Source of the DNA: Candidatus Helarchaeota archaeon
Lineage (GTDB): Archaea > Asgardarchaeota > Lokiarchaeia > Helarchaeales > RDOG01
Length of the DNA stretch: 64,000 nucleotides
Assembly (NCBI GenBank): GCA_019058315.1
Contig: JAHPZH010000006.1
Coordinates: 32,001-96,000, forward strand
Direction of reading: 5' to 3'
Shown here: positions 1 through 64,000 of the stretch, in pieces
Layout: each line of letters opens with the position of its first letter
How positions within the stretch are numbered: the stretch's first letter is position 1
The notes under the pieces: generated by a model
What the model was told of the DNA's origin: nothing
What the model saw: only the letters and a program-made list of their open reading frames with translations
Databases searched by the model: none
Made by a program: the position numbers and the translations under genes

Positions 1-304
1 TCTCCATTTTTAATCATTTTTTTTCTTTCAATTAAATCCTCTTCGTCGAAACGTTTCCAAAAATCATCTATATCAAAGATTCCCCAGTTTCTAAGATATT
101 CATCAAATTTCCTTCCAGAACGCCAAAAGGTGTGAATTTCTTGTTTGGTAAGCTCTTTTTTAGTTAGAATAAAAACAATCTTTGTAATTATTACGTCTAG
201 AATTTCAAAGAAATTCTTGGGAACGTGGATGAATACACTTTAGAAAAATATTTTCATAAATTTGTGCCATCCAAATCAAAAAGAAGTCCGATGTTATTTT
301 TCAT
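1..304 (-). CDS. HAD-superfamily hydrolase, intron-containing (exon1 304..262, exon2 232..<1); 3' end runs off the window
   Basis: ATG at 304 gives MKNNIGLLFDLDGT. Removing 233..261 continues IIHVPKNFFEILDV..., open to the window edge. HAD motif I DxDGT. Not in the ORF track. Confidence 0.85.
233..261 (-). other. 29-nt BHB mRNA intron in the HAD gene
   Basis: Minus strand TGGATG-GCAC-AA^A-TTTATGAAAATATTTTTCTAAA-GTGT-AT^T-CATCCA: 6-bp outer helix, 4-bp central helix, two 3-nt bulges. Contains an in-frame TGA. Confidence 0.88.
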
Positions 305-764
305 GATTTACACTTTTAGATATTTCTAATAAAATTTCAACTGCTTTTCTTACAAATTTAACACATTTTTCTTGTAAAATATTTAATTTAATAAGTTTTT
401 CTCGATCTTCTGGATCTCTTAAGTCACATTGAATTAATTCATAACACATTTCGCTTTTAAATTCGTTTTTAAATCTTTTAATGAATTCATTAGCTAAATC
501 ATATGCATATTCTTTATCTTCATTACTATTTGACCTACCATATTTTAAATTTATTGCCAAGATCGCACCATTTACGGAACCACAAACAGAACCACTTCTA
601 CCTATTCCTCCACCAAATGCCGTGGCAATTTTAGGTGTTATTGGTCCAATATTCCATGCTTCTTGCATTGTCATTAAAACGCTCTCAGCACAATTATATC
701 CTTGTGTAAAATATGCTGTTGCTTTCTTCGGAAATTCTTGATTCTTTTCTCTCATTTTTATCAC
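294..764 (-). CDS. C_GCAxxG_C_C family putative redox-active protein
   Basis: Motifs YNCAESV, FGGGIG..GSVCG and further Cys residues. Confidence 0.85.
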   Translation of the reverse strand: MIKMREKNQEFPKKATAYFTQGYNCAESVLMTMQEAWNIGPITPKIATAFGGGIGRSGSVCGSVNGAILAINLKYGRSNSNEDKEYAYDLANEFIKRFKNEFKSEMCYELIQCDLRDPEDREKLIKLNILQEKCVKFVRKAVEILLEISKSVNHEK

Positions 765-847
765 TAATTATTGAACATAAAGTAATAATACAAAAGATAT
801 TATTTCAATTAATTTCATTAGTTAATAAAAAATAAGGGCTGATTTGT

Positions 848-1627
848 ATCGAAATAATTGATACCCATATTCATTCTATATTTAGAAGTAATGACGATTT
901 TATTAATTTAGTTAAAAAAGGGGTCACAAAAGTTATTAGTGTATCCTTTTATCCAATTGTTCCTTATTATTCTAATACTTTAATTGATTTATTTAATTGG
1001 ATTATTGAAGATGAACCCCGTAGAACTGAATCTACAGGAATTACTATTCATCCTGCTATTGGTATCCATCCCCGATCGATACCTCAAGATCTAAATAAGG
1101 AAAATCTACAGAAACTTAAATTAAAAATCGAGAATGCTATTGAAAATAATAGGATTGTGGCATTAGGTGAAATAGGTTTGGAGTCTGCTACACTAATAGA
1201 AAAGGATATTTTTGAATTTCATCTTAAAATCGCAAAAGAATTCGATTTTCCTGTTATTATACATACTCCTAGAAGGAATAAAAAAGATATTACAAAAAAA
1301 TCTATAGATCTAATATTAAGAAATAAAATAGAAACGGGTGTTTTAGACCACATAGACGAACAAAATCTTTCATTAGCTAAAAATACTAGCTTAAATTTGG
1401 GTTTAACAGTTCAAATGGGAAAGTTAACTCCAGAAAATTTCTATAAAATAGTAAACGAAAATGAACATGAAAAAGATCGTTTTGTACTGAATACTGATAT
1501 TGGAAGAGACGAAGCAGATTTGTATGCGGCATATAAAGCTGTTAATATATTAAAAAATAACGGAATTAATGAACATTTAATAGATTTAATCGCATCTAAA
1601 AATGCAAAAAAGTTATTTAAATTATAG
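848..1627 (+). CDS. TatD-family metal-dependent hydrolase; start uncertain, N-terminus extends upstream of the ORF-track start at 1157
   Basis: Frame open from 836 with IIDTHIH, AIGIHP, ALGEIG, IIHTP and LNTD. No in-frame ATG/GTG/TTG before DTHIH. Confidence 0.8.
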   Translation: MEIIDTHIHSIFRSNDDFINLVKKGVTKVISVSFYPIVPYYSNTLIDLFNWIIEDEPRRTESTGITIHPAIGIHPRSIPQDLNKENLQKLKLKIENAIENNRIVALGEIGLESATLIEKDIFEFHLKIAKEFDFPVIIHTPRRNKKDITKKSIDLILRNKIETGVLDHIDEQNLSLAKNTSLNLGLTVQMGKLTPENFYKIVNENEHEKDRFVLNTDIGRDEADLYAAYKAVNILKNNGINEHLIDLIASKNAKKLFKL

Positions 1628-1665
1628 AATATAAAAAAACAACAATTCAATTATAGTGATTTTTA

Positions 1666-2433
1666 ATGGAATTAACTAAAACTGATAAGATTTTTACTAT
1701 AATTTTAATTATTTTAGGAGTCCTTTCTGTATATTTTTATTTTAATCCTCAAGCAGGTGCTTTTTTAAGTTTTTCGTCTTGGAAAATTGATAGATTTTCA
1801 TTAAATGGAACATTATTAATTGTTTTTATTGTTTGTCTAATTGGTAATCTATTACCGATTCCTACTCCCTATACTTTTATTATAATTCCTGCAGCACTTT
1901 CGTTTCCAGATTTTTTCTGGTTAATTGGATTAATGGCCTCATTTGGAGCTTTATTTGGTGAAATTGTTGGTTTTTGGGTTGGTCGAGGAACAAAAGAAGT
2001 TTTAGAACATACTGACACAGATCTTGAAAAAATTGAGAAATGGAAAAAGCTCGCAAATGAAAGACCTAAATTTGTTATGTTTTTAATTTACATTTTCGGT
2101 TTAACTCCTTTAAATGATGATAATGTTATGGTACCTTTAGGTTTAGCAGAATTTGATTTTAAAAAGACTGTTTTTTCATGCTTTCTTGGAAAACTATCAA
2201 TGATGATGTTATTTGCAGCCGGTACAGTAATTGGAATAGATTTAATTTATAGTGTAATGGGATATTCCAGATTTGAACTATTAAACTATTTACCAGGTGC
2301 TTCAGGACAAGGTAATTGGTTGGAAGGTATGATATTATTTATTATTGTTATCCTAATAGTTTGGGGAATGTTAAAAATAGATATTGGTAGATTTTTAAAA
2401 GAAAAATATGGTGTAGAACAGATAAATGAATAA
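1666..2433 (+). CDS. DedA/VTT-domain (YqaA-like) membrane protein
   Basis: Multiple TM segments; LPIPTP, GALFGE..GFWVG, LTPLNDD...PLG. Confidence 0.75.
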   Translation: MELTKTDKIFTIILIILGVLSVYFYFNPQAGAFLSFSSWKIDRFSLNGTLLIVFIVCLIGNLLPIPTPYTFIIIPAALSFPDFFWLIGLMASFGALFGEIVGFWVGRGTKEVLEHTDTDLEKIEKWKKLANERPKFVMFLIYIFGLTPLNDDNVMVPLGLAEFDFKKTVFSCFLGKLSMMMLFAAGTVIGIDLIYSVMGYSRFELLNYLPGASGQGNWLEGMILFIIVILIVWGMLKIDIGRFLKEKYGVEQINE

Positions 2434-2439
2434 ATAACG

Positions 2440-3147
2440 GTGTGTATTTTGAAAGGTTTTATAATTATAGCTCATCGAGGAGCTAGTGGATATGAATTTG
2501 AAAATTCTATTTCAGCTTTTAAAAAAGCCATCGAATTAAAAGCGGATATGATAGAAACCGATGCTCAAATTACTCAAGATGGAACAATTATTTTAAATCA
2601 CGATAATGGTATTAAAAAGACCACTAATGAAAAAGGATTCATATCGAGATTAACATTAAATGAAATTAAAAAAATTCCGTTAAAAAATGGGGAAATAATG
2701 CCTACTTATCAAGATCTTTTAGATCTTTGTAAAGGTAAAATAGAAATAAATTTAGAAATAAAAGCACGAAGAGTTGAAAAACTAGTAACAGATATTACTC
2801 TAAAGAATGATATGCTAAAAGAAGTCGTATTTTCATCTTTTTCACTGAAAACTCTTAAAAAAATTAGAGAATATAATGATGATGCCAGATTGGCATATTT
2901 AATCATTATACAAGGTTCCTTTATTGCTAGGCTTAATTATTGGATGAAAAAATTAAGTGAATTAAAAGTTGAAAGTATTAATCCCTTTCATATGTTTATA
3001 TCTTCAAAACTTGTGAAAGAAGCTCATAAAAAAGATATTTCTATATATCCTTGGACAATTAATGATTCAACTAAAATTCGAAATTTAATAGAAGAAAAAA
3101 ATATAGATGGAGTATTTACAGATTACCCTGATATATTAAATAAGTAA
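2440..3147 (+). CDS. Glycerophosphodiester phosphodiesterase
   Basis: IAHRGAS, ENS..AF, IETD, NLEIK, WTIN, FTDYP. TTG at 2449 is a possible true start. Confidence 0.92.
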   Translation: MCILKGFIIIAHRGASGYEFENSISAFKKAIELKADMIETDAQITQDGTIILNHDNGIKKTTNEKGFISRLTLNEIKKIPLKNGEIMPTYQDLLDLCKGKIEINLEIKARRVEKLVTDITLKNDMLKEVVFSSFSLKTLKKIREYNDDARLAYLIIIQGSFIARLNYWMKKLSELKVESINPFHMFISSKLVKEAHKKDISIYPWTINDSTKIRNLIEEKNIDGVFTDYPDILNK

Positions 3148-4113
3148 TTAAGCACGTTTTTTCTTTTCTATTATTAATTTTCCTATATGCAAAAATAACT
3201 CATCTATATTTTGTCCTGTTTTAGCTGATGTTTCAAAGAAAAGATAATTTAATTCTTTTGCCAATTTTTTACCTTGTTTGTTAGATACCCTTCTTTGGTT
3301 TTCTAAGTCGATTTTATTACTAACTAACACGCAAACAACATCTTCTTTAGCAAATCGTTTGATTTCACTTACCCATTCACTAACGTTCCTAAAAGACTCA
3401 GGGTTTGTAATATCATAAAGAATTAAAATTGCTTCTGCACCTGGATAATAAGTCTTTCTAAATTTTTGAAATAGTCCCTCTCCTGAAACATCCCATGCAA
3501 CCAAATCAAGTGTGTCATCTTCGACAGGATAAGAATATTTGAAAATATCTACGCCCAAAGTAGGTTTATAATCCGCGATAAATCTTTTTTTAGCAAATTG
3601 AACCAAAAGAGACGTTTTTCCAACTCCTGAATCACCTGAAACAACTATTTTATAGGTATATCTTTTTTTTGGTTGTTTGCTTATTGGAGTTTCAACAATT
3701 TTTTTTGGTTTTTGATATTCTAATGAAATATCAGTTTTCCCTTTAATTACTTTAGCTACTTTCTCCACTGCCATTTCTGCGTAAGGAATGACAGAATCAA
3801 TGCTAGAATTCTGTTTTAATATTGTAGTTAAAATTTTTTGATCCTCAACTTCTGTAAACATCAGAATTTGGGTTTTAATTTGTAAGGTAGCATTTTTGAA
3901 AAAGCCAGTATCAAAATCTTTATGAATTTTTTCACCTAATGAGTGAAGAAGCGCTGTTAAAGCTCCAATTGTAAAATCTTCCAAAGAATCACTAAAAGTA
4001 GATGCAATAATTAGTCCATCAGAGTCTACTATTGCACATCCTAAAATATCGTCCGAAATTTTTACATATTCTCCTAAAACTTTATCTAACATTTCGGTTC
4101 CTATGATTGACAC
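3148..4113 (-). CDS. Roadblock/LC7 domain fused to a Rab-like small GTPase
   Basis: N-terminal AIVDSDGLIIAS roadblock; C-terminal GDSGVGKTS, WDVSG, NKID, ETSAK. Confidence 0.88.
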   Translation of the reverse strand: MSIIGTEMLDKVLGEYVKISDDILGCAIVDSDGLIIASTFSDSLEDFTIGALTALLHSLGEKIHKDFDTGFFKNATLQIKTQILMFTEVEDQKILTTILKQNSSIDSVIPYAEMAVEKVAKVIKGKTDISLEYQKPKKIVETPISKQPKKRYTYKIVVSGDSGVGKTSLLVQFAKKRFIADYKPTLGVDIFKYSYPVEDDTLDLVAWDVSGEGLFQKFRKTYYPGAEAILILYDITNPESFRNVSEWVSEIKRFAKEDVVCVLVSNKIDLENQRRVSNKQGKKLAKELNYLFFETSAKTGQNIDELFLHIGKLIIEKKKRA

Positions 4114-4256
4114 TGTTATTATTCCTCATTTTTTGTTTTTTTCTCATTGTTTTTTTTGAAATAAAAACTCAATAACAAATAAAACTCCATTATATAAATA
4201 TTTATAATGTGAATCGAATTTATTTAAAGAAATATTATAATTTGAGATGATTTTTC

Positions 4257-5753
4257 ATGAAAAAGAATAGTTATGATGCAATAATTATTGGTTCTGGTAT
4301 TGGTGGTTCAGCTTGTGCTGCACTTCTTTCGCATGCTGGTTTCAAAACCTTAGTTTTGGAAAAAAATGAAAGAATTGGTGGTTTTACATCTTGTTATCAA
4401 AAACAAGGGTTCACTATTGATATATCTATTCACGTCTTTTCAAATGGGATAAATGGGCGTTTTGGTAAGATTTTACATAGAATTGGCCTTGCAACTAAAG
4501 AAAAGGGAAAAATTCAAAGTCAATATCTTAAATTCGTTCCAAATTTAGATAGAAGAACTGCAATTAGGATGCCTAATCAAAAAAATTATTTTTCTATGGG
4601 ATCTATGCTTACACCACAAAGTAAAATTACACCTAAACCCGATTCTGGTAATATTCAAAAAACTGTGTCTAATTTAGGAATGAATAAAGAAGATATGAAT
4701 AATTTGATGAACATTTTTATGACAATATTGGGTCTTACAAAACGAAAAATCAGAAAATTAGAAGAAAACCAATTAACTTTAAAAAATTATATTGAATCAT
4801 TTACAAAAAGTCCATTTATCCACAGTTTTCTTGCGTTTACAGTTGGAGGAATGTTTGCGATTTCTCCACGAAGAGCAAGCGCGGCAGAATTTGTTAGAGG
4901 TATTCAAGAATGGTTTGGCTCCAATGATATGTCATATCCCCTAGGAGGAAGTATCGCTGTTCCACAAGCATTCCTTGAAGGTGTTAAAAAATATGGTGGG
5001 GATATTAGGACCAAAGCACGAGTTTCAGAAATCGTTATCGAGAATAATAGAGCTAAAGGGGTAATTGTTAATGATGAATTTATAGAATCCAGTTTTATTA
5101 TTAGTAATGCCGGAATAAAAAAAACTGTTCTCTCTCTAACAGGGGAAAAATTTTATGAGAATAATTACATTAACAAAGTTAAATCGTTAGTTCCATCAAA
5201 TTCTTCAATAACTTTTAAATTTGCTTTAAATAAACAAATAATACCCAAAGAATTTGGAATGGTAAATATATTCCATAAAAATTTATTAAATCCTAGTAAA
5301 AAATCGGAAGAAGGGGACACAAGATCTACAGGTTTTATGACTATGATACCGTCAAATCTCGATCCAAATCTAGCTCCTCCAGGAAAACAATTAATAATTT
5401 TTGGAACTTTAGCTCCAACAAAAGGCGTTGAAGATTGGAAAAAGTGGACGGATATGCATTATGAAGAAATTTTACGAAATTACCCAGAAATTGAAGACCA
5501 AATTATTTTTGTGGATGTTTCGACTCCTTTAGATTTGGCTCAACTTTCAGGAAAAAAGTATGGACCAATAGAATCTACGGCCTTAATTCCTTCGCAATCA
5601 GGACCTAATAGAATATCCTCAGAATTGCCGATTGATGGTCTTTATGTCGTAGGGGATAGTGCTGGAACTAATACTCATGGTATTGGAACACAACTTGCAG
5701 CAGATAGCGCTATCAAGTGTGCCGATTTGATAATTTCGAAATATAAGCAGTAA
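4257..5753 (+). CDS. Phytoene dehydrogenase-like FAD-dependent oxidoreductase
   Basis: GSGIGG Rossmann motif, LEKNERIGG, LAPPGK, GLYVVGD. Confidence 0.85.
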   Translation: MKKNSYDAIIIGSGIGGSACAALLSHAGFKTLVLEKNERIGGFTSCYQKQGFTIDISIHVFSNGINGRFGKILHRIGLATKEKGKIQSQYLKFVPNLDRRTAIRMPNQKNYFSMGSMLTPQSKITPKPDSGNIQKTVSNLGMNKEDMNNLMNIFMTILGLTKRKIRKLEENQLTLKNYIESFTKSPFIHSFLAFTVGGMFAISPRRASAAEFVRGIQEWFGSNDMSYPLGGSIAVPQAFLEGVKKYGGDIRTKARVSEIVIENNRAKGVIVNDEFIESSFIISNAGIKKTVLSLTGEKFYENNYINKVKSLVPSNSSITFKFALNKQIIPKEFGMVNIFHKNLLNPSKKSEEGDTRSTGFMTMIPSNLDPNLAPPGKQLIIFGTLAPTKGVEDWKKWTDMHYEEILRNYPEIEDQIIFVDVSTPLDLAQLSGKKYGPIESTALIPSQSGPNRISSELPIDGLYVVGDSAGTNTHGIGTQLAADSAIKCADLIISKYKQ

Positions 5754-5862
5754 ATCTTCTTTTTTCTAAATTTCAGATCACTATTTGTGGAGTTTAAATA
5801 GGGATCTGAGAGTAAGAGTGCAATATGAAAAAAGAGTGAGAGCATTCCGAAAGTATTAGGAT

Positions 5863-6102
5863 TTGATAAAAATGATGCTACCATGTTTTAAATGTAAAAA
5901 TTGTAATACAAATTGGATTATAGATATCTATTCAGATTCTAAAGAAGGTATTATTCAAGAATTCATAAGCCAAATGTGTTGCCCAATCTGTGGGAAAAGG
6001 AATTTGAGAGTATGTTTTATTCGAAAAGTAGATGATGAAACTCCTGATATTATACAAGAGTCATTTAATAATTGTGATGAAATTACTCAATCTTTAATGT
6101 AA
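5863..6102 (+). CDS. Small zinc-ribbon protein
   Basis: CKNC...CPICG. Confidence 0.6.
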   Translation: MIKMMLPCFKCKNCNTNWIIDIYSDSKEGIIQEFISQMCCPICGKRNLRVCFIRKVDDETPDIIQESFNNCDEITQSLM

Positions 6103-6127
6103 TTTGTATTCGAAAATTCTTCTTAAA

Positions 6128-6476
6128 TTAAGTTCCTCGTCTTCTATATTTACACCCTTTTATGGGACAAAATCTATATTGAGGAGCAGAAGATCCGGCA
6201 ACTGGTCTTTTAATAATCCATCCAGAAACCCAACCATGATGTGGACAGTAATATTTTTCTCTATCTTTTAAATTTTCATCTTGTTCGTCTTGTGTAACTT
6301 TAAAATTACATACATCATGTGTTTGTTTATATTTTTCATTTACTGGACATACATTCCCTTTACGTTTAATTAAATTTACGCGGGCTATCCTCAGAATTTA
6401 TACATCCAGTACAATCTACTGGAATTTCTTTCACCTCATGTTCATATTTAATTATTGAAAGATTGTCTTTATACAT
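6128..6476 (-). CDS. Small Cys/His-rich (putative Zn-binding) protein, intron-containing (exon1 6476..6376, exon2 6359..6128; 110 aa from ATG 6476, start uncertain)
   Basis: Spliced product ...PVDCTGCINSEDSPRK-GNVCPVN...YYCPHHGW...RFCPIKGCKYRRRGT*. Exons total 333 nt. Not in the ORF track. Confidence 0.7.
6360..6375 (-). other. 16-nt BHB mRNA intron
   Basis: Minus strand CCC-GCGT-AA^A-TTTAATTAA-ACGT-AA^A-GGG; in-frame TAA; inner stem is only about 2 bp. Confidence 0.7.
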
Positions 6477-6596
6477 TATAATAAATTAGTTTAATTTTTA
6501 AAAAATAAACTTCATATAATCCTTAATAAGAAAAGAAATTTATTTTATCAACTACTACTTAAAAAGCAATTATTTAATTAGGAGGAACTACTACCT

Positions 6597-8117
6597 ATGA
6601 TAGCTGCTATTTGGAATCAACGTTTAATAACAGCAGTGGAACGTGCTAGATTAGCTCATAATGTATTTTGTGCATATAATGCTAATATCGATGCAAAAGA
6701 ATATATTAATGCTCAAAAAATTCATGTGGCATTTTTAAAAGACCCTTATCTTGTAGATAGAGTAAAAGCTGCAGTTAAAAATCCTCCCGATGAAATTCGC
6801 TCACCTGCAGATTTTTTAGCAGGTCTATATTTAGCTATGAAAGAAGGAAAATCTTTACAATGGGAAATCCGGGAAAAAAATAGAGAAATGTTAGAATGGT
6901 TTGATGAATACTTTGAAAATCCTGATGAAACTCGTATGGGTGGACAAACTGGCATTATTGCTAATTTATTGTCTATTTTAGGAGTAGAAGCTATTGTTTA
7001 CCTACCATTATTATCAAAAAAACAAGCTGAAATTTTTAGAAAAGAGCGTATATTTGTTCCTGTTAATAAAAATGATGTTGCAGAATTTCTTCCAATCCAA
7101 GAAGCTTATCGTGAAAAAGATGATACAAAAATAAATTGGGTATTTGAATTTAGAGAAGGTGGTAAGTTTCCTGTTCCTATTGAAGATAATGAAATAATTA
7201 TTGCCCCTCGTACAAATAGGTTTATTGTGGCAAGTAGACCTCCAGGTTTGATTCCTGTATGTGACTCAAAGACTGAAATAATTCTACCACAAATTGGAGA
7301 ACGTGTCGATAGAGTTATTCTTGGTGGTTATCAATACCTACGTCAAAGATATCCTGATGGTAAGACTTGTTCTGATTATTTGGATATAATTACAAAGCAT
7401 CTATTAATGTTAAAATCTAAAAACCTTTTGTTAAGGCTTCATATGGAATTTGCAGGTATTCCAAACGAACATATTAGGAAAGACATTTTGCTTAAAATCT
7501 CTCCTCAAATAAATAGCCTGGGTCTAAATGAGGTAGAAATTTTAATGGCCCTTGAGATTCTAGAATGTGAAGATGAAATTGAAATGATTAAAGCGAATGA
7601 AAATGCTTATACATTATATTTGGGTATGCTAAAAATGGCAGAATTATTAGGTTTAGAAAGAATTCATCTTCATAATCTAGGTTATCATGTTTTATACCTT
7701 AATAAATGTTATCCAACTTCTGCTTATGCTGCTAGAAATGCATTACTTTATGCTTCTAATATTGGGGCCACAAGAGCTCTAATGGGAGACTTTTACTCTC
7801 GAAGACCTGTAAGTTATGAAATTGAAATTGGAAAAACAGTGAGTATATCTTATACAGGATTAAAACAGTTAGAATTTTTTGCTGATAAAATGCTCAAAGA
7901 AGGAGTTAAATTTGATAAAGATAAATTTATGGATGAAGGAATACTAGAATTTGATAAATATTATGTCATTATTGCTCCTGCTCAAATTGCACCTTATCCT
8001 CAGAGTACCGTCGGGATTGGGGATTCTGTTAGTGCAGCTGCATTTGTTGCAGATGAGGCCAGGGATCCTCATGGTGAGAAAGAACACTGTGTAAGTCCTG
8101 AAACTGAACATATTTAA
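6597..8117 (+). CDS. pfkC: ADP-dependent phosphofructokinase/glucokinase
   Basis: AYNANIDA, RMGGQTGIIAN, SLGLNEVE, STVGIGDSVSA. Confidence 0.9.
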   Translation: MIAAIWNQRLITAVERARLAHNVFCAYNANIDAKEYINAQKIHVAFLKDPYLVDRVKAAVKNPPDEIRSPADFLAGLYLAMKEGKSLQWEIREKNREMLEWFDEYFENPDETRMGGQTGIIANLLSILGVEAIVYLPLLSKKQAEIFRKERIFVPVNKNDVAEFLPIQEAYREKDDTKINWVFEFREGGKFPVPIEDNEIIIAPRTNRFIVASRPPGLIPVCDSKTEIILPQIGERVDRVILGGYQYLRQRYPDGKTCSDYLDIITKHLLMLKSKNLLLRLHMEFAGIPNEHIRKDILLKISPQINSLGLNEVEILMALEILECEDEIEMIKANENAYTLYLGMLKMAELLGLERIHLHNLGYHVLYLNKCYPTSAYAARNALLYASNIGATRALMGDFYSRRPVSYEIEIGKTVSISYTGLKQLEFFADKMLKEGVKFDKDKFMDEGILEFDKYYVIIAPAQIAPYPQSTVGIGDSVSAAAFVADEARDPHGEKEHCVSPETEHI

Positions 8118-8143
8118 CGTTATTTCTTGTTTTTATTTTATTT

Positions 8144-8788
8144 TTCCAATAGAAATTAAGGGGTCATTTATTTTTTATGTCAAATCTATTTGAGCTAATT
8201 TATTTTTTCCTAAAATTCTTATCAATTAACTCAATTTGATTTGAGTTAAATAATTTCTTTGGCCTGGAATTGACTTTACATTGTTTGTAAATACTTTAAA
8301 TTAATCATTCTAAAACTATTTACAAACATTTAATTTTTTGCTTAATTTGAAAAATTTTCAAAAGACTCCTTCATTTCCATTGGAATTTCACAATATCTAT
8401 TTACTTCTAATATTTAATCAATAAAAATTTATAAATTTATAAAGAAATTTTTACAGAGACTTTAAATATCCTTCTTATCCATAACTAACGACTCATATTA
8501 TTATCATAAATAAAAAGATAATAATTATATAGCTTAGCATATTATTATCAGTTCCAATGGAAAATAAGGGGTGTTAAAATCAATTTTTTTTTCTGGAAAT
8601 CTAATAAAAATGTTAGGACTAAAAGGAAAAAATAGAGAATTAAAATATAAATCAAATTTAAAATAGGTAAAATTTTGAGTTAATATTATTTTTAATAAAT
8701 GAAAGAGGATATAAAATCAGGTCTTATAACTTATAAAGTTCTTTATTTTTCTTACATAGATTTCATAACCCCTTCATTTCAACTGGAA
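8144..8788. promoter_or_regulatory. Putative replication origin (oriC) with four ORB elements
   Basis: TTCCAnnnGAAAnnAAGGRGT at 8144-8164(+), 8365-8385(-), 8552-8572(+) and 8768-8788(-), in a ~0.95 kb AT-rich non-coding gap. Matches the archaeal ORB with G-string. Confidence 0.8.
8282..8328. repeat. Inverted repeat TGTTTGTAAATA-N23-TATTTACAAACA, copy 1
   Basis: Perfect 12-bp arms at 8282-8293 and 8317-8328. Confidence 0.85.
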
Positions 8789-9005
8789 CTTAAATATTAG
8801 TACCATTTAGATGATATCTAGGGACTATTAAATGGTCAGATCAAATCAAAAGAAATACGAAAAATTATATTATAGAACATTACAAAAAATTAATATAAAA
8901 TTTTTAATTTTTTTAAACAAATTTACAATTTATCAATTCATAAAAGGTCAATTTCAGGGTTAATAACTATAGAAAAAATTATTATCTATTAGAAATCAAA
9001 ATAAA

Positions 9006-9052
9006 TGTTTGTAAATAGAAGATCATAAATTATAAATTACTATTTACAAACA
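9006..9052. repeat. Inverted repeat TGTTTGTAAATA-N23-TATTTACAAACA, copy 2 (promoter region of the 9063 gene)
   Basis: Perfect 12-bp arms at 9006-9017 and 9041-9052; same 23-nt spacing as copy 1. Confidence 0.85.
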
Positions 9053-9062
9053 CATAATAAAT

Positions 9063-9458
9063 ATGGTTAAAGTTGAAAAATTAGGTATCATAATTAAAAA
9101 TGGAAAAAAAGTAATTGATGAAAACAATAGAAAGTTCAAAAATGAAATGAAAATACATAATGAAACATTAAAGGAGAATCAAAATTTATTTTTACGTGAT
9201 ACTTATGTGAAGAGGGGAAAAAAAATCTATAAATATTGGTATAGATATGAGTGGGATCCTATAAAAAAAAGAACAGTCCATAAATATATTGGAAAAGCGA
9301 AACCTAATGAAGAAGTTCCGGATCCTCCAATAAATCCATTATACGACCTTAATTTTAAAGAAATAAAAGGGACAAATGATATCATTTTATTATTAAAAGA
9401 TTACGAGCAGTATAAAGAATATTTTAAAGAATGTAAAATACAATACATAATAAAATAA
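9063..9458 (+). CDS. Hypothetical basic protein, putative DNA-binding
   Basis: YVKRGKKIYKYWYRYEWD...HKYIGK resembles a beta-sheet DNA-binding motif; lies next to the origin. Confidence 0.6.
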   Translation: MVKVEKLGIIIKNGKKVIDENNRKFKNEMKIHNETLKENQNLFLRDTYVKRGKKIYKYWYRYEWDPIKKRTVHKYIGKAKPNEEVPDPPINPLYDLNFKEIKGTNDIILLLKDYEQYKEYFKECKIQYIIK

Positions 9459-9500
9459 ACATATTAAAGGTATTATTTAGAATAGAAAACTATATAGAGA

Positions 9501-10274
9501 CTAATTTAATTCAGATAATATACTATCAACTATCTCTAAGGCGTCTTCTTTTTTCAAATTCTTTATAAAATGTAAAGTTATTGCAATACCTATTGGAATA
9601 GCTATAAGACTTGCTATTAGAACATAATCTGATAAATTGTCTTTATTTATAAGTAGAGGTAGTAAAGATTGTAAAATTTGTATAGGCCCATTATCCGGTT
9701 TTTGGAAAGTACAGGGCTCAACTGTATAGCTATATTCAATTGAACATTGGTATTCTTCAACCCAAATAAAATCCAATAAAATATCTGACCATTCTAAAAT
9801 TTCTGTTATTAACAAACACTCCCATTTAATAAGAGTTCCGGCGTTTTGATTAGGAATAGTTCCATTATAGATATAATCGTACTCAGGAGTAGTATTGTTA
9901 ATCTTAAGATCCATTGCAATCTCATTTCTTATCGTCCAATTATCATTGGTCCATCTTAGATTTACCCCAACAACTCTCCGGCTAGCCTCTAGAGGCGGAG
10001 GGTCTTCTGGGAACCATAAAATATGATCTACTTTGATATATGTAGTAATATTTACGGAATCATTAAAAAATACGGTGGTTTTATTTGGATTTTGAGTAAT
10101 ATTTGTAAAATAAATATCATTGAGAGAGTTTAATTGTGGAACTTTTAATAAATTAGGATTAAGCAAAAGTGATAAATTAGGGGTATTTTTTGGAGGAAAA
10201 CAACTTAAAGGTAATATGATTATTGATATGAGGCAGATAAAAAAGAACTTTTTTATTACCTTTTGTTTCCCCAA
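9501..10274 (-). CDS. Secreted or membrane-anchored hypothetical protein
   Basis: N-terminal signal, beta-rich middle, C-terminal TM helix. Confidence 0.6.
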   Translation of the reverse strand: MGKQKVIKKFFFICLISIIILPLSCFPPKNTPNLSLLLNPNLLKVPQLNSLNDIYFTNITQNPNKTTVFFNDSVNITTYIKVDHILWFPEDPPPLEASRRVVGVNLRWTNDNWTIRNEIAMDLKINNTTPEYDYIYNGTIPNQNAGTLIKWECLLITEILEWSDILLDFIWVEEYQCSIEYSYTVEPCTFQKPDNGPIQILQSLLPLLINKDNLSDYVLIASLIAIPIGIAITLHFIKNLKKEDALEIVDSILSELN

Positions 10275-10449
10275 CAGGTTACATCATCTCCTTTAGCTAG
10301 CAATATTCTCTTACCTCAAAAAATAGTTTGAATTAATATAAGAATATTACATAGAATCCTATATATTTATGATTCTCTAAAAACTTAAAATTACTCATAT
10401 TTAACTGTCAATGTTAAAACATAAAAATTAATTAGACCACTTTTAATTT

Positions 10450-11865
10450 ATGGAAAAGAAAAATCTTTCTGACAAAAATATATTTATTTTTGATCTAGAC
10501 GGGGTAATATATTTAGGGAATCAAATAGTTCCTGGAGCACTTGAAGTAATTAATAAATTAGAGAAATTCGGGAAAAAGATTTATTATCTTACAAACAATT
10601 CAACAAAGACTAGGGAGGATTATGTTAAAAAATTAGAAAAGATGGGGATAAAATCAAAAATTGAGAACATAATAACAAGTGCTTATGCAGCAGCTTTATA
10701 TTTAAAGAATAAAGAAATAAGGAAGAAAAGTAAAGCAAGTGTTTTTGTTATTGGGGAAAATGGTATTGTATCAGAATTAGAAAAAATGGAGTTTAAAGTC
10801 TATACAGAATTTAAAGAAGATTTAAAAATTGATTATGTTGTAGTTGGGTTAGATAGCAATTTTCATTATAATAAATTATCCGGTGGATTGTATTATATTT
10901 CAAAAGGTGCTGAATTCATAGCAACTAACGCGGATCCTACACTTCCAACCGAAAAATATGCTTTACCAGGAGCAGGAACTATGGTCTCTGCATTAGAAAC
11001 ATGCACAAATAAAAAACCTTCAATTATTATTGGAAAACCAAATCCTTACACAATAGAATCTATTTTAAAGAAAGAGAAAGCCAAAGCCAAAGACGCAGTA
11101 ATGGTTGGAGATAGAATTTCAACGGATATTTTAGCAGGTAAAAATGCCAATACAACTACAATCTTCGTAAAAACTGGAGCAGGAGAAAATGAAGCTAGTA
11201 AAATTCATTCTGAAAATATTTTTCCCGATTTAACATTAAAATCAGTAAAAGGTCTCCTCCCATTATTGGAAAAAGAAAAAATCGAAACAACAATGAGAAT
11301 CGCAAAACCAACAAAATTTTATTTTTTTCTAGAAAATTTTGCAAAATATACAGCTTTTCAAAGGATGGAAATGATCAATTTATTCAGACGAATATTAAAA
11401 GAGCAAGAATTTATATTAAAGAATTATAAGCAAGATTTTTTGCAAGTGTGGAAAAATTGGGTTGAAGAATATGGTGGAGCAGAAGTCGCAGATTTTTTTG
11501 TAAATAATTGTGATGAACTCATTTTAAAATGGTTAACTGTGATATTTCCATTTAGGAAAGAGGATTTTAAGATACTTATCAAGAAGGGAGGAACTAATGT
11601 AGATGTTGTTTTAGACATTTCGTATTTTTTTATGGAAAAAGAAATAAGTTTTATAGACTTTTTAATTAAAGAATTTGATATTGAAGAGGTTACAGCTCAA
11701 GTAGCATTAATTAGAACGTTAGCAGAAACAATTTTAATTTTTTGTCAAATATGGAATGAAATAAGTGGATATGATTTTACTATAATGCCTGAAGAGGAAA
11801 AAACAGATAAAAAGGGTAAAGGAATTGTGTTTAATATGCTTTTTACTCTAAGACCCTCTTTTTAA
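10450..11865 (+). CDS. HAD-IIA (NagD-like) phosphatase with an extra C-terminal domain
   Basis: FDLDGV, LTNNS, GKPNP, MVGDRISTDI; about 195 additional C-terminal residues. Confidence 0.85.
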   Translation: MEKKNLSDKNIFIFDLDGVIYLGNQIVPGALEVINKLEKFGKKIYYLTNNSTKTREDYVKKLEKMGIKSKIENIITSAYAAALYLKNKEIRKKSKASVFVIGENGIVSELEKMEFKVYTEFKEDLKIDYVVVGLDSNFHYNKLSGGLYYISKGAEFIATNADPTLPTEKYALPGAGTMVSALETCTNKKPSIIIGKPNPYTIESILKKEKAKAKDAVMVGDRISTDILAGKNANTTTIFVKTGAGENEASKIHSENIFPDLTLKSVKGLLPLLEKEKIETTMRIAKPTKFYFFLENFAKYTAFQRMEMINLFRRILKEQEFILKNYKQDFLQVWKNWVEEYGGAEVADFFVNNCDELILKWLTVIFPFRKEDFKILIKKGGTNVDVVLDISYFFMEKEISFIDFLIKEFDIEEVTAQVALIRTLAETILIFCQIWNEISGYDFTIMPEEEKTDKKGKGIVFNMLFTLRPSF

Positions 11866-11955
11866 TCTACGTTAAATTATTTTGGTTTATAATTAAATTT
11901 TCGTGTAGTTTAATTATAAAAGTCTAAAAGTGTAGGGCGGAAAGGTGTAAAATCG

Positions 11956-12555
11956 ATGATAATTGATTTTGGATCTAAGACAATTCAAAGTAAAATTGTA
12001 TTTTATGGCCCTGCAATGAGTGGTAAGACGACAGCACTTAAATATCTTTTTAATAAATTTAATGGAGAATTAATCTCGATAACTACTAGCCATTTAGAGA
12101 AGCCTAGAACCTTATTTTATGATTATGGTTGTATAGATCTTAAATTCGGAGTTTGGAAATTAAAACTCAATTTATGGACCGCTACTGGTCAAGATTTTTA
12201 TTGTGCTACTCGAAGTACGGTATTACAAGGAGTTGATGGAATAATATTCGTCGCTGATTCTCGAAGAGAAATATTAGATGAAAACAAAAGAAGTTGGAGT
12301 GAATTAGTTGAATATTTTGGTGATAAGCTCGTAAATATAATACCTATAATTGTATGTTTAAATAAACAGGATCTTGAAAATTTAACACCTGAGGACTTAT
12401 TTAAAGAGTATTTAGATTTGAAAGAAAATGTAGAAATAATTAAAATGATAGCAATTAGGGGAGAAAAGGTATATGATGCATTTACAAGGATATTCAAAAA
12501 TATATTTTCAGTTCATAGTAACATAAAAGATACTATAAGTCATCAATTAAAATGA
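11956..12555 (+). CDS. MglA-like small GTPase
   Basis: KIVFYGPAMSGKTT, RTLFYD, TATGQ, NKQD. Confidence 0.85.
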   Translation: MIIDFGSKTIQSKIVFYGPAMSGKTTALKYLFNKFNGELISITTSHLEKPRTLFYDYGCIDLKFGVWKLKLNLWTATGQDFYCATRSTVLQGVDGIIFVADSRREILDENKRSWSELVEYFGDKLVNIIPIIVCLNKQDLENLTPEDLFKEYLDLKENVEIIKMIAIRGEKVYDAFTRIFKNIFSVHSNIKDTISHQLK

Positions 12556-12595
12556 AAATAATATAAAAAATAAAAAAAAGATTAGAAGAACATAA

Positions 12596-12862
12596 TTATT
12601 GAATTATTTTATAATAGATTAGAGGTCGACCTCGCTTTTTAGTTGAAACTGGAAATTTTTCGATTTTGTTATCACGAACAAATTCGATAATATAATCATA
12701 TAACGTCGTTCGTGGTATGTTTGTTAATTTACTTAATTCTCCTCTTGTAATAGGCCCCTTATCTCTAATTAGTTGATATAGAAAATTTTCTAATTTTACG
12801 TCAGAATCTAATATCCATCGTCCCCTAACCTTTTTGGGTATAGTTTCATCGAATGAACTCAT
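12596..12862 (-). CDS. Winged helix-turn-helix DNA-binding protein
   Basis: GPITRGELSKLTNIPRTTLYD...RGRP. Confidence 0.8.
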   Translation of the reverse strand: MSSFDETIPKKVRGRWILDSDVKLENFLYQLIRDKGPITRGELSKLTNIPRTTLYDYIIEFVRDNKIEKFPVSTKKRGRPLIYYKIIQ

Positions 12863-13176
12863 TTTGGTATCTCCTTTGTATTTAATTATAAATTTTTTTT
12901 GATAAAATTATCAATTTTTCTATATATAAATTTTTTGGGTTTAGAGCGAAAAATAAGGAAATTCTCATGATGATCAAATCATAAAAAATAGAATTTTTGG
13001 TTTGGATAAAATAGAGATTTGTATAAATAATTATTTGAAGAAATATTCATGAAATCGAAAATATAATACATATTAACAATTTCACAAATTTACAAATTCA
13101 CTTTTTTGTGAATCACAAAAAATAAAGCCGACAAAAATCTTCTTTTTTAAAAAGAGACGAGTTTTCTTAATTTCTT

Positions 13177-13374
13177 ATTCATTCACATGTTCACAAATTG
13201 TAAAGCTTGATCTAATAATTTTTAAAATTACAAGAAAATTTTCCACAAGAAATAAGGGGGTCCAATTTTACATATGTGAAATTATATTTTTTTAGATTTT
13301 AATTAAAAAACTCTTAATGTAGGCAAACATAAAAAATCTTATTCATTGTGAATAAGTTGAATATGTGAATGAAT
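13177..13374. repeat. 17-bp inverted repeats flanking a single ORB-like box
   Basis: ATTCATTCACATGTTCA (13177-13193) vs reverse complement of 13358-13374 (16/17 match); TTCCACAAGAAATAAGGGGGT at 13241-13261. Confidence 0.6.
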
Positions 13375-13381
13375 GAAAATG

Positions 13382-15148
13382 TTAAGTTCTTCGCTTGAAC
13401 TTTTTTTCTAGAAAAGATTTACTGAATGAAATTATCGTAGGTCTGCCATGAGGACAAGAAAATGGATCATCACAATTCTTTAAATTATTAATTAATTGTT
13501 CTATCCTTTTTTGTGATAAATCCTGTCCCGCGCGTATAGAAGAATGGCATGCCATAGTCTTAAACATTAAATCTTGAATATGACTATGAAATTCTTCTTT
13601 ACCAATATTTAATTCATCTAAAAATTCGGTTATTACTTTTTGATTTAAAATTTTTCCAAAAACTACAGGAACACTTCGAATTATAAAGGTATTTCCCCCA
13701 AAATGCTTAATATCAAAACCGAAATTTGCTAATTTTTCTAAATTTTGAGAATTTTGTAAAAAAATAGTTTCTTTTTGAGGGATATCAAATGTTATAGGAT
13801 TTAGTAAAAGTTGTGATTTAGTAAATTTACCAGCATTTTTTACTATTTTTTCATATTGTATTCGTTCAGCAGCTGCGTGTTGATCTATAAGATATAAATT
13901 TTCATCATCTTGAGTCGCAATATAAGTATTATGAAATTGTCCTATTAAGTACATTGAAGGAAAATGAGTTTTTTTAGAAGGAATAAATGTTCGTGGTTTC
14001 GTTTTATCGATAATTTGATTACTTTGAACCAATGAGTCTAAAGTTTTAGCCTTTGGAAAGTATGACTTAGATTCAGCTAATTTTTTCTTTCGTACCTTTG
14101 GTGTTTTTAGAACAGGAATAATTTTAGATTTTTGTAATTTTTGAGATATTACATCATAGACCGATTGATAAATTAGATCCTCATTTAAAAATCGAATTTC
14201 TTTTTTTGTAGGATGAATATTAACATCTATTTTTTCAGGATTAATAAGAATCGAGAGAATTACAATTGGGTGGCGTTTTTTTGGAATTAAATTACCATAT
14301 GCATCTTCTAATGCTCTGCTAATTAAATTAGATCTTATATTTCGATTATTTACAAATATTGCTTGATAATCTCGATTAACTTTTGAAATTGTGGGTTTAC
14401 TAATAAAGCCGTAAATTTGAATTTCATTTTCAAATTTAATAGGAATCATTTCTTTAGCTATTTCTTTACCATAAATATAAGCGATATTTTCCAGATAAGA
14501 CAAATTAGTTATTTTTTCTGAACTTTTTGGTGAAAATAAAATATTTTTATTATTATGAAACAGATTAAATGAAATAGAAGGGAAAATCAAAGCATATTTA
14601 CTGATAACATCTGTAATACGGTTTAATTCAGTTTCAGTTGATTTTAAATATTTTCTCCTTGCGGGTAAATTAAAAAATAAATCTCTAACAGAAATACTTG
14701 TTCCTTTATTACATCCAATTTCACTTTTCTCTTCAATGGTTCCCGCTTTTATAATAATTTTTATTCCAACATCTTTATCTTTAGTTTTTGTAATAATTTC
14801 AAGTAAAGATACTGCAGCTATACTCGAAAGGGCTTCACCTCTAAAACCAAAAGTTTTTAATGATTTCAAATCAGAAATGGCTTCAATTTTACTAGTAGCG
14901 TATCTTTCAACTGATAAAACAGCATCATCTCTAGACATTCCTTCCCCATCATCAGTAACCTCAATTAATTTTTTTCCTCCTTCATTTATTTTAACTATAA
15001 TGGATAAAGCACCTGCATCAATTGAGTTTTCAATTAATTCTTTAACTACAGATGCAGGGCGTTCAATAACTTCTCCTGCAGCAATTTTATTTCTTAAATT
15101 TTCATCTAAGACGTGAATTTTCGTTCCCATAATAGTACCTAACTCCAA
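13382..15148 (-). CDS. mutL: DNA mismatch repair protein MutL
   Basis: IAAGEVIERP, GFRGEAL, DQHAAAER, CPHGRP. Confidence 0.97.
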   Translation of the reverse strand: MELGTIMGTKIHVLDENLRNKIAAGEVIERPASVVKELIENSIDAGALSIIVKINEGGKKLIEVTDDGEGMSRDDAVLSVERYATSKIEAISDLKSLKTFGFRGEALSSIAAVSLLEIITKTKDKDVGIKIIIKAGTIEEKSEIGCNKGTSISVRDLFFNLPARRKYLKSTETELNRITDVISKYALIFPSISFNLFHNNKNILFSPKSSEKITNLSYLENIAYIYGKEIAKEMIPIKFENEIQIYGFISKPTISKVNRDYQAIFVNNRNIRSNLISRALEDAYGNLIPKKRHPIVILSILINPEKIDVNIHPTKKEIRFLNEDLIYQSVYDVISQKLQKSKIIPVLKTPKVRKKKLAESKSYFPKAKTLDSLVQSNQIIDKTKPRTFIPSKKTHFPSMYLIGQFHNTYIATQDDENLYLIDQHAAAERIQYEKIVKNAGKFTKSQLLLNPITFDIPQKETIFLQNSQNLEKLANFGFDIKHFGGNTFIIRSVPVVFGKILNQKVITEFLDELNIGKEEFHSHIQDLMFKTMACHSSIRAGQDLSQKRIEQLINNLKNCDDPFSCPHGRPTIISFSKSFLEKKFKRRT

Positions 15149-15160
15149 TTACAATCCATT

Positions 15161-17671
15161 TTATTCAAATAATTTTTTTTGAATTTGCTTTTTTTTGGAA
15201 ATTTTGTTTTTATTGGATATTTGAGAAACTTTAGGCATAGATTTTAAATGAACTGGATCTTCATCTTCTAATTTATTCAAAATTTTTTTGGCTCGAATAA
15301 TAATTTCATCTGGGAGTCCCGCTAATCTCGCAACCTGAATTCCAAAACTTCTATCTGAACCGCCTCTAACGATTTTTCTTAAAAATATTATGTGATCTCC
15401 ATGTTCTTTTATTGATATATGATAATTTACTACACGGGACATATAATTCTCTAATTCACATAGTTGGTGATAATGGGTAGCAAATAATGTTTTACATTTT
15501 AAATTATCATGAATGTATTCTACAACAGCCCAAGCAATACTTAAACCATCAAAAGTTGCAGTGCCTCTTCCGAGTTCATCTAAAATTACAAGACTTTTAT
15601 TAGTAGCGTTGTTTAAAATGTTCGCTGTTTCATTCATTTCAACCATAAAAGTACTTCTCATCTTAGTAATTTCATCAAATGCTCCAATTCTAGAAAAAAT
15701 GCGATCCACTACGCAAATTTTTCCAGATGATGCAGGAATAAAACATCCAATTTGTGCCATTATTAGGGTTAAAGCTACTTGTCGAATATAAGTACTTTTA
15801 CCAGCCATGTTTGGACCAGTTAAAATAATAATACAATTTTCATTATCTAAATAAATATCATTAGGAATGAATTGTTCATGTTCTAATAATTGTTCCACGA
15901 CTGGATGTCTTCCGTTTTTGATATCAATTACTGAATCATCAGAAATTATAGGTTTAATATAATTAAATTTTTTACTTATTTCAGCGAAAGTGCTAATTAA
16001 ATCCAAAAATGCAATATTTTTAGCTAATTCTTGAATCTTTTGGGTTTTTCCCATAATCTCATTTCGAATTTCTTGAAAAAGTTCATATTCAATATTTTTT
16101 ATCTTATCATCAGCTGATAGAATTTCAAGCTCCAATTCTTTTAATTCTGGGATTATGAATCGTTCAACATTTTTTAAAGTCTGTTTTCTAACATATCGTT
16201 TCGGGACCGAACTAAGGTTTGATTTTGTTATTTCAACATAGTAACCAATAATTTTGTTATATTTGATTCTTAAATTCTTTATTCCCGTATTATTTTTTTC
16301 CTTATTTTCAAATTCTAAAATTAAATTTTTACTATTTTTAGCCGTTGTCCTTAATTTATCCAACTCAGCATTATAACCTGATTTAATAAAACCTCCCTCT
16401 TTAATAGATGCAGGAGGATCATCCTTAATTGAGATTTCTATTAAATGGATAATTTCTGGAAATGATTGAAGATTAATTATGATATCTCCAATAAGAGGAG
16501 TGTCTTTTATATTTAATTCTTTTAATAGAGGGATAAGTTCTAAAGAATTTTTTAAAATAATTAAATCTCGTGCATTAGCACTGCCATAATTTATTTTAGT
16601 TATTAATCTCTCGATATCTTGAAATTTCTGTAATAATTCCCTTAAGTCATTGCGTATAAATAAAGATTTATATAACTCATCAACGTAATTTAAACGTTTA
16701 TTAATTTCTGGGATTTTTAAAAGTGGTTGTTGAAGCCAACGACGTAATAATCTTCCGCCGATACTTGTGACAGTCTGATCTAAAATTTCTATTAAAGTAC
16801 CTTTACGAGAACCATCATTGATATTTTGAAATATTTCCAAATTTTTCAAAGTGGATAAATCAAGAATCATATGATCAGAAGATTTATGTAATGATAATTT
16901 TCGTATATTAGAAATTTGAGCTTTTTGAGTTTCTTTTAAATATTCAAGGGCAGAACCAGCAGCAATAATAGCTTCTTTTAAATTTTCAATCCCAAAACTT
17001 TCTAAAGATAAAATTTTAAAGTGTTTCGTTAACCCGTCATAAGCATTTTGGTAATAATAATGATAATTTTCAAAAGGACTAATATGTAAATCACGAAATT
17101 CCGATTTAATCTTTTTTAAAAACTCATTATTTTCAAATAAAGTGAAAGGAAGGATACATTCAGAGGGATTAAATTGTGAAATTAAATTTAAAATGGTAGC
17201 CTCAGTCTCCTCTACTTTTTTTTCAACAATTTCACTAACAATAAATTCACCTGTAGAAATGTCAACAAAAGCAAGTCCAAATTTAGGACCTTCTTTAACT
17301 AGGCTCATCAAATAATTATTCACTTTATGGTTTAATAGAAAATCCTCAGTGATTGTTCCGGGCGTAACAATCCGTATCACATCTCTTTTTACTAATTTTC
17401 CTGGAACTGGATCTTCTAATTGTTCACAAATTGCTACTTTATAGCCATTTTTAACTAATGTCGGTAAATATTTATTTAATGTATGATAAGGGATTCCTGC
17501 TAATGGATTTCCTCCTCTCCGAGTTAAAACAATCCCTAATTCTTTTGAAAGAACTTCTGCATCTTGATCAAAGCTTTCATAAAAATCTCCTAATCGAAAT
17601 AATAATATACAGTTTTTATATTTCTTCTTTAATTGATAATATTGCTCCATCATGGGTGTTTTTTTTACCAT
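15161..17671 (-). CDS. mutS: DNA mismatch repair protein MutS
   Basis: TPMMEQY, FRLGDFYE, TGPNMAGKST, DELGRGT, FATHYH. Confidence 0.97.
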   Translation of the reverse strand: MVKKTPMMEQYYQLKKKYKNCILLFRLGDFYESFDQDAEVLSKELGIVLTRRGGNPLAGIPYHTLNKYLPTLVKNGYKVAICEQLEDPVPGKLVKRDVIRIVTPGTITEDFLLNHKVNNYLMSLVKEGPKFGLAFVDISTGEFIVSEIVEKKVEETEATILNLISQFNPSECILPFTLFENNEFLKKIKSEFRDLHISPFENYHYYYQNAYDGLTKHFKILSLESFGIENLKEAIIAAGSALEYLKETQKAQISNIRKLSLHKSSDHMILDLSTLKNLEIFQNINDGSRKGTLIEILDQTVTSIGGRLLRRWLQQPLLKIPEINKRLNYVDELYKSLFIRNDLRELLQKFQDIERLITKINYGSANARDLIILKNSLELIPLLKELNIKDTPLIGDIIINLQSFPEIIHLIEISIKDDPPASIKEGGFIKSGYNAELDKLRTTAKNSKNLILEFENKEKNNTGIKNLRIKYNKIIGYYVEITKSNLSSVPKRYVRKQTLKNVERFIIPELKELELEILSADDKIKNIEYELFQEIRNEIMGKTQKIQELAKNIAFLDLISTFAEISKKFNYIKPIISDDSVIDIKNGRHPVVEQLLEHEQFIPNDIYLDNENCIIILTGPNMAGKSTYIRQVALTLIMAQIGCFIPASSGKICVVDRIFSRIGAFDEITKMRSTFMVEMNETANILNNATNKSLVILDELGRGTATFDGLSIAWAVVEYIHDNLKCKTLFATHYHQLCELENYMSRVVNYHISIKEHGDHIIFLRKIVRGGSDRSFGIQVARLAGLPDEIIIRAKKILNKLEDEDPVHLKSMPKVSQISNKNKISKKKQIQKKLFE

Positions 17672-17756
17672 TTGATAGTAGCCTTCTCTCCAATTGACTA
17701 TTATAATTTATATTCTTTTTTACACTTTTTAACCCCTATCATAAAAAAGTCTTAGA

Positions 17757-17868
17757 TGGTGCGGGAGCTGGGAATTTCAGGAATATTAATATATCCCATT
17801 TGAACCCAGGAAGGCCTTCGCACATAGGGACCTGAACCCTACTCCTTTGACCACTTGGATACTCCCGC
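17757..17868 (-). tRNA. tRNA-Leu(CAG) with a 25-nt BHB intron at 59/60 (17774..17798); CCA encoded
   Basis: GCGGGAG/CTCCCGC acceptor stem, anticodon loop TT-CAG-GT, long variable arm. T-loop BHB: GGG-TTCA-AA^T-GGGATAT...ATATTCC-TGAA-AT^T-CCC. Confidence 0.95.
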
Positions 17869-17874
17869 TGATTT

Positions 17875-19344
17875 TTAATTATTCTCAATGGTCTTTTTCA
17901 AATCAAATAATTTTTCAAATGCGAGATCTTTTAATTTCTTGCTTATATATTTTTCTTCATATACTCTATCAAGTTTTTCTTCATCTAAAATTTGTATTTC
18001 ACCATCTATTCTTTTTACTAAATCAATTTCTAAATCTACATATTGTATTCTGAAGGGATTAATATATAATTCAATAGGTGTATTAATATTCCAATAATTT
18101 CCTTTGCTTTTATGGTCTTTAGAAAAATATTCAGTTCTTATGAACCAATCACCAAAATTACAATCAAGTATGGCATAATCACCTTCTTCTTTAATTGCTC
18201 CAATTCCATTATAATAAGATCTTATTCTTCCTCTTAATTCACGTCTTAATTTAATTTTTCCATTATTTTTATTAAAAGAAATTACAGAACCCGGAGAAAG
18301 AAAAAAAATCCTACCATCTATCTTTACATGGTAAATGTTTACAATATCATTTTCATTAGGAAAAAATTGTTTGAAATAATTTTGAGTTTCTTGGATTATT
18401 TCATTCTTATTTTGAGGAATTTTATGAATTAATTCTTCAGCAAAATTTATAAGAAATGAAAAATTTTCTCCGAATATCTTATAATAATGATGATTTGGTA
18501 TTGTAGAAATATTTTCTATCTCACTTCTAATATTATCCAATTCAGATTTTGCAATTGAGGGAAATTCGGCATTAAAAGTTGGAATTCCTTCATAAATTAC
18601 ACCAGGTGCTTCTAATTCTCTGAATTTCTTTATAATTTGGTTTGAAGTATCTGTTAATCTATCTATTTCTTCTATTAAAATATTATCGTCTTCTTGAATC
18701 GTTTCAGCTGCGTTAGTTCTCCATAAAATACCCCAAGTTCGAGGTTTCAAAGAACCGGCTAATTTCATTAAATTTTGTCTTATTTCTTGATCATATATTT
18801 TTTTACTAATTTTATTTGGACTATTTCGAATTAATATTGCGTTAATCCCAGGGATAGTAATATTAGTTGTTAAAATTGCCTTCCTTTTTCCTATACTTGG
18901 TTGTTGAACTTTGGTCATTATAAATTTTCCAATAGGAATTATTTTATTTTCTATAATACCTTTAAATTTTCCAAAATCTAATATTGATGATTGATTATAT
19001 TTATTTATACCAATTACTTTTCCCTTTAATATAGTATCTTTACCTGAAATTGACTTTCGTATTATAACATCCAAAAAATGCTCTTGTAATATTTCAATAA
19101 ATTCATCAATAGCTTCTTTTTTTCCCCAACATAAGATTCCTTGTCTATTCCAAGTATTTTGAATGCTTAAATCGGGCTCTTCAGGAATTATGTTTAAAGA
19201 TAATCTTTCTCTTATTAAATCCGAACTTTGAGTCACTTTAAAATTTTTATCTAGTAAAAATTTAGTTAATGCCGTTGAGTATATACCTCTACAACGAATT
19301 GAAAATTTAGGCTCAGAATCAGTTTCTGGTTCAGAATCAGACAA
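17875..19344 (-). CDS. FAU-1 family RNA-binding protein/ribonuclease (DUF402)
   Basis: RGIYSTALT N-terminus; YWNINTPIE..YVDLEIDLV C-terminus. Confidence 0.88.
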   Translation of the reverse strand: MSDSEPETDSEPKFSIRCRGIYSTALTKFLLDKNFKVTQSSDLIRERLSLNIIPEEPDLSIQNTWNRQGILCWGKKEAIDEFIEILQEHFLDVIIRKSISGKDTILKGKVIGINKYNQSSILDFGKFKGIIENKIIPIGKFIMTKVQQPSIGKRKAILTTNITIPGINAILIRNSPNKISKKIYDQEIRQNLMKLAGSLKPRTWGILWRTNAAETIQEDDNILIEEIDRLTDTSNQIIKKFRELEAPGVIYEGIPTFNAEFPSIAKSELDNIRSEIENISTIPNHHYYKIFGENFSFLINFAEELIHKIPQNKNEIIQETQNYFKQFFPNENDIVNIYHVKIDGRIFFLSPGSVISFNKNNGKIKLRRELRGRIRSYYNGIGAIKEEGDYAILDCNFGDWFIRTEYFSKDHKSKGNYWNINTPIELYINPFRIQYVDLEIDLVKRIDGEIQILDEEKLDRVYEEKYISKKLKDLAFEKLFDLKKTIENN

Positions 19345-19395
19345 TTTGATACCTCAAATTTATATTATAATAATTAAAGAATGAAATTAATTTCT

Positions 19396-20235
19396 TTATA
19401 ATTCAAAGGTCTTTTTTGCAAGTTCTGTAAATGCACTATTTACATTTTCTCCCGTTTTTGCAGACGTTTTATAAAATAAAGCATGAACCTTGGAAAATAA
19501 TTTTTTAATATCATTTTGGGAGACTTCATGTTTTTCGAGATCTATTTTATTACCAAAAATCGCCAAAGGGATTTTACCAGTCCATTTTATAATATCTTCC
19601 TTCCATTTTTTTATAGATTTAAATGTAACTTTTCTAGTAATATCAAATACTATTATAGCACAATTTGCACCTTGATAATAAAAATTTCTGATATCATGGA
19701 ATTGCTCATGACCTCCAATATCCCAGACAGTCATAGCTACATGCATTCCTGGGAGTTTTACAATCTTAAGGTTGAAGTCAGCTCCTAATGTGGGGGAATA
19801 CGAGTCATCAAATTTATTTTCTGCGAATCTTCTAATTAAAGAGCTTTTACCAACTGCAGGATCACCAACAACAACAACTTTTAAGGAATATTTTCCCTCA
19901 GTTACTTCTTCTTTTTCTTCGACTTTTTTTTCACGTTCAGGTATCGATAGATGACGCATCTTTTTAGGAATTTTTAATTCATCATATAATTTTTTAGCAA
20001 TCTCAAAATGTTTGTTTGCTTCATCTTGCCTGCCAATAGGCCAATAAGTATTTCCAATTTCAATTTCTACATTGGCTCTTTCTTTAGTCATTCCGAGTTT
20101 TGTATAAATTTCAACTACACTTTCCCAACACTTTACTGCCTCAGAAAAAAAACCATCATCTCGTGCTTTTAATCCTTTTTGAATTAAATTTTCTGCTTTT
20201 TCTTTATCTATCGAATTATCTTTCAATTTAAACAC
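19396..20235 (-). CDS. TPR-like domain fused to a Rab-like GTPase
   Basis: Helical TPR-like N-terminus; GDPAVGKSS, WDIGG, NKID, TSAK. Confidence 0.85.
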   Translation of the reverse strand: MFKLKDNSIDKEKAENLIQKGLKARDDGFFSEAVKCWESVVEIYTKLGMTKERANVEIEIGNTYWPIGRQDEANKHFEIAKKLYDELKIPKKMRHLSIPEREKKVEEKEEVTEGKYSLKVVVVGDPAVGKSSLIRRFAENKFDDSYSPTLGADFNLKIVKLPGMHVAMTVWDIGGHEQFHDIRNFYYQGANCAIIVFDITRKVTFKSIKKWKEDIIKWTGKIPLAIFGNKIDLEKHEVSQNDIKKLFSKVHALFYKTSAKTGENVNSAFTELAKKTFEL

Positions 20236-20369
20236 TCATAAAGATATTAATATTTTAATTCTATGTAACTTAATTTTTTAATATAAAATAATTAAGTTTT
20301 TCACTTAAAATTTAGGAAAAATCAAAAAATAACTTAAAGGCGAGAGAAAAAATTAGTTAAAATTAATTA

Positions 20370-20747
20370 ATGATTGGATATAGTTTTTTTTTTAATTTTG
20401 AGGTTAATATAATGATGATAAGGAATAATAAAAAGAGTGAAATGGTAGAAACTGATTTATATGAATTAAATTTACCAGGACAATTCATATTAAAAGAAGT
20501 AGTGGATAAAGATTCAAAACGCATAGGGGTTGTAAGAAATATTCGGTTAAAATTTCCTCAAAAAGTGGAATTAATTGTTAAAGGCATTGATATCGAGGTT
20601 CCAATAGATTTTAAAAATATTCAAAAAGTTGGTACAATTATTCAATTAAAAACAAAGATTAAAATTGCCGAAGAATGCGATGTTTCTGAAGTAGTTAGAT
20701 TAAGAAAAGAAATTGAACAAGAAATAAGTGAAATTTATACTGGTTAA
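20370..20747 (+). CDS. PRC-barrel domain protein
   Basis: KEVVDKDSKRIGVVRNI...IQKVGTIIQLK; true start probably downstream. Confidence 0.7.
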   Translation: MIGYSFFFNFEVNIMMIRNNKKSEMVETDLYELNLPGQFILKEVVDKDSKRIGVVRNIRLKFPQKVELIVKGIDIEVPIDFKNIQKVGTIIQLKTKIKIAEECDVSEVVRLRKEIEQEISEIYTG

Positions 20748-20780
20748 AAATAAATAAATTAGTAAAATTCTTTTAATATT

Positions 20781-21155
20781 CTAACCATTATAACCAGTAG
20801 ATTTGGAAATCCTTTTAATTCGTTCAATAGACTCTAAATAAGCTATTAATAATCGAAGATAAGAATTTAGGTTATCAATATCTTTTTCTTTCTCAATTAT
20901 TTTGGTTAATTCTTCAATTTTGCTATTAATCACTTCATTTAATTTGGCTAGCATAGATTCTTGTATGATAGATATAGCTTCTTTGTCATCTGTGATTTTA
21001 ATAACTTGTTTATTACAAGATGGGCAGAATAATAAATCATTTTTTAAAAATAATGGCGAATTACATGATGGACAAATGTCAGAGGTCATGGTATAACCTT
21101 GTTTCAACATTTCTGCCATCTTTTTAATTTTGTCATCTTCTTTTTTATCTTCCAA
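20781..21155 (-). CDS. Sjogren's syndrome/scleroderma autoantigen 1 family (UPF0148) zinc-ribbon protein
   Basis: MAEMLKQGYTMTSDICPSCNSPLF...FCPSC. Confidence 0.88.
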   Translation of the reverse strand: MEDKKEDDKIKKMAEMLKQGYTMTSDICPSCNSPLFLKNDLLFCPSCNKQVIKITDDKEAISIIQESMLAKLNEVINSKIEELTKIIEKEKDIDNLNSYLRLLIAYLESIERIKRISKSTGYNG

Positions 21156-21274
21156 AACAAATTCTCCAATTAATTTATGTAAATTTGATTTTTTCTAATA
21201 TTTAATAAACAAATAATTCATTATCAAATTAATATGTAATTTACAGAATTTTATTATATCTGATTAGAAAGTAT

Positions 21275-22564
21275 GTGATAATCATGTCCGACGATTGGGG
21301 ATTCATGAAAGATGCAATATATGGGTATATTATTATATCTAAAAACCAAAAAGAAATAATTGATACATATCCTATGCAAAGATTGAGAAGAATTAGACAA
21401 TTAGCTGGGTCAGAATATGTCTATATGGGAGCGACGCATTGCCGTTTTTCTCACTCATTAGGAGTTTCTCATTTAGCCGAACAATTAATAACAAATCTTT
21501 CTAGAGAAGTTGAGATCTCACCAACTCAAATCGAAAAGGTTAAAATTGCCGCTATGCTTCATGATGTAGGTCATGGTCCTTTTTCTCATATATCAGAATC
21601 ATTATTGATTAATTACTTAGGAAAAACTCATGAAGATATGACTAGCTGGCTAATTCAAAAATCAGTATTACAGGACAAATTAGAAAAAATCGGACATAAT
21701 TCTGATGAAATTTCAAAATTAGCAGTTGGTAAATTGAGAAAAAATGGGGAATTTTTCATGGATCAAATTATTTCTAGTTCCGTAGATGTCGATGCCCTCG
21801 ATTATATAGTTCGAGATAGTCGATTTTCCGGTGCAGAATATGGATTCGTAGATATTTTTAGATTAATTTATTCTATGAATATTATTTCTCCAAATGGAGA
21901 TTTAGCAATTGATTTAACAGCATTATCCGCCTTGGAAGCATTTTTATTAGCCAGATTTGAATCTTTTAAGAGTATTTATTTCCATAAAACTTCTCGCGCA
22001 GTTCAAATTATGATATGTGATGCACTCGATAAAGCAAAGGAAGAATTAAATTTTCTTGATATAAAAAATCCAGAAGACTATTTGAAATGGGACGATTATA
22101 CTACTTGGACCATGTTAAAAAACTCGAAGGGGGCAAATGCTATTATAAATGATTTATGTCATAGGAGATTATTAAAAGTTGCATATGAACAGACTTCACA
22201 TGTAAAAGAAGAAATTTTTCCCACAATTGTTACAAAGGATAAAGTTCGTTTACAAATTGAAGAAGAAATAGCAGAAATAGCAGGTATTGATCCTGATAAA
22301 GTGTGGATTGACGTCCCGAATTTACCTTCAGTCCCTTATCGTCATTCAATTCACTTTGAACCTATGGAAATTCCAGTATTTCAAAAAACACGTGACGGAA
22401 AGAAGATTAAAAAACGAATTACGGAAATTTCTAACGTGATAAGAGTATTAAAAGGATTTTTAAATATTGTTAGAGTTTACACCTTTGATGATAAAAGAGA
22501 TGTAGTCTCAAAAGCAGCAGAAAAGGTTTTTGGAATTCCTTCAAGTGCAAAAATTTCTATGTGA
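21275..22564 (+). CDS. HD-domain phosphohydrolase (dGTPase/SAMHD1-like)
   Basis: QRLRRIRQL, RFSHSLG, LHDVGHGPFSH, DYIVRD. Confidence 0.9.
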   Translation: MIIMSDDWGFMKDAIYGYIIISKNQKEIIDTYPMQRLRRIRQLAGSEYVYMGATHCRFSHSLGVSHLAEQLITNLSREVEISPTQIEKVKIAAMLHDVGHGPFSHISESLLINYLGKTHEDMTSWLIQKSVLQDKLEKIGHNSDEISKLAVGKLRKNGEFFMDQIISSSVDVDALDYIVRDSRFSGAEYGFVDIFRLIYSMNIISPNGDLAIDLTALSALEAFLLARFESFKSIYFHKTSRAVQIMICDALDKAKEELNFLDIKNPEDYLKWDDYTTWTMLKNSKGANAIINDLCHRRLLKVAYEQTSHVKEEIFPTIVTKDKVRLQIEEEIAEIAGIDPDKVWIDVPNLPSVPYRHSIHFEPMEIPVFQKTRDGKKIKKRITEISNVIRVLKGFLNIVRVYTFDDKRDVVSKAAEKVFGIPSSAKISM

Positions 22565-23039
22565 TCAACAAATCCTTTTCAAGAGTGATTTTATTATAAA
22601 TTTCTTTCATAATCATATTAGCTTTAGCATGAAGTATATCGTCAAATGAATAATTCTTAATAAAAATGTTTATACACATATTTGAATAAATTTCTAGTAA
22701 TTTAGCTAGTTTTAAACTTTTCTGGTAACTTTGTATTAACAGAAATTTGTCATTTTCAAAAGGTTTCATACTAGAAGAGGATTTTATTTTTTTAATAATT
22801 TGTTGTTTGTTAATACCTTTTTTTAAAAGCGTTTTATTATGAAATGTTGAAAAATTTGCATTATTAAAATATTTTTCATTTAATTGATTAATTTCAATTT
22901 GAAAAAAATTAGTTATTTCATTCATCTTATTATTTAACAATTCAGAAAAATTCTCCATATTATCTAAAAATATTTTAATAATTTGAATAATGTTATATGG
23001 TGTATTTATATTATCTGCCTCTTTTTTCAATTTAATCAT
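22557..23039 (-). CDS. Hypothetical protein
   Basis: 160-aa ORF with no recognisable motif. Confidence 0.45.
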   Translation of the reverse strand: MIKLKKEADNINTPYNIIQIIKIFLDNMENFSELLNNKMNEITNFFQIEINQLNEKYFNNANFSTFHNKTLLKKGINKQQIIKKIKSSSSMKPFENDKFLLIQSYQKSLKLAKLLEIYSNMCINIFIKNYSFDDILHAKANMIMKEIYNKITLEKDLLIT

Positions 23040-23232
23040 TTTATAATTTTATTATTGTTAATTTGCGCATTAAATATAATAAAATCTATTGCTAAAACTA
23101 ATTAAACTGTTATATTTTAATATTTAAACCACATCTCTTATTATTGCGCAACTGATATGATCAATAAATGGATTTATAGAATTTTTAAGGAGGAAGTTTA
23201 TTATTAATTAACGAAATATTTTTGGATGAAAA

Positions 23233-23841
23233 ATGATTAATTTTAAATGTTTAAGGTGTGGTAATTGCTGCAAACAAAGATATGTTTGCATTTACTATTC
23301 AGAATTAAACAAATTAGAAAAATTAAAGAATAAAACTAATAAAGACATTAATTTAATTCCCTTTCGTTATTACGTTGATAAAATAAATGAGATAATAATC
23401 GATGTAATCTATAGAATCGATTCAAAACCATGTCCTTTTCTGAAAAATAATTTATGTGGAATCCAGAATGAAAAATTTATATCTTGTAAAAAATTTCCTA
23501 TAGCAACCTGGATAGATCTAGGTTTTTTTTCCAAATTAGGTTTTAATAGGTTATATTTTGAATTAGATAATCATTGTTCTTTTCTTATAAAGAATAAGAA
23601 TTATTTAAATTCAATCAAGAAATTAAAATTAGAAGATATCTTTAAAGAAGAAGTGTATGCAAACCTTGAGGATCATAAAATTTGGACCTTAATAAACTCA
23701 AAAATAAAGAAAATTGTAAAAGAAAAGAAGTTGGACATAATAATCGATTATAAATTAAGAAAAAAAGATTCAAATTATGTTAATAAAATTTTGAAAAAAT
23801 GGTCTCATAAACCTGTGCATGTTTATTTTGAGGAACTATAA
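23233..23841 (+). CDS. YkgJ-family cysteine-cluster protein
   Basis: CLRCGNCC...CPFL..C..CKKFP. Confidence 0.8.
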   Translation: MINFKCLRCGNCCKQRYVCIYYSELNKLEKLKNKTNKDINLIPFRYYVDKINEIIIDVIYRIDSKPCPFLKNNLCGIQNEKFISCKKFPIATWIDLGFFSKLGFNRLYFELDNHCSFLIKNKNYLNSIKKLKLEDIFKEEVYANLEDHKIWTLINSKIKKIVKEKKLDIIIDYKLRKKDSNYVNKILKKWSHKPVHVYFEEL

Positions 23842-23865
23842 TTACTATTTTTTATGATTAAATTG

Positions 23866-24054
23866 TTACCCAAAACCTAATTGTCCAAAAAGTGCAAAAA
23901 TCGAACTTGATAACCACTGAAAAATTCCAAAAATTAAGCCGATTATGATTATTATCATTGCAATTGATAGTCCTAATAACAAAGCTTCTTCAGTTATTGG
24001 TCCAACTAATGTAATTAAAGAAAAAGATTTTGAATTTTTAAATTTCCAATTCAT
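23866..24054 (-). CDS. Small single-TM protein, possibly pilin-like
   Basis: GPITEE followed by a long hydrophobic helix. Confidence 0.45.
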   Translation of the reverse strand: MNWKFKNSKSFSLITLVGPITEEALLLGLSIAMIIIIIGLIFGIFQWLSSSIFALFGQLGFG

Positions 24055-24142
24055 TTTAATTCTAAAATAATCCTTATCAAACTATTTAAACTCAAATTTT
24101 TATATCGAAGTCCTAAAAGTATTGAATATATGATAAATTCAG

Positions 24143-25015
24143 TCAAATTTTCAATAAATTGAATACAGAAATTATATCATTTATTGAAAAATCATCAGAA
24201 AGTAAATTTAAAATTGATTGTCGATTATAAATTTTATTACTATTTATGGTTAGAATCTTTTTTCCAATATTTATTCCATTAACATTTAATTTTGATTCAT
24301 ATTTTGACAGAAATTCTTGTTCTCTTTCCCATAATAATATAGTTTTAATCCATAACTTGCTTAGCCCCTGTAAAATAATTGGAGAGACATATGTTGTCCA
24401 ATTACCACCATGAGCACAATGACCAATCCATAGTTTCTGTTCTTTATTCCAAGTAAAGACATTTGTGATTAATGGATATTTTGAGCAAGTTGGTGGTTTA
24501 TATTTATGAATTAAACAACATTTTTTGTCGAAATCGAATGCAATACAAAATTTTTCATCATTTATTTCTTTTAATTTTAATTTGTATTTACCATTCTTTT
24601 TATAAAAATTTTCAAAAGGAAAAATTCTTTCAGATATTATTCTATTATAGTCAATTAATTCAACAGAATAATTACCATGACAACAACCATGAAAATCTCG
24701 ACATTCTGTTAAACAATCAGGAGATTTTTTTGCAATTCTATTTAAAAACGCACCTCGAATTAAATCATAAAGCTTTATCGAATCGTGAATAAAAGATTTA
24801 GAAAATAAATCTTTTAAATAATTTTGAAATTTTAAAATTTTATTTAAATTTAATTCTTGGTTTGTAAATTCATTAAATTTTTCTAGATTTGCTTTTTGGA
24901 ACTCAAAATCTAAATCTGGTATAACTAATTGATTCAAAATTAGTTCAAAAATTTCAAATATTTTAATAAAGTAATGATTTTTTATGAAATACTTAAGATT
25001 TATGACTTTCTGCAT
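24143..25015 (-). CDS. YkgJ-family cysteine-cluster protein
   Basis: C...HGCC...CIAFD..CLIHKYKPPTCSKYP. Confidence 0.75.
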   Translation of the reverse strand: MQKVINLKYFIKNHYFIKIFEIFELILNQLVIPDLDFEFQKANLEKFNEFTNQELNLNKILKFQNYLKDLFSKSFIHDSIKLYDLIRGAFLNRIAKKSPDCLTECRDFHGCCHGNYSVELIDYNRIISERIFPFENFYKKNGKYKLKLKEINDEKFCIAFDFDKKCCLIHKYKPPTCSKYPLITNVFTWNKEQKLWIGHCAHGGNWTTYVSPIILQGLSKLWIKTILLWEREQEFLSKYESKLNVNGINIGKKILTINSNKIYNRQSILNLLSDDFSINDIISVFNLLKI

Positions 25016-25068
25016 TATCTGATTCCTTAAAGAATTATTTAATGAGAATTAGAATAGATTCAATAGGA

Positions 25069-25449
25069 TTAATGGCTAATTCTGTTTAATAACTTATTAA
25101 CAACTTCAAACAATGAATTATAATGATCTTTAATATCTGAGGCAAAGTTTGTAATAGCGATTGATAATGTGTTTTTAGTTTTGGCAATTTTTTCAGCTAT
25201 AGCTCTCGTTATTAATTCATTTCTTACTCCAAACATAAGTGGAATTGTAGATGAATTAATTTGATTTAAATTGTCTAATTTGATTGGAACAGAAATTGCA
25301 ATGGAACCAATTTTATAATCATTATCTGTTATAAAAATCATAACCCCATTATTAAATTCGGTCAAAAACCCAGTAATTTTTATATTATTTGAAATAAATT
25401 TTTCTTCTTTTAGCCAATTTAAACCTTTATGTGCATTATTTATATTCAT
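25069..25449 (-). CDS. Hypothetical protein, possibly proteasome assembly chaperone-like
   Basis: Follows the proteasome beta gene on the same strand; KIGSIAISVP pattern. Confidence 0.45.
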   Translation of the reverse strand: MNINNAHKGLNWLKEEKFISNNIKITGFLTEFNNGVMIFITDNDYKIGSIAISVPIKLDNLNQINSSTIPLMFGVRNELITRAIAEKIAKTKNTLSIAITNFASDIKDHYNSLFEVVNKLLNRISH

Positions 25450-25581
25450 ATTAGGTCCCTAAAGAGAAAAATTTAGAAATAATTTTCCAAAATACTTAAC
25501 AAATAAATAAAAAGATTAGTTTTAAAATTAAAAGGCTATTTGTTATGTAAAATTTAGAGTTTTTTAATTCTAATTTTTAAA

Positions 25582-26199
25582 TTATAAATTAATTTCCGAA
25601 AATTCGGCTCCTTTTTGACTTATCAATAGGACATCTATTCCATTTCCAGATAAAGGATCTCTTTCGGAAGCAGATTTTATTGCTTTTATTAAAAGTTGTT
25701 TACCTTCTTCAAGTGACATATTTTCTTTATATTCTTCTTCCAATACTCCAATTGCCACTTGAGCTCCTGTTCCAATCGCAGCATAGACGTCATCTATAAG
25801 TGATCCAATCAAATCAAGTGCAAATAATTGACCGCCCTTATCGTCAATTCCGCCTACTAAAGTATCAGTAAAATAAGGAAACCAGCGCCTGGAATATAAA
25901 ACCCCGGACATAAATTTTGCAGTACTTTTTACTGAAATTTTTCTTCCTCTTTCAAAACTGAATAATAAAGTATATGCTCTAATTGTACTAGTAAGTATTT
26001 GAAAATCTGAGATTAAACCAGCACAAGCGATGCCTATCCAGTCGGTTACTTTAAAAACTTTCTTGCCAGTTTTGCTAAGTACCCTACCCGCAAAATGAAC
26101 TCTTTTTTCAGAAGCTAAAGCTACCCCATCTTTGCATACACAGCCAACTGTTGTGGCTCCTGGTGCCCAATCTATGCCAAAAGACATTTTATTCACCAA
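25582..26199 (-). CDS. psmB: Proteasome beta subunit, probably catalytically inactive
   Basis: PGATTVG..DGVALASEKR, GTGAQ.A.G.LE, RDPLSG; the Thr1 position is Ala. Confidence 0.9.
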   Translation of the reverse strand: MVNKMSFGIDWAPGATTVGCVCKDGVALASEKRVHFAGRVLSKTGKKVFKVTDWIGIACAGLISDFQILTSTIRAYTLLFSFERGRKISVKSTAKFMSGVLYSRRWFPYFTDTLVGGIDDKGGQLFALDLIGSLIDDVYAAIGTGAQVAIGVLEEEYKENMSLEEGKQLLIKAIKSASERDPLSGNGIDVLLISQKGAEFSEINL

Positions 26200-26288
26200 T
26201 TATATAATTTTATTACAATTAATTTATTCGAAGATTTACTCTAAAATATTTTCTTTATTTATTTTTATTATTATCTTAGGGTTAAAAA

Positions 26289-26543
26289 TTGCCTAGTAAA
26301 ATAAGATCCTTATTGAATAAAATAAAATGGGATCCTCAATTAAAAAGGAAAGATTTTCTCTTGACATTTATTCATAGAGGAATTCCGAGAAACAGAAAAA
26401 CTATTGAATCCAAACAATTAATAGATATTACTCAGAACTTTTTTTCATATAAAGATAATGGAACTATAACGCATATTCCATTTCATAGAATAATTGAGAT
26501 AAAGAATAAAAAAACAAATGAAATAATATATTTAAAAAAATGA
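26289..26543 (+). CDS. DUF504/UPF0248 family protein
   Basis: LNKIKWD...FIHRG...IPFHRI. Confidence 0.85.
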   Translation: MPSKIRSLLNKIKWDPQLKRKDFLLTFIHRGIPRNRKTIESKQLIDITQNFFSYKDNGTITHIPFHRIIEIKNKKTNEIIYLKK

Positions 26544-26552
26544 GATAAAATC

Positions 26553-27551
26553 ATGAATCCTTTTAAAATAGCTTATATCCCACATTCACAAGAATTATTA
26601 GATATTTCATTTCATAAAACTTCTAAATTAAATTTAAAAGTTAACCCAAAATTTTCAGCAAAAAAAAAGGCAAGACTAAAGGAACTAAAAAGAATTAATC
26701 ATGTAGCACAACATATTAAGAATAAGATTATAAAAATTGTTAAATCTTTTCCAACTTTTGAAAAACTTCACCCGTTTTATTATGAATTAACAAATATTTT
26801 AGTAAATGTTAAAAATGTTAAAAAATTACTAGGTTCTCTTTCTGGAACTAATAATGTAATTGAAACAATCTTAAATAAAACGGTGAGTAGAATTCGTTCA
26901 TATGAAAATCCTAAGGATATTGCACAAGAAAGGATAAAATTTTATGGTAGAATTTCTTCAATAATTTACAAAATGAAAAACAATTTAGAAGAATTAAGAA
27001 ATATTAGAAAGATATTAATTAAATTACCTTCAGTTTCATTTGATATTCCGACAATAGTTGTTGCAGGATATCCGAATGTTGGAAAAAGTTCCCTTGTAAA
27101 AATTATTTCTTCAGCAACTCCAAAAATAGACTATTATCCATTTACAACAAAATCTATCAATATTGGTTATACTAAATTCAATAATATACGATTTCAAATA
27201 TTAGATACCCCCGGTTTATTAGATAGAGAATTATTAAAACGTAATAAAATAGAATTACAAGCAATTATAGCGTTAAAATATCTTGCAAAAAAAATTGCTT
27301 TTATTATTGATCCTTCTGAGTCATGCGGCTATCCTATTACTAATCAAATAAATTTATATCGTGAAATTTGTAAGCTCTTTCCAGAAATACCTATTTTTTT
27401 AATATTTAATAAAATGGATCTAATTTCAAAGGAGAGACTTGAAATTATCAAAAAAAATGAAATATTTAATGAAAACATATTTTTTATAATAGCCGTTCAA
27501 GGAGAAGGAATTCCAAAATTATTAGAAGAATTATTCGATAATAATAATTGA
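26553..27551 (+). CDS. NOG1-family GTPase
   Basis: LHPFY, AGYPNVGKSS, YPFTT, DTPGLLDR. Confidence 0.92.
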   Translation: MNPFKIAYIPHSQELLDISFHKTSKLNLKVNPKFSAKKKARLKELKRINHVAQHIKNKIIKIVKSFPTFEKLHPFYYELTNILVNVKNVKKLLGSLSGTNNVIETILNKTVSRIRSYENPKDIAQERIKFYGRISSIIYKMKNNLEELRNIRKILIKLPSVSFDIPTIVVAGYPNVGKSSLVKIISSATPKIDYYPFTTKSINIGYTKFNNIRFQILDTPGLLDRELLKRNKIELQAIIALKYLAKKIAFIIDPSESCGYPITNQINLYREICKLFPEIPIFLIFNKMDLISKERLEIIKKNEIFNENIFFIIAVQGEGIPKLLEELFDNNN

Positions 27552-27667
27552 ACTCATAATTGATTGAACCTAATTTTTAACCTACCCCGTTTTTTACAAG
27601 AAGTAGTTAAAAATATGTTTTTATATAAAATATTAATAATAAAATTTCAACTAAGGGTGAATGTACA

Positions 27668-28429
27668 ATGAAAATCCAAGATATTTTATCTTTTTGGCTA
27701 GGAATCGGATTATTAATAATTTGTGGGATAAATATCAGTTTTATCTTTTATTTAAAACTTCATTTTAATTATCCAATCAGTATTTTTATAATTCACAGTT
27801 TTCCAATGTTTTTCTTAATCCCATCAGCAATTTTATTTTTATATTACAGTTTAAATAAGGTATCCAATTACGCTAAGTTAGGTTTTATTTTAGGCATTCC
27901 ATTTTGGACGTTTTTTCTATGGATAACTGTAAGTTTCATATCTCTTTATTTTAGTATTAGCGTAATTTCCATTTCTTCAATTATACTTGCCTTAATATTT
28001 ACTTCAATAATATTTAGCCGCCGAAAAAAAATAGATACTGCAATTCCATTAAAAAATTCATTCAAATTTACCCCTTCAAGATTAAGCTACATCCTTTTGT
28101 ATATATTAGGAATATTTTTAATTATTATTCAGCTTACACTTTTTTTAAATATATTCTATAATTATCGTATAAGTTCTAAATTATTAACACAATATAGTGA
28201 TTTATTTAATTTTATTCCACTTTTTTTTGATGATTTGGAAAGTGCTAAAGGTTTTTTTTATTTGGGTTTAATAATTAGTGCAAATCATCAAAACATAAAT
28301 TCTCAATTAAGCCAATTTTTTGATATAGCTAAATATTTGATTATATTAGGAAGTATTTTGATTTTAATTGGTGTTTTTTTACATATCATTAGAAAACAAA
28401 GATTGAAAGATTCCCCTGAACCCCAATAA
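27668..28429 (+). CDS. Hypothetical multi-pass membrane protein
   Basis: About 6 hydrophobic segments. Confidence 0.6.
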   Translation: MKIQDILSFWLGIGLLIICGINISFIFYLKLHFNYPISIFIIHSFPMFFLIPSAILFLYYSLNKVSNYAKLGFILGIPFWTFFLWITVSFISLYFSISVISISSIILALIFTSIIFSRRKKIDTAIPLKNSFKFTPSRLSYILLYILGIFLIIIQLTLFLNIFYNYRISSKLLTQYSDLFNFIPLFFDDLESAKGFFYLGLIISANHQNINSQLSQFFDIAKYLIILGSILILIGVFLHIIRKQRLKDSPEPQ

Positions 28430-28537
28430 TCATGAACCTGATAATAACTCATCGTGTAGATTATGGTATAATCTGAAAAAGTATTAGATGAATTATATGA
28501 AAATTTATAATATAAAATTAATTAATCGATTTTAATT

Positions 28538-28678
28538 TTAACCTACACTATTAATTGCAACTTTAATCATTTCAAGAATATTAATAATTAATGGGAATCC
28601 TATCAATAAAGCAAAAACTAATCCTATGCTAATTAAAAGTACTTTTTCAACTGTTAATTCTACCACTATTATTCTCAT
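28538..28678 (-). CDS. Small membrane protein (46 aa), below the ORF-track size cutoff
   Basis: MRIIVVELTVEKVLLISIGLVFALLIGFPLIINILEMIKVAINSVG*. Confidence 0.45.
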   Translation of the reverse strand: MRIIVVELTVEKVLLISIGLVFALLIGFPLIINILEMIKVAINSVG

Positions 28679-28804
28679 TCTTTTTTCTATATTTTTGAAA
28701 AAGATTATTAAAACACCACGAATTTATTTAAAAATTAGTTTTAGTATTTAAATAAGGATAAAAAATGGAATATTTCAAGACTTTAAGATTAAATAGTATT
28801 TTAA

Positions 28805-29881
28805 TTAAAAAAAAGAGAATTCACGTCTTCCCGTTTTAATATTCCCTTCAATATTTATTTTAGTACCGCAATTAGAGCAAGTATTTTTTTGGGTTAAGTT
28901 ATTGAGATTAAGGGAGTAACCTACACGTTTAATAATAATTTTTTTACACTTTGGACAATATGTATTTTCATATTCATCAGTAGAAACATTACCTGCATAA
29001 ACATAATGCAATCCAATTTCTTCATAAGCAATTTTACACGCATTTATAATCGTTTCATATGGCGTATGTGGTGCGTTTAATTTATACATTGGTCTATAAG
29101 CTGAAAAATGAAGAGGAACATCAAAGTCCATAGAATTTCTAATCCATTTAGCGAGATTTTTTATTTCATCCAGATTATCATTATATCCTGGTATAATTAG
29201 ATTCGTACATTCCACAAATACACCTTTTTTATGCATGTATTCTGTTGCGTCTAATACACGAGTTAATCCTCCTTTTGGAGTTAAACAAACTTTTTGATAA
29301 AATTCATCTGTAAAAGCTTTGATATCAACATTTGCGGCATCAACACCCGCATTTATTAGTTCTTCGAGCGGATCAAGATTAATATATCCATTAGTAACAA
29401 GTATATTTTTTATTTTTGCTTTTTTCGCTAGTTTTATAGTATCCAAGATAAACTCAAACCAAATAAGTGGTTCATTATAAGTATAAGCAATGCTGGTACA
29501 ATTATTAGAAGCTGCCATCTCAACAACATTATCTGGAGTTTTTTCTTTAAGGAATCTTTTAGTATTTTCCACATTTGTTTGCGAAATTGAAAAGTTTTGA
29601 CAATGTTTACAATGTAGTGAACATCCAACTGATGATATTGAAAAGGCATTTGAACCCGGATAGAAATTATAAAGAGGTTTTTTTTCTATTGGGTCAATAG
29701 CAATAGAAGATAATGAACCATAAATTAAAGAATATAATTTTCCTCCCTCATTTTTTCTGGTTCCACAATTTCCAATTTTATTTGGGTATATTTTACACAT
29801 TCTTGGACATATTTTACATTGAACTACCTCATTCTCTAATTTCTCATAGTATAAAGCTAGTTTCTTCAAAAGAATCGCCAA
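28805..29881 (-). CDS. AmmeMemoRadiSam-system radical SAM enzyme
   Basis: CKICPRMC, DPIEKKPL, CSLHCKHCQN, YTYNEP. Confidence 0.92.
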   Translation of the reverse strand: MAILLKKLALYYEKLENEVVQCKICPRMCKIYPNKIGNCGTRKNEGGKLYSLIYGSLSSIAIDPIEKKPLYNFYPGSNAFSISSVGCSLHCKHCQNFSISQTNVENTKRFLKEKTPDNVVEMAASNNCTSIAYTYNEPLIWFEFILDTIKLAKKAKIKNILVTNGYINLDPLEELINAGVDAANVDIKAFTDEFYQKVCLTPKGGLTRVLDATEYMHKKGVFVECTNLIIPGYNDNLDEIKNLAKWIRNSMDFDVPLHFSAYRPMYKLNAPHTPYETIINACKIAYEEIGLHYVYAGNVSTDEYENTYCPKCKKIIIKRVGYSLNLNNLTQKNTCSNCGTKINIEGNIKTGRREFSFF

Positions 29882-30031
29882 AAAAAATATAAAATTGAAT
29901 TAAATTTAAAATTAATTCCAATTTATATTATAAAAAAGAAAAGATTTTAATATTATTTTTTAATTAGAAAACAAATATTAAAGAATCGATAACAATATTG
30001 AATTATTTATAATATTAAGGAGAATTTCAAA

Positions 30032-30925
30032 ATGATAATTATACCTGGACCAGCATCCCAAATCCTTGGAATAAAAGTTGCAAATTTAATAAATATTAAT
30101 AAAATTCAAGTAAAATTCAAAGATTTTCCAGATGGTGAACATTATATTAAAATAGAAAATGGAGAAAAAATCAAAAATCAAGATGTAATTATTATTCAAT
30201 CTACATATTCACCACAAAATGATAATTTAATGGAATTATTAATGATTTTAGATGGAACAAAGAACTTAAAACCAAAATCAATAACTTTAATAGTTCCTTA
30301 TTTATGTTATAGTCGTCAAGACAAACGTTTTTTAGAAGGCGAACCGTTAACTGCTGAAATAGTATGTAAAATTATAGAAAAAATTGGGGACCCCTTATTA
30401 GAAAAATTTATAACTATTGATATTCATTCAGAAAAAATTTTAGATTATTTTTCTAAAAGCATTGAAGTAAAAAATCTCTCAGCTATGCCACTTTTTGGCA
30501 AATATTTTAAAAATCTTAACTTAAAAAATCCATGTGTGATTGCACCTGATGAAGGAGCTTTAAAAAGATCAAAGATAGTAGCGGACTTAATAAATGCTGA
30601 TTGCAATTTTCTAACCAAAAAACGTGATTTAAATACAGGAGAAATTTCAACTCAAATAAAAGATTTATCTATTGAGAATCGTGATGTCATATTTACTGAT
30701 GATATTATTTCTACAGGTGGTACTATGGCAAGAGCGATAGAAATGGCTAAGAATCAAGGTGCAAATAATATATATGCAGTTTGTACCCATCCATTACTAA
30801 TTCAGAATGCAAAATATAGAATTTTTCAAGCAGGAGCAAAAGAAATTGTTGGGACTGACTGTATTCCTTCAGAATGTAGTAAAATTAGTGTTGCCCCTTT
30901 ATTAGCAGATTTTTTAACAAAATAA
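30032..30925 (+). CDS. prs: Ribose-phosphate pyrophosphokinase
   Basis: FPDGE, YSRQD, APDEGA, DDIISTGGT. Confidence 0.95.
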   Translation: MIIIPGPASQILGIKVANLININKIQVKFKDFPDGEHYIKIENGEKIKNQDVIIIQSTYSPQNDNLMELLMILDGTKNLKPKSITLIVPYLCYSRQDKRFLEGEPLTAEIVCKIIEKIGDPLLEKFITIDIHSEKILDYFSKSIEVKNLSAMPLFGKYFKNLNLKNPCVIAPDEGALKRSKIVADLINADCNFLTKKRDLNTGEISTQIKDLSIENRDVIFTDDIISTGGTMARAIEMAKNQGANNIYAVCTHPLLIQNAKYRIFQAGAKEIVGTDCIPSECSKISVAPLLADFLTK

Positions 30926-30935
30926 TTGTTTAACA

Positions 30936-31982
30936 ATGGAATCTAATAAAACATTTTTTTTAACACTCAGTGGTGAAAACATAAATTTATCTAAATTTGA
31001 AATATTATCCCTTTTTAAATCTAAAAATACTAAATTTTTTAATGTAAAACTAATTGATCGTCTTTTAATTCTCTCCTCTAAAAAGAATATTTCAAATTAC
31101 ATTGCTTCTAGAGCAGCCCTTACACATGACATTTCCGAATTATCGATGGTAAGTTCTATTGAGGAGAAGGATATTATAGAATCTTTAAAAAGGATAGATT
31201 TAAATAAGATAGTTGAAAATAGAAAATCTTTTGCGGTAAGAATTCAAAAAATTGGACTTAAAGAAATTAATTCTGAATATTTCGAAAGATTAATTGGAAA
31301 AATTATTCTTAATAAAATTGAAAAAAAGATAAAGGTTGATTTATTAAACCCGGATGTTTTATTCTACGGAATTTTTGTTAAAGACAAATTTGTTTTTGGT
31401 ATTAACAATTCACAAAAAATAAGAAGCAATCTTAAGTTAAATTCACTTAAATCTAGACCGTTTTTTCATCCAAGTGCATTAAATCCAATATTAGCTAGGG
31501 TTATGGTTAATTTATCTCAAATCAAAGAAACTGATATTTTTCTTGATCCCTTTTGTGGAACTGGAAGTATTTTGATTGAGGCTTTTTTAGTTGGATGCAA
31601 TAGACTAATTGGAATAGATATCAATCATAAAATGATAAATGGTGCAAAAAGAAATCTTATAAAATTTGGAGTAAAAAATATGGAATTATTATTAAGTGAT
31701 TCTAATCATATTCCGCTAAGATCAATATCTGGTGTAGCAACCGATCCACCATATGGTAGAAGTAGTTCTACATATAAAAAACCATTAATTCACTTAATAG
31801 AAAATTTCTTTTTAGAAATTAGTGATTTAATTTTAAAAAATCGGTTAATTACTTTAGCGTTGCCATCCCAAATCAGGATAGACGAGTTGATAGATAATTT
31901 TTATTTTGAAATTATAAATGAATTTAATCAATATATTCATTCTTCGTTAACTAGAAGAATATATGTAATTCGAAAAAAATAA
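30936..31982 (+). CDS. THUMP-domain tRNA guanine-N2 methyltransferase (Trm11/Trm-G10-like)
   Basis: THUMP domain plus RPFFHP, DPFCGTG, TDPPYG. Confidence 0.88.
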
Positions 31983-31996
31983 GAAATGAAATAAAT

Positions 31997-32925
31997 ATGG
32001 AAATAATTTTTTTAGGAACATCAGGGACAGTTCCAACTGTTTCACGCAGTTTGCCTGCAATAATAATAAAAAGAGAAAATGATTTTTTGCTTTTTGATTG
32101 CGGTGAAAAAAACTAATTAATTGTAGTTTTCACTAAGGCACACAACTTCAATTTAGGAAAGCAAAAATCAGTTTTTTTAAAATTAATAAGATTTTTCTTT
32201 CACATTTACATGGCGATCATATTACTGGGTTACCTGGTCTAATTATGTCATTAGCTTTAGGTAAAAGAGAGAAAACTCTTACAATTTATGGACCTAATGG
32301 GATTAAAGGATTTATAAATAAAGTTATTGATACAATGCATTTTGATTTAACTTATCCTTTAGAAATAGTTGAAATAGCTGGAGAAGAAAATTTTGAATTT
32401 TTAAATTATAAAATTACTTGTTTTCCTTTAGAACATAGGATATTTACCTTAGGATATGTTATTGTAGAAAAACCAAAGGCAAAATTCGATGTTGAAAAGG
32501 CGAAGTCATTAAAAATTCCAAAAGGTCCTTTATGGGGAAAATTGAAATCAGGTGAAAGTATTCATTTAAATAATGGGAGAGTTATCCAACCTTCCCAAGT
32601 TTTAGGAAATATAAAACCTGGAAAAAAAATTTTATATTGCACAGATACTCGTCCTACAATTAAGACAAAAAATTTAAGCAAGAACGCAGATTTACTCATT
32701 CATGATGGTATGTTTGAAGAGAATCTAAAAGAGTTCGCTACAATTGGAGGACATTCAACAGTAGTTGAAGCCGCAGAACTGGCTAAAGATTCGAAAGTAA
32801 AAAAATTAATCTTATTCCATATAAGTTCTAGATATGAAAATAATAATTCTATTTTAGAACTTCAAGCAAAAAAAATTTTTCCTAATTCATTCATAGCTGA
32901 AGATTTTATGAGAATTTTAGTTTAA
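31997..32925 (+). CDS. rnz: Ribonuclease Z, intron-containing (exon1 31997..32107, exon2 32137..32925; 299 aa)
   Basis: [14 protein letters not shown]...LFDCGE|GTQ...SHLHGDH..G, exosite GPLWG, CTDT, HST, HIS. The ORF track finds only the C-terminal part. Confidence 0.93.
32108..32136 (+). other. 29-nt BHB mRNA intron in rnz
   Basis: TGC-GGTG-AA^A-AAAACTA-attaattg-TAGTTTT-CACT-AA^G-GCA; in-frame TAA. Confidence 0.92.
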
Positions 32926-32970
32926 AACGGCATTTTAACAAAAATGGTTTAAATTCCTATAACATTTCTT

Positions 32971-33264
32971 TTAATTTCCTCCATGTATTGATGGAAGAAA
33001 AGTAATAATATCGTTATTTTTTAAGATTGTATTCAAGTTATTTAGCAAATCTACAGAGATTTCATTTATTAAAATAATGATATAAGGCCTAATTTCATTT
33101 TCATTTTCAGTTAAAACGTATTTTTTGAATTCAGGTCCGTATTTTTTGGAAAGTATGATTATTAATTCTTTTAAAAGTAATTGATCTTCTTCTATTATTA
33201 AACCTAACTCGTTTATCTTTATTATAGAACTTAAAGAACCGTAGAATTTTAATTGAAGATTTAA
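32971..33264 (-). CDS. MoaD/ThiS/SAMP-family ubiquitin-like protein; start codon unresolved
   Basis: xNLQLKFYGSL...RPYIIILIN...LKNNDIITFLPSIHGGN*. No ATG/GTG/TTG at the N-terminus. Not in the ORF track. Confidence 0.75.
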   Translation of the reverse strand, partial: LNLQLKFYGSLSSIIKINELGLIIEEDQLLLKELIIILSKKYGPEFKKYVLTENENEIRPYIIILINEISVDLLNNLNTILKNNDIITFLPSIHGGN

Positions 33265-33439
33265 TTAAATGACCTTCTAATAGATTATTGCTAGTATAAA
33301 ATAAATCAATTTATTTTTATAAACTTATCAATTAACTTGCATATTCACTTTTCTGAATGCCTCTCTTTCAATTTTTAAATGCGCATTAAAAATTTAATAT
33401 TATTTACTTTCAAAAAAGTGACTGAGAGCTATTTAAAAA

Positions 33440-34642
33440 ATGATGAATAATAATTATAATATTCTAGAAGAAGAACTAAAAAAACATTCAATTTTTAAAG
33501 ATGAATCAAAACTTTCTTTTGATTATGTTCCTCTTTATTTACCTCATAGAAACGAAAAATTGAGACAAATAGCACAATTTTTTAAAGTAATTATTGAAAA
33601 ACCGGGGGGAATGAGTCAAAAACTAATTATTCACGGATCAAATGGAACAGGAAAAACAGCAGTAGTAAAAAGATTTGGTGCAATGATTGAAGAAACAGCT
33701 GAAAAAAGAGATATAAAATTAAAATTCTTACATTTGAATTGCAGAAAAAATAAAACTGAATATATGATATTAAAGAATATCATAAATGTTTTTAATAAAG
33801 CTATTCCAAAACGGGGATTTTCTTCGGAAGAATTACTACAAATTTTAATAGAAATTCTTGAATTAGATGATTATTTTTTAATTTTAACTCTTGATGATTT
33901 AGATATTAAGGAAAATCAATTATTATATGATTTAACACGTTTGATGGATGATGAATTAAATCCTATTCAAAGGCTTTCATTGATAATTATTGCTAAAGAC
34001 TTAAATTTTATAAAAACTTTAGAAAAAGGGACTATTAGTACATTACAAAAAAATCATATCTTCTTTGAAAAATATTCTTCTTCTCAATTATATGACATTC
34101 TAAAAATGCGGTGTGATGAAGCTTTTTATGACAATACAGTTTTAGATGAATCCTTATACTTAATTTCTGATATTGCTTCAGAATTTGGTGATGCGCGCTA
34201 TGCATTAGAATTACTTTGGCGTGCTGGAAAATATGTAGATATTAACCAAAGTCCGCAAATTTCTCCTGAATATGTCAGACAAGCACAATCACACATAAGC
34301 CCTGTAGTTAGATCCAATTTAATCAAAGATTTAACGTTAGATCAAAAATTGTTATTATTGACAATAGCTAGGCAATTTAAACACAAAGAAAAGGCTTATC
34401 TTAGTATGAAAGAAGTTGAAAATGGTTATATTTTAATTTGTGAAGAATATCAAACAAAAGCAAAAAAACATACGAAAATTTGGGAAAATATTCAAGAATT
34501 AAATAATTTAGGAGTAATTAATTCTAAATTATCTGGTCCTGGAATCCGGGGGAAAACAACATTAATTGCACTATCTGATGTGCCTTCAGAAACTATTGAA
34601 AATAATCTTATTTCTCAATTACAAAAAGAGATAGAAGTCTGA
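33440..34642 (+). CDS. cdc6: Cdc6/Orc1 replication initiator
   Basis: YVP..LPHR, GSNGTGKT, LDDLD, GDARYAL, C-terminal wHTH. Confidence 0.93.
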   Translation: MMNNNYNILEEELKKHSIFKDESKLSFDYVPLYLPHRNEKLRQIAQFFKVIIEKPGGMSQKLIIHGSNGTGKTAVVKRFGAMIEETAEKRDIKLKFLHLNCRKNKTEYMILKNIINVFNKAIPKRGFSSEELLQILIEILELDDYFLILTLDDLDIKENQLLYDLTRLMDDELNPIQRLSLIIIAKDLNFIKTLEKGTISTLQKNHIFFEKYSSSQLYDILKMRCDEAFYDNTVLDESLYLISDIASEFGDARYALELLWRAGKYVDINQSPQISPEYVRQAQSHISPVVRSNLIKDLTLDQKLLLLTIARQFKHKEKAYLSMKEVENGYILICEEYQTKAKKHTKIWENIQELNNLGVINSKLSGPGIRGKTTLIALSDVPSETIENNLISQLQKEIEV

Positions 34643-34947
34643 TGGAATTAAAAGATGTTCTTTTAAACGATAATCTTCCATCTATAGATGAAATTTTTTC
34701 TTCTAGGGGAAGAATTAAAGTTTTATTGATTTTAGCAAAAGAGGGGGAATTAAACATTTCAGAAATCGCAAAACGTGCAAATTTAAATCATGGCTCTTGT
34801 TCTAATCATTTAAAATTTTTGGCAAATAAAAATATATTACAAGAGAAAGTTTTTGGAAGAATTAGAATTTATAGATTTAGAATTGAAAATGTAAAAATTA
34901 GAGCTTTAAAAAACTTGTTTGATCTTTGGGAATCATCAAGATTTTAA
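34642..34947 (+). CDS. ArsR-like winged-helix regulator
   Basis: FSSRGRIKVL..LAKEGELNISEIAKR; overlaps the cdc6 stop. Confidence 0.8.
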   Translation: MELKDVLLNDNLPSIDEIFSSRGRIKVLLILAKEGELNISEIAKRANLNHGSCSNHLKFLANKNILQEKVFGRIRIYRFRIENVKIRALKNLFDLWESSRF

Positions 34948-34993
34948 AAAATTTTATTTAAAAAATATTTTGAAATAGATTAAAATCGTCTAG

Positions 34994-35425
34994 TCATCTT
35001 AAAATGTTTTTAACTCTACGAGCTAAAGTTCCCAAATTAAATACTACAATACCTAAATTTTTTGTATTTGGAATTAATGAAAAAATAATTGCTTCATCAC
35101 CAGCAGGAATTAAAATAATAGAACCTTCATCAGAATCGATTATTAATTTTCTAACAGTTGTATTTAATAATTCTTTCATTGTTCGTTCACTAAGTATTGT
35201 TATATCAGCAGCCAAACCAGCTATTGAATCTTCATTAAGTTGATAATCATTAATTGATGCGATTATTAACCCATCTCTTGAAACTATTGCACTGATTTTA
35301 ACTGGTGTATTCGATTCAAATTCTCTTAATAGCTCGTTTAATAGAGATGCTTTGTTCATTACATCATATCTCCAAAAAATACGATTTAAATAATTACTAA
35401 TAAATAGATATAAAAAGCCAAACAA
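34994..35425 (-). CDS. Roadblock/LC7 domain protein
   Basis: SAIVSRDGLIIAS; likely start at the internal MNKAS. Confidence 0.85.
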   Translation of the reverse strand: MFGFLYLFISNYLNRIFWRYDVMNKASLLNELLREFESNTPVKISAIVSRDGLIIASINDYQLNEDSIAGLAADITILSERTMKELLNTTVRKLIIDSDEGSIILIPAGDEAIIFSLIPNTKNLGIVVFNLGTLARRVKNILR

Positions 35426-35707
35426 TTTTTTTTATTGAAAAAAAAGTATATTTAGTTGAATAGAATTGTTATAGAGGACATTTTGCAAAATTTTGCATAT
35501 TTAATTGGAGTTTATATTTAATTATTTGATTTTTATATCTTAAAAAAAAAATTTATGCGTTTATGGGATTAAAATAAACTTATATATTATATTTTTTATT
35601 AAATGTTAATTGTTATCACAGTTTTCTAATTATAAAATACTTTACTGTCTTTAAATAAGATTGATAAAACAAAAATTTTCTATGCATTTTAGATTGCCAG
35701 TTATTAG

Positions 35708-36304
35708 GTGATTATAATGTCAAAAATATTTGAAACAAATTATAATGAAACAAAAATTTTAGTAATTCATGGCAGTATAATAGAATTAGAAGTTGATGCA
35801 ATAGTAAATGCTGCTAACAGTTTTATGGAAATGGGTGGTGGAGTAGCTAAAGTAATAAAAAATGCAGCTGGTCAAGAGGTTGAAGATGAGGCAATTAAAT
35901 TAGTAAAACAAATGGGAGGTCAATGCCCAATAGGAAAAGCAATCTTAACATCTGCGGGAAAATTAAAATCAAGAATCAAATTTATTATCCATGCACCAAC
36001 AATGACCAAACCAGTTGAACCTTCAAGTTTAAACCGAATTAAAAGTGCTGTAAGGGGGGTTATGCAAAGAGTTTATGAATCTAATTTAAAAGATCAAGGT
36101 ATAATTAAAAGTATAGCCTTTCCTGCTATGGGAACAGGTGCTGGAAAAATGCCTAGGAACAAAGCAGCACAAGCAATTGTAGATGGATTAATTAATTATT
36201 TTAATACCACAGTAAATATTTCTGTAGAATTAATAATCCTTTGTGATATTAATGAAGAGCAAGCGATAGCATTTAAGGACGCTTTAATAAACAGTATTAA
36301 TTAA
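35708..36304 (+). CDS. Macro domain protein
   Basis: DAIVNAAN..MGGGVA, IIHAPT, SIAFPAMGTG. Confidence 0.92.
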   Translation: MIIMSKIFETNYNETKILVIHGSIIELEVDAIVNAANSFMEMGGGVAKVIKNAAGQEVEDEAIKLVKQMGGQCPIGKAILTSAGKLKSRIKFIIHAPTMTKPVEPSSLNRIKSAVRGVMQRVYESNLKDQGIIKSIAFPAMGTGAGKMPRNKAAQAIVDGLINYFNTTVNISVELIILCDINEEQAIAFKDALINSIN

Positions 36305-36658
36305 GAAATTAAAATTTGTTTTTCTATATTTACTCTTAATGGTTTATTTTAGAAATTATATGATAATGTTAAAAATTTTCGAAGATTTAAATCAAAATTT
36401 ATTCAACTTTTTAAAAAATGTTTACAAAAAAAATCATTTCATAAATAGTTATTTTGAAATTGTTTGATATTATGCGCGCGAAAAACCTATTTCACCGATT
36501 GATCACCTTAATTTTTATGCAAATTTGGCATTTGTGCTTTGCCAAATTTTTCAATGACAGAACTAGTGCGACAAAAAATAAAAATACTTAAATATTTTAA
36601 TTGATTTCTTATAGTCTAATAGTTTAAAAAATTTTAAAGTCAATATGAGGTTAGAAAT

Positions 36659-36874
36659 ATGGCAAAAAAAAGATATTTTGCTTGGAGTCCTTTAAGAAGT
36701 TTAATGGCAGATGCTGGCGCAAAAATCGTATCCAGAGATGCAGTAGATCATTTGATTGGATGGTTGCAAGATAAAGCAGTTGAATTAACTAAAAGAGCCG
36801 CTGTACTCGCAAAACATTCCAAGAGAAAGAAAATTACTAAAGGCGATATCGATTTAGCAGTCAAAGGATATTAA
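36659..36874 (+). CDS. Archaeal histone
   Basis: AGAKIVSRDAV...AKHSKRKKITKGDI histone fold; GAGG SD upstream. Confidence 0.93.
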   Translation: MAKKRYFAWSPLRSLMADAGAKIVSRDAVDHLIGWLQDKAVELTKRAAVLAKHSKRKKITKGDIDLAVKGY

Positions 36875-37016
36875 AATATATAAATAATTTATCTTAAATC
36901 TCATTTTTTTTTTAATTTTAATCTCTTCTAGAAACATTTATCTATATTAATTGATTTATGCATCTGCAAACTTTAAAAAATTTATTCAATTATTTAATTA
37001 ATCAAAAATTTAGATT

Positions 37017-37637
37017 TTAAAAACTAATAATTCCCTCTTTTTGATAGGCCCTTAATATACTTAAAATTTTTGAAGGATTGGAATTCATGTGTCTTGCTAA
37101 ATCATAAATTGAATTTTTTCCATTGATTAATCTGAATAATTTCCGTCTATTATTACGGATATTATCTTCATTATCAATATGTCTTTTTGGAATTATTTCT
37201 CGGAAATAACTATCTTTATGATGGGTTTTTTTGAAGGGTTGTAATAATAAGCCATCATTCTCTTTAAAATCGTTAAAAAATTGATTGATGATTGACTTAA
37301 TAGGTGTAAAATCTATTGATTCTTTTTGGTCTTCAATTTGTTTAATGATTACATTGGATATTTTAAGAAAAAGTCTATCAATATATGAATTTGCAAGCGA
37401 AGGCTCACAGCTAATAATAAACAAAAGATCAGATTTCTCAAAAAAAGAAAATTTAATACTTTCAGTAATATAAAATGTTGGAATTCCTAATCCAGTCTCC
37501 TTAGTAAAATTTGTTATAGCACTTAAAAATCCTGTGATTAACGTGTCATCAACGGATTTTCTAAGTTTAGAATTGCCTTCTTTATGATGATATATTGGCA
37601 ATCCGTCTTTGAGAATAAAAATATCTTGAATTTTCAT
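37017..37637 (-). CDS. Longin-like domain protein with a C-terminal wHTH
   Basis: IFILKDGLPIY...LITGFLSAITNF longin signature; INGKNSIYDLA wHTH. Confidence 0.65.
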   Translation of the reverse strand: MKIQDIFILKDGLPIYHHKEGNSKLRKSVDDTLITGFLSAITNFTKETGLGIPTFYITESIKFSFFEKSDLLFIISCEPSLANSYIDRLFLKISNVIIKQIEDQKESIDFTPIKSIINQFFNDFKENDGLLLQPFKKTHHKDSYFREIIPKRHIDNEDNIRNNRRKLFRLINGKNSIYDLARHMNSNPSKILSILRAYQKEGIISF

Positions 37638-37933
37638 CTTTAACCACTAGTGAAATGAATCTTATTAAGATAAGATCGATGTTATAAACATTTTAGATTT
37701 AATAATATCAGTAGAATATGCCTATAATATCTTAAAGAAGGAGATTATTAATCAAATTAAAACTGTTATTAACAGTTCCCTTTTAATACCATTATATTTA
37801 TTATTTTTCATTCCATATAATTATATGCTTATTAAAAAGTTTATTTTAATATGATAATGATTTAAATCTATAATGAAGTAATTATAACTGCTTATTTTAA
37901 CTTATTTAATGAAATTTTAAGATGGGTGATTAA

Positions 37934-40060
37934 TTGACAGAAAAATATGCAATAGAATCCAGTGAAAATATTATTAAAGCAAGAAGACTCGTTGTTAGGA
38001 CGACTAGTGGAGATGTTGAATTATTTGATTCCAAAAAAATTATACAAAGTTTAATTTCTGAGACAAGTATCAATGATAATGTAGCTCATAAGGTTACTGA
38101 TATGGTACTTAAAAGGATAATAAACGCAAAAATTCAATGGCTTTCAGGTCCGGCAATTAGGGAAATGTGTTGTTCGGTTTTAGCGGAAATTGGACTTTTA
38201 GAAGCACGTAAAAGATATACCCGAATTGGAATGCCCTTAATGGATTATGAAAATTTCATTGAAATAGGTATTAAAGAAAATGCAAATCAATATCAAAACC
38301 CTATGTCGATTCATAGCTGGTGTGCTGATAGGATTTCTTCTGAATATTCATTACTTAGATTATTAACTGAAGAACAATCAAAGGCACATTTAAAAGGTGA
38401 TATTCATATTCATATGCTGCCTTATTTTGATCTCCGTCCATTTTGCCAAGAATTTGATCTTCGAATTATTTTAAAAAATGGGTTACCCCCAGTTAATTGG
38501 CCATATTCGGCAGTATCAAAACCTGCAAAACATCCAATTGTAGCTTTTCTCCATGCTGCAAAATGGCTTGGTTTGATTACGGGTGAATTTTCAGGTGGGT
38601 TAGGTTATGATAATTTTACTGTATTTTTAGCACCATATATAAAAGGATTATCTGAAAAAGAAATTGAGCAAATGGCACAAAGTTTTGTTTTTGAATCAAA
38701 TCAAATTTATGCCTCACGAGGAGGACAAATACCTTTTACTTCGATTTCTTGTGTTCCAACAATACCTGATAATTTACGAGATGTACCAGCAATAAGTTTT
38801 GAGGGAAAAGTTGATGGTATTTATGGAGATTACGTAGATGAATGTAATGCACTTTTCAAAGCTTTAAGTAAGGTATATTTTAAAGGCGATGGAATAGGAC
38901 GCCTTTTTAATTTTCCTAAACATGAAATTAAATTAAAAAAAGAATGGATACGTGAATTTGAAGATGATTATTTATTAATAAGCGAAGAAACAGCAAAATT
39001 TGGAAATCCTTACTATTTAAATTTAGCTGCCGATTGGATGCCTGATGAAGTACATTCACAATGCTGTAGACTAATTTTAACTCCAGAAGGAATTAGAAAA
39101 ATTTGTGATGATCCTGAACTTTTTGATTGGTCCAAATCTTATATTAATTTAGGAAGTCTACAAAGTGTTAGCCTTAATCTTCCTCGTTATGCTTACATGT
39201 CTAAAGGCGATGAAAATAAATTCTTTGAAATTCTAGATGAATATATGCTACTTATAAGAGATATTTTGATGATTAAGAGAGAATTGGTTGCTAAAAGATT
39301 AGAATCTGGGTTATTACCTTTATGTTCCCGTCAAGTAGACAATGGTATTCGGCTCCTCGATTTACGAAAACAGTCAGTGAATATAGGATTTGTTGGTTTA
39401 AATGAATGTGTTTTATATATCACCAACCATGAATTACACGAAAATAATGAAGCTTATAGATTAGGAAAAAAAATATTAGAATATATGTCAAAGAAATGCG
39501 ATGAATTCACGACAGAAAAATCTTTTAAATTTTCTCTTTGGGAACAACCTGCAGAATCCACGGCAGGTCGTTTTGCTTATCTCGATTTAAAACATTATCC
39601 TAATTATGCTATTGTCCAAGGTAATCCAGAGCTTAATGCTGTCTATTATACAAATTCAGATCACCTTCGTGATTCCGCTGATATTCCACTTTTTGAACGT
39701 ATTCAAAAACAAAGCGAATTTCATCCAATTGTTCAAGGCGGAGTAATAACTCATGTTTGGTTAGGTGAATCTCACCCAGATCCCGAAGGACTTTGGAAAC
39801 TTACTAAAAAAATCGCATTTAATACTCCTACTGCATATTGGGCATATACAAAGGATTTTACTCAATGTCTTGAATGTCAAAAGTTTTTAAATGGTATTTA
39901 CACAACATGTCCAAAATGTGGTGCATCATCTGAAAAATTAGAATGGTGGAGTCGAATTACTGGATATTATAGTCGATTAACTGGCTGGAATGCTAGCAAA
40001 ATAGAAGAATGGAAATCAAGAAAACGATATAATTTTAATAAAATGCAAAAAACTGGTTAA
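37934..40060 (+). CDS. nrdD: Anaerobic (class III) ribonucleoside-triphosphate reductase with ATP-cone
   Basis: ATP cone, GDIHIH, QCCRL, PAES, YYTNS, CxxC..CPKCG, SRITGY. Confidence 0.93.
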   Translation: MTEKYAIESSENIIKARRLVVRTTSGDVELFDSKKIIQSLISETSINDNVAHKVTDMVLKRIINAKIQWLSGPAIREMCCSVLAEIGLLEARKRYTRIGMPLMDYENFIEIGIKENANQYQNPMSIHSWCADRISSEYSLLRLLTEEQSKAHLKGDIHIHMLPYFDLRPFCQEFDLRIILKNGLPPVNWPYSAVSKPAKHPIVAFLHAAKWLGLITGEFSGGLGYDNFTVFLAPYIKGLSEKEIEQMAQSFVFESNQIYASRGGQIPFTSISCVPTIPDNLRDVPAISFEGKVDGIYGDYVDECNALFKALSKVYFKGDGIGRLFNFPKHEIKLKKEWIREFEDDYLLISEETAKFGNPYYLNLAADWMPDEVHSQCCRLILTPEGIRKICDDPELFDWSKSYINLGSLQSVSLNLPRYAYMSKGDENKFFEILDEYMLLIRDILMIKRELVAKRLESGLLPLCSRQVDNGIRLLDLRKQSVNIGFVGLNECVLYITNHELHENNEAYRLGKKILEYMSKKCDEFTTEKSFKFSLWEQPAESTAGRFAYLDLKHYPNYAIVQGNPELNAVYYTNSDHLRDSADIPLFERIQKQSEFHPIVQGGVITHVWLGESHPDPEGLWKLTKKIAFNTPTAYWAYTKDFTQCLECQKFLNGIYTTCPKCGASSEKLEWWSRITGYYSRLTGWNASKIEEWKSRKRYNFNKMQKTG

Positions 40061-40217
40061 AAAAATTAATATCTTCAAAAATTTCTATAAGTAATTTAGT
40101 TATTTTTAAATGAATGTTACTTTTAAGAATTTAAATACAAAAAAAAATTATTGATTTGATAAATTTTAAATATCATAGCTGATGTGAAACAATAATAAAA
40201 GGCTGAAAAGAATTGGT

Positions 40218-40325
40218 GGGCCGGTAGATCAGCCTGGTATGATCGCCACGCTTGCAACGTGGAGATTGAATATATTACAATTTATCAACCATATGTCCCG
40301 GGATCGAAGCCCGGCCGGTCCACCA
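40218..40325 (+). tRNA. tRNA-Ala(TGC) with a 30-nt intron at 45/46 (40265..40294); CCA encoded
   Basis: GGGCCGG/CCGGTCC with G3:U70; CCACG-CT-TGC-AA-CGTGG. Splice motif GTGG-AG^A-TTGA...TCAA-CCAT-AT^G yields variable loop AGGTC. Confidence 0.93.
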
Positions 40326-40338
40326 CCAAATAAACCAT

Positions 40339-40410
40339 GGCCGGAATAGTATAGTGGTAGTATGAGGGATTGTGGCTCCCTTGACTCGGGTTCAAATCCC
40401 GATTCCGGCC
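40339..40410 (+). tRNA. tRNA-His(GTG), G-1 encoded, no intron
   Basis: G-GCCGGAA/TTCCGGC-C; AGGGA-TT-GTG-GC-TCCCT; GGTTCAAATCC. Confidence 0.95.
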
Positions 40411-40426
40411 CTTTTTAAACCTTTAT

Positions 40427-40532
40427 GCGGGAGTGTCCGAGTTGGTCAAAGGAGCTGGGCTTAGGACCCAGTGGCGTAGGCCTGCATGGGTTCGAATGGA
40501 TAAAAGTCCCGAAAAACCCATCTCCCGCACCA
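40427..40532 (+). tRNA. tRNA-Leu(TAG) with a 19-nt BHB intron at 59/60 (40497..40515); CCA encoded
   Basis: CTGGG-CT-TAG-GA-CCCAG; BHB GGG-TTCG-AA^T-GGA-taaaag-TCC-CGAA-AA^A-CCC. Confidence 0.95.
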
Positions 40533-40780
40533 AATATTAAATATTTTTTCTTATAATAATTATTTTACTTGTTGTTTCTAACAGTATTTATTTTGTGTAG
40601 ATGGCAGAATTCGAAATATGGAGAGCTTTATAATTTGGATATTATTAACAATCTCAACCAATAGAGTCTATTTTTTTCAGAAATGTTTAAAATTTAATGA
40701 TAATTTTTTAAAATATCCAATTAACTATCTAATGTTTTAATTAAATTTTAAAATCTAAAATAATCTTTTTTAATCTTAAT

Positions 40781-41767
40781 TTGGATATTATTTATTGTGG
40801 TATTATGGGCAAAGATTACAAAATTTTAGTATTAGGCTCTTTAGTATTTGATAATTTAATGCATTATCCTGATTTTTTTGAAAAAAATATTGTCATTGGG
40901 GAACGAAATAATATAGATGGTTCTTTTGTTGTTGATAAATTTGAGATTTGCAGAGGTGGGACTGCAGGAAATATCTCCTATAATCTGGGAAAATTGAATA
41001 TAAAAAATATATTAATTTCAGTAGCTGGTAAAGATTTTTTAGAATATGGGAAGCTCTTAGAAAAAATGGGAACAGATTTAAGAGTAGATATTTATGAAAA
41101 AGAAAACACTGCAGCTTGTTTTATAATTTATGATAAAGATCATGATAAAATTAACATTTTTTGTGCGGGAGCACTTCAAAATGCTTATAAAATTAAAATA
41201 TCAGAAAAATTATATCCTAATGAGATTATTAAAATTGCAATAAATGCACCAAATCCTATTGATTCAATGAAAAATTTTGCTTTAGAATTAGAAAAATTAA
41301 AAATCCCAATGGTTTTTGATCCTGGACAACAAATAAATGAATTTTCAAGAGATGATTTACTAGAAATATTGAAAAAATCAGAATATCTTATATTAAATGA
41401 ATCAGAGTTAGAAATTTTAAAAAAGAAAACCAAATTAAATGAAGAACAAATCACTGAATTGGTAAATAACATTATAGTTACTTTTGGAGCTAAAGGGTCA
41501 GAAATTTATCAAATTGACGAGAAAATTACTATACCTGTGGCAAAACCTAAAAAAATAATTGATACAACTGGAGCTGGAGATGCTTATAGGGCAGGTTTAT
41601 TATGTGGCATTTTTTATAATATCAGTTTAGAAGACTCATGCAAATTGGGGTCGATAATTGGTTCTTTTGCTGTAGAATCACCAGAACCTCAAAATCAAGA
41701 TTATGATTTTAAAGATATTAAAAATAGATATGAAGAAAATTTTGGCAAGTTTCCTTTAGATTATTAA
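40781..41767 (+). CDS. PfkB-family carbohydrate/nucleoside kinase
   Basis: GGTAGN, FDPGQ, NESE, DTTGAGDAY. Confidence 0.9.
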   Translation: MDIIYCGIMGKDYKILVLGSLVFDNLMHYPDFFEKNIVIGERNNIDGSFVVDKFEICRGGTAGNISYNLGKLNIKNILISVAGKDFLEYGKLLEKMGTDLRVDIYEKENTAACFIIYDKDHDKINIFCAGALQNAYKIKISEKLYPNEIIKIAINAPNPIDSMKNFALELEKLKIPMVFDPGQQINEFSRDDLLEILKKSEYLILNESELEILKKKTKLNEEQITELVNNIIVTFGAKGSEIYQIDEKITIPVAKPKKIIDTTGAGDAYRAGLLCGIFYNISLEDSCKLGSIIGSFAVESPEPQNQDYDFKDIKNRYEENFGKFPLDY

Positions 41768-42774
41768 AAGAAAAAAGTTTTTTGTGCTTGAGAATATTTT
41801 TGGTAATTTAAAATTTGGTCATAACCTGCATGTGAAGAAAGAGGAAAAGATTTTACACCAAAATTTTGAGTTTTAGCCCAACCAGTTGCAACCATTATAG
41901 AATTTTTACTATATTTTGCCTCTAATTCTCTAATTTTTCGAATATAATAGTAAGGCAATAATATAACAGACTTGGAATTACTACTTTTATAAGTTCCATT
42001 CCCACTTTTTGAATTAAAATATGAAGTTAAATTTCTAATCTTCCTTTTATTTTCTAATGGATGGCTTTTATATTGAAATTTTCCTAAAGGTAAATAAGAA
42101 GAATGAATTTCGTTTGCTTTATAGATTGACGGATGAGTAATTAAACTGCAACTTAATGTAGAATAGTTTAAAAGTGCCGTAATTTCTTGTTGAACTCCTA
42201 ATCTCTGGGCAATGATAATTATTTCTTCATTTTCTTCTAATGTTTCCTTAAACCAGTTAAGAATTTTAGGATATAAGGTTTTTCTAGTAGGAAAAACATA
42301 TTCTTGAGAAAAGTAAGTATCATCTGTAATAAAAATCCCATTCTTACATTTTAATAATGGAGCTTTACTCATTCCAAAACGACTTTCAAGACAAAAGTCC
42401 CCAGTATATAAAATAGTTTTATTATTCAATTTAATTCTAAACTGAAAACTTCCTAAACAATGTCCTGCATGAAAGGCACTTATTTTACAACCTTGAATAT
42501 TTATTTCATCTTCAGGACAGCTATATGGTTCTATAATTTTAAAATTTGTAATTTTACAATTTTGTTTCAAATTTGATGATAATAAATCAAATGTAGGTCG
42601 GCTCATGATTTTCAGTGGATTAATTTTTTCCACATTTTTAATATGATCTACATGAGCATGACTGATAAGGATTAGATCAGCATCATTTGCTGAGGAGATT
42701 GTTGTAGGATCTATTACAATGTGAATTCTTTTTGAAATTAGATGCATGCCTCGATTTTTTATAACTTTCAACAA
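41764..42774 (-). CDS. Metallo-beta-lactamase-fold (beta-CASP-like) nuclease
   Basis: SHAHVDH, AGHCLGS, YTGDF, LSSHA. Confidence 0.85.
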   Translation of the reverse strand: MLKVIKNRGMHLISKRIHIVIDPTTISSANDADLILISHAHVDHIKNVEKINPLKIMSRPTFDLLSSNLKQNCKITNFKIIEPYSCPEDEINIQGCKISAFHAGHCLGSFQFRIKLNNKTILYTGDFCLESRFGMSKAPLLKCKNGIFITDDTYFSQEYVFPTRKTLYPKILNWFKETLEENEEIIIIAQRLGVQQEITALLNYSTLSCSLITHPSIYKANEIHSSYLPLGKFQYKSHPLENKRKIRNLTSYFNSKSGNGTYKSSNSKSVILLPYYYIRKIRELEAKYSKNSIMVATGWAKTQNFGVKSFPLSSHAGYDQILNYQKYSQAQKTFFF

Positions 42775-42847
42775 AAATCAACTACTTTTTTTATAGATAT
42801 TAATAAATTAAAAATAACGGTATTTTGTCGAAGGTGAAATTATTTAA

Positions 42848-43759
42848 ATGCTAGAATTTATTGTGAAAATAAGAGATGAAATATATAAGAAAAATAATAA
42901 GGAATTTGAATTACAAATTCAAAAATTAGTTAATAATAAAATGAAAAAATTCTATAAGTTCTATAATATTACTGAAAAAATACCAATTTTAATATATTTT
43001 CATGATTTTATCTATGAACTCTTCCCATTAGCGATGATAGAGCCCAATTTCAAAAATAATGTATTATATATTAAGAGTATCTGGTTTCAATTTTGCCCAT
43101 CAAGATGGTACTTTACAACTGATGAAATTTTATGGAATACATTATTACATGAAGGATTACATTATAAACATCAATTTAATGAAAAATTTAAACGGCTTTT
43201 TCTCGAATTTCATGGGGATTTGTTGGATGCACTATGTGATATACATTTAATTCCGTTTATAAAGGAATTAAAAATAGAAAAAAGTGAATCAGAAAGGATG
43301 TTGATTGGACGTATATTAAATTTAATGGAAAGAGAAAATCGTATTCTATTGGTAAAAAATTTCTGCGAAAATAAAAATGTTGACGATTTAATAATACATT
43401 TTCAGTTAAATAAACCTTCAATTTATCTTTTATCGGTTCTATTCTATTCGAAACGTTACATAGAATTAATTAGTAAAAAGTCTGAAATTTTTAATCTTAT
43501 ATTAGAACAAATAAAAAGGCAAGATAAAGAATTCAAAAAGAAAGAAGAAAGATTTAATTCTGTATTTGAATCAGCATTATTCCTTAAAAACGGAAAAGAA
43601 ATGGAGAGTATACTTATGAAATTAAATTCATTTAAAAATGTTCTTTTGAAAAACAATGTCAATTATAAAATAAGATTTGATTTAAACTTCAAAAAAAATT
43701 ATAGAGCCCGAAAAACTAATTCACCTAGATCAAATAATTTTAATTTTGAGTTGGTATAA
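42848..43759 (+). CDS. Hypothetical protein with an HExxH zincin-like motif
   Basis: TLLHEGLH. Confidence 0.55.
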   Translation: MLEFIVKIRDEIYKKNNKEFELQIQKLVNNKMKKFYKFYNITEKIPILIYFHDFIYELFPLAMIEPNFKNNVLYIKSIWFQFCPSRWYFTTDEILWNTLLHEGLHYKHQFNEKFKRLFLEFHGDLLDALCDIHLIPFIKELKIEKSESERMLIGRILNLMERENRILLVKNFCENKNVDDLIIHFQLNKPSIYLLSVLFYSKRYIELISKKSEIFNLILEQIKRQDKEFKKKEERFNSVFESALFLKNGKEMESILMKLNSFKNVLLKNNVNYKIRFDLNFKKNYRARKTNSPRSNNFNFELV

Positions 43760-44817
43760 CGAATTACTCGCTCAAAAGTAGATTCACAAGTTGGACACAT
43801 CGTTACCAAAGCTTCTGCACCTGTCGCTTCTGCAGCTTCTAACCGCTTTGACGCAATATCCATACTCAGATCTGCGTTAGCTGAAAGCATACCCCCTCCA
43901 GCCCCACAACAACTTGACTCATACTTATTATTTTGCATTTCAAGTAGTTGAATTCCGGGAATACTTGATAAAATAATTCTGGGGGGTTCTAGAATTCTCA
44001 TATGTCGACCTAAATCACAAGGATCATGCCAAGTAACTTTCAATTTTATTTCATTTTGAAAATTAACTTTTCTTTTTTCTAATAATTCAGCAAGAACTTC
44101 AGTGTAATGTAGAATTGTGGGATTAAAATTTGTATCTAGCTTACTATATTTATTTTTTAAAGTTTTATAACAACCAGGGCAAGGAGTAATGATTTTTTCA
44201 ATTTTATTTTCATTAAAATATTCAATATTTTTTTGCGATAATGTGTGAAACTTTTCCAAATATCCCGTTGTGGATAATAATGCTCCACAACAAACTTCAT
44301 TTTCACCAAGATAATTGAGTTTTAAACCTATTTTAATCAAGGAACTATAAATTTTTCTTAAACGATCAGGTTGTAAGTATGGATAGACACATCCAGCAAA
44401 AAATAAAGTATTTGAGGTTTTAGAAACTGGTAACCCTTCTGACCATTTTGAACGATTTTCATTAGATTCTTTAAAAGGATTGTTATATTCGATTATATTT
44501 TTAACAGTTATTCTGTGATATTTATTTTCAAAGCCCATATTTATTAAATCTGCTCTTAAAGATTCAATTAAATCGACATTATTTAAAGCACAACGATATA
44601 AACAATAACCACAAGTTGTACATAAGCTAATACATTCAATCAAATCATTATTAGGTTTTATAGATCCCTCAATTAATCCTCGGGCAATAAGCATCTTACC
44701 TCGGCAACTAAAAGCTTCATATCGAAGTTCTGAATAAACAGGACAATTTTCGCGACAAAATCCACAACGAGTTCTATTACAAGTATATATATTTTCCTTT
44801 AAATCATCTATATACAT
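43699..44817 (-). CDS. Fe-S oxidoreductase (HdrD/GlpC-like, CCG domains)
   Basis: Two ferredoxin-type Cys motifs; EVCCG, HDPCDLGR, CCGAGGG. Confidence 0.9.
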   Translation of the reverse strand: MYIDDLKENIYTCNRTRCGFCRENCPVYSELRYEAFSCRGKMLIARGLIEGSIKPNNDLIECISLCTTCGYCLYRCALNNVDLIESLRADLINMGFENKYHRITVKNIIEYNNPFKESNENRSKWSEGLPVSKTSNTLFFAGCVYPYLQPDRLRKIYSSLIKIGLKLNYLGENEVCCGALLSTTGYLEKFHTLSQKNIEYFNENKIEKIITPCPGCYKTLKNKYSKLDTNFNPTILHYTEVLAELLEKRKVNFQNEIKLKVTWHDPCDLGRHMRILEPPRIILSSIPGIQLLEMQNNKYESSCCGAGGGMLSANADLSMDIASKRLEAAEATGAEALVTMCPTCESTFERVIRYTNSKLKLFDLGELVFRAL

Positions 44818-44970
44818 TTTTAATCATTTTAATAATTAATTAATTAATTTCTTCTATTGGAAAACGATATTTTTAATATATTTTTTTTTCTAATATTCTA
44901 AAAGCAAAATTTTTTAAAATTATTGATTCTTTTTTAGTAATAACAAAAATTATTATTTATTCCTAAATGA

Positions 44971-45429
44971 ATGAGGTGTTTTGTAACGACAGGTTTAAAA
45001 TCACCAAAAGGCGAATTTGCAGGAAGATTACTTATTAGGAAGAGAAAAAAATTCCGTTGGAAAGATATTAGATATAAAAGAAGAAAATTGAAGTTGGATG
45101 TAAAATCTGATCCATTAGAAGGTGCTCCTCAAGCACGTGGTATAGTTCTAGAAAAAATTGGGATAGAAACAAAACAACCAAACTCGGGAATACGTAAGTG
45201 TGTTCGTATTCAACTTATTAAAAATGGTAAACAAATAACTGCATTTCTCCCTGGTGATGGAGCATTAAATTTTATAGACGAACATGATGAGGTTTTAGTT
45301 GAAGGTATCGGAGGAGCGAAAGGGCGGGCTGTAGGAGATTTACCTGGTGTAAGATGGAAAGTTATTAAGGTAAATAATGTCGGGCTCGAATCGCTTTTAA
45401 CAGGTAAGAAAGAGAAACCAATCAGATAA
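44971..45429 (+). CDS. rps12: 30S ribosomal protein S12 (uS12)
   Basis: [30 protein letters not shown]. Confidence 0.97.
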
Positions 45430-45475
45430 ATTATTTGGAATTATTATTTCAAATATTATAAACTATTTAGCATTT

Positions 45476-46531
45476 TTAAATAGGTTTTCCTGGAAAAATA
45501 TTATTTAATTTGATATTTGATAGTTTAATTATAGTAGGGGCAACATCAAGAGTTGAATAAATTCGGGAAGAATTATATTTATATTTAAGTTCATAATTTT
45601 TACTCATAATAATAAGAGGAACGTACAATTCTTCTTTTAGATATCCCCCATGACTTCCGTTTAAATTTTCCTTTTCAAATTCAATTCCTGTATTTGCAGA
45701 TATCACGATATCTCCAGTCCTTTTATGATATAATTTAATATCTTTTGTTTGAGATTTAAGAAAAATTTTGTCAATTTCTTTTATATGGTTGAGTTCTTCC
45801 ATTATTTCTTTATGATCTTTATTTAAATAAATATGACATGCACGATGGGATTCTAAAAATTGGCCTGATATTCCTACATTTTGAAAATAACGTTTTAAAT
45901 TAAATCTTTTTGATACTTTGGTCATACCATGGTCTGCAGTGATTATCATTATTAATTTATCTTCAACAATTTCATAAATTTGTGATAAAAATTGATCACA
46001 TTTAGATATTTCATTTAGATATTTTTTATTATCTGGACCAAATGTTTCACCATACCCATCAACTCCTGCAAAATTAATTACCCCAAATTTGATATTATAG
46101 TTCTTCAAAAATTTCATAGTTTTATCAAAAATTAATTCATCTCTTTTTTCTAACGATATTTCATTTAGCTCTTGCATAGGCATTATATAATCCGCTCCTT
46201 TTGTTATAGGTTCTGCCACAGCCATGGTTTTTGGTGAATTAAGCATTTCAAATAGAGTATGAGATTGAATATATTCAGAAGGGTTATAATAGTCAAAATG
46301 TTTTACTTTTTTATCATTTTTATCAAAGAATTGATTTCCAATCATTCCATGTTGTTCGGGAAAAGTGCCAGTTACAATTGACGAGTGTCCAGTATAAGTT
46401 GCTGTTGGAAATACTGTCTTACAATTAAAAGTTATAAATCCTTTTTCACTTAAAGAATCAATAAAAGGAGTATGAGCTTTTATATATGAATTTATTGCAC
46501 ATCCGTCCAAAATAAAAAGAAGAATAATCAA
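45476..46531 (-). CDS. Alkaline phosphatase superfamily protein (nucleotide pyrophosphatase-like)
   Basis: ILDG, FPTAT..GHSSIVTG, TADHG, GSHG, DVAPT. Confidence 0.88.
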   Translation of the reverse strand: MIILLFILDGCAINSYIKAHTPFIDSLSEKGFITFNCKTVFPTATYTGHSSIVTGTFPEQHGMIGNQFFDKNDKKVKHFDYYNPSEYIQSHTLFEMLNSPKTMAVAEPITKGADYIMPMQELNEISLEKRDELIFDKTMKFLKNYNIKFGVINFAGVDGYGETFGPDNKKYLNEISKCDQFLSQIYEIVEDKLIMIITADHGMTKVSKRFNLKRYFQNVGISGQFLESHRACHIYLNKDHKEIMEELNHIKEIDKIFLKSQTKDIKLYHKRTGDIVISANTGIEFEKENLNGSHGGYLKEELYVPLIIMSKNYELKYKYNSSRIYSTLDVAPTIIKLSNIKLNNIFPGKPI

Positions 46532-46838
46532 GAAAATCCCATTTTAATAAAATATTCAATTTTTAATTTTCAAATTTTAGATAGAATTCTAGATTTTTAA
46601 ATCAACTTTTAAATAGAATTATATTTTTTTAAGGAAAAAAAGGTAAATAGATGAAAAAATTCAAAGTTTTTGAATAATTCATTGAATTAAAGAAAATAAT
46701 ATGAATGAAAATAATGCTAAATTAGAAGATTTTAAAATAAATTCAATCTCAACGTTATATTTTCAAAATTTGTGGGTATTAAATATTAAAAATTCTAATC
46801 ATTAATAAAATAAAATTAAGTCAATAAGTGGAGTTTCG

Positions 46839-47216
46839 ATGTCAGTTTTATTAAAAACTTATAAAATTGATAAATTAAAAGAATATTTAGAGGATTTAAA
46901 TACGAAAAACGGAAATAAAGGATGTATCTTATGCTCAGAAGAAGGATTAGTAGTCATATCAACAAAGAATGGAAATAATGAATTAGATTTTGACTCATTA
47001 GCAGCTATGGGAGCAACATTATTAAGTATTATGAATGATCAAATTTTTTTAGATGTCATAATATCATATGAAAATAAGAAAGTCTTTATCCGCAAAATCG
47101 ATGGCGAAATATGTAATTTTATATTCATTAATATATTTGAGACTAATAAAAGATATTTTAGGCGAGATGTAAATAAAACAATTAAAAAAATTAGCAAACT
47201 TTTAACATTATCCTAA
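46839..47216 (+). CDS. Roadblock/LC7-like protein
   Basis: CILCSEEGLVVIS...LAAMGATL. Confidence 0.7.
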   Translation: MSVLLKTYKIDKLKEYLEDLNTKNGNKGCILCSEEGLVVISTKNGNNELDFDSLAAMGATLLSIMNDQIFLDVIISYENKKVFIRKIDGEICNFIFINIFETNKRYFRRDVNKTIKKISKLLTLS

Positions 47217-47225
47217 AAATATATT

Positions 47226-47363
47226 TGGTGCAGCTGCCGAGATTTTCGGAATAAATTTAAAATAATCTATTCTTTCGAACCCGGGTCAGAGGCTTGGGAG
47301 GCTTCCGTAAATTGACCGATAATGGTCAATTTGCCCCGTCCTAACCAACTAGACTACAGCTGC
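47226..47363 (-). tRNA. tRNA-Gly(CCC) with two 31-nt introns: 29/30 (47303..47333) and 59/60 (47243..47273); CCA encoded
   Basis: GCAGCTG/CAGCTGC acceptor stem. After splicing: GGGGC-CT-CCC-AA-GCCTC and CCGGG-TTCGAAT-CTCGG. Confidence 0.9.
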
Positions 47364-47398
47364 ATTATTCTCATTATTAGATAAAGATAAATTATTAT

Positions 47399-49550
47399 TT
47401 AAAAAAAATCGGCTTTTGGTATTTCAGCTTTTCTACCTTTTTTTATACGAATGTCTGAAATTATTTTTTGAGCGCTATCATAGGAAATAAATTCCCAATG
47501 AGAAAAAACTGTTTGCCAGAATGCTTGTCCTGCAGTTTTTGAACGAATATCAGTAGATAGATTAAATGATTCTTTAACTGGAATTAGACCAGTAATGTAT
47601 GAATAAGAATCTTTTTGTTCAATATTTAGAATTTTGCTTTTCCTTTGTAATAATAAAGCTGTAATAACTCCTATTAGATTTGTAGGAACTTGGATTTGAA
47701 TCTTATAAATTGGCTCAAAAATAGTAGGTTCTGATTTTAAAAAAGCGCTGTAAACCGCTCTTTTACCCATTAACATAATTTGAAGCGGATCGACTTCTAA
47801 AGTATTTTTATCAATTTTTAATAAATGGATATTTATTTGCAATCCTTTTATTGGTTCTTCGCATAAAGGTCCTGCATTTAGAGCCATTTTAATACCCTTT
47901 ATAATAATTTCTTTGATTTTATCATCAATTTCTTGGCTTAAATCATTAATAATTAGATTATTATTGTAATCTATTGCTAGAATCTTCTTATGTTTTAAAA
48001 TTTCTTTAATTCTTTCTTCGTTTATTGGTTCTACTGAAAGTTTGATTTGATTCAAATTATTTTGACTTAAAGTTGAAATTATTGGGCTCTTTATTTTAAT
48101 TCCTTCTCTGTAGACTACAATTGGATCGGACATTAATATGTCAATCCCAAAATCTTTTATTTCATTAGCAATGATTTCTAGATGTAATTGTCCGATTCCA
48201 GAAATCAAATATTCCCCTGTATCTTCATTAATATCGATTTTTATATCGGGATCGTTTATTTTTATTTTATTTAAAATATCTAGCATTTTAGGTAATTCCT
48301 TTGGATGTTTGGGTTCAATAGAAACTGTTATAACAGGATCTGATACATATTTGATATTTTCAAATGGGTCAATTATTTCTTTAAACTCACTATTAGTTAA
48401 TGTTTCTCCAACTATTGCCTCTGAGAGGCCTATAAAAGCTCCAATATTACCTGCTGTAAGAGAATTAACAATTTCTCTTTTATGTCCCATTGAAATGAAA
48501 ATTTTTAAAACTCGATTAATGTCTTTCGCAGTTAATAAATAGACTTCATCACCTGAATTAATGGTTCCAGAAAATATACGTCCTATTGATATTTTTCCTA
48601 CATGTTTGTCAAATAATATCTTATGAATACAAATAATTAATGGTCCATTTTCATTACATTTTTGCATATTTTGTGCTAAAGCTGAATTTAAATCGCCTTT
48701 CCAAATTTTTTTAATTCTATAAGTTTGTGCAATTTTAGGACTTGGCAAATGATTAATTATCATATTTAATATACATTTATCTAAAGGTAGAATTTCACTT
48801 AATATCTCAATTTTGTTTATTCCATTTTTATAATAATTAAAAATATTATCAAACTTTAGTTTCTTATTTTTCATGATATTTAATGTAAAACCCCAACTAG
48901 GATATAAAGCGCATCCAAATCCTACATTATTCATTTCTGGAATTATTTTCCATTTATCTTTAAATTCATTTTCAGCATAAAGTTCAATATAATCGTTAAA
49001 TTTATCTATAATATTTTGAAAATAATTTTGAATTTCATTAGAGTTTAATTTTAATTCTTTTATTAAACGATCAACTTTATTTATATACAGAATTGGTTTT
49101 ATACGTTCTTGCAAAGCTTGTTTTGTTACAATTTCTGTCTGAATTTGGCATCCTTCAACTGCATCTACAACTACAATGGCACCATCAATTGCTCTTAACG
49201 CTCTAGATACTCTGGCAGTTAAATCCACTTAGTCTATAAAAATAATTTTATTTTTATATATGACCTGGAGTATCTATCAGATTAATAATGAATCTCTCAT
49301 TAGCTATTTGATACAATAATGAAATATTTGCAGTCTTAACTGTAATTCCTCTTTTTTGTTCAATATCTAAATAATCCAGAGCCCGAAGAGAACCTGCTAA
49401 ATTTGAAGATATTACTTTCCCTAATGCTAAAAGGCTATCAGTTAAAGTAGTCTTTCCATGGTCTATATGCGCTATTATACCAATATTGCGTATGTTGTCC
49501 TTTTGTTTCATTGTTTCTAAAATTTCATTAATTTTTTTTGATTTTACCAT
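47399..49550 (-). CDS. fusA: Elongation factor 2 homolog, intron-containing (exon1 49550..49260, exon2 49228..47399; 706 aa)
   Basis: AHIDHGKTT, RGIT, spliced DTPGH|VD, NKVD, GQLHLE, EPIY; diphthamide HRG motif absent. Confidence 0.92.
49229..49259 (-). other. 31-nt BHB mRNA intron in EF-2
   Basis: Minus strand CCA-GGTC-AT^A-TATAAAAATA-aaat-TATTTTTATA-GACT-AA^G-TGG; in-frame TAA. Confidence 0.93.
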
Positions 49551-49680
49551 CCTTTTTTTTCCTATTAGTGAGTTTGAATAAAAATAATTATCAGTAATAA
49601 ATAGTTTAAAATTATATTTTTTAAGAATTATAGATTAGTGTTCATGTTATGTTTAAATTGGTTTTTAAATAAAAAATTAC

Positions 49681-51522
49681 ATGAATAGAAGAATTGAATT
49701 CTTAATTTTGTTATTGATAATTATTTTTCCTCTCTATTTTCAATCTAATGAAACTATATACAAAAATAATACAAAATTTCATCAATATTTACAAATTTAT
49801 GGAAATATTATTAGTACAAACTATCAAAATGAAAAACAGATAATTTTTTTGGATTCTGAATTTTATGAAATGGATATATTTAATATCACTTTATTAAGAG
49901 AAGGAAATATTGAAATTGGTGATACCATTCAAATTATGGGACGATATACTTTGAATTATTCCCCTTTCAAATATGTTGCATTAGAAAATTGGATGGATAT
50001 CGGTGATTATCCTGAAGATTTTCATACAATTCCAACTTTCGTAAATAATTTTACATATTATAGAAATATCACCTTAGATCCCAGCCGTTTTGATATAAAT
50101 GAAACATATTATGGAAAGATTATGTTAAAACTATTAGATATAGAAACAAGTTTTGTTTATTCAAGGCAAAATACATCAAATCAAGAGATTTATATTACAG
50201 AATCTAAAGTAAATTATACAATTCTCGAAAAATGGCCAGAAAACATATTATCTACTAAAATGACAAATATTACATTTAATCTTTTTAATAGAAATAATTA
50301 TAATTTTAAATTCAGCGATTCATATGTAAATTTTTTACTTTACGCCCCTAATAATACTATTGTACAAAATGAGACTCTATTAACAACAGTAAATGGGGAT
50401 GTTAATGTTTTATTAAAGACAAATTCTTGTAAATCTGGAGGAAATTATACTCTTAAATTATTTACTCATGGAACTGAGTTCTATAAACCTACAAATCATA
50501 CAATAATTCTTCCCGTATATAATGAATCTGCAATTTTTAATGTATCAATCTCTGAAAACGAAAAATATGTATCGGTTCCTTATGATCCTATGAGTCTAGT
50601 TTTAACTGCAAATCTTAAATTTGATTCGGATATAATTTGGAATTCTTCCTTTTCATCAGGGGTATTCATAAAGAAAGATAATATTACATATGAAAGTAAT
50701 TTAACAGTCCCTTATTTTGAAAACACTTATATTATTGATATTTGGGCAAACCCATTTGGAACTAATTCTACACTTAATAGAAAAATAAATTTAACTGTAA
50801 TAACTCGTCCAATAGATATTTCTTTATCTATAAAGAAAATATTATTTTCAAATAAGATTAAAATCACAGCCAAAATAGTTGATAATTTAACATATCATCC
50901 AATAGTTAATGATGAAATCTTTAATTTTTATGTTTTCTCAAATTCAAGCTGGTTTTTTGTGGGAAATTCTAAAAGCATTAATGGAGAAGTGAGTTTAACA
51001 AAAAAAATATCTAAAAGTATTTCAGATGGAAAAATACTTATTAAAATTGAGAACTATAATTCTTCAATTTATAGTAATATAAGTTCATATAAGGAAATAT
51101 TTTTAACTGAATTGAGTGTCCTGACTGTATCAGAAATAAATATTTTTAATTTTTTTCCTTTATTATTTAAATTGCAAACAATTAATGGAACAGATATTTC
51201 AAATGAAACTGTAGAAATATTTATTAATGGTTTTAAAATTGTTAACTTCAAGACTAAGCCTAACGTGGTTAATTTTTTACTTTTTTTAGCACCAGCTTAC
51301 GAAACTGTATTAAATTTTTTAATTATCTATAAGGGTAATGATAAAAATCTTAATAGTTATTTCTTTTTTCAGTTGAATATTAAAAGTGATATCGTTATAA
51401 AGGCTCTAGGAAATTGCGGATTTTTTATTTCTATATTCATTTCTGCAATTTTCACGTTTTTATATCTAAAAAATAGGAAATCTCATAATTTGAGTAAATT
51501 AAAAATTCGAAATGATGATTAA
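49681..51522 (+). CDS. Cell-surface protein with signal peptide and C-terminal TM anchor
   Basis: Beta-rich (Ig-like), many N-x-S/T sequons. Confidence 0.65.
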   Translation: MNRRIEFLILLLIIIFPLYFQSNETIYKNNTKFHQYLQIYGNIISTNYQNEKQIIFLDSEFYEMDIFNITLLREGNIEIGDTIQIMGRYTLNYSPFKYVALENWMDIGDYPEDFHTIPTFVNNFTYYRNITLDPSRFDINETYYGKIMLKLLDIETSFVYSRQNTSNQEIYITESKVNYTILEKWPENILSTKMTNITFNLFNRNNYNFKFSDSYVNFLLYAPNNTIVQNETLLTTVNGDVNVLLKTNSCKSGGNYTLKLFTHGTEFYKPTNHTIILPVYNESAIFNVSISENEKYVSVPYDPMSLVLTANLKFDSDIIWNSSFSSGVFIKKDNITYESNLTVPYFENTYIIDIWANPFGTNSTLNRKINLTVITRPIDISLSIKKILFSNKIKITAKIVDNLTYHPIVNDEIFNFYVFSNSSWFFVGNSKSINGEVSLTKKISKSISDGKILIKIENYNSSIYSNISSYKEIFLTELSVLTVSEINIFNFFPLLFKLQTINGTDISNETVEIFINGFKIVNFKTKPNVVNFLLFLAPAYETVLNFLIIYKGNDKNLNSYFFFQLNIKSDIVIKALGNCGFFISIFISAIFTFLYLKNRKSHNLSKLKIRNDD

Positions 51523-51588
51523 TTTTTATTAAATATTGATTTTTATCGAAAAATCTCATATTAATGAATTTTTTATAATAATTTTCAT

Positions 51589-52137
51589 TTAGCTTCTATT
51601 ATGAAAAATCTCTTTAATTATTGCTTGTAATGCCTCTAATAAATTGTATCCATTTGGAGCTATAGTTTCAAAAATTTTCTTATTTTCTAATCCCAAACTA
51701 TCTTTAAATTCATCAATAGAAATTTTAGGACTTAAATCTCTTTTATTAAGGCAAAAAATTATTGGTATTTTTTCTAAATTATCTATTAATGAGCAAAGTT
51801 CTTTCCAACTCTTAATATTATCATTTAAGAAGTTTGGTTGGGAATCCGCAATGAAAATAACACCATCCACTCCTTGCAAAACTGTAGGTCTGGTTTCACA
51901 ATAAAAATCTTGACCAGTAGATGTGAAAATATGGAGATGAAATTTCCAATGTCCTTTTTGTATTAATAATTCCCCAAAGTCAAAAAACAAAGTTCTACCG
52001 GTACTTGTTTCAATAGATTTTAAATTATTACCAAAAATCTTAAAAATATATTTAATAGATGTAGTTTTTCCCGACATAGCTCCCCCCCAATAAACAATTT
52101 TTATTATTATTTCCCTATTTCCATAATTTATTATCAT
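51589..52137 (-). CDS. MglA-like small GTPase
   Basis: KIVYWGGAMSGKTT, RTLFFD, TSTGQ, NKRD; paralog of the 11956 gene. Confidence 0.85.
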   Translation of the reverse strand: MIINYGNREIIIKIVYWGGAMSGKTTSIKYIFKIFGNNLKSIETSTGRTLFFDFGELLIQKGHWKFHLHIFTSTGQDFYCETRPTVLQGVDGVIFIADSQPNFLNDNIKSWKELCSLIDNLEKIPIIFCLNKRDLSPKISIDEFKDSLGLENKKIFETIAPNGYNLLEALQAIIKEIFHNRS

Positions 52138-52156
52138 TTAATTACCTCTTATCAAA

Positions 52157-53065
52157 TCATCCCCATAAACTATCAACATAATCTCCCACTCGAGATTTCC
52201 ATCCATCCTGTAAATATCTTGAAAAATCTACTCTGTATTCAGAATTTAAAAATTCTATAATTCGTTCAAAATTAACAATTTCAAAATCAATAGTTCGAAG
52301 AAAAGTTTTATCTGATATTTTAATATCAATTCCTAATTCATGTAATAAATCAATTCTGGATAATATTGCTAAAGCTCTTACTCCTGCATGAGCAAAAGCT
52401 TGAATCTCTTCATTGAAAATATTCGTCTGGATTTTATCTTCTTCCACATCAAAATTAATTACTGTTTTCATTATTTCAGATGATGAAGGTATTTTTACCT
52501 TTTTTTCTAAAACTCTTTTCATTTTTTCAAGAGAAATTTTGCTTTTTTCTACAGCTCTTTTTAATAATTTCTTTTCAAAACTTAAATCTAAGGATTTTAT
52601 ATTATTTCCATATTTTTCAATTTTGATTTGTTCTTCATCGTCCAAAAAAATTGTTAAAAAATATTGTTCTTCCTGTTTAACCTTTGAAATTATTTGATCT
52701 TTTGTATAGGTATCATTTATTTTCAAAGCGATTATCCAACCAGAAAGTTTAAAATTATTCTCTAATGCAAATTGAGAAGCTTCTGTATGAGAACAAACAA
52801 TTATTCGAGGAATTGTAAAATTATCTAATTCTTCTTGAATAATATTACTATATTCCTCTAATTCGACAAAATCATTATAGTATACTAATTGAGTTCTATG
52901 CGGAGCTAATGATATTATAGCATTAGCTAAATCGTCTAAACTTTCTCTATTTTTACCAATTATAATGATAGGATGTCTATCTAATACAAATCTCAGTAAT
53001 AGAGAAAATGTGTTAAATCCAAGTAATTCTATTAATTTTTTTAACGAAAATAACATAATACCCAC
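52157..53065 (-). CDS. Hypothetical protein, possibly DENN-like
   Basis: LRFVLDRHPIIIIG...LANAIISLAP resembles the cDENN core; lies between Roadblock and GTPase genes. Confidence 0.5.
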   Translation of the reverse strand: MGIMLFSLKKLIELLGFNTFSLLLRFVLDRHPIIIIGKNRESLDDLANAIISLAPHRTQLVYYNDFVELEEYSNIIQEELDNFTIPRIIVCSHTEASQFALENNFKLSGWIIALKINDTYTKDQIISKVKQEEQYFLTIFLDDEEQIKIEKYGNNIKSLDLSFEKKLLKRAVEKSKISLEKMKRVLEKKVKIPSSSEIMKTVINFDVEEDKIQTNIFNEEIQAFAHAGVRALAILSRIDLLHELGIDIKISDKTFLRTIDFEIVNFERIIEFLNSEYRVDFSRYLQDGWKSRVGDYVDSLWG

Positions 53066-53076
53066 TTAAAATAAGA

Positions 53077-54066
53077 TTATATGTTTAATTCATTTAAAAT
53101 CTGAGTTATATTAAACGTTTTAACAGATTTTTTATCAGTTTCTTTTAGATAAGTTTTTAAATTTTGAACATATTGGGGGATGAGTAATCTAAATAAGCCT
53201 AATCGTTTGTCCTCTCCTCTCTCAATGTAACAACTGAAGATTGAGCCTTTCTCTAAACTATAAATAAAATGAATATATTGTTTAGTATCACATAACACAT
53301 TTTTAACATTTGTTTTTTTTAGCATCCATATAATTCTTCGAGAGGTATCAAATAAACTAAAAGACATTGCCCCTTCTGCATCAATTAACGGATCAAACAC
53401 AAATTTACAAATAGAATATCCTCCATTTAAAGTAACAGATGCTGATTTTACTCCCGGGACGTTTTTTGAAAAATCAAGAATACACGATTTTATACTTTCA
53501 GAAGTTTGTTGAGACATTTGTAACATAAATGTATCAATAAAATTATCATTATTTTCAATAGAATCTTTAACTTTAAAAGAATCTAAAATTTCTTTTATTT
53601 CTTCTTCAGAAAATGATCTTAACGGAGGTTTATAATCTTTTTCTGAATTAGATAACAAGGTTTCAATAGACTTTAATGCCTTTTTCATTTTAATGAAAAT
53701 ACTCCCTAAATTAACAACATTTTTTGTCGTGATAATTAAATAAAATTCTGAATGAGCATTATGATCCAAATGCAATGGAGTTACAACTATTTTGGACCTT
53801 TCTCCATCAATAAGAATATGATTTAAACGATTTTTGTGTATTTCTTCTGCCACATTAAAAATTGCTGAAGTAGAAGAACAAACACCAAAAATTTCATTTT
53901 TTGAAAGCCAAATTCCAGCAGACTCAATTGGTTGTCCGTCTCGTTGAGTTAAAATAACGTTTTCTACTCCAGATATTGATTTAATTACTTTTAATTGTTG
54001 CTTTATTATTTCTAGAACCTCGGACATAAAAAATAGCTCCAAAGAAATTGAATATTTTCCTCCCAT
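53077..54066 (-). CDS. Tandem Roadblock/LC7-domain protein
   Basis: Two roadblock-like units: ISGVENVILTQRDGQPI and VPGVKSASVTLNGG. Confidence 0.7.
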   Translation of the reverse strand: MGGKYSISLELFFMSEVLEIIKQQLKVIKSISGVENVILTQRDGQPIESAGIWLSKNEIFGVCSSTSAIFNVAEEIHKNRLNHILIDGERSKIVVTPLHLDHNAHSEFYLIITTKNVVNLGSIFIKMKKALKSIETLLSNSEKDYKPPLRSFSEEEIKEILDSFKVKDSIENNDNFIDTFMLQMSQQTSESIKSCILDFSKNVPGVKSASVTLNGGYSICKFVFDPLIDAEGAMSFSLFDTSRRIIWMLKKTNVKNVLCDTKQYIHFIYSLEKGSIFSCYIERGEDKRLGLFRLLIPQYVQNLKTYLKETDKKSVKTFNITQILNELNI

Positions 54067-54211
54067 TTTTTATAGAAATTTATATTTAAACCCCTTTTTT
54101 AGAAATTTAGGTAAGAATTTAATTGAGGAGGAAAAAAAAAACGTTGTATTAAAATAAATTCCAAAATAAATTTATATAAAAAATTTTATAGAATTATATA
54201 ATCTTAATAAA

Positions 54212-54532
54212 ATGAATAAACACACTTCGGGATTAAAACCTATGTCAATTGGGATTAAAAGATTAGTTCTTGATGTATTGAAACCTCATAATCCGTCTTT
54301 ACCTTATTTAGCAAACCAAATTGCAAAAATTCAAGGAATTAACGGAGTTAATATTTCTTTAATTGAAATGGATAAAGAGACACAATCTATTAAAATGACT
54401 ATAGAAGGCGAAAACCTAATTTTTGACGATTTGAAAGAAAAATTAGAAGAATGGAACTGTGCAATTCATTCTGTTGATCAGGTGGTCGCAGGAAAATCTA
54501 TTATAGAAGAAGTTCGTACACACCAAGAATAA
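54212..54532 (+). CDS. DUF211 family protein
   Basis: IKRLVLDVLKPH...AIHSVDQVVAG. Confidence 0.9.
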   Translation: MNKHTSGLKPMSIGIKRLVLDVLKPHNPSLPYLANQIAKIQGINGVNISLIEMDKETQSIKMTIEGENLIFDDLKEKLEEWNCAIHSVDQVVAGKSIIEEVRTHQE

Positions 54533-54650
54533 TTTACTCTTAATGTATCTCCTATTTTTATTTTTAATGCTAGAATAAATTAAATAGAAATATGTAATTT
54601 CTTTGATTAATAAAGAAATGTAACTTCAATGATTCATAATTATTAATCAG

Positions 54651-56051
54651 ATGATTATAATGAAAGATTTTTTGATGAGTTTAATTGATAAGGGCTTAGA
54701 AGATGTTGAATTTATCGATATGAGGATAAATGACATTCAAAGTTTTATTATTAGAATTACAAATGGGATATCAAGAGAAATGATGGAAGCAAACGAAGAA
54801 GGAATTGGAATCAGAGCATTTAATTCTGGTTCATGGGGGTTCTCTTGTTCTAATCTATTAGATAAGATATCAATCGAAAAAACAATGAAAAATGCAATTA
54901 AACTTGCAAAGGCAAATGAAAATAAAGTTAAAAATAAGTTCAGAATAAAAGAATTTCAATCAATTCAAAAATCAAGCAAAATTCCATTTAAAATAAATAT
55001 TCAAGATGTAGACGTTAATGACAAAATTGAATATGTATTAAATCTAGATAAACAAGGAAAAGAGTTTGATAAACGAATTGTAAATACAAATGTTATTTAC
55101 ATGGATGGTATAATTAATAATCTTGTCTGTAATTCGTTTGGGACTATTATCGAATCTACCAAGAGTATAGTTCGAACTATTTGTTCAAATTATTCTTTTG
55201 AAAATGGAATTAGACAGAGGGGATTTTCGAGTATTGGTGGTACTGGTGGATATGAAATAATAAAAAATGAGAAAGCAGAAAAATTAGGCATTGAAGCTTC
55301 TGAACAAGCCATACGTTTATTAAAAGCAAAACCTGCAAAAGCTGGTACATTTTCAGCAATTTTAGATCCTAAATTGAGTTCTGTATTCATTCATGAAGGA
55401 CTAGGTCATTGTTGTGAGGCCGACACGGTTCTTTCTGGTGAATCAATTTTAGAAAATAGAATTGGAGAAGTAATTGGTTCGAATAAGGTAACAATTATTG
55501 ATGATCCAACTCAAATTGGACATTATGGCTCTTATTTATTTGATTCGGAAGGAACCCCCGCTCAAAAGAAGATTTTAATAGAAAATGGAATTTTGAAAAG
55601 CTTTTTACATAGTATTGAAACTGCAAGTCGAATGAACTTGGAAAAATCAACAGGGAATGCTCGAGCAGAGAATTATCAAAATGTTCCCATAGTTAGGATG
55701 TCAAGTATTTACATTGATAAAGGTGATCACACTCTTGAAGAAATGTTAGAATTAGTAAATAATGGGATATATGCTAGTGGATGGTTGTATGGTTATACAG
55801 ATACAGCTAAAGGCTTACATCAATTTAAAGCAGCTGAAGCATATTTAATTGAAAATGGAGAATTAACTACACCATTGAGAGATTGTGCAATTTCTGGAAT
55901 GACTCTGGAAGTCTTAAAAAATATTTTAGCTGTAGATAAAAAATTAGAATTTACACCAGGAACATGCGGAAAAGCTGGTCAATATGTTCCAGTTAGTGAT
56001 GGAGGGGCACATGTTCTGGTACAAAATGTAACTTTTGGTGGATTATCTTAA
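54651..56051 (+). CDS. tldD: TldD metalloprotease
   Basis: HEGLGH..EAD, DSEG, GNARA, CGKAGQ.VPV. Confidence 0.92.
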   Translation: MIIMKDFLMSLIDKGLEDVEFIDMRINDIQSFIIRITNGISREMMEANEEGIGIRAFNSGSWGFSCSNLLDKISIEKTMKNAIKLAKANENKVKNKFRIKEFQSIQKSSKIPFKINIQDVDVNDKIEYVLNLDKQGKEFDKRIVNTNVIYMDGIINNLVCNSFGTIIESTKSIVRTICSNYSFENGIRQRGFSSIGGTGGYEIIKNEKAEKLGIEASEQAIRLLKAKPAKAGTFSAILDPKLSSVFIHEGLGHCCEADTVLSGESILENRIGEVIGSNKVTIIDDPTQIGHYGSYLFDSEGTPAQKKILIENGILKSFLHSIETASRMNLEKSTGNARAENYQNVPIVRMSSIYIDKGDHTLEEMLELVNNGIYASGWLYGYTDTAKGLHQFKAAEAYLIENGELTTPLRDCAISGMTLEVLKNILAVDKKLEFTPGTCGKAGQYVPVSDGGAHVLVQNVTFGGLS

Positions 56052-56069
56052 TGCATTATTGGAGTTCTG

Positions 56070-57440
56070 ATGATGAATAAAATAGATTTAATAAATATGG
56101 GTCAAAAAGCAATAAAACAAATGCAAAAAAAAGGTATTGATCAGTCTGAATTGTGTGTAATTAAATCTAGAGAAATATCTATTGAAATTGAGAGGGGGTC
56201 AATAAAATATTCTAAAGAAATTACTGATTTTGGATGTTCTATTCGAGCAATAAAAAATGGGTGCTTGGGTTTTAGCTATACTACATCAATAACTCCGAAA
56301 TCAATTTCTCAACTAATAAATAGAGTAGAAAAATTAACAAATGTTGGACTTCATGACCCTGACTTTAAAAGTCTTCCAACTCCAAAAAAAATACCCAAAG
56401 TTTATGGAATATATGATTCTAATATTGCAAATTTGGATGTTTCTGAAGCTGTAGAATTAATTCTTAATCTTTTAGATAATGCCAATATTGATAAAAGAAT
56501 ACACTCAATAAATTCTTCTTTAAATTGTTCTTATGAACAGACTTTCATTATGAACTCTCTTGGGGTAGAAGCTATTGAAGAAAATAAAAATGGGCATACA
56601 TCGATTACAGTTTATGCGGAAATAACGGCAAAACAAGGTCAAGAAATGAGTTCTGGTTTTGAATTCCAAAATGGAAGATTCATTAAAGAAATAAACGTCG
56701 AAGAAATAGGAAAAAACGCCGCAAAACTAGCTATTGACAGCTTAGGAGCGAAAAACATCAAAACCTGTGAGCTTCCTATAGTTTTTCATCCGATTGCACT
56801 TTATAATATATTCTCAACGGCTATTGGAAATTCTATTAATGCAGAATCTATTCAATATGGAAGAAGTTATTTGTTAGATAAATTAAACAAAGAAATTGCT
56901 ATTAAAGAGTTTGAAGTCACTGATGATGGCATTTATATAAAAAATGGAATAGCGGGTTTAGGAACTTCAGCTTTTGATGGGGAAGGAACTCCTCAACAAA
57001 AAACTCAAATAATAAAAGAAGGAATTTTAAAAAATTATTTACATAATTCTTATACAGCAGGAAAAGCTGATACAGAAAGTTCAGGAAACGCATCAAGAGG
57101 AAATTTCAGAAGAATTCCAACAATTTCACCAACTAATTTGATAATAAAACCTGACAATGGTAAATTAGATAATCTAATTTCAGAAACTAAAGAGGGAATT
57201 TTAGTTATTTGGACAGGAGATAGACCAAATTTAGCAACAGGAGAATTTTCTGGTTTAATTGGTGCAGGGTTTAAAATTGAAAATGGTGAAATTACATTTC
57301 CTTTAAAACAAACAATGATTGGAATAAATATGTTAGATTTTTTTCAAAGAATAGATAGGATTGGGAACGATCTAAGACAAGTATCCCATATAATTACACC
57401 ATCAATTCGAATAAATAAAGGAAAAATAGGCGGAAAATGA
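56070..57440 (+). CDS. pmbA: TldE/PmbA protein
   Basis: FDGEG, SGNA.R, ATGEFS; lacks HExxH; adjacent to tldD. Confidence 0.88.
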   Translation: MMNKIDLINMGQKAIKQMQKKGIDQSELCVIKSREISIEIERGSIKYSKEITDFGCSIRAIKNGCLGFSYTTSITPKSISQLINRVEKLTNVGLHDPDFKSLPTPKKIPKVYGIYDSNIANLDVSEAVELILNLLDNANIDKRIHSINSSLNCSYEQTFIMNSLGVEAIEENKNGHTSITVYAEITAKQGQEMSSGFEFQNGRFIKEINVEEIGKNAAKLAIDSLGAKNIKTCELPIVFHPIALYNIFSTAIGNSINAESIQYGRSYLLDKLNKEIAIKEFEVTDDGIYIKNGIAGLGTSAFDGEGTPQQKTQIIKEGILKNYLHNSYTAGKADTESSGNASRGNFRRIPTISPTNLIIKPDNGKLDNLISETKEGILVIWTGDRPNLATGEFSGLIGAGFKIENGEITFPLKQTMIGINMLDFFQRIDRIGNDLRQVSHIITPSIRINKGKIGGK

Positions 57441-57672
57441 AATATTATTTAATTCAAATGCTTTTATTTAATTAATAAAGATGTACAGTAGGCTCAATAC
57501 TCAAGATCTTTCTCATTACTATTATTTTCAAATAGCTCGATGGGGTCATGAAATCATTACCTACTGCAAGTGATAGTAGTATTGAAAATATTTTTTTATT
57601 TTTTGTATTTTTAAAGAAGCATAGATTTGTTTGGTTTAAATTTAATTGTTTTAGTTAATTTTTGAAATTATA

Positions 57673-60600
57673 ATGAAACCATCCAAAACGAAAATAATAA
57701 GTTTTGAAAAGGATAGAAAGAATATATTAAAACTTATTGGGATTTTTATATTTTATACTAGTTTTGTAGGCATTTTAAACTATTTATTGCTTAATTTTCA
57801 AAATGTTAGTCCCCTCTCCTTATTAATTACATCTTATCAGCTCGAATTATTTAGTAAATTTATTCCAATTTTCGGAATTTTAATTATTACTTATATATTT
57901 TGGTATCTACGTAAAAAAGCAGATTTTAATAATAGTAAAAATGTAAAAAAAATAGATTTAATCATTATAACGCTAATTCTTTCTAATTTATTATTATTTT
58001 ATTTATTATATACAACTCCAATTTTTAAAATTGGACTAAATTATGGTTTATTAACTAATATTTTCTCAATATTTAATTCAATCAACTATTTATTTTTTAA
58101 TATTCAATTTTTAATATATTTAGTTAATGGATTTTTAATTAATTCCATTTCAATTTACTTAGTATTATCCACATTCATAAAAAAAACAAGAAAAAAAATT
58201 GTTTTGAGTTTTTTATTTTCATTAATAGTTTATGGAATTTTAATTATCTATTTACATATTTTTGAATTTTATTCAGAGCACATTCTAATATTGTCATTTT
58301 TTATTATTATTTGGCAAATTCCTTTAATGAAAATGTCTTATTTGTTTTTAAAATATAAAAATATTGATTTAAAAAATCATGGTATTCGTTCATTTGCACT
58401 AATCTTTAATAATAAAAATTATAGACGTGGTTTATCTATTTTAGAAGTCGCGCAAATTTCTAAAAATATGATTACAAGAGAAAATAGACAGATACCAAGA
58501 ACTTTAGATAAACTCATTGTTCCAGGACAAAAACAATATTTATTCTATCATCTTTTGCCACTTGCAGATGATATTCAGCAATTAAGTTATGAGATAGTTA
58601 TCTCAAAGTATTCCATTAAATTAAGATTTTATATTTCAATTTTTGGCAATTTGATCGAGGAAGAACTAATTAATAAGCTAAGAGATAATTCAGATCTTGT
58701 GGAAACTGCGTTTAAATCAAGTTTTAAAGATATTGAATTTAAGAATTTAGTAGGACAAGAATTATTAGATGCTTGGAGTGAGATTGTTGAATATGGGAAT
58801 TATTCATTTAAACGTGTAAGAGATGAAATTATTGAAATTAACAGGACAACTAATAACTTATATTTATCAATACTTAATTTAGATTCAATAGCACCTATCA
58901 ATGCAAATTCAGCTTTAACTCAAATTGATCAACTTATAAATAATATTTTGACTCATAATATTTCTGTCCATTACATAAGCGTCATTGAACCAAGTTCAAA
59001 ATTTGATTTTTTTAAACAGCTTGAAAAATTTCAGGATTCAAATTTAGCTAATAAAACTTTAGATAAATTCACACTAGAAGATAAGTTACACCATGAATTA
59101 TTAAATATAAGACACTCTGAATATATCCAAATGTGGAATTCATCGACATATATAGTAATAAAAGCGCTAGATCTTGAAATATTAAAAAGACATATACAAA
59201 AAATAAAAGCAATTTTTAAACAAGTATTTTCAAACTCAATGGTTACAGGCAATGTAAAAATTTTAGAAAAAAAAGAGCTAGAAAAAGCCCTACCTAAAAT
59301 TATAATGCGTGATAGAATAAATAATATAAAAATGAGTTCAGAACAAGTAATTTCTACATTTCATCTTCCAGAAAGCGTTGTTCCATCAATATCAATTAAG
59401 AAAGATATTCCATTATTCGAAATTCCACCAAAATTAGAGAAACTTGATAAAAGAAAAATAAAGATTGGAACGATTTATCATGGAGATAAATTACTATATA
59501 ATTCTTATATAGATTTAGAAGAATTAAGATTGAATATGTTTATAGTTGGACAAATTGGGATGGGAAAAACAGAATTTGCTAAAAATATCTTGAAAGAATT
59601 ATATAAAACTGTGCCAAATATAAACTGGTTAGTATTAGAATGGAAAGGGGATTATAAAGATTTGATTACGCGAATAAATGAGCCTATTCAAGTAATAAAT
59701 GTAGGTTCTGAAAAGAATCCTTTGAAATTAAATATTTTCGATCCAAATAGAGCAAATCCTGAAAATCATGCTATGAAAATATTTTCAATTATTAAAGAGA
59801 TTTTTAAAAGTAGCTATAAATCCCGTTCATATTTAGCTAATTATGAATTAAGCCCTCAAATGGAAAAAATTGCTCGTGATGTATTAATTGAATGTATGAG
59901 AAATCCAAATAAAAGGAACTTTAAGGCTTTTTTTAATGAATTAAAAGAATATGAAAAAAAATATTTTGGTAGTCAGAAAAGTTCTATAACAATGAGTGTA
60001 GCTGCAATAGAAAATCGTTTTCAACGGTTAACCACTGGTGTTTTAGGGAGAGTATTAAATACGGAGAATTCAAACGTTAATTTCCAAGATTTAATGAATA
60101 GGAAAATTATTTTTGATTTAAGTTCGGTTATATTTAATGAAGGAACTAAGGAAGATGTCAGACTTTTAATTAATTTAATTTTAAAATATGTAATTGATCA
60201 AGCTTTAAGAAGGGGACCGACACCTGAATTAAAACACATCGTTATATTAGAAGATTCACAGTTATTAGTTCCTGAGGTATTAAGGGAAGTGCCAGAGACG
60301 ACATTAGGGGAAGATATTCCACTTTTATTAAGAAGTGTGGGTGAAGCAATGATTTCTGTTGCTACACGACCCCAAATATCACCTGATATAATATCAAATT
60401 CCGCAATTAAAGTCACATTTAAATTAAATCAAGCTGATGATACTATTAAAGTTGCAAAATATCAAAATTTGAATGAAGAACAAGAACAATATCTAAGACT
60501 GACAAAAAAACAAGAAGCTATTGTAACTACACTTAATTTTCCTTATCCTTTCAGAATTAAAACAGTCACTTCTTATCCTAAAACTGTTACGGATGTCGAT

Positions 60601-61617
60601 ATCATAAAACATAATAAAAAATTCTATCCTGAAATGTATGAAAATAAAAGGAAAGACATTACAGATGATCAGATTAAACATCAGTTTAAAAGTCCTGAAG
60701 CAGTAGTTAAAAATTACGAAAAAACAAAAATTAGTAAAAATGATACCATATATGATGAAAAAGAAGTAAATAAATTATTAACCAGTTGGGAACTTAAGTG
60801 TTTTCAAAATTTAACTATTGATTATAAAAAAATGTTTTTAAAATTAAGAAAAACACTTTCAGAACCAAAATCTCTAAATGAAATTTCAAACCATTTAGGT
60901 CTTAAATCAGAAGAGCTAAATAAATATTTGAAAAAATTTGAATCTTTAAGATTAATAAGCTTTAATTTTTTTCCGAATTTTGATTCAGAAAAAACTGAAA
61001 AAAAATTTCATCTAACAAATAATGAAAATTATTTTAAGAAAATAATAGAGAAAAAATTAAAAGACGAATTCTATAAAGCTAGAGTAATTGGGGATTCGGA
61101 TATTGAGTCTTTTGATTTCTTCATTTTTAAAAATGAGTTTTTTATAAAAATCTTTACAAATAAAATAAACGAAACAAACAAATATTTTTTTAAGGAATTA
61201 TTTCTACAATGGGAGAGTGAAATTTTAAAAAGTAAAAGAGCTGGCTTAATCATAATTGTTCCATATCGATCTACAATAAATGCAATAAAATCAGTTATAA
61301 AAGATTACTTGAAAATTCCTGTAAAAATATTTAATTTTAGTAGCGATGATTGGGAAAAATTAAGAAAAATAATTAATACAAATAAGAATATAGAAGAAAT
61401 TCAAATAAAGGAAGGTATTTCAAAAGATATCGATGAAATATTAGAAGATCTTGATGGAACAGATACAAAGGAAATGGTTAATAAATTTTCAATTTTAGAA
61501 AGTAAACAAGAAAAGAATAATAATATTCAAAATGATTCTAATTCAGACAAAAAGGAACTCTTTTCTTTTATTGATAATATTCAAAAAAAAATTAAAACAA
61601 ATTTAGAAAAAAATTGA
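57673..61617 (+). CDS. Large membrane-anchored HerA/VirB4-like (DUF87) ATPase
   Basis: About 6 N-terminal TM helices, Walker A GQIGMGKT, Walker B VILEDSQ, wHTH-like C-terminal region. Confidence 0.75.
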   Translation: MKPSKTKIISFEKDRKNILKLIGIFIFYTSFVGILNYLLLNFQNVSPLSLLITSYQLELFSKFIPIFGILIITYIFWYLRKKADFNNSKNVKKIDLIIITLILSNLLLFYLLYTTPIFKIGLNYGLLTNIFSIFNSINYLFFNIQFLIYLVNGFLINSISIYLVLSTFIKKTRKKIVLSFLFSLIVYGILIIYLHIFEFYSEHILILSFFIIIWQIPLMKMSYLFLKYKNIDLKNHGIRSFALIFNNKNYRRGLSILEVAQISKNMITRENRQIPRTLDKLIVPGQKQYLFYHLLPLADDIQQLSYEIVISKYSIKLRFYISIFGNLIEEELINKLRDNSDLVETAFKSSFKDIEFKNLVGQELLDAWSEIVEYGNYSFKRVRDEIIEINRTTNNLYLSILNLDSIAPINANSALTQIDQLINNILTHNISVHYISVIEPSSKFDFFKQLEKFQDSNLANKTLDKFTLEDKLHHELLNIRHSEYIQMWNSSTYIVIKALDLEILKRHIQKIKAIFKQVFSNSMVTGNVKILEKKELEKALPKIIMRDRINNIKMSSEQVISTFHLPESVVPSISIKKDIPLFEIPPKLEKLDKRKIKIGTIYHGDKLLYNSYIDLEELRLNMFIVGQIGMGKTEFAKNILKELYKTVPNINWLVLEWKGDYKDLITRINEPIQVINVGSEKNPLKLNIFDPNRANPENHAMKIFSIIKEIFKSSYKSRSYLANYELSPQMEKIARDVLIECMRNPNKRNFKAFFNELKEYEKKYFGSQKSSITMSVAAIENRFQRLTTGVLGRVLNTENSNVNFQDLMNRKIIFDLSSVIFNEGTKEDVRLLINLILKYVIDQALRRGPTPELKHIVILEDSQLLVPEVLREVPETTLGEDIPLLLRSVGEAMISVATRPQISPDIISNSAIKVTFKLNQADDTIKVAKYQNLNEEQEQYLRLTKKQEAIVTTLNFPYPFRIKTVTSYPKTVTDVDIIKHNKKFYPEMYENKRKDITDDQIKHQFKSPEAVVKNYEKTKISKNDTIYDEKEVNKLLTSWELKCFQNLTIDYKKMFLKLRKTLSEPKSLNEISNHLGLKSEELNKYLKKFESLRLISFNFFPNFDSEKTEKKFHLTNNENYFKKIIEKKLKDEFYKARVIGDSDIESFDFFIFKNEFFIKIFTNKINETNKYFFKELFLQWESEILKSKRAGLIIIVPYRSTINAIKSVIKDYLKIPVKIFNFSSDDWEKLRKIINTNKNIEEIQIKEGISKDIDEILEDLDGTDTKEMVNKFSILESKQEKNNNIQNDSNSDKKELFSFIDNIQKKIKTNLEKN

Positions 61618-61646
61618 CTTCTTTAAAATCCATATAAAAAGAATTA

Positions 61647-62543
61647 TTATTGAATTGAATCCCAATACAGGTAATTTAATATGGATAAGGTACTAATTAA
61701 GGCTTCTTCAGTAGTTACTGTTTCTGTTCCTTGATGAGGAATCATATTTAAATCAAAAAAGTTATTATTTTGAATTTTAATTTCCTTTTTTTTAAAAATA
61801 GGTATTAAACCTTCAAAAGGGGCTCCGAATACAACAAGCAGTTTTGAAACTTGAAGAACTTTATTAATTAGCCTAGTTTTATTTTTCTCGATATTTTTAC
61901 CATATTTTGATGTTATAATAACACATAAATCTTTATAATTATCTAAAATTTTTTTAAGATCTTGTATATAAATTTTATAACCCCAATAATATCTCAAATT
62001 ATTAGGGTCAATCATCGATATTTTCATTTTAGAATTTTGTTTTTTTAAAAAGATTGTAATACGACTATTAATTTTTAAATTTGGTATGTCTAGATAAAAT
62101 TTTTGGTCTAGCCCTATGTCAACTCTCGAAAATTTATCATTAGATTCAATAATAAGACCCTCTCTTATTTCTCCTGATTCTAAATTTTCAAATTTATTCT
62201 TTAATATATGATGAGCAATTTTTAAAGGTGGTAATAAGCCACTAAATTTTAAATATGGAGAAATTGGGAATAGTCGTTTTCGTAGATATGGAGGACATTC
62301 AAGATAATTAAAAATTGTAGTTATAAATTTTAAATTATTTTCTTTAATACTATTTTTTGTTTTAAAATAATGTGGATAAATAAATATCTCTTCAACTTTA
62401 AAAATTGCACAAGCTCGTGCAATTATTCCGATTTTTTCAGTCTGAGAGCGCAAATCTTGACAATTTTCTAAAATTGACGAAGGAATAGCAATGGATAATT
62501 TAATTTTTAATTTTTTTGGAAATGAACTAATATTACTCATCAC
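61647..62543 (-). CDS. SPOUT RNA methyltransferase (DUF171/SPOUT1-like)
   Basis: SIAIPSS, IARACAIF, PPYLRK, PHQGTETV.TEEA. Confidence 0.9.
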   Translation of the reverse strand: MMSNISSFPKKLKIKLSIAIPSSILENCQDLRSQTEKIGIIARACAIFKVEEIFIYPHYFKTKNSIKENNLKFITTIFNYLECPPYLRKRLFPISPYLKFSGLLPPLKIAHHILKNKFENLESGEIREGLIIESNDKFSRVDIGLDQKFYLDIPNLKINSRITIFLKKQNSKMKISMIDPNNLRYYWGYKIYIQDLKKILDNYKDLCVIITSKYGKNIEKNKTRLINKVLQVSKLLVVFGAPFEGLIPIFKKKEIKIQNNNFFDLNMIPHQGTETVTTEEALISTLSILNYLYWDSIQ

Positions 62544-62585
62544 AATATTTCCATATTTTTGGATATAGAATTTTTTAACTAAAAT

Positions 62586-63395
62586 TTAAATTTCTAGATC
62601 TTCAAAACTTTTTCTTACTAAAATTTCGAATTCTTTATGATCTAAATTAGAAATTTCATTAACTAATCCAGCAAAAAATTTTCTTTCTTTTTTTGAAAAT
62701 GGATTATTTTTTTGTATTTCAAAGATTACATCTAAATTATTTAGCAAATTTTTTAGATTTGGTATCATCATTTTAAAAGATCTTGTATAAAAATTAGGTT
62801 CTATCTTTGATTTTGCCATAGCTATAACCATAGATAAAATAGTAAAATGAAATAACGATTGAATTTTACTCATTTTAATATCGTGTTCTGTATTAGATAT
62901 AATTAATACATTACTTCCTAATTTTTCAAAAAGATATTTGATTTTCTGAATCCATTGTTTTCCCTTTACAGGAATTAAAATTATATTTTCTCCTGAAAAA
63001 TTACCTTGTGGACCAAATAAGAAATGGGCACTTAGGTATTCGATTGAATCTGGAATTTCTAAATTATTAATTATACTACTTTTTACTGAGGAAAGATCAA
63101 TTAACAACGCTCCATTTTTCATTATTTTAATTACGTTTGTGCAAGTTTCAAGTACATTATCTAATGGTACAGAAACAACAACTATATCTGAATTTTGACA
63201 GTCTTCCAATACACCAAATTCAATATTTTCTCCAATTTGTTTAGCAACTGACTTAGCTTTTTTTAAATCTCTACTACAAATCATTACATTAGTAATATCC
63301 TTTAAACTCTTAACAAAGATTCTACCCATTCCCCCAGTTCCTCCGATAATAGAGATATTTAATTGTTTAAAAAAGGTGTCAAAAGTATTTTTCAT
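62586..63395 (-). CDS. tyrA: Prephenate dehydrogenase
   Basis: IIGGTGGMG, DLSSVK, HFLFGP, EHD..M..IQ. Confidence 0.9.
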   Translation of the reverse strand: MKNTFDTFFKQLNISIIGGTGGMGRIFVKSLKDITNVMICSRDLKKAKSVAKQIGENIEFGVLEDCQNSDIVVVSVPLDNVLETCTNVIKIMKNGALLIDLSSVKSSIINNLEIPDSIEYLSAHFLFGPQGNFSGENIILIPVKGKQWIQKIKYLFEKLGSNVLIISNTEHDIKMSKIQSLFHFTILSMVIAMAKSKIEPNFYTRSFKMMIPNLKNLLNNLDVIFEIQKNNPFSKKERKFFAGLVNEISNLDHKEFEILVRKSFEDLEI

Positions 63396-63514
63396 TTTCG
63401 TTATTTCCTTAATTTTTAATTTAAATGCAATAATAATTATTTTTATTTGATAAACGATTTTTATTAAATCTATATTTTAAAATAAAATCTTTTAACTATT
63501 AATGCTGATAAAAA

Positions 63515-64000
63515 ATGGCAGGAAATACATTTGGAAAGATCTTTAGAATTACAACTTGGGGAGAATCACATGGAACTGCAGTGGGAGTTATCATCGATGG
63601 ATGTCCTGCAAATTTAGAATTGGATATTGAATTCGTTCAAAAAGAATTAAATAAAAGAAGACCTGGTCAAAATGATTTAAGTTCACCTAGAAAAGAACTG
63701 GATCAAGTTGAGGTTTTATCAGGTATATTTGAAGGAAAAACTACGGGATCTCCTATTTGCTTATTAGTTTATAATAAGGATGTTGATTCATCTAAATATG
63801 AAAAAATAAAAAATTTATTAAGACCTGGCCATGCTGATTTTACATATTTTATTAAATATCAAAATAGAGATTGGCGTGGTGGAGGTCGGGCATCAGGGAG
63901 AGAAACAATTGGTAGAGTGATTGCAGGTGCAATAGCTAAGCAAATTTTGGAAAAAATTGGGATAAAAATATTTGCCTATACCAAAGAATTGGGTGGCATT
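63515..64000 (+). CDS. aroC: Chorismate synthase (partial; runs off the window)
   Basis: [39 protein letters not shown]. Confidence 0.95.

Follow-up and report, generated by a model that had tools for sequence, protein, structure and literature searches.

Short inserts with a bulge-helix-bulge fold interrupt four protein-coding genes of a Helarchaeota-like Asgard archaeon and are candidate pre-mRNA introns

Interrupted genes in the window

The window, the whole 64,000-nucleotide stretch of DNA that was analysed, contains four genes whose reading frames are each broken by one short insert: genes for a HAD-family hydrolase, a small Cys/His-rich protein, RNase Z (rnz) and EF-2. It also contains a tRNA gene with an insertion. 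The features are as follows, with H1 and H2 denoting helices of a motif called bulge-helix-bulge (BHB).

1..232, minus strand, continuing past the window start to G000:C6:31589: putative HAD exon 2, an open frame of 214 codons covering Pfam HAD_2 profile positions 46-177
233..261, minus strand: putative HAD intron, 29 nt; H1 GGATG/CATCC, H2 GCAC/GTGT, bulges AAA and ATT
262..304, minus strand: putative exon 1 of the HAD-family hydrolase, with ATG at 304-302; MKNNIGLLFDLDGT plus 1 nt, from sequence and translation
6128..6359, minus strand: putative Cys/His exon 2 including the stop codon, 76-89% identical to contiguous 96-aa proteins (P0241-P0244)
6360..6375, minus strand: putative Cys/His intron, 16 nt; H1 CCC/GGG, H2 GCGT/ACGT, bulges AAA and AAA, inner helix of 2 bp
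6376..6476, minus strand: putative exon 1 of the small Cys/His-rich protein, 33 codons plus 2 nt; PVDCTGC...SPR agrees with relatives P0241-P0246
31997..32107, plus strand: putative rnz exon 1, 37 codons ending in FDCGE; dN/dS 0.12-0.24 against intron-bearing relatives
32108..32136, plus strand: putative rnz intron, 29 nt; H1 TGC/GCA, H2 GGTG/CACT, bulges AAA and AAG, inner stem AAAACTA/TAGTTTT
32137..32925, plus strand: putative rnz exon 2 including the stop codon; Pfam Lactamase_B_2 profile positions 26-130
40218..40322, plus strand: tRNA-Ala(UGC), Rfam tRNA with 45 bits and, in the Rfam alignment, an insertion of 31 nt in the variable region
47399..49228, minus strand: putative EF-2 exon 2 of 609 codons and a stop codon, covering positions 82-151 of the Pfam GTP_EFTU profile, followed by EF-G domains II-V
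49229..49259, minus strand: putative EF-2 intron, 31 nt; H1 TCCA/TGGA, H2 GGTC/GACT, bulges ATA and AAG, inner stem of 10 bp
49260..49550, minus strand: putative EF-2 exon 1, 97 codons ending in DTPGH; Pfam GTP_EFTU profile positions 2-79

None of the four insert lengths is divisible by three, and an in-frame stop codon (TGA in HAD, TAA in the other three) lies at most 1-3 codons past the 5´ junction. These positions, lengths and stops, as given in an earlier note on this DNA, were all recovered when read again from the sequence. Excision of each insert yields a continuous ORF, and the junction products (junction marked by a slash) are DLDGT/IIH for HAD, SPRK/GNVCPVNEKY for Cys/His, FDCGE/GTQ for rnz and DTPGH/VDL for EF-2.

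The hBHBh' fold was obtained for all four inserts, by hand as well as with RNAfold: a central helix of 4 bp lies between two bulges of 3 nt, one on either strand, and the outer helix has 3-6 bp. The inner hairpin has 4-10 bp in three of the inserts and 2 bp, a relaxed motif, in the Cys/His insert. At all four sites, the frame is restored by cutting each bulge behind its second base. Both the geometry and this cutting rule had been proposed before; the former was reproduced here, and the latter gives continuous ORFs with the predicted junctions and rebuilds conserved sequence. The RNAfold z-scores against shuffled sequences are modest (HAD -2.9, Cys/His -0.5, rnz -2.2, EF-2 -3.0), thus folding energy by itself proves nothing, and for the insert of 16 nt even less than for the others.

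An alignment with intronless orthologues, proposed as a check in the earlier note, showed that these are contiguous through all four junctions and align exactly over each of them. The rnz orthologues without the insert read through FDAGEGTQ uninterrupted, and the N-terminus of HAD exon 1 agrees with contiguous orthologues, for instance MSTQTFGLLFDMDGTIF in G001; the HAD insert is missing from the orthologues in G001, G002 and G004. As far as sequence comparison can tell, the orthologues, the covariation in EF-2 and rnz and the genome-wide control (see below for both) place the inserts beyond chance.

Conservation of the EF-2 and rnz inserts

The EF-2 insert is found at the identical codon in nine other independent assemblies, making ten in all from NCBI, JGI, ENA and Logan, and the gene is uninterrupted in 29 more distant relatives. 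Across the ten assemblies the inserts are 28-33 nt long and differ in sequence, and the canonical BHB is the consensus structure that RNAalifold predicts for them unaided. Double compensatory changes were seen in 7 of 15 pairs. One pair of the central helix is U-A in seven sequences and C-G in three, a difference that goes together with a synonymous exchange of GGT and GGC in the exon. In the motif, 99% of the alignment cells are paired, compared with 88% in shuffles, none of which (0 of 500) scored as high; sliding the register reduces pairing to 11-46%. The insert is retained at one codon over lineages that differ in more than half of the protein sequence.

The rnz insert site is common to three relatives (L097-L099), so that four assembled data sets carry it. 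In L099 the central helix is GGCG/CGCC, which is compensatory to the GGTG/CACT found here. Comparing intron-bearing orthologues, the two EF-2 exons gave dN/dS values of 0.07 and 0.17, and the rnz exons values of 0.11-0.24. Both exons of both genes are, judging from these values (0.07-0.24), under purifying selection. The earlier note had named disabling mutations in the flanking exons as a finding that would speak against splicing; those of EF-2 and rnz proved to be constrained, and HAD and Cys/His show no further lesions. The interrupted rnz is the only copy found in the genome. A second EF-2-like gene is a paralogue with 40% identity. A search of a collection of genome contigs for loci related to EF-2 exon 2 found no relatives.

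Splicing and the alternatives to it

Two genes with EndA domains (PF01974/PF02778; 184 and 201 aa) are present in the genome, at G000:C12:5149-5700 and G000:C1:331414-332016, together with one RtcB gene (PF01139). The catalytic-type His region is found in one of the two EndA-domain genes and is missing from the other. A broad-specificity, (alpha-beta)2-type EndA has been reported for Asgard archaea (PMC5829648), and the pair found here, with a predicted alpha and a predicted beta subunit, matches this type. The tRNA-Ala(UGC) gene carries a BHB intron of 30 nt (40265-40294) at position 45/46, with GTGG/CCAT as H2 (by hand). It is an in-window substrate of the same machinery, and the earlier statement that tRNA introns of the window obey the same cutting rule held for it.

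We consider it highly probable that the four inserts are BHB introns in pre-mRNAs that are cut by EndA and joined by RtcB. This was the core proposal of the earlier note, and the geometry, the restoration of frame and motifs, the orthologues, conservation and covariation in EF-2 and rnz, the signs of selection and the EndA and RtcB genes all support it; that cleavage and ligation actually take place in these mRNAs is what we infer from the sequence. In such a process, the exon bases just upstream of the insert would pair with the last bases of the insert, forming the 4-bp helix between the two 3-nt bulges. A heterotetrameric (alpha-beta)2 EndA would cut once in each bulge, RtcB would ligate the exons, and the full protein would be encoded by the spliced mRNA only. 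The introns have the look of neutral passengers, kept at places where, in a genome of 27-30% GC, the exon half of the BHB motif can be made up of the GC-rich codons for Gly, Pro, Asp and His in conserved protein motifs.

It might also be that EF-2 and rnz are spliced and that the Cys/His insert, the HAD insert or both are recent, inactivating, frame-breaking insertions with a fortuitous BHB-like fold, which we regard as improbable. Among the relatives examined, both inserts were found in one genome only and are missing from all others, thus conservation and covariation cannot vouch for either; phylogenetic support of the kind seen for EF-2 and rnz is absent for Cys/His and, to a lesser degree, for HAD. 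The Cys/His insert is the weakest of the four cases: it folds no better than shuffles, and it has the appearance of a palindrome of 10 nt with a direct repeat of 6 nt (CGTAAA) on its flanks, for which a duplication or a footprint could be the source. Compared with the close relative L100, it is a clean filled/empty site of 16 nt. However, neither insert deviates from the cutting rule, the HAD motif ranks with the strongest (outer helix of 6 bp and a z-score of -2.9), and the exons of both genes are free of additional lesions. From base composition (about 0.4 per pair, at least nine pairs), a random insert that satisfies all helix constraints would be expected in well under 1 in 1,000 cases. 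Searches of a collection of metagenome contigs for loci related to HAD exon 2 and to Cys/His exon 2 found no relatives of either.

It is very unlikely that hairpin insertions which are never removed have made pseudogenes of all four genes. Every insert does shift the frame and add a stop codon, and annotation pipelines call the pieces as fragments, but for EF-2 and rnz this explanation is already contradicted by the conservation evident in the sequences: their inserts are kept across lineages with 46-86% protein identity and their exons are open and constrained. In addition, the genome yielded no second rnz, and the other EF-2-like gene is the paralogue with 40% identity.

Equally slight is the probability that the RNA stays uncut and that the ribosome bypasses the inserts during translation, as it does in gene 60 of phage T4 or the byps of yeast mitochondria. 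The stop codon that directly follows the take-off point, together with the hairpin inside the gap, gives a superficial likeness to gene 60, but at none of the four sites were take-off and landing codons found that match each other at codon boundaries. Since the HAD and Cys/His junctions lie within codons (phases 1 and 2, respectively), hopping cannot join them. Moreover, what covariation maintains is a helix of 4 bp with bulges of 3 nt, in which exon bases take part; EndA requires this and bypassing does not. An assembly or sequencing artefact, for which the metagenomic origin of the genome is the one argument, has a negligible probability given that separately assembled data sets, ten from four archives for EF-2 and four for rnz, contain the inserts.

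Genome-wide extent and comparison with known systems

Outside the window, at least five further genes are split by the same rule (leuC, rrp41, HDAC, PAC2 and HTH-CBS), with contiguous Pfam profile positions, giving nine verified split genes in the 5.8 Mb of a metagenome-assembled genome that is 94% complete with 6.6% contamination. Throughout the genome, strong BHB motifs join two ORFs in the correct frame in 7-10 cases, with 0-3 expected from wrong-frame joins. Loose motifs (185,645 hits) showed, under several filters, no excess of correct-frame ORF joins over the wrong-frame control, thus the phenomenon is less widespread than four in about 60 genes would imply. An apparent excess after a codon-usage filter lay in those motifs that were weakest and longest (60-70 nt) and is probably spurious. 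Several scan candidates, C1:253032, C2:312117 and C10:79193 among them, proved on inspection to be neighbouring genes or normal starts of genes. Genuine split genes escape the scan when the inner helix is offset, as in leuC, or an exon is very short, as in HAD, and the estimate is therefore a range of about 10-50 and not a count. This suggests tens of mRNA BHB introns genome-wide, not hundreds. The earlier expectation of many more such genes was right in that more exist, but its extrapolation overshoots, the window and its contig being unusually rich in split genes.

Such genes are currently listed as fragments or pseudogenes, as the earlier note had anticipated: public annotations contain EF-2 as pieces of 98 and 613 aa, named "EF-2" or "GTP-binding protein". 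Splicing would be needed by no fewer than nine unrelated genes within a single Asgard genome, among them the genes for EF-2, RNase Z and Rrp41, a subunit of the exosome.

The introns look as if they are gained and lost over short time scales, the one in EF-2 being old, that in rnz of genus level and those in HAD and Cys/His specific to one genome. In our judgement, the chances are about even that a protein-only system for mRNA splicing is in standing operation in Helarchaeota-like and Jordarchaeia-like Asgard archaea, with tens of genes per genome carrying EndA/RtcB micro-introns, an old intron of conserved position in the G3 motif of EF-2 and insertion still going on. Under such a system, the 16-nt filled/empty site would mean that new introns are still being inserted, and it offers a handle on how BHB introns enter coding DNA. 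The closest relatives of eukaryotes would then offer a prokaryotic model for the way in which coding genes gain introns, and the synthesis of factors for translation and RNA processing (EF-2, RNase Z, Rrp41) would hinge on the capacity for tRNA splicing.

In motif and cutting rule, the inserts are identical to the BHB introns of archaeal tRNAs and rRNAs, which are processed by EndA and RtcB, with RtcB also making the introns circular; the difference is that the host RNA here would be an mRNA, in which codons make up the exon half of the motif. A study of Haloferax volcanii reportedly found EndA substrates beyond tRNA and rRNA, including an mRNA with a site in its 5´ UTR. EndA acting on mRNA would be common to both, but that site is reportedly not one within a coding sequence that needs the excision to be in frame.

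In the splicing of HAC1 and XBP1, the nuclease Ire1 recognises twin 7-nt loops in a stress-regulated switch, and the metazoan ligase is RtcB. This, too, is a non-spliceosomal, protein-only cutting and joining of mRNA that alters the frame. In contrast, the putative splice sites here are 3-nt bulges of one composite helix and not stem-loops with twin 7-nt loops, and nothing suggests regulation. The connection to HAC1/XBP1 and to the origin of introns is one of analogy and not evidence. Self-splicing group I and II introns were also considered and rejected, the inserts being 16-31 nt long compared with a catalytic core of hundreds of nucleotides, and the Rfam matches in the window were tRNAs only.

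The closest precedent is the BHB intron in cbf5 pre-mRNA of Crenarchaeota, for which splicing has been demonstrated with RT-PCR and through cleavage in vitro (Watanabe 2002; Yoshinari 2006; Yokobori 2009, PMC2738675). In our literature search, splicing of archaeal coding sequences by tRNA-splicing enzymes was documented for crenarchaeal cbf5 only. The two cases share a short, frame-breaking BHB intron in a coding sequence, a host with hetero-oligomeric EndA and a patchy gain and loss among relatives. They differ in the genes and the phylum (Asgard, Helarchaeota-like), in number (at least nine genes per genome versus one) and in that splicing has been shown experimentally for cbf5 and is deduced here. 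The present genes offer a concrete case, open to test, of non-spliceosomal mRNA splicing in the closest archaeal relatives of eukaryotes. The cbf5 gene (TruB_N) of the present genome is itself uninterrupted, with a contiguous frame of 364 aa.

Bulge-helix-bulge motifs at the four inserts

Re-reading of the sequence confirmed the positions and lengths of the four inserts described in the earlier note (29, 16, 29 and 31 nt in the HAD, Cys/His, rnz and EF-2 genes), together with its claims that each insert shifts the frame, brings a stop and, once deleted, leaves a continuous frame; the stop lies within three codons in each case. The window (C6:32001-96000) has a GC content of 26.7%, and the assembly comprises 5.8 Mb in 12 contigs.

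Inserts in the window, bulge-helix-bulge (BHB) pairings and products after deletion (^, junction)
233-261, minus strand, HAD hydrolase gene: outer helix GGATG/CATCC, central helix GCAC/GTGT, bulges AAA and ATT; product starts MKNNIGLLFDLDGT^IIHVPK
6360-6375, minus strand, small Cys/His protein gene: outer CCC/GGG, central GCGT/ACGT, bulges AAA and AAA; ...CTGCINSEDSPRK^GNVCPVNEKY...
32108-32136, plus strand, RNase Z gene (rnz): outer TGC/GCA, central GGTG/CACT, bulges AAA and AAG; ...LLFDCGE^GTQLQF...
49229-49259, minus strand, EF-2 gene: outer TCCA/TGGA, central GGTC/GACT, bulges ATA and AAG; ...LIDTPGH^VDLTARV...

All four sites show the canonical BHB arrangement. On the 5´ strand the outer helix is followed by 4 nt of the central helix, a 3-nt bulge and then the inner hairpin; on the 3´ strand, the 4 nt that pair with the exon precede the other 3-nt bulge and the outer helix. 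RNAfold returned the geometry proposed in the note for every insert, and in all four the frame-restoring boundaries lie between the second and third bases of each bulge, in line with the proposed cut rule. Folding-energy z-scores (RNAfold) were modest, and not significant for the 16-nt Cys/His insert; therefore folding was not relied on as evidence.

The best reading, which we regard as highly probable, is that the pre-mRNA would be cleaved by EndA and the exons ligated by RtcB, splicing itself being what we infer from the sequences. The interpretation of the inserts as BHB introns in mRNAs is supported by the geometry, intronless orthologues, conservation and covariation in EF-2 and rnz, selection on the exons and the presence of EndA and RtcB. 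Alignment with intronless orthologues, a check suggested in the note, gave contiguous frames across the EF-2, rnz, HAD and Cys/His junctions.

HAD orthologues are contiguous in three relatives (G001, G002 and G004; FDMDGTIF, FDLDGTLI). Relatives of the Cys/His protein are contiguous 96-aa proteins (76-89% identity, reading ...SPRKGNECPVNEKY...), and in an alignment of one of their genes with that of the window, a clean 16-nt gap takes the place of the insert. Both introns thus appear to have been gained recently. Over 6354-6381 (minus strand), the 16-nt Cys/His insert reads CGTAAA-TTTAATTAAA-CGTAAA, in which two 6-nt direct repeats enclose a 10-nt palindrome, an arrangement that resembles a target-site duplication or slippage product; no such end repeats were found at the HAD, rnz, EF-2 or leuC introns. 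Since a palindrome/repeat reading is possible and the inner helix has only 2 bp, the Cys/His insert is a probable rather than a secure BHB intron. That it is a fresh disabling insertion is a live alternative but an improbable one, and less likely still for the HAD insert.

Conservation of the proposed EF-2 and rnz introns

The EF-2 frame is uninterrupted (694-742 aa) in 29 of 30 species-representative relatives, and G001, the one same-family genome among the 30, carries a 33-nt insert at the same codon. In a large protein collection, the closest EF-2 homologues (named Candidatus Helarchaeota archaeon, at most 86% identity) are all truncated at the insert site, with 613-642 aa instead of about 733. 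All eight contigs fetched for them, including MAGs labelled Helarchaeota and Jordarchaeaceae and contigs from JGI, ENA and Logan, contain a 28-33-nt insert at DTPGH^VD. The insert sequences diverge, with inner stems that are AT-rich, GAATTC-type or GGGAC/GTCCC, and unguided RNAalifold gave the canonical hBHBh' consensus with double compensatory changes in 7 of 15 pairs. One central-helix pair is U-A in seven sequences and C-G in three, and with this switch the Gly codon changes synonymously from GGT to GGC. In the specified structure 99% of cells are paired versus 88% in column shuffles (0 of 500 equally high), and slid registers pair 11-46%.

For rnz, the gene is uninterrupted in G001, G005 and G006 (reading FDAGEGTQ), and the three closest metagenomic homologues (70-81% identity) share the insertion site, their inserts being 29-30 nt long; in one of them GGCG/CGCC replaces GGTG/CACT.

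Ribosomal bypassing of the inserts is incompatible with the codon phases and with the kind of covariation observed. Exon decay had been named in the note as refuting; instead, dN/dS between intron-bearing orthologues is low, at 0.07 and 0.17 in the EF-2 exons and 0.11-0.24 in those of rnz, showing that both genes have been functional while bearing the insert. This, together with their conservation, rules out pseudogenes and assembly artefacts for these two genes.

In two Helarchaeota MAGs, exon 1 of EF-2 is itself interrupted by another BHB intron (40-41 nt), at DIEQ^KRGIT (L090:1033-1072 and L091:1032-1072, contigs of GCA_054383535.1 and GCA_054384095.1; central helix GAAC/GTTC, bulges AAA and AAA), and their EF-2 gene is called as pieces of 70-72, 30 and 613-615 aa. 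The window EF-2 is without this intron.

Split genes across the genome

The genome was scanned for BHB motifs on both strands in combination with an ORF-joining test, wrong-frame joins serving as internal null. Loose motifs gave no excess of correct-frame joins over this null, strong motifs 7-10 correct-frame joins versus 0-3. Reading of the candidates revealed five more split genes.

Further split genes (contig:position)
C6:232831-232857, plus strand, leuC-like aconitase-family gene: 27 nt; Pfam profile positions 20-129 then 130-305
C1:81769-81794, plus strand, PAC2: 26 nt; exon 2 from profile position 14, 34-aa exon 1 without Pfam match
C5:499169-499201, plus strand, HTH_3-CBS regulator: 33 nt; HTH_3 cut at position 28, CBS domains after
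C10:146806-146837, plus strand, HDAC-family deacetylase: 32 nt; Pfam profile positions 1-151 then 154-295
C10:138945-138976, minus strand, rrp41: 32 nt; Pfam profile positions 1-59 then 64-129

In four of these five (the exception is PAC2), a single Pfam profile is matched by both halves at adjoining positions. The genome-wide scan proposed in the note thus placed strong motifs above the null and brought the verified split genes to nine, four of them in the window. The note's extrapolation from four in about 60 window genes was far too high, as the null caps the genome-wide number at about 10-50 introns, or 0.2-1% of genes. Contig C6 (313,714 bp), which includes the window, holds five of the nine introns on 5% of the assembly, a clustering far from chance by a rough binomial, and has the lowest GC content (28.8%); no duplicate rnz or EF-2 suggesting a mixed bin was found elsewhere in the genome.

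The outermost central-helix pair is G.U in five of the nine introns and becomes G-C in 3 of 10 EF-2 orthologues. Conserved codons that are Gly-rich or otherwise GC-rich tend to precede the 5´ splice sites (CCA GGT CAT^, GGT GAA^, GGC GGC GAC^, GAT GGC ACA A^). With a genomic GC content of 27-30%, the GC-rich codons of conserved motifs (GGN, CCN, GAY, CAY) that adjoin the splice sites may be among the few places able to supply the motif's exon half.

Annotation and putative splicing machinery

In the NCBI annotations of four of the EF-2 records (L089-L092), the pieces are separate proteins of 98 aa and 613-636 aa that bear the names 'elongation factor EF-2' or 'GTP-binding protein', and rnz of relatives is annotated from an internal ATG, giving a protein of 226 aa. 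The note's expectation that standard pipelines miscall such genes is thus borne out.

The proposed mechanism matches that of the cbf5 pre-mRNA intron of Crenarchaeota (PMC2738675); here, however, cbf5 is uninterrupted, both the affected genes and the phylum are new, and there are many such genes per genome. The searched literature, including the 2024 Atabeyarchaeia/Freyarchaeia genomes and a 2026 preprint on Asgard tRNA introns, did not describe any mRNA introns for Asgard archaea; coverage was incomplete, and a report may exist elsewhere. The genome encodes one RtcB and two EndA-domain proteins, one of 184 aa with a catalytic-type GPGIDHAPF...RKK region and one of 201 aa without that His. This is the (alpha-beta)2 architecture that has been reported for Asgard archaea and linked to a relaxed substrate range (PMC5829648).

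The 30-nt insert of tRNA-Ala(UGC) (40218-40322), located at 45/46 and with the central helix GTGG/CCAT, obeys the cut rule that the note gave for the tRNA introns of the window. A sub-threshold tRNA match directly after tRNA-His (40434-40485, plus strand, model positions 8-63, 21.5 bits) resembles a type II tRNA (GCGGGAGTGTCCGAGTTGGTCAAAGG...), perhaps broken by further introns.

Follow-up and report, generated by a model that had tools for sequence, protein, structure and literature searches.

The gene at the left edge of the window (the whole stretch of DNA analysed, 64,000 nucleotides) raises the question of how a HAD-family hydrolase could be produced from two reading frames that are separated by 29 nucleotides (nt) directly after the nucleophile motif. 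A bulge-helix-bulge (BHB) intron had been proposed here in the initial annotation. As judged from sequence comparison, the 29 nt at 261..233 of the minus strand are very probably an archaeal BHB intron lying within the coding sequence of a HAD-IA hydrolase, and we infer that the HAD pre-mRNA is cut and ligated in the cell.

Gene organization and predicted product

The HAD gene is located on the minus strand, and its start codon is the ATG at 304-302, with an in-frame TAA two codons earlier. Exon 1 (262..304, minus strand) consists of 14 codons (MKNNIGLLFDLDGT) plus the first base of an Ile codon. It matches the N-termini of the intronless orthologs P0004-P0007 in length and motif, and encodes the nucleophile motif I, DxDGT. 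Without splicing, the exon-1 frame continues after these 14 residues with NL and a stop, and is closed after 16 codons. Exon 2 occupies 1..232 of the minus strand in the window, is open to the window edge, and extends 415 nt beyond it (L001:1086-1730, minus strand), to G000:C6:31586 (L001:1086). The exon-2 frame opens after the TAA at 242-240 and reads (SVF)IHVPKNFFEILD..., and exon 2 contributes 215 residues after the junction codon, with the HAD motifs II-IV. In silico excision of 261..233 (29 nt) fuses both frames through the Ile codon A|TC in phase 1, which results in a 229-amino-acid (aa) protein that reads FDLDGTIIHVPKNFFEILD, with the junction DLDGT|IIHVP in the context ...FDLDGTIIHVP.... 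The predicted nucleotide joint is GATGGCACAA|TCATCCAC, and the predicted peptide across the junction is …GLLFDLDGTIIHVPK. The spliced DLDGTIIHV and the frame open to the window edge, both part of the original description, could be confirmed, and the open frame was found to run on for the 415 nt given above.

Exon 2 alone matched the Pfam families HAD_2 (3.8e-18), Hydrolase_like and Hydrolase, so the downstream frame is homologous to HAD proteins, as had been supposed. The NCBIfam model TIGR01549 (HAD-IA) exceeded its cut-off while the specific equivalogs (PpaX, PGP/phosphoglycolate phosphatase) all scored below theirs; these scores place the product at the level of a predicted HAD-IA phosphatase-type hydrolase. 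The HAD motif set is complete, with DLDGT in exon 1 and ISNTP, KAKPQP and GDTDLD in exon 2. The gene is single-copy in the genome, where the next match is 29% identical. Gene callers give truncated products only, namely 143 aa without the catalytic Asp in this genome, and 143, 203 and 204 aa among the closest matches.

The HAD gene begins inside the upstream C_GCAxxG_C_C gene (minus strand, 294-764), whose final 11 nt (window 294-304, minus strand) include its start codon, and this overlap suggests co-transcription. From the HAD start codon it is only about 30 nt to the beginning of the BHB motif, and ribosomes and endonuclease would therefore be rivals for one stretch of RNA.

Structure of the insert

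The insert (233..261, minus strand) is 29 nt long and in phase 1. It carries an in-frame TGA at 256-254 that ends the frame of exon 1, and the TAA at 242-240 closes the exon-2 frame. The outer helix h is exonic and comprises 6 bp, formed by TGGATG (268..273, minus strand) and CATCCA (226..231, minus strand). The central helix of 4 bp, one of them a G.U pair, is formed by the exon strand GCAC (264..267, minus strand), which corresponds to the third base of the Gly codon and the first bases of the Thr codon, and the intron strand GTGT (235..238, minus strand). The 5' bulge AAA lies at 261..263 and the 3' bulge ATT at 232..234 (both minus strand), with the predicted cuts between 262 and 261 and between 233 and 232. 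The inner hairpin h' (239..260, minus strand) is built from TTTA (260-257)/TAAA (242-239) and GAAAA (255-251)/TTTTC (247-243) with a 3-nt loop. Exon 1, the boundaries of the insert, both helices and both bulges agree to the base with those first described.

The insert therefore displays the hBHBh' layout, in which two 3-nt bulges on opposite strands are separated by a 4-bp helix and flanked by the helices h and h'. Each bulge sits 3' of its central-helix strand, and this order is that of archaeal pre-tRNAs. According to the cutting rule stated for cbf5 (PMC2738675), each bulge is cut at the bond that joins its second residue to the third. When this rule was applied here in silico, exactly the frame-breaking 29 nt were taken out. 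The chance rate of a motif of at least this quality in the genome (outer helix of 6 bp or more, central helix of 4 bp, inner helix of 4 bp or more) was 3.1e-6 per (position, length) pair, and a colinear HAD protein results from one such pair only. Compared with the unconstrained minimum free energy, the BHB fold was equal in the ortholog L006, within 0.1 kcal/mol in the window, and 1.2-2.7 kcal/mol away in L004 and L002.

Alternative BHB-like pairs that would remove 68-69 nt (L002, L006) also keep the frame; they were rejected, as they delete the conserved GT-IIHVPENFFEV and have weak helices. A group I or group II self-splicing intron was likewise rejected, since the insert has only 29 nt against the hundreds of nt of a ribozyme core and relevant Rfam matches were absent. 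No Rfam family matched the HAD intron, and a search of the window and the genome for further copies of it returned only short AT-rich chance matches.

Comparison with intronless orthologs

The protein search revealed six uninterrupted orthologs with 66-71% identity, namely five full-length proteins of 229-232 aa and a partial call of 179 aa. Their sequence across the junction position is ...G[I/L/V]L[F/L]DLDGT[I/L]IHVPE[N/D]FF..., and the spliced HAD product aligned with it without any indel. The proposed junction DLDGT|IIHVP thus reproduces what all six orthologs encode without interruption. Another 29 more distant homologs, fetched from 81 same-class representatives with a match, were all uninterrupted at motif I.

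The HAD gene adjoins Cdc48 at the three intronless loci that were fetched (L041, L043 and L044), and also in the window and in L002. Among the three intronless loci, TatD was called at L041 and L043, and C_GCAxxG at L041 only. The GTDB order of the host comprises only 7 species, and a scan of metagenome contigs, by protein and by alignment, confirmed no more intron-bearing relatives. One contig, L045 (P0011, 85% identical in the middle of the protein), has unrelated sequence (L045:1-200) at the position of exon 1 and the intron, and its 3' end diverges too; this contig was probably assembled as a chimera.

Orthologous inserts and selection

Inserts at the same site and in the same phase were found in three further independent assemblies, with a length of 30 nt in L002 (NCBI name "Hodarchaeota"), 30 nt in L004/L005, and 29 nt in L006 ("Helarchaeota"). 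The HAD proteins of these assemblies are 83%, 87% and 47% identical to that of the window, respectively. The interiors of the orthologous introns diverge (16-24 of 30 positions identical), and the inner hairpin is formed in all of them. The central helix is GUAC/GUAC in L002, L004 and L006 versus GCAC/GUGU in the window. Pair 266:236 is C-G in the window and U-A in the three orthologous introns, which represents a compensatory change; its exon side is the synonymous Gly substitution GGU to GGC, matched by A to G in the intron. A second double change is present in the inner helix, bringing the pairs altered on both sides to a total of two.

In the four-sequence intron alignment, 98% of the cells pair, compared to 27-48% when the partner is slid by 1-3 columns. 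RNAalifold independently recovered the outer and central helices with a 3-nt bulge from the same four sequences. The observed covariation values were attained in 26 of 500 shuffles in the shuffle control, and the four distinct sequences include three close kin; the covariation is modest evidence that the BHB structure is maintained. Part of the conservation of the outer helix is accounted for by the protein, since the strands of this helix consist of conserved codons. All four intron-bearers keep TTG GAT GGY ACA | HTC ATY CRY, and the intronless orthologs vary at those synonymous sites (TTA/CTG, GAC, GGA, ACG/ACT, ATT).

Over motif I, the exon-1 differences among the four intron-bearing lineages are synonymous only. 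For the three closest intron-bearing genes, those of the window, L002 and L004, dN/dS was 0.12-0.16 at dS 0.48-0.74. By these values the HAD gene is under purifying selection and is alive.

Alternative explanations for the interruption

The interruption can also be read in ways that need no intron. It could be that only exon 2 is used, with a short protein (for example 143 aa) starting from an internal Met and with exon 1 and the insert serving as an untranslated leader, which would agree with the automatic annotation (P0008, P0009, P0002, P0012). However, such a product would be devoid of the catalytic nucleophile, the Asp of motif I, and could not act as a HAD phosphatase. The protein sequence of exon 1 is preserved in four lineages, among which its substitutions are all synonymous, and the region from the junction to the internal Met is also conserved as protein and aligns with the orthologs; an internal start is accordingly regarded as very unlikely. 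Slightly below it in likelihood, and highly improbable, is a loss of gene function, either as a pseudogene or through a small insertion, in which case the BHB-like fold would be fortuitous and no full-length protein would be made. The stop after 16 codons in the unspliced frame and the truncated 143- or 204-aa products of the gene callers fit this explanation, and BHB-like motifs of relaxed quality are common in the AT-rich DNA here. An inactive gene is nevertheless difficult to reconcile with an interruption kept at one site in four lineages, at dS 0.5-0.7 and beyond, with a dN/dS of 0.12-0.16 and motif I changes in exon 1 that are all synonymous, or with a compensatory change that keeps the structure of a motif whose quality has a chance rate of 3e-6.

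Bypassing of the insert during translation was considered as well. Ribosome hopping of the phage T4 gene 60 type, from the ACA (Thr) codon over the insert, would require no RNA splicing, and L002, L004 and L006 do have an ACA before the insert and a frame-correct second ACA at its 3' end, with a hairpin between the two codons. The window, however, has no matching landing codon, the required one being GTA, and its stop is located two codons after the take-off ACA and not adjacent to it. The GTACA repeat of the relatives corresponds to the palindromic central helix, and hopping would leave both the conserved two-bulge geometry and the compensatory change unexplained, which makes it extremely unlikely. 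A single ribosomal frameshift was rejected, as the exon-1 frame has already ended at TGA 256-254 by the point where the exon-2 frame opens, behind TAA 242-240. Stop read-through was rejected too; it is conceivable only for the 30-nt in-frame inserts (L002, L004), where it would add 10 residues in motif I, and is impossible with the 29-nt inserts. Errors of assembly or sequencing, or else a small mobile element with target-site duplication, could account for the 7-nt direct repeat GTACAAT at both insert borders in L002 and L004. Yet the insert recurs in four assemblies made independently from different samples, repeats are missing from its borders in the window (GCACAAA versus GTGTATT), no other genomic copy exists, and a transposable element would have to be larger than 29-30 nt; the probability of this origin is close to nil. 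A spliced BHB intron remains the explanation that is preferred here.

Predicted splicing machinery

The removal of the BHB intron would proceed as follows. In the pre-mRNA, the exon codons L-D-G and I-H would pair to give the 6-bp outer helix, while the exon GCAC and the intron GUGU would form the 4-bp central helix between the two 3-nt bulges and an AU-rich hairpin would close the intron. A heteromeric (alpha-beta) EndA would then cut after the second nt of each bulge, and RtcB would join the exons, so that the Ile codon A|UC is restored and motif I is linked to motifs II-IV in the 229-aa protein.

Genes for these enzymes could be identified in the genome. The best match of an EndA alpha homolog (L038:1228-1779, plus strand) was the alpha subunit of the heterotetramer of A. 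pernix (Aeropyrum pernix; 3p1z_B, E 3.9e-45). This homolog keeps the catalytic His; the Tyr, His and Lys were read by eye from the aligned motifs. Its gene is located on a small 31-kb contig (C12), and the host genome is a MAG with 6.6% estimated contamination. In a paralog of EndA (L039:1477-2079, minus strand), the catalytic His is replaced by Pro-Ser, pointing to a beta subunit, and the alpha-like and beta-like pair together imply an (alpha-beta)2 splicing endonuclease. The ligase RtcB is also encoded in the genome (E 9e-175; L040). EndA of Asgard archaea has been reported to be an (alpha-beta)2 enzyme (PMC5829648), and this is the type linked to cbf5 splicing.

Other split genes in the window and genome

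The window contains further genes of this kind. In the EF-2 gene, a BHB insert of 31 nt in phase 0 (49229-49259, minus strand), with an outer helix of 4 bp and an inner helix of 10 bp, interrupts the frame at DTPGH|VD, and the exons match the GTP_EFTU profile at positions 2-79 and 82-151. This is the only canonical copy of EF-2 in the genome, the other EF-2-like locus being only 33% identical; therefore, the organism must be able to splice mRNA in this manner. The gene for RNase Z (rnz) is interrupted at LFDCGE|GTQLQ; here the insert has 29 nt and is in phase 0 (32108-32136, plus strand), with the central helix GGUG/CACU, an outer helix of only 3 bp and an inner helix of 7 bp, and exon 2 of rnz matches Lactamase_B_2 from profile position 26. 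A small Cys/His-rich ORF has a 16-nt candidate insert (6360-6375, minus strand) in which GCGU/ACGU forms the central helix, the outer helix has 3 bp, all GC, and the inner loop is minimal; removal of the insert, in phase 2, gives a 113-aa frame. The earlier assignment of phase 1 to the HAD gene, phase 0 to rnz and EF-2, and phase 2 to the Cys/His-rich gene holds.

The genome was scanned for BHB motifs whose cuts join two open frames, with strict thresholds (outer helix of 5 bp or more, inner helix of 3 bp or more) and with relaxed ones. In both scans, frames joined by a BHB motif were no commoner than in controls for which the 3' cut had been moved by 1-2 nt. The strict scan misses the rnz and EF-2 introns, and adjacent genes on the same strand raise the background. 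Given that there was no excess over the shifted controls, such introns are not shown to be numerous in the genome, and the joining of ORFs cannot be used to count them. The scanning recovered EF-2 and a few plausible further candidates. Candidate inserts joining long frames were observed at G000:C10:138976 (minus strand, 32 nt) and G000:C5:499169 (plus strand, 33 nt), and one candidate junction, ...GVSQSLIAR-I-ETGSVD..., resembles a helix-turn-helix protein.

Evolution of the predicted HAD intron

In the protein tree, the window, L002 and L004 cluster together (89/90 support) and L006 is deep-branching. The intronless G008, L041 and a five-member group fall between L006 and this cluster, and a single clade of the four intron-bearers was rejected (AU p = 0.0005). 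As the intron-bearers do not form one clade, the distribution requires that an old intron was precisely lost at least twice or that an intron was gained on two occasions at an identical site. The common site, phase, length and GUAC helix favour the old intron with losses, which would be the more plausible history.

Relation to known introns

A pre-mRNA intron has been described in cbf5 of Crenarchaeota (Desulfurococcales/Sulfolobales; Watanabe 2002; Yoshinari 2006; Yokobori 2009, PMC2738675). The HAD case is similar in that a short BHB intron is located in a coding sequence, the predicted cuts lie between the second and third bulge nt, and the EndA of the host is heteromeric, (alpha-beta)2. 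The intron is also patchily distributed among orthologs in both cases, implying gain and loss, and gene callers miss or truncate the gene. However, cbf5 encodes an RNA-modification enzyme in Crenarchaeota, whereas the gene studied here encodes a predicted HAD-IA hydrolase in an Asgard archaeon, and many cbf5 introns are described as relaxed while the HAD motif is a strict hBHBh'. Splicing of cbf5 was demonstrated by cDNA and in vitro cleavage; that of the HAD gene is predicted from its sequence.

In eukaryotes, the HAC1/XBP1 mRNA contains a non-spliceosomal intron that is cut by Ire1 and ligated by RtcB or Trl1, and its removal changes the frame. The likeness to the HAD gene consists in a non-spliceosomal mRNA intron, the use of an endonuclease and a tRNA-type ligase, and the frame change. 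The difference is that HAC1/XBP1 employs Ire1 and another recognition motif, and the stress-linked regulatory role belongs to HAC1/XBP1.

An mRNA intron is also known from HVO_1309 of Haloferax volcanii (Schwarz 2020, PMC7714728), where an mRNA BHB is likewise cut by the tRNA splicing endonuclease. Unlike the HAD intron, it lies in the 5' UTR and restores no frame, and the host endonuclease is alpha2 (PMC10485636). The introns of archaeal tRNAs, including those of the intron-rich Asgard Atabeyarchaeia and Freyarchaeia (PMC11291895; bioRxiv 10.64898/2026.10.13.758758), share the same motif, the expected enzymes and a similarly short length, but their host RNA is a tRNA whereas the HAD intron is in an mRNA. 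Text searches of these two Asgard papers found introns of tRNA genes only in the searchable text. The figure given in a review of 2023 is "at least two archaeal genes". In the literature searched, cbf5 was the only archaeal coding-sequence BHB intron, the Haloferax case being a UTR one. The predicted HAD intron is thus new in its phylum (Asgard) and in its gene, and is one of several in the same genome.

Biological significance

The HAD gene is a comparatively supported case in an ordinary metabolic Asgard gene, near an equally split EF-2, and suggests that BHB-type mRNA splicing is used more widely than the literature records. Gene callers silently truncate split genes, which introduces a bias into the proteomes of these lineages and into reconstructions of their metabolism. 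The presence and absence of the intron at an identical site among orthologs provides a tractable system for the study of intron gain and precise loss. In the broadest interpretation, mRNA introns spliced by the endonuclease would form a whole set in this archaeon, to which the HAD intron would belong, with at least four of them in the 64-kb window, including that in the single canonical EF-2; the HAD intron would be old, predating the split of lineages whose HAD proteins are now only 47% identical, and would have been precisely lost at least twice. We consider the chances of this broad interpretation to be evenly balanced. If it is true, protein-gene introns that are removed by the tRNA machinery, with their dynamics of gain and loss, would be a regular feature of how genes are expressed in close prokaryotic kin of eukaryotes.

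What the first reader, a model, noticed from the sequence alone, without database searches (positions are those of the whole stretch)
6128..6476. Hidden Cys/His-rich gene revealed only by removing a 16-nt BHB intron
The apparent intergenic gap holds CTGC in one frame and CP...C...CPHH...CPIKGC in another. They are joined exactly by excising A-TTTAATTAA-ACGT-AA from CCC-GCGT-AAA/ACGT-AAA-GGG. This is a very short BHB intron and the protein family is unknown to me. The weak inner stem makes it less certain than the other three.
Basis: seen in the sequence. Interest (0 to 1): 0.72.

Follow-up and report, generated by a model that had tools for sequence, protein, structure and literature searches.

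The report
16-base tRNA-type intron in Asgard gene
A small zinc-finger-like gene of an uncultured Asgard archaeon is broken by a 16-base insert that has the exact shape cut out by the tRNA-splicing enzyme, so its messenger RNA most likely has to be spliced, but no RNA data could be found to prove it.

Summary
The gene lies on the minus strand. Exon 1 runs from 6434 (or 6476) to 6376, the 16-nt insert is 6375-6360, and exon 2 is 6359-6128.

Seven homologues (92-96 aa, Helarchaeales-like Asgard) read straight through the junction. Syntenic orthologous loci lack exactly these 16 nt. The insert is also present, 100% identical, in an independent Logan assembly.

The boundaries form a bulge-helix-bulge motif: CCC/GGG outer helix, GCGU/ACGU central helix and two AAA bulges. 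The inner stem is almost absent, only 2 A-U pairs.

Chance gives such a frame at about 1% of homology-fixed boundaries, and about 2e-5 at this G+C quality. The motif also carries the signature shared by four homology-verified coding-gene inserts on the same contig. That signature is a G.U outermost central pair, an A-N-A 5' bulge and an A-first 3' bulge.

tRNA-Ser genes of this genome have 11-16-nt introns without inner stems. Two EndA paralogues and RtcB are present.

Weak points: the insert is unique to this genome, no RNA run was listed, and the gene is dispensable in some relatives. I put EndA-spliced micro-intron at about 0.72 and recent pseudogenising insertion at about 0.2. This scan has flagged such introns before, in this and other Asgard genomes.

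The parts
6376..6434 (-). Exon 1, from the conserved GTG start at 6434 (alternative, non-conserved ATG at 6476) to the second nucleotide of the 5' bulge. It encodes MKEIPVDCTGCINSEDSPR plus the first two bases of a Lys codon.
   Evidence: Translation. Homologues start at the equivalent GTG or just before PVDC. ATG 6476 is not conserved in orthologous loci.
6360..6375 (-). The 16-nt insert, a candidate BHB micro-intron: A TTTAATTAA ACGT AA. It contains an in-frame TAA and its length is not a multiple of 3.
   Evidence: It is absent from L001, L004 and L022 and from all seven homologous proteins. It is present unchanged in Logan contig L024. It is unique in the genome, with no other copy at up to 3 mismatches.
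6128..6359 (-). Exon 2, including the TAA stop at 6130-6128. It encodes the last base of the Lys codon plus GNVCPVNEKYK...CPHHGW...RPVAGSSAPQYRFCPIKGCKYRRRGT. There is no in-frame start codon of its own in the first ~50 codons.
   Evidence: It is 90% identical to P0001 over 78 aa.
6382..6384 (-). Outer helix h, 5' strand (CCC). It pairs with GGG at 6358-6356.
   Evidence: MFE and pair probabilities of 0.53-0.92.
6356..6358 (-). Outer helix h, 3' strand (GGG).
6378..6381 (-). Central 4-bp helix H, 5' strand (GCGU). Its outermost pair is a G.U wobble.
   Evidence: Pair probabilities of 0.88-0.96.
6362..6365 (-). Central 4-bp helix H, 3' strand (ACGU).
6375..6377 (-). 5' bulge AAA. The predicted cut is after 6376.
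   Evidence: Geometry read from the sequence. The rule of cutting between the 2nd and 3rd bulge residues is from PMC2738675.
6359..6361 (-). 3' bulge AAA. The predicted cut is after 6360.
6366..6374 (-). Apical part UUUAAUUAA. At best it forms two A-U pairs closing a 5-nt loop. In the MFE it merges with the 5' bulge into a 12-nt loop.
6399..6411 (-). 5' strand of a 13-bp exon-exon helix that encloses the BHB. It contains the window-specific synonymous change GGC to GGA (A at 6405).
   Evidence: MFE with 40-nt flanks. Codon alignment.
6341..6353 (-). 3' strand of the 13-bp exon-exon helix. It contains the window-specific change GAA to GTA (Glu to Val, T at 6351) at a residue that is acidic in all seven homologues.
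   Evidence: The stabilisation is not significant against random substitutions (7%).
6487..6508 (-). Strongly conserved A/T-rich upstream block (TTTATT.TTAAAAATTAAAC..) in the gap shared with the divergent ADP-dependent kinase gene. It is a candidate promoter element.
   Evidence: Invariant in four orthologous loci. The function is inferred only.

Best explanation
The locus is a live gene for a 96-aa Cys/His-rich protein. It has 7 invariant Cys and 2 invariant His, so it is probably a two-zinc-site protein; its family is an orphan restricted to Helarchaeales-like Asgard archaea. Its pre-mRNA carries a 16-nt bulge-helix-bulge micro-intron.

Proposed mechanism:
1. The transcript folds so that exon bases CCC/GGG form the outer helix.
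2. Exon GCGU pairs with intron ACGU to form the 4-bp central helix.
3. Two AAA bulges lie on opposite strands. The 5' one sits at the edge of a 12-nt apical loop, which makes this the hBH / bulge-helix-loop class.
4. The (alpha-beta)2-type splicing endonuclease cuts after the second nucleotide of each bulge.
5. RtcB joins the exons to ...CCG CGU AAA GGG AAU..., restoring the reading frame.

The intron was gained recently, on the terminal branch leading to this genome, at a site (CCCGCGTAAAGGG) that already carried half of the motif.

Shown: the gene, the exact 16-nt insertion, the motif, the enzymes, and comparable substrates in the same genome. Inferred: cleavage, ligation and translation of the spliced mRNA.
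For: (1) Seven contiguous homologues span the junction, for example DCTGCINSEDNPRKGNECPVNE. Syntenic loci lack exactly 16 nt.

(2) The homology-defined boundaries coincide with a BHB frame that is the MFE structure, with central-helix probability of about 0.9. The chance of such a frame is 0.17% per register, about 1.2% over 7 registers. At the observed quality it is 2.7e-6 per position.

(3) Four other coding-gene inserts on the same contig were verified here by domain continuity:
- aconitase family, Pfam profile positions 129|130;
- EF-2-like, GTP_EFTU positions 79|82;
- RNase Z;
- HAD, with DLDGT|I in a 15-codon first exon.
All four share the register and a signature: G.U at the outermost central pair, a 5' bulge A-N-A, and a 3' bulge starting with A. 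The candidate has this signature too. Only 0.5% of chance BHB frames in this genome do.

(4) tRNA-Ser genes of this genome carry 11-, 15- and 16-nt introns at position 37/38. The 11- and 15-nt ones have a 3' AAA bulge, a 4-bp helix and no inner stem.

(5) Two EndA catalytic-domain paralogues and RtcB are encoded. Asgard EndA is reported as (alpha-beta)2 with the L1 loop that allows relaxed hBH/BHL substrates (PMC5829648).

(6) Confirmed cbf5 mRNA introns are 16-44 bp, so 16 nt has a precedent (PMC2738675).

(7) There is no second disabling mutation in 291 nt. The terminal branch has 5 synonymous and 6 nonsynonymous changes, pN/pS 0.30. Exon 2 has no start codon of its own. The gene is single-copy.

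(8) The insert is present in an independent Logan assembly.
Against: No RNA evidence exists. The insert is found only in this genome or sample. All relatives retrieved are intron-less (G001, G003, G005, L001-L004, L009-L011, L022), so there is no conservation or covariation.

The inner helix is only two A-U pairs, and the outer helix only 3 bp.

The gene was not found in 3 of 6 genomes of the same order. It is therefore dispensable, and a recent pseudogene is plausible.

A conserved acidic residue next to a Cys ligand is Val here.

pN/pS on the terminal branch is somewhat higher than on the sister branches (0.30 against 0.18 and 0.12), on tiny counts.

The insert can also be described as a 6-nt target duplication plus a 10-nt palindrome.
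Confidence: 0.72

Rival explanations
1. Recent pseudogene. A 16-nt insertion, describable as a duplication of CGTAAA plus the palindrome TTTAATTAAA (for example a repair or mobile-element footprint), frameshifted a dispensable gene. The BHB-like shape is then coincidental or a by-product of the palindromic sequence, and the mRNA is not repaired.
For: The insert is unique to this genome. The gene was not found in 3 of 6 genomes of the same order. There is a direct repeat and an internal palindrome. Glu is replaced by Val at an otherwise invariant acidic residue. The terminal-branch pN/pS of 0.30 is not distinguishable from mild relaxation.
Against: The chance of a BHB frame at the fixed boundaries is about 1%, and far less at the observed G-C content. 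It also carries the signature of the four verified coding-gene introns, which only 0.5% of chance frames do. The direct repeat follows automatically from a self-complementary central helix plus equal bulges, so it is not independent evidence for duplication. There is no second lesion. Synonymous changes are in excess over the neutral 1:4 expectation (5 S to 6 N, binomial p about 0.05).
Confidence: 0.2
2. Translational recoding of the unspliced mRNA. One form is ribosomal bypassing: peptidyl-tRNA-Lys takes off at AAA 6377-6375 and lands on AAA 6361-6359, 16 nt downstream, which gives the same protein. The other is a +1 frameshift near AAU UAA A, which gives a product about 5 residues longer.
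For: Take-off and landing contexts are identical (CGU AAA), with an in-frame UAA inside the gap. The loop region tolerates indels in homologues P0006 and P0007.
Against: No bypassing is known in archaea (my own knowledge). The codon after take-off is UUU, not a stop. There is no convincing slippery site. This reading would leave unexplained the BHB geometry and the signature shared with four other inserts of 27-31 nt, which have no matched codons.
Confidence: 0.04
3. Assembly or sequencing artefact, or two independent small genes.
For: Only one sample carries the sequence.
Against: An independent Logan assembly of run SRR14802573 is identical over 401 nt, including the insert. A 16-nt non-homopolymer insertion is not a typical read error. 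Exon 2 has no start codon of its own. Both pieces align to one contiguous protein family.
Confidence: 0.02

Closest known systems
BHB intron of the cbf5 (pseudouridine synthase) pre-mRNA in Crenarchaeota (Watanabe 2002; Yokobori 2009, PMC2738675)
   Same: It is a short (16-44 bp) intron inside an archaeal protein-coding sequence. It is bounded by a BHB motif with cuts between the 2nd and 3rd bulge residues. It is processed by a hetero-oligomeric EndA with relaxed specificity, and it shows lineage-specific gain and loss.
   Different: The host gene differs: an orphan Cys/His-rich protein rather than cbf5. The phylum differs: Asgard rather than Crenarchaeota. The insert is unique to one genome rather than conserved across orders. 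cbf5 splicing is confirmed by cDNA, and this case is not.
Micro-introns of tRNA genes in the same genome: tRNA-Ser UGA (11 nt), CGA (15 nt) and GGA (16 nt), at position 37/38
   Same: The size class is the same. In the 11- and 15-nt introns there is a 4-bp central helix, a 3' AAA bulge and no real inner stem, so the 5' cut site lies in a loop. The EndA and RtcB enzymes are presumably the same.
   Different: The outer helix there is the 5-9-bp anticodon stem within a folded tRNA body, whereas here it is only 3 G-C pairs in an mRNA. In the 11- and 15-nt tRNA introns the G.U lies at the inner end of the central helix, and here it lies at the outer end.
BHB intron in the 5' UTR of HVO_1309 mRNA, Haloferax volcanii (PMC7714728)
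   Same: It is an EndA-processed BHB in an mRNA, shown by circRNA-seq and in vitro cleavage.
   Different: It is 46 nt long, lies in the UTR rather than the coding sequence, and does not restore a reading frame.
Unconventional splicing of XBP1/HAC1 mRNA in eukaryotes (IRE1 cleavage, RtcB or Trl1 ligation); named from my own knowledge
   Same: It is non-spliceosomal. A tiny intron (26 nt in XBP1) is removed, its removal shifts the reading frame, and the exons are joined by the tRNA ligase. This is an analogy of mechanism only.
   Different: The endonuclease differs (IRE1 rather than EndA/TSEN), the recognition motif differs (twin stem-loops), and the process is stress-regulated.

Membership tests
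Archaeal BHB (EndA-type) intron | [quoted passage not shown] | tested here: met
   GCGU/ACGU with AAA and AAA. This is the MFE structure, with pair probabilities of 0.88-0.96.
Archaeal BHB (EndA-type) intron | Outer (exon-exon) helix h of at least 2 pairs | tested here: met
   CCC/GGG, with probability 0.53-0.92 depending on the flank length. A 13-bp exon-exon helix lies further out.
Archaeal BHB (EndA-type) intron | Inner helix h' of at least 2 pairs (the strict hBHBh' form) | tested here: inconclusive
   Only UU/AA closing a 5-nt loop is possible, and it is absent from the MFE. The motif is effectively of the hBH / bulge-helix-loop class, which (alpha-beta)2 EndA with the L1 loop accepts (PMC5829648).
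Archaeal BHB (EndA-type) intron | Cuts after the 2nd bulge residue at both sites give a product colinear with intron-less homologues | tested here: met
   The spliced translation matches P0001-P0007 across the junction without any indel.
Archaeal BHB (EndA-type) intron | Splicing endonuclease and RNA ligase encoded by the organism | tested here: met
   Two PF01974 paralogues (103 and 78 bits) and one RtcB (582 bits).
Archaeal BHB (EndA-type) intron | Spliced RNA or excised intron observed | not testable with these tools
   No RNA holder was listed for this stretch, so no reads could be laid.
Archaeal BHB (EndA-type) intron | Intron kept in relatives with compensatory changes | tested here: not met
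   All relatives retrieved are intron-less. This is supportive evidence rather than a defining feature, and its absence fits a recent gain.
cbf5-type pre-mRNA intron (homologous intron family) | Located in cbf5 at the catalytic Asp codon | tested here: not met
   The host is an unrelated orphan protein. It is the same kind of intron but not the same intron.
Programmed translational bypass (T4 gene 60 type) | Matched take-off and landing codons with a stop codon directly after take-off | tested here: not met
   The AAA codons match, but the next codon is UUU. The UAA comes two codons later.
Pseudogene | Further disabling lesions or neutral substitution pattern | tested here: inconclusive
   There is no other lesion. 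The count is 5 S to 6 N on the terminal branch, against a neutral expectation of about 1:4. The numbers are too small to decide.

The most novel reading that the evidence does not exclude
This is an intron gain caught almost in the act in a protein-coding gene of an Asgard archaeon. A 16-nt micro-intron entered a pre-existing half-motif (CCCGCGTAAAGGG, still intact in intron-less orthologues) on a terminal branch. The exons have since begun to adapt to it: two derived substitutions complete a 13-bp exon-exon clamp helix, and one of them overrides an otherwise invariant acidic residue. If true, it gives a concrete before-and-after pair for the open question of how BHB introns arrive. It would also show RNA-structure selection acting on coding sequence in the closest archaeal relatives of eukaryotes.
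Probability: 0.2. Interest if true: 0.8.

Novelty: new member of a known kind. Interest (0 to 1): 0.58.

Why it matters
In the papers I could search, splicing of an archaeal coding sequence by the tRNA endonuclease is documented only for cbf5 in Crenarchaeota. One further case lies in a haloarchaeal 5' UTR (PMC2738675, PMC7714728).

This locus adds an unrelated gene in an Asgard archaeon, in a genome where I verified four further coding-gene inserts of the same build. At 16 nt it sits at the lower size limit known for mRNA BHB introns.

It has intron-less orthologues with the identical target site, so it is a clean case for studying intron gain. A 2026 preprint on Asgard tRNA introns states that the route of arrival is still open.

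Practically, such micro-introns make gene callers miss or truncate real genes. Here only a 36-aa stub was called.

Tried and rejected
- **RNA evidence.** No RNA holder was listed for window 1-9000, so no junction reads could be examined.
- **Insert-bearing relatives.** I searched 61 related genomes, metagenome contigs and GTDB genome contigs, and looked up the 36-aa exon-1 stub by exact match. Only intron-less relatives turned up, plus the same organism's Logan contig.
- **Genome-wide scan for further micro-introns.** I combined the BHB frame with an ORF-merging criterion. It was too noisy in this 30% G+C genome. An apparent 17-nt candidate in a roughly 30-kb ORF was a false positive, because the ORF is contiguous. 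I abandoned the scan. It did turn up the aconitase-family insert.
- **Adaptive clamp-helix idea.** The window's sequence is 4.1 kcal/mol more stable than the inferred ancestor, but 7% of random substitution sets do as well. I treat this as suggestive only.
- **Protein function.** Nothing was learned:
  - no Pfam family;
  - an HMM search of 1.84 billion representatives found only the protein's own cluster, a fragment, and one multi-zinc-ribbon protein of 1094 aa;
  - the AlphaFold model had mean pLDDT 58, too poor for a fold search;
  - the ESM Atlas gave no scores above 0.87.
- **Intron mobility.** There is no second copy of the insert in the genome at up to 3 mismatches.

Full report
**What is there.** The finding lies on the minus strand. 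Frame 1 runs from ATG 6476 through DCTGCINSEDSPRKFN to a TAA. The +1 frame is open from just upstream of 6364 to the TAA at 6130-6128. It encodes RKGNVCPVNEKYK...CPHHGW...RPVAGSSAPQYRFCPIKGCKYRRRGT. Deleting 6375-6360 (A TTTAATTAA ACGT AA) joins the frames. Because CGTAAA is repeated on both sides, seven cut registers are equivalent and all give the same product.

**The gene is real and the insert is exactly 16 nt.** A search with exon 2 alone returned seven proteins of 92-96 aa from Helarchaeota/Hodarchaeota-labelled MAGs and metagenomes. All of them continue upstream into the exon-1 sequence without interruption, for example MKKFPIDCTGCINSEDNPRKGNECPVNEKYK.

Their loci are syntenic with the window. 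An ADP-dependent kinase of 506 aa is transcribed divergently on one side, and a gene for a zinc-ribbon protein of about 75 aa lies on the other. The nucleotide alignment shows a clean 16-nt gap, with L004 reading GACAACCCG|CGTAAAGGGAATGAG.

The conserved start is the GTG at 6434, giving 96 aa. ATG 6476 and the 14 codons after it are not conserved. Exon 2 has no start codon of its own in its first 50 or so codons. The gene is single-copy in this genome.

**It is not an assembly artefact.** A 44.7-kb Logan contig assembled independently from run SRR14802573 is 100% identical over 6100-6500, insert included. There the gene caller found only the 36-aa exon-1 stub.

**The shape.** Reading 5' to 3' on the RNA, the motif is:
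- CCC (6384-6382), outer helix;
- GCGU (6381-6378), central helix;
- AAA (6377-6375), 5' bulge;
- UUUAAUUAA (6374-6366), apical part;
- ACGU (6365-6362), central helix;
- AAA (6361-6359), 3' bulge;
- GGG (6358-6356), outer helix.

This is the register of a bulge-helix-bulge motif: an outer helix, a 3' bulge, a 4-bp helix and a 5' bulge. Cutting after the second residue of each bulge removes exactly the 16 nt. That cutting rule is confirmed for cbf5 introns (PMC2738675).

ViennaRNA puts the central and outer helices in the MFE with both 15-nt and 40-nt flanks. Pair probabilities are 0.88-0.96 for the central helix and 0.53-0.92 for the outer helix. The inner stem is at best two A-U pairs. Thermodynamically the 5' bulge merges into a 12-nt loop, which places the motif in the hBH / bulge-helix-loop class.

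**Is it more than chance?** In this genome (about 30% G+C overall, 29% on this contig) a frame of 7 consecutive pairs (3 outer plus 4 central) occurs at 0.17% of positions at 16-nt spacing. Over the seven registers allowed by the repeat, that is about 1.2%. With at least 5 G-C pairs and at most one G.U, as observed, only 31 sites exist in the whole genome on both strands, or 2.7e-6 per position.

**Same-genome comparanda.** I verified four other coding-gene inserts on the same contig by homology.

| Host gene | Insert | Location | Evidence |
|---|---|---|---|
| Aconitase family | 27 nt | C6:232831-232857 | Splits the Pfam profile at 129\|130 |
| EF-2-like | 31 nt | window 49259-49229 | Splits GTP_EFTU at 79\|82 |
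| RNase Z | 29 nt | window 32108-32136 | Precedes the Lactamase_B_2 body |
| HAD hydrolase | 29 nt | window 261-233 | Separates a 15-codon exon ending FDLDGT from the HAD_2 body |

All four have the same register and a common signature:
- a G.U wobble at the outermost pair of the central helix;
- a 5' bulge of the form A-N-A;
- a 3' bulge beginning with A.

The 16-nt insert has the same signature, whereas only 0.5% of chance BHB frames in this genome do. This is a test learned on four cases and applied to the fifth.

Micro-introns without inner stems are ordinary substrates in this organism. Three tRNA-Ser genes carry introns of 11, 15 and 16 nt at 37/38. Two examples are CTTG-agt-TTTT-TAAG-aaa and CTCG-agt-TGGAAAAA-TGAG-aaa.

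The genome encodes two EndA catalytic-domain paralogues and RtcB. Asgard EndA is described as (alpha-beta)2 with the L1 loop that confers cleavage of relaxed hBH/BHL motifs (PMC5829648). The shortest confirmed cbf5 mRNA intron is 16 bp.

**What speaks against.** The insert is unique to this genome. One genome of the same family and two of the same order carry contiguous genes, as do all metagenomic relatives. There is therefore no conservation or covariation.

The gene was not found in three of six genomes of the order, so losing it is tolerable. On the window's terminal branch I count 5 synonymous and 6 nonsynonymous changes (pN/pS 0.30, against 0.18 and 0.12 on the sister branches). That is a synonymous excess over the neutral expectation, but only at p of about 0.05.

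A Glu or Asp that is invariant in the seven homologues is Val here. No RNA run was listed, so splicing itself is untested.

**A possible adaptation.** With 40-nt flanks the MFE contains a 13-bp exon-exon helix (6411-6399 with 6353-6341) that encloses the BHB. Two window-specific substitutions each convert a mismatch seen in the orthologues into an A-U pair in that helix. One is synonymous, GGC to GGA at 6405. The other is GAA to GTA at 6351, which is the Glu-to-Val change. This would explain the odd replacement. However, random sets of four substitutions reach the same gain of 4.1 kcal/mol in 7% of trials, so I report it as suggestive only.

**Rivals.**
- A recent frameshifting insertion (pseudogene) explains the uniqueness. 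It does not explain the motif, its quality or the shared signature. I give it about 0.2.
- Ribosomal bypass between the two CGU-AAA contexts, or a +1 frameshift, would also yield a protein. Neither has the required neighbouring stop or slippery site, and neither explains the four sister inserts. I give this about 0.04.
- An artefact or two separate genes: about 0.02.

**The protein.** It has no Pfam family. A profile search of 1.84 billion representatives found essentially only its own cluster. The AlphaFold model was poor, with pLDDT 58, and the Atlas gave nothing. From the invariant C-x2-C ... H-x2-C and C-P-x-H ... C-x4-C spacing I infer two zinc sites. The function is otherwise unknown.

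**Novelty.** The kind is known: an EndA-type intron in an archaeal coding sequence, as in cbf5. The host gene, the phylum and the apparent recency of the gain are new. My literature searches found no report of BHB introns in Asgard protein-coding genes. Earlier notes of this scan had already flagged such introns in this genome and in other Asgard genomes. I used them as leads and re-tested those that lie in or next to this window.

Noticed in passing
L023:431-457 (G000 C6:232831-232857, outside the window): A 27-nt BHB insert (GGC|GGCG|aca..CGCT|aga|GCC) with a 7-bp inner stem splits an aconitase-family gene exactly between Pfam profile positions 129 and 130. An extended outer helix of about 12 bp is predicted.
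   Followed up: partly
window 233-261, 32108-32136, 49229-49259; L023:431-457; window 6360-6375: All five coding-gene inserts on contig C6 share a G.U wobble at the outermost pair of the central helix, a 5' bulge A-N-A and a 3' bulge starting with A. The 11- and 15-nt tRNA-Ser micro-introns instead have the G.U at the inner end. This may reflect a common origin or an EndA preference for mRNA substrates.
   Followed up: partly
L014:99-193, L015:123-220, L016:110-208 (G000 C5:275498-275592, C6:14722-14819, C10:98509-98607): Three tRNA-Ser genes (UGA, CGA, GGA) carry 11-, 15- and 16-nt introns at 37/38 with no inner stem. The GGA one has only 2 of 4 central pairs in the canonical register.
   Followed up: partly
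L013:122-224 (G000 C5): A tRNA carries an insert of about 29 nt between the anticodon arm and the T arm (GTGG-aga-..-CCAC-aag). It is HBh'-like and has no outer helix.
   Followed up: no
window 40218-40322: Rfam finds a 105-nt intron-containing tRNA directly upstream of tRNA-His. ARAGORN missed it.
   Followed up: no
window 6487-6508: An A/T-rich block of about 20 nt is invariant across four orthologous loci. It lies in the gap between the Cys/His gene and the divergent ADP-dependent kinase gene and is probably a shared promoter element.
   Followed up: no
G000 C5:~1,000,000-1,043,000 (minus strand): A contiguous open frame of more than 43 kb (a giant protein of over 14,000 aa) was seen while checking a false-positive micro-intron candidate.
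   Followed up: no
P0009 (1094 aa, metagenomic): This was the only distant hit of the family profile. It matches the C-terminal CPxHGW...CPxxGC module seven times, beside transglutaminase-core, fn3 and GH85_C domains. The module may therefore be a repeatable zinc-ribbon-like unit.
   Followed up: no

Follow-up and report, generated by a model that had tools for sequence, protein, structure and literature searches.

Introduction

Archaeal splice sites share a geometry in which an outer helix is followed by a 4-bp helix with a 3-nt bulge at each end, one on either strand, and each bulge is cut after its second nucleotide. The same arithmetic puts tRNA introns at position 37/38. Such BHB introns in archaeal tRNAs and rRNAs are cut by the splicing endonuclease EndA, as Marck and Grosjean reportedly set out in 2003, and a BHB intron in the cbf5 pre-mRNA of Crenarchaeota is said to have been described by Watanabe in 2002 and by Yoshinari in 2006. 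The HAC1/XBP1 mRNA is cut by IRE1 and joined by tRNA ligase, and its unconventional splicing serves regulation. The cbf5 intron is found in Desulfurococcales and Sulfolobales, and by 2009 archaeal pre-mRNA splicing had been confirmed only for this gene, all other cases being merely predicted (Yokobori 2009, PMC2738675).

Here we describe a 29-nt insert in rnz, the gene for the tRNA 3′-end nuclease RNase Z, in an Asgard genome of 5.8 Mb (12 contigs, estimated completeness 94%). Judged by its sequence, this gene joins the cbf5-type mRNA introns as a new case; the open-access literature that we searched yielded no report of a BHB intron in rnz or in any Asgard mRNA. The resemblance to crenarchaeal cbf5 is close. 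In both, a short, lineage-specific BHB intron interrupts the protein gene of an RNA-maturation enzyme and leads to its annotation as a truncated or split gene, and removal is by tRNA splicing endonuclease and ligase (predicted for rnz). The cbf5 hosts have a two-subunit EndA, and such an enzyme is plausible here. The differences lie in the gene and the phylum, in the splicing of rnz being predicted from sequence, and in the setting: the cbf5 hosts are hyperthermophiles, whereas this assembly has 30% GC and its DNA is found in sediment metagenomes. Unlike in the cbf5 case, the rnz intron is also one of several mRNA introns in its genome, whose own cbf5 is uninterrupted.

With the BHB introns of archaeal tRNAs and rRNAs, the insert shares an hBHBh′ arrangement that is identical in helix length, bulge size and cut position, a similar size and the same enzymes. 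Unlike those introns, it sits in an mRNA, the exonic halves of its fold double as codons of a conserved catalytic motif, and its excision restores a reading frame.

A reading frame split within DCGE|GTQ

The two parts of rnz lie on the forward strand of the window, by which we mean the whole 64,000-nt stretch of DNA that was analysed. Exon 1 (31997..32107) comprises 37 codons, from the initial M to FDCGE (ending GAT TGC GGT GAA), and matches positions 1-37 of the RNase Z model TIGR02651. Exon 2 (32137..32925) begins with GTQ (GGC ACA CAA) and contains 262 codons and a stop. By itself it scores 302.8 bits on TIGR02651 against a cut-off of 292.95, matching positions 37-300 including the flexible-arm region, and with exon 1 covering positions 1-37 every model position is accounted for. 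Between them lie the 29 nt of the insert (32108..32136, forward strand). Their number is not a multiple of three, and their removal brings both parts of rnz into one frame, giving a spliced product of 299 aa, a short-form RNase Z, whose alignment with uninterrupted orthologues runs through DCGE|GTQ without gaps. The original prediction had placed the insert in this motif, upstream of HxHxDH, and the sequence agrees: HLHGDH, the metallo-beta-lactamase motif II, is read in the translation at 32203..32220 (forward strand), downstream of the intron and before the first in-frame ATG.

Unspliced, the exon 1 frame continues after GAA with AAA AAC TAA. It thus stops after two codons of the insert, as had been predicted, at the in-frame TAA at 32114-16, and the open frame ends there (31997-32116). 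In the exon 2 frame, a TAA at 32134-32136 stands immediately 5′ of the exon, and the first in-frame start is the ATG at 32245. Since this TAA precedes exon 2 and this ATG follows HxHxDH, the reading frames predict that an active RNase Z is impossible from unspliced mRNA. The 226-aa ORF reported by gene callers (32245..32925, forward strand) lacks HxHxDH and is a truncated artefact of the overlooked intron.

Upstream of rnz on the same strand is a THUMP-domain SAM methyltransferase (30936..31982; Pfam THUMP and UPF0020; TIGR01177, Trm11-Trm14-like), a putative tRNA m2G methyltransferase whose score of 265.9 bits on TIGR01177 is under the model cut-off of 316.55. Its end is separated from the start of rnz by 14 nt, and the expected position of rnz directly after a methyltransferase gene was thereby borne out. 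The gene order NOG1 GTPase, PRPP synthase, THUMP methyltransferase and rnz is common to the window and two related loci (L045 and L046).

A BHB fold at the frame-restoring junction

The hBHBh′ fold was derived by hand from the established geometry, and its pairs were then counted. An outer helix of 3 bp pairs UGC (32099-32101) with GCA (32138-32140). The central helix has 4 bp, one of them G-U, between GGUG (32102-05) and CACU (32131-34), and is flanked by two bulges, AA|A (32106-08) and AA|G (32135-37). Inside them, a 7-bp inner helix pairs AAAACUA (32109-15) with UAGUUUU (32124-30) and closes an 8-nt loop. The exonic 5′ half of the motif (32099..32107, forward strand) thus ends with the bulge nucleotides AA at 32106-07, where a cut is predicted after 32107. 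The intron itself begins with the bulge nucleotide A32108 and, beyond its hairpin and CACU, ends with the bulge nucleotides AA at 32135-36, so that the third nucleotide of the 3′ bulge, G32137, opens exon 2. The cuts predicted after the second nucleotide of each bulge coincide exactly with the junction that restores the frame.

The motif exceeds chance expectation: when the 61-nt region was shuffled 20,000 times, a motif of equal quality arose anywhere in 4 of the shuffles and at these cut sites in none. A caveat comes from thermodynamics. The minimum free energy (MFE) fold of the isolated 76-nt region (32085-32160) is a slipped, continuous 8-bp helix at -10.8 kcal/mol (z = -0.41), and the BHB conformation, at -7.8 kcal/mol, is 3 kcal/mol less stable; runs of A and U readily permit such slippage. 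The MFE folds of relatives come nearer to the BHB form, yet they too slip at the A/U runs. The earlier identification of the insert as a BHB intron is nonetheless upheld at the level of sequence, by the canonical hBHBh′ arrangement at the frame-restoring positions and by comparative data that agree with it.

Splicing enzymes and further BHB introns

Two proteins in the genome match PF01974. The first, of 184 aa, is of catalytic type with Tyr, His and Lys in place, and its best PDB match is 3P1Z_B of A. pernix, with further crenarchaeal catalytic-subunit matches to 3AJV_B, 2CV8 and 2ZYZ_B. In the second, a paralogue of 201 aa, the catalytic His aligns to Pro/Ser. Their genes are at G000 C12:5149-5703 and C1:330844-331449. 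A two-subunit EndA, composed of a catalytic alpha and a His-less beta-like paralogue, is plausible from these sequences. RtcB is intact (582 bits). ARAGORN found 26 tRNA genes in the 5.8-Mb genome without intron search and 42 with it; many of the tRNA genes probably carry introns, in some cases at non-canonical sites, and the difference between the two counts suggests that EndA is indispensable irrespective of rnz. This tRNA count fits the intron-rich tRNA sets of some Asgard classes (PMC11291895; bioRxiv 10.64898/2026.10.13.758758).

Equivalent introns interrupt other genes. On the minus strand of the window, a 31-nt BHB intron (49229-49259) splits DTPGH|VD of EF-2, with a GGUC/GACU central helix and an inner stem of 10-11 bp. 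Its flanking exons cover positions 2-96 and 98-513 of the aEF-2 model, and joined they give an ORF of 734 aa. In rrp41, a 32-nt BHB intron (G000 C10:138945-138976, minus strand; loci L049/L050) has TIGR02065 matches of 3-77 and 64-230 on either side. Because such introns split EF-2 and rrp41, mRNA splicing must work efficiently in this organism.

Two further candidates were identified on the basis of junction peptide and BHB geometry only. One is a 29-nt insert in a HAD hydrolase (window 233-261, minus strand), directly after DLDGT, with 4/4 pairs in the central helix, 6 bp in the outer and 4 bp in the inner helix; its downstream exon runs past the window start. The other has 33 nt and an inner stem of 9 bp and interrupts an HTH-CBS regulator (G000 C5:499169-499201, plus strand), with the junction ...GVSQSLIAR|IETGSVD.... 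A weak BHB-like candidate of 16 nt in a Cys-rich ORF (window 6360-6375, minus strand) has 4/4 central pairs, an outer helix of 3 bp and an inner helix of only 2 bp, and is without family support.

In the same genome, cbf5 and rnhB are uninterrupted. The parallel once drawn with a cbf5 intron therefore does not hold as a feature of this organism and stands as an analogy with Crenarchaeota. A genome-wide census passed 134,000 strict BHB motifs through an ORF-fusion filter. The candidates that remained were no more numerous than in controls whose junction had been moved by 1-2 nt (248 against 229-265 in one comparison, 20 against 12-23 in another). The AT-rich ends of genes swamp the signal, and the census yields no total of mRNA introns for the genome.

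The rnz, EF-2 and HAD introns (window 32108, 49259 and 261) all adjoin invariant catalytic motifs, namely DCGE|GTQ, DTPGH|VD and DLDGT|. This could be an ascertainment bias or a reason for persistence. Codons of an invariant motif that serve as exonic halves of the BHB (TGC GGT GAA | G GCA in rnz) may favour the survival of such introns, since they keep the exonic strand of the pairing from drifting.

Splicing dependence and the question of a gate

Very probably, the insert in rnz is a true mRNA intron whose splicing is obligatory, and the sequence context supports a dependence of rnz expression on the tRNA-splicing enzymes EndA and RtcB. The original prediction went further and had EndA gate RNase Z in a way that could coordinate steps of tRNA maturation. 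According to this proposal, intron removal would be rate-limiting and tuned, and RNase Z output would track EndA/RtcB capacity, coordinating tRNA 3′-end processing with tRNA splicing. The need for splicing to obtain an active enzyme speaks for it, as do the conserved placement of rnz behind a THUMP tRNA-type methyltransferase, at a distance of 14 nt, and the retention of the intron over dS > 1.

A precedent for the gate exists in the unconventional splicing of HAC1/XBP1 mRNA. There, too, a short mRNA intron is removed independently of the spliceosome by cuts in stem-loops and RtcB-type ligation (IRE1 with tRNA ligase/RtcB), and its removal is needed for active protein. The splicing of HAC1/XBP1, however, is conditional and relies on a dedicated stress-sensor nuclease, whereas EndA here is a housekeeping enzyme, and the analogy extends to the gating idea only.

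Several observations weigh against such tuning. Equivalent introns in EF-2 and rrp41, and candidates in the HAD hydrolase and the HTH-CBS regulator, are not specific to tRNA processing, and since the genome carries them in genes of mixed functions, rnz is not singled out. Any intron that interrupts a needed gene would be expected to keep its structure, regulated or not, and the ARAGORN counts (26 against 42 tRNA genes) suggest that EndA is indispensable anyway. Of the predicted gate, the dependence of the enzyme on splicing thus stands, but nothing in the sequences points to a regulatory coordination, and we consider a tuned, rate-limiting intron unlikely. We hold the same doubt about a wider version, to which we give about one chance in ten. 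In this version, set in a lineage where many tRNA genes seem to be interrupted and several housekeeping mRNAs (rnz, EF-2, rrp41) contain BHB introns, the rnz intron would be a working checkpoint, and the output of the tRNA 3′-end nuclease and of translation factors would be set by EndA/RtcB capacity. If this checkpoint reading were true, a protein-only layer of archaeal mRNA splicing would act as a global regulator in an organism closely related to eukaryotes. Constitutive splicing is the likelier of the two modes.

Selection on the spliced frame

A second alternative is that rnz is a decaying pseudogene, disabled by the insert, with its function supplied from elsewhere. It would account for the truncated 226-aa product being all that gene callers return, and a premature stop in one relative points the same way. 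In that relative (loci L047/L048, apparently one sample assembled twice; 91% identity), TAA replaces Leu at about codon 240. In L047 this TAA (L047:1020-1043) lies about 60 codons before the end of rnz and 33 nt from the contig end. We recorded it as counter-evidence; a strain-level defect or pseudogene is possible, as is a contig-end error.

Decay is largely refuted by the selection data. In pairwise comparisons of intron-bearing lineages, dN/dS of the spliced frame, exon 1 included, is 0.09-0.23 at dS 0.3-1.8. Exon 1 taken separately gives about 0.1-0.3 in comparisons of the more diverged intron-bearing lineages; in the closest pair the changes are too few for a judgement. The insert and its pairing are, moreover, maintained at the same site across lineages at dS about 1.

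As for a substitute, a TIGR02651 search of the genome (estimated to be 94% complete) found no second true rnz. It did find two RNase Z-like paralogues of 258 and 249 aa (G000 C3:339339-340106 and C5:1063245-1063988), which could be counted in favour of decay, as could the estimated incompleteness. In both paralogues, however, the flexible arm (TIGR02651 positions about 152-201) is missing, and their scores of 159 and 187 bits fall short of the cut-off, 293; in relatives, arm-less paralogues similarly stand beside a full rnz. The check for an intact copy elsewhere and for decay of this one thus found no other true rnz and, at dN/dS 0.09-0.23, a gene that is not decaying. We regard a pseudogene as very unlikely.

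Conservation of the insert

The insert is found at the same site in every related contig that we fetched, with a length of 29 or 30 nt. These separately assembled contigs, from ENA, JGI, Logan and NCBI, include four further diverged metagenomic lineages (loci L041-L046; 73-83% protein identity). Among database proteins, each of the six closest relatives (70-100% identity over the aligned part) is annotated in truncated form: four have 226 aa, and the other two are shorter because of a contig end or a premature stop. The next match is an intact protein of 302 aa at 53% identity.

In the alignment, all 14 base pairs are standard in each of the 5 distinct sequences. One lineage (L044) has GGCG/CGCC for GGUG/CACU: a synonymous exon change of GGU to GGC is compensated by an A-to-G change in the intron, turning U-A into C-G, and a second change turns the one G-U pair into G-C. 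The hairpin loop, by comparison, differs in almost every lineage. Covariation statistics are weak, as there are 5 distinct sequences and one compensatory pair, and an equally good result arises in 91 of 500 shuffles. In the 30-nt variants, the extra U must bulge out or shift the inner helix.

These data bear on translational recoding, in which ribosomes would bypass the 29 nt or frameshift over them with no RNA splicing. The A-rich run GAAAAAAAC could look slippery, and the cbf5 introns were initially confused with frameshifting (PMC2738675). Recoding would nevertheless have to pass a stop two codons into the insert and bypass 29 nt, and the features that are conserved are those of a BHB (the 4-bp helix, the two 3-nt bulges and the compensatory change) rather than a pair of take-off and landing codons. 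The 29- and 30-nt variants would also need different frame shifts, yet they give the same product if spliced at the BHB. On this evidence recoding is highly improbable.

Among the sequencing runs listed as containing this DNA, run X1, from a sediment metagenome, is flagged as a possible source of the genome, and none is an RNA run. An assembly or sequencing artefact, for which one might point to the 12-contig assembly, is already refuted and of negligible probability, as the same insert occurs in runs of two other studies and in the separately assembled ENA, JGI, Logan and NCBI contigs. It was found in contigs of three other runs (X2, X3 and X6) at ~92-98% identity, one of which has an extra T in the U-run, and no contig of these runs joins across the insert. 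The sequences thus confirm the insert as a genuine feature.

Distribution and origin

The intron occupies a narrow clade. Proteins from intron-bearing genes share 73-83% identity with that of the window. Identity to the closest proteins from intron-less genes does not exceed 49%, and for one of these, from the family's only other species, it is 46%. The clade has one named member, which carries the label Candidatus Helarchaeota. In 40 relatives belonging to the same class, each full-length rnz match among the matches listed has an uninterrupted frame, and the best 150 matches of a phylum-wide rnz search, in which 223 genomes had a match, all begin at model position 1-2. The proposed survey of the intron across Asgard rnz genes accordingly places it in this narrow clade, with uninterrupted frames in the listed full-length matches of the class.

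Related loci sought in genome contigs were all distant rnz genes, at 34-40% identity. JGI metagenome contigs were scanned for the spliced junction that an intron-less allele or cDNA would show, and the only match was an unrelated rnz of 32% identity that uses the same codons by chance. The genome holds no other copy of the intron sequence on search, and it thus gives no sign of a repeated mobile element. On these comparisons the simplest history would be one gain of the intron in the ancestor of the clade.

In a separate Asgard family (f25), 0 of the 16 genomes in the sample searched has a standard rnz match. Three of its genomes (G096, G129 and G156; loci L060-L063) carry open frames of 570-580 aa whose N-terminal part matches RNase Z positions 1-151, and from their length and match these might be long-form (ELAC2-like) RNase Z.

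A proposed model of rnz splicing

The evidence is best explained by a genuine BHB intron of the rnz pre-mRNA, gained once and spliced constitutively with no dedicated regulation needed, and we consider this account likely on the present sequence comparisons. In the folded transcript, the outer and central helices would be built by the final 9 nt of exon 1 and the initial 4 nt of exon 2 together with the 3′ end of the intron. The splicing endonuclease, probably the catalytic alpha with the His-less beta-like paralogue, would then cut after A32107 and A32136. RtcB would ligate the exons to GGUGAA|GGCACA, with a predicted spliced junction of ...GCGGUGAA joined to GGCACACAA, and the product would encode the 299-aa short-form RNase Z. 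The intron would have been gained in the ancestor of the narrow clade; with rnz being one of several genes with mRNA introns in this genome, constitutive splicing seems most likely. Selection for splice competence would maintain the intron structure, and a dedicated regulatory role would be unnecessary.

Beyond experimentally confirmed cbf5, rnz would be a second kind of gene with such an intron, now in Asgard archaea, backed by the conserved site, the compensatory change and strong purifying selection. Public annotation truncates essential genes in these genomes, and the close relatives of this rnz are called as fragments without the catalytic motif. The rnz region, of about 75 nt, offers a small and well-defined substrate with which to follow the action of Asgard EndA and RtcB on mRNA. 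EndA-type splicing of mRNAs looks broader than assumed, and the rnz, EF-2 and rrp41 introns together make routine mRNA splicing in Asgard archaea a question that RNA-seq can test directly.

What the first reader, a model, noticed from the sequence alone, without database searches (positions are those of the whole stretch)
49222..49268. EF-2 is split in its G3 motif by a 31-nt BHB intron
The ORF track shows 98-aa and 609-aa fragments. Excision at the BHB cut sites joins CAT|GTG to give DTPGHVD and a 706-aa protein. The intron has a perfect 10-bp inner stem. A translation factor whose synthesis requires EndA-type splicing would link tRNA splicing capacity to elongation (inference).
Basis: seen in the sequence. 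Interest (0 to 1): 0.88.

Follow-up and report, generated by a model that had tools for sequence, protein, structure and literature searches.

The report
tRNA-type intron in EF-2 paralogue
A 31-base insert that breaks an elongation-factor-2-like GTPase gene of an Asgard (Helarchaeota-type) archaeon has the exact shape of the introns that archaea cut out of tRNAs. It is very probably spliced out of the messenger RNA, which published work shows inside the coding sequence of only one other archaeal gene (cbf5).

Summary
On the minus strand a 97-codon exon (49550-49260, ending DTPGH) and a 609-codon exon (49228-47399, starting VDLTAR) are separated by 31 nt (49259-49229). These fold into a textbook hBHBh' motif. 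Cutting after the second base of each bulge joins CAU|GUG and restores the G3 motif DTPGHVD and a 706-aa protein.

The insert is real DNA: contigs from another study bridge it without gaps. Inserts of 28-33 nt, unrelated in sequence, occupy the same nucleotide position in 12 distinct homologues, with covarying pairs. The exon codons that form the outer helix are fixed in every intron-bearing gene and in none of 59 intronless ones. Both exons are under purifying selection. The genome encodes two EndA subunits and RtcB.

One correction: the gene is not the bona fide EF-2. It lacks both domain-IV tip loops and so is the aEF-2p paralogue. The true aEF-2 lies on another contig and is uninterrupted, so the proposed link between tRNA splicing and elongation is not warranted here.

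Spliced RNA was not seen for this organism. This scan has already reported the same kind of intron in EF-2 and EF-1alpha genes of other Asgard genomes. In the papers I could search it is unpublished.

The parts
49260..49550 (-). Exon 1 of the aEF-2p gene (97 codons: G1 AHIDHGKT, switch-I RGIT, G3 DTPGH)
   Evidence: Pfam GTP_EFTU profile positions 2-79 and TIGR00490 positions 2-96. dN/dS against the 85%-identical homologue is 0.04/0.60.
49229..49259 (-). 31-nt BHB intron (mRNA sense A-UAUAAAAAUA-AAAU-UAUUUUUAUA-GACU-AA), with an in-frame UAA two codons in
   Evidence: Unique in the genome. Present in independent DNA contigs.
47399..49228 (-). Exon 2 (609 codons plus stop): rest of the G domain (NKVD) and domains II-V
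   Evidence: Pfam GTP_EFTU resumes at profile position 81, followed by D2, EFG_III, EFG_IV and EFG_C. dN/dS is 0.075/0.43.
49266..49269 (-). Outer helix, 5' strand UCCA (exon 1; codons ACU CCA)
   Evidence: Pairs with 49224-49227. Invariant in all 12 intron-bearing homologues. The codon combination is found in 0 of 59 intronless homologues.
49262..49265 (-). Central 4-bp helix, 5' strand GGUC (exon 1)
   Evidence: The third pair is U-A in 7 sequences and C-G in 4 (compensatory).
49259..49261 (-). 5' bulge AU|A; predicted cut after 49260
   Evidence: Canonical position, after the second bulge base. Gives exon 1 ending in ...CAU.
49235..49258 (-). Inner hairpin: 10-bp stem (49258-49249 with 49244-49235) and loop AAAU (49248-49245)
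   Evidence: The only substitution seen in independent contigs (49248) lies in the loop.
49231..49234 (-). Central helix, 3' strand GACU (intron)
   Evidence: GACU, GACC, GAUC, GAUU or GGCU in homologues, always pairing.
49228..49230 (-). 3' bulge AA|G; predicted cut after 49229
   Evidence: Gives exon 2 starting with GUG, so the junction is CAU|GUG = His-Val.
49224..49227 (-). Outer helix, 3' strand UGGA (exon 2; codons G-UG GA-U)

Best explanation
The 31 nt at 49259-49229 are a bulge-helix-bulge (tRNA-type) intron in the pre-mRNA of an EF-2 family paralogue (aEF-2p).

Shown by sequence and comparison: the last 10 nt of exon 1 (UCCA-GGUC-AU), the intron, and nt 1-5 of exon 2 (G-UGGA) fold into a canonical hBHBh' motif.

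Inferred, not shown: the two-subunit splicing endonuclease encoded on contigs C12 and C1 cuts after the second base of each 3-nt bulge. RtcB (contig C5) then joins the exons to CAU|GUG, and the 31-nt intron is released, probably as a circle. The spliced mRNA encodes a 706-aa GTPase with an intact G3 motif, DTPGHVD. Unspliced mRNA can only yield a 98-aa fragment, because a UAA lies two codons into the intron.

The intron most likely has no function of its own. It looks like a tolerated insertion at a site where the codons for T-P-G-H/V-D can supply half of the BHB. It persists because a broad-specificity endonuclease removes it, and it now constrains the synonymous sites of the flanking codons.
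For: (1) Geometry. The motif has a 4-bp outer helix, a 4-bp central helix, two 3-nt bulges and a 10-bp inner stem, and it is the MFE fold. The canonical cut sites exactly restore the frame and DTPGHVD. Pfam GTP_EFTU runs through profile position 79 in exon 1 and resumes at 81 in exon 2.

(2) Real DNA. Contigs of three runs from an independent study bridge the insert with 0 gaps at about 98% identity. The single change within it lies in the loop.

(3) Conservation of shape, not sequence. Twelve distinct inserts of 28-33 nt lie at the identical position, in Helarchaeota-type aEF-2p genes (66-85% and about 46% aa identity) and in Jord/Frey-type canonical EF-2. Eleven of the 12 have all four central pairs. 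In the alignment, 93.6% of cells pair, against 82.3 +/- 2.1 in shuffles (0 of 500 reach it) and 21-49% when the partner columns are slid. Five pairs change on both sides, including U-A to C-G in the central helix.

(4) Exon synonymous sites. ACT CCA GGY CAY | GTG GAT is found in every intron-bearing gene and in 0 of 59 intronless homologues, which use all four bases at these positions.

(5) Not a pseudogene. dN/dS is 0.07 for exon 1 and 0.17 for exon 2 against the 85% homologue.

(6) Machinery. There are two EndA genes. One is closest to the chain B of A. pernix EndA, which I recall to be the catalytic alpha subunit (3p1z_B, E = 4e-45). RtcB scores 582 bits. Many tRNA genes carry introns.

(7) Same genome. 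The rrp41 gene is split by a 32-nt BHB insert, with RNase_PH profile positions 1-59 and 64-129 on either side. The rnz gene is split by a 29-nt insert whose removal restores LFDCGEGTQ.

(8) Homologous site in a Jord-type EF-2. Contigs from sister runs are identical over 11.9 kb apart from 2 SNPs and the exact absence of the 31-nt insert, giving CAT|GTG.
Against: No RNA data exist for this organism, so excision and ligation are inferred. The intron-less contig of point (8) could come from RNA or from an intron-less allele; I could not learn the run type. Exon 2 starts with GTG, a possible start codon, and public annotations call two ORFs. The 12 sequences fall into about three lineages, so the covariation and codon counts overstate independence. 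Three of the 12 (L147, L250, L313) were found with a DNA pattern that already required the exon codons.
Confidence: 0.85

Rival explanations
1. It is a split gene. Two polypeptides (98 aa and 609 aa, the second started at GTG 49228) are made separately and assemble into a GTPase, with no RNA splicing.
For: GTG at the first exon-2 codon can start translation. Gene callers annotate two ORFs in all public homologues.
Against: This does not explain the conserved BHB with covariation or the fixed synonymous sites. The break lies inside G3/switch II. No Shine-Dalgarno-like sequence precedes the GTG. The equivalent inserts at other sites of the gene (RRG|ITIK in family f19, HV-D in f20) leave no start codon for the downstream piece.
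Confidence: 0.05
2. The BHB is cut by EndA but the exons are not rejoined, so cleavage serves mRNA decay or down-regulation of a dispensable paralogue.
For: Yeast TSEN cleaves mRNAs without ligation (PMC10485636). aEF-2p is a paralogue of unknown role.
Against: Both exons are under purifying selection in frames that only make sense when joined. RtcB is present. A homologous gene exists as an exactly joined form.
Confidence: 0.04
3. It is a decaying pseudogene of a redundant paralogue, inactivated by a hairpin insertion.
For: The paralogue evolves fast (about 46% identity to the same-family genome G001). A bona fide aEF-2 exists elsewhere in the genome.
Against: dN/dS is 0.07-0.17. Both exons are intact in at least 8 lineages, while the insert keeps its shape and position.
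Confidence: 0.03
4. It is translational bypassing or recoding: ribosomes hop over the 31 nt, in the manner of T4 gene 60.
For: There is a stop codon shortly after the take-off codon and a hairpin. In three homologues the insert ends in CAU, matching the take-off codon.
Against: In the window, in G001 and in the Jord-type genes no matching landing codon precedes GUG (UAA, CAA, UAG). The conserved feature is the BHB, not a codon pair.
Confidence: 0.02
5. It is an assembly or sequencing artefact.
For: None beyond the broken frame.
Against: Contigs from an independent study carry it, and so do homologues in many assemblies.
Confidence: 0.01

Closest known systems
BHB intron in the cbf5 pre-mRNA of Crenarchaeota (Watanabe 2002; Yokobori 2009, PMC2738675)
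   Same: A short BHB intron inside a protein-coding sequence. [quoted passage not shown] It shows patchy presence and absence among relatives.
   Different: The gene differs (EF-2 family paralogue) and so does the lineage (Asgard, Helarchaeota-type). The motif here is strict hBHBh', whereas the cbf5 motif is described as relaxed (PMC10485636). Splicing is shown experimentally for cbf5 but not here. Here the exon codons of a universally conserved GTPase motif form the outer helix.
Archaeal tRNA/rRNA BHB introns and the intron-rich tRNA genes of Asgard archaea (bioRxiv 10.64898/2026.10.13.758758)
   Same: Same motif, same size class, same presumed enzymes, and repeated gains in intron-rich Asgard classes.
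   Different: The host is an mRNA. That preprint does not mention protein-coding hosts.
HVO_1309 mRNA of Haloferax volcanii (PMC7714728)
   Same: An mRNA substrate of archaeal EndA.
   Different: That BHB lies in the 5' UTR, not in the coding sequence, and the enzyme is an alpha2-type EndA.
aEF-2p, the EF-2 paralogue of dph-lacking Asgard archaea and Korarchaeota (Narrowe 2018, PMC6143161)
   Same: The host gene has the five EF-2 domains and intact G motifs but has lost both domain-IV tip loops. It coexists with a His-retaining aEF-2 in a genome in which no Dph2 was found.
   Different: That paper does not describe introns. (Speculation, not checked: two Altiarchaeales EF-2 fragments that it set aside as possible misassemblies may be such a split gene.)

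Membership tests
Archaeal BHB (EndA-type) intron | Two 3-nt bulges on opposite strands separated by a 4-bp helix | tested here: met
   GGUC/GACU flanked by AU|A and AA|G.
Archaeal BHB (EndA-type) intron | Flanking helices h and h' (strict hBHBh') | tested here: met
   The outer helix is UCCA/UGGA (4 bp) and the inner stem is 10 bp. This is the MFE fold of the 49-mer.
Archaeal BHB (EndA-type) intron | Cuts after the second bulge base yield a functional joined product | tested here: met
   CAU|GUG restores DTPGHVD and the frame. Pfam profile positions 79 and 81 abut.
Archaeal BHB (EndA-type) intron | Structure conserved, with compensatory change, among homologues | tested here: met
   93.6% of cells paired, 0 of 500 shuffles reach this, and 5 pairs change on both sides. 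See also for the exon synonymous sites.
Archaeal BHB (EndA-type) intron | Host encodes a splicing endonuclease and an RtcB-type ligase | tested here: met
   PF01974 twice (103 and 78 bits) and PF01139 once (582 bits).
Archaeal BHB (EndA-type) intron | Excision and exon ligation observed in RNA | not testable with these tools
   No RNA run is listed for this DNA. For the Jord-type homologue, a contig with the exact deletion exists but its run type is unknown to me.
Bona fide archaeal EF-2 (TIGR00490 equivalog) | Score above the curated cut-off of 738 bits | tested here: inconclusive
   The exons scored separately give 545 and 112 bits. The spliced protein could not be submitted.
Bona fide archaeal EF-2 (TIGR00490 equivalog) | Domain-IV loops SPxKHN and HxDxxHRG, with the diphthamide-site His | tested here: not met
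   The window gene reads SQNNLN and IDKNTLEVD. The C5 copy keeps HEDPTH.
aEF-2p paralogue (Narrowe 2018) | EF-2 domain architecture with G motifs intact but both domain-IV loops lost | tested here: met
   G1 AHIDHGKT, G3 DTPGH and G4 NKVD are read.
aEF-2p paralogue (Narrowe 2018) | Coexists with a His-retaining aEF-2 in a genome lacking dph genes | tested here: met
   The C5 copy is P0123. PF01866 was not found in a 94%-complete genome. The tree places the window gene in the loop-less clade with 100/100 support.
cbf5 mRNA intron family | The host gene is cbf5 | tested here: not met
   The host is an EF-2 family GTPase. It works like the cbf5 intron but is not a member of that family.

The most novel reading that the evidence does not exclude
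EndA/RtcB splicing of mRNAs may be a routine part of gene expression in several Asgard lineages. EF-2 family genes would be a hot spot, with at least four distinct insertion sites within about 35 codons. Inserts lie at the very same nucleotide in two deeply diverged EF-2 lineages (Helarchaeales aEF-2p and Jord/Frey canonical EF-2). That points to repeated, structure-targeted intron gain where exon codons already supply half a BHB, for example by reversal of the endonuclease/ligase reaction followed by reverse transcription, rather than to one ancient intron.
Probability: 0.2. Interest if true: 0.9.

Novelty: new member of a known kind. Interest (0 to 1): 0.66.

Why it matters
In the papers I could search, an EndA-type intron inside an archaeal coding sequence is established only for cbf5 of Crenarchaeota, and a 5'-UTR case exists in Haloferax (PMC10485636, PMC7714728). 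A strict BHB intron in a conserved GTPase motif of an Asgard gene adds to this, as do further cases in the same genome (rrp41, rnz) and other insertion sites in EF-2 genes of other Asgard families. Together they suggest that protein-dependent mRNA splicing is more common in the closest prokaryotic relatives of eukaryotes than the literature says.

There is also a practical consequence. Public annotations of these MAGs report two fragments ('GTP-binding protein', 'elongation factor EF-2' of 613-636 aa). This distorts marker-gene sets, completeness estimates and EF-2 phylogenies.

Tried and rejected
- No RNA holder is listed for this stretch, so expression and splicing could not be examined. Contigs of the probable source run X1 did not span the site; only those of the independent study did.
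- A loose DNA pattern for the exon context with a 20-45 nt gap was scanned in genome contigs and metagenome contigs. Only L147, L250 and L313 were real.
- A genome-wide scan for BHB geometry combined with ORF merging showed no excess over frame-shifted controls at loose settings. I therefore cannot give a count of mRNA introns in this genome. At strict settings EF-2p and rrp41 stand out.
- Two further candidates, C11:748086-748117 and C11:422918-422945, were not supported by Pfam: the domains on the two sides are unrelated.
- A 'longer' search with exon 1 found no fused or unsplit close relative; the best hit was 69% identical.
- Rfam has no family at the site. The consensus scan found no terminator-like site, and promoter-like sites were no more frequent than in shuffles. 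The intron is not a repeat.
- A literature search for the run accessions of the intron-less Jord-type contig found nothing.
- I considered and rejected translational bypassing, a two-piece protein, a pseudogene and an artefact (see the rival explanations).

Full report
**What is there.** The region lies in a 5.79-Mb, 12-contig genome with about 30% G+C (window = G000:C6:32001-96000). Its closest protein matches are labelled Candidatus Helarchaeota, an Asgard group. On the minus strand a 97-codon ORF (49550-49260) ends in ...FIINLIDTPGH. After 31 nt, a 609-codon frame (49228-47399) begins with VDLTARVSRALRAIDG. Exon 1 matches Pfam GTP_EFTU profile positions 2-79. Exon 2 resumes at position 81 and continues through EF-G domains II-V. 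The two pieces are therefore one gene cut inside the G3 motif.

**Shape of the insert.** Read on the mRNA strand, the sequence is UCCA-GGUC-AU|A-[10-bp stem, loop AAAU]-GACU-AA|G-UGGA. This is a 4-bp outer helix, a 4-bp central helix flanked on opposite strands by two 3-nt bulges, and a perfect 10-bp inner stem. It is the canonical hBHBh' motif and the minimum-free-energy fold of the 49-nt segment, at -11.5 kcal/mol. Cutting after the second base of each bulge, the canonical EndA positions (my knowledge of the motif; Marck and Grosjean 2003, cited in PMC7714728), removes exactly 49259-49229. It joins CAU|GUG and gives DTPGHVD and a 706-aa protein. Motifs at least this strict occur only 32 times in 11.6 Mb of strand.

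**It is real DNA.** Contigs from three runs of a different study bridge the site with no gaps at about 98% identity. The only substitution inside the insert (49248) falls in the hairpin loop. The insert is unique in the genome and matches no Rfam family.

**Comparative evidence.** The closest homologues in public data are all annotated as a fragment of about 98 aa plus one of 613-636 aa. At the identical nucleotide position they carry inserts of 28-33 nt.
- The Helarchaeota-type group at 66-85% aa identity shares the stem sequence but differs in loops and in the central-helix partner (GACU, GACC, GAUC, GAUU).
- The same-family genome G001 and two metagenomic relatives have unrelated insert sequences.
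- A G+C-rich Jordarchaeia/Freyarchaeia-type group has GGCC/GGCU with GC-rich hairpins.

On the alignment of 12 distinct sequences, 93.6% of cells pair, against 82.3 +/- 2.1 in shuffles (0 of 500 reach the observed value) and 21-49% when the partner columns are slid. Five pairs change on both sides, including U-A to C-G in the central helix.

Independently, the exon codons that build the outer helix are ACT CCA GGY CAY | GTG GAT in every intron-bearing gene. None of 59 intronless homologues has this combination, and those use all four bases at these synonymous sites.

Two caveats apply. The 12 sequences represent about three lineages. Three of them were found with a pattern that required these codons; the other nine were found by protein similarity.

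**The gene is alive.** Against the 85%-identical homologue, dN/dS is 0.04/0.60 for exon 1 and 0.075/0.43 for exon 2. The intron stems are unchanged across homologues whose synonymous divergence reaches about 1.2.

**Machinery and context.**
- The genome has two splicing-endonuclease genes, each with N- and C-terminal EndA domains. One is closest to chain B of A. pernix EndA, which I recall to be the catalytic alpha subunit (3p1z_B, E = 4e-45). The other is more divergent. This fits the (alpha-beta)2 type reported for Asgard archaea (PMC5829648).
- RtcB is present.
- ARAGORN calls introns in 18 of 42 tRNA genes.
- In the same genome, rrp41 is split by a 32-nt BHB insert with RNase_PH profile positions 1-59 and 64-129 on either side. 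In this window, rnz is split at 32108-32136 by a 29-nt BHB insert whose removal restores LFDCGEGTQ.

**Which EF-2 is it?** The genome has two EF-2 family genes. The window gene has lost both domain-IV tip loops (SQNNLN and IDKNTLEVD). The copy on C5 keeps TEGHNK and HEDPTHTRFG, including the diphthamide-site His, and is one open frame. No Dph2 was found in this 94%-complete genome. By the criteria of Narrowe et al. 2018 (PMC6143161) the window gene is aEF-2p and the C5 gene is the bona fide aEF-2. A maximum-likelihood tree puts the window gene with the loop-less 'type 1' genes of its order (100/100) and the C5 gene in a separate, well-supported His-retaining clade.

**Distribution.** Among GTDB representatives, the site-A intron is present only in the window's family (G000, G001). 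It is absent from the two other families of the order and from all sampled Lokiarchaeia. It recurs in Jord/Frey-type canonical single-copy EF-2 genes but not in Freyarchaeum-like genomes (G157, G160).

Other sites in the same gene region carry BHB inserts in other lineages:
- EQ|KRG, 40-41 nt, in two Helarchaeota-type MAGs.
- RRG|ITIK, 30-31 nt, central helix GAGG/CCUC or GGGG/CCCC, in family f19.
- A site 4 nt downstream of site A, 29 nt, ACGU/GCGU, restoring HVDFTG, in family f20.

Parallel gain at a site whose codons can form half a BHB seems more economical than one ancient intron with many losses. I did not test this formally.

**A joined form at the homologous site.** Logan contigs from SRR28530378 and SRR28530382 carry the 31-nt intron in a Jord-type EF-2. 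A contig from SRR28530379 is identical over 11.9 kb apart from 2 SNPs and the exact absence of those 31 nt, reading CAT|GTG. I could not determine whether that run is RNA (spliced transcripts) or DNA (an intron-less allele). Either way the unit that is missing is bounded precisely by the BHB cut sites. An earlier follow-up in this scan states that RNA-derived contigs lack the EF-2 intron exactly in a Candidatus Jordarchaeum. I treat that as a lead that I have only partly checked.

**Literature.** In the library searched, EndA-dependent splicing within an archaeal coding sequence is described only for cbf5, and a 5'-UTR BHB for HVO_1309. A 2026 preprint on Asgard tRNA introns does not mention mRNAs. 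No paper on BHB introns in Asgard protein genes was found.

**Verdict.** This is a genuine, conserved BHB intron in the aEF-2p gene. Splicing is very probable (0.85) but was not observed for this organism. It is a new member of a known kind, and one of several such cases that this scan has already reported in translation-factor genes of other Asgard genomes.

Noticed in passing
window 32108-32136 (+): A 29-nt BHB insert lies in the RNase Z (rnz) gene. Its geometry is outer helix 3 bp, central helix GGUG/CACU and inner stem 7 bp. Removing it restores ...LFDCGEGTQLQF... and merges 51 and 262 codons. Exon 2 matches Lactamase_B_2.
   Followed up: partly
G000:C10:138945-138976 (-), locus L348: A 32-nt BHB insert splits rrp41. 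The RNase_PH profile runs 1-59 in the upstream piece and 64-129 in the downstream piece.
   Followed up: yes
L037:about 1325-1365 and L038 (Helarchaeota-type MAGs GCA_054383535.1, GCA_054384095.1): A second BHB insert of 40-41 nt lies in the same aEF-2p gene, between EQ and KRG (central helix GAAC/GUUC, inner stem 10-12 bp). It is absent from the window's gene.
   Followed up: partly
L071-L081 (family f19, 8 genomes read) and L048/L049/L051 (family f20): In f19, loop-less EF-2 family genes carry a 30-31 nt BHB insert at RRG|ITIK, with compensatory GAGG/CCUC and GGGG/CCCC central helices. In f20, the canonical single-copy EF-2 carries a 29-nt insert 4 nt downstream of the window's site. Neither has an outer helix (relaxed motifs).
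   Followed up: partly
L354/L355/L356 (Logan contigs of SRR28530378, SRR28530379 and SRR28530382): In the Jord-type organism the intron-bearing EF-2 gene lies within a few kb of an EndA gene, a LigT-like 2'-5' RNA ligase/phosphoesterase gene and the CCA-adding enzyme gene. This is an RNA-processing neighbourhood.
   Followed up: no
L147 (NJEG01000044.1, labelled Candidatus Altiarchaeales archaeon ex4484_2): This contig carries a Jord-type EF-2 with a 29-nt site-A intron, so it is probably misbinned. Narrowe 2018 set aside two Altiarchaeales EF-2 fragments as possible misassemblies; these may be such a split gene (not checked).
   Followed up: no
G000 whole genome: No Dph2 (PF01866) match was found in a 94%-complete genome. 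This fits the dph-lacking Asgard pattern, in which aEF-2 and aEF-2p occur together.
   Followed up: partly
G000, e.g. C6:220058 (+), C11:341697 (-), C3:1186270 (-), C5:710883 (+) (scan positions on the named strand, not contig coordinates): Strict BHB motifs (outer helix at least 4 bp, inner stem at least 8 bp) lie a few codons upstream of long open frames of 230-835 codons. They could be introns near the 5' ends of genes or in 5' UTRs.
   Followed up: no
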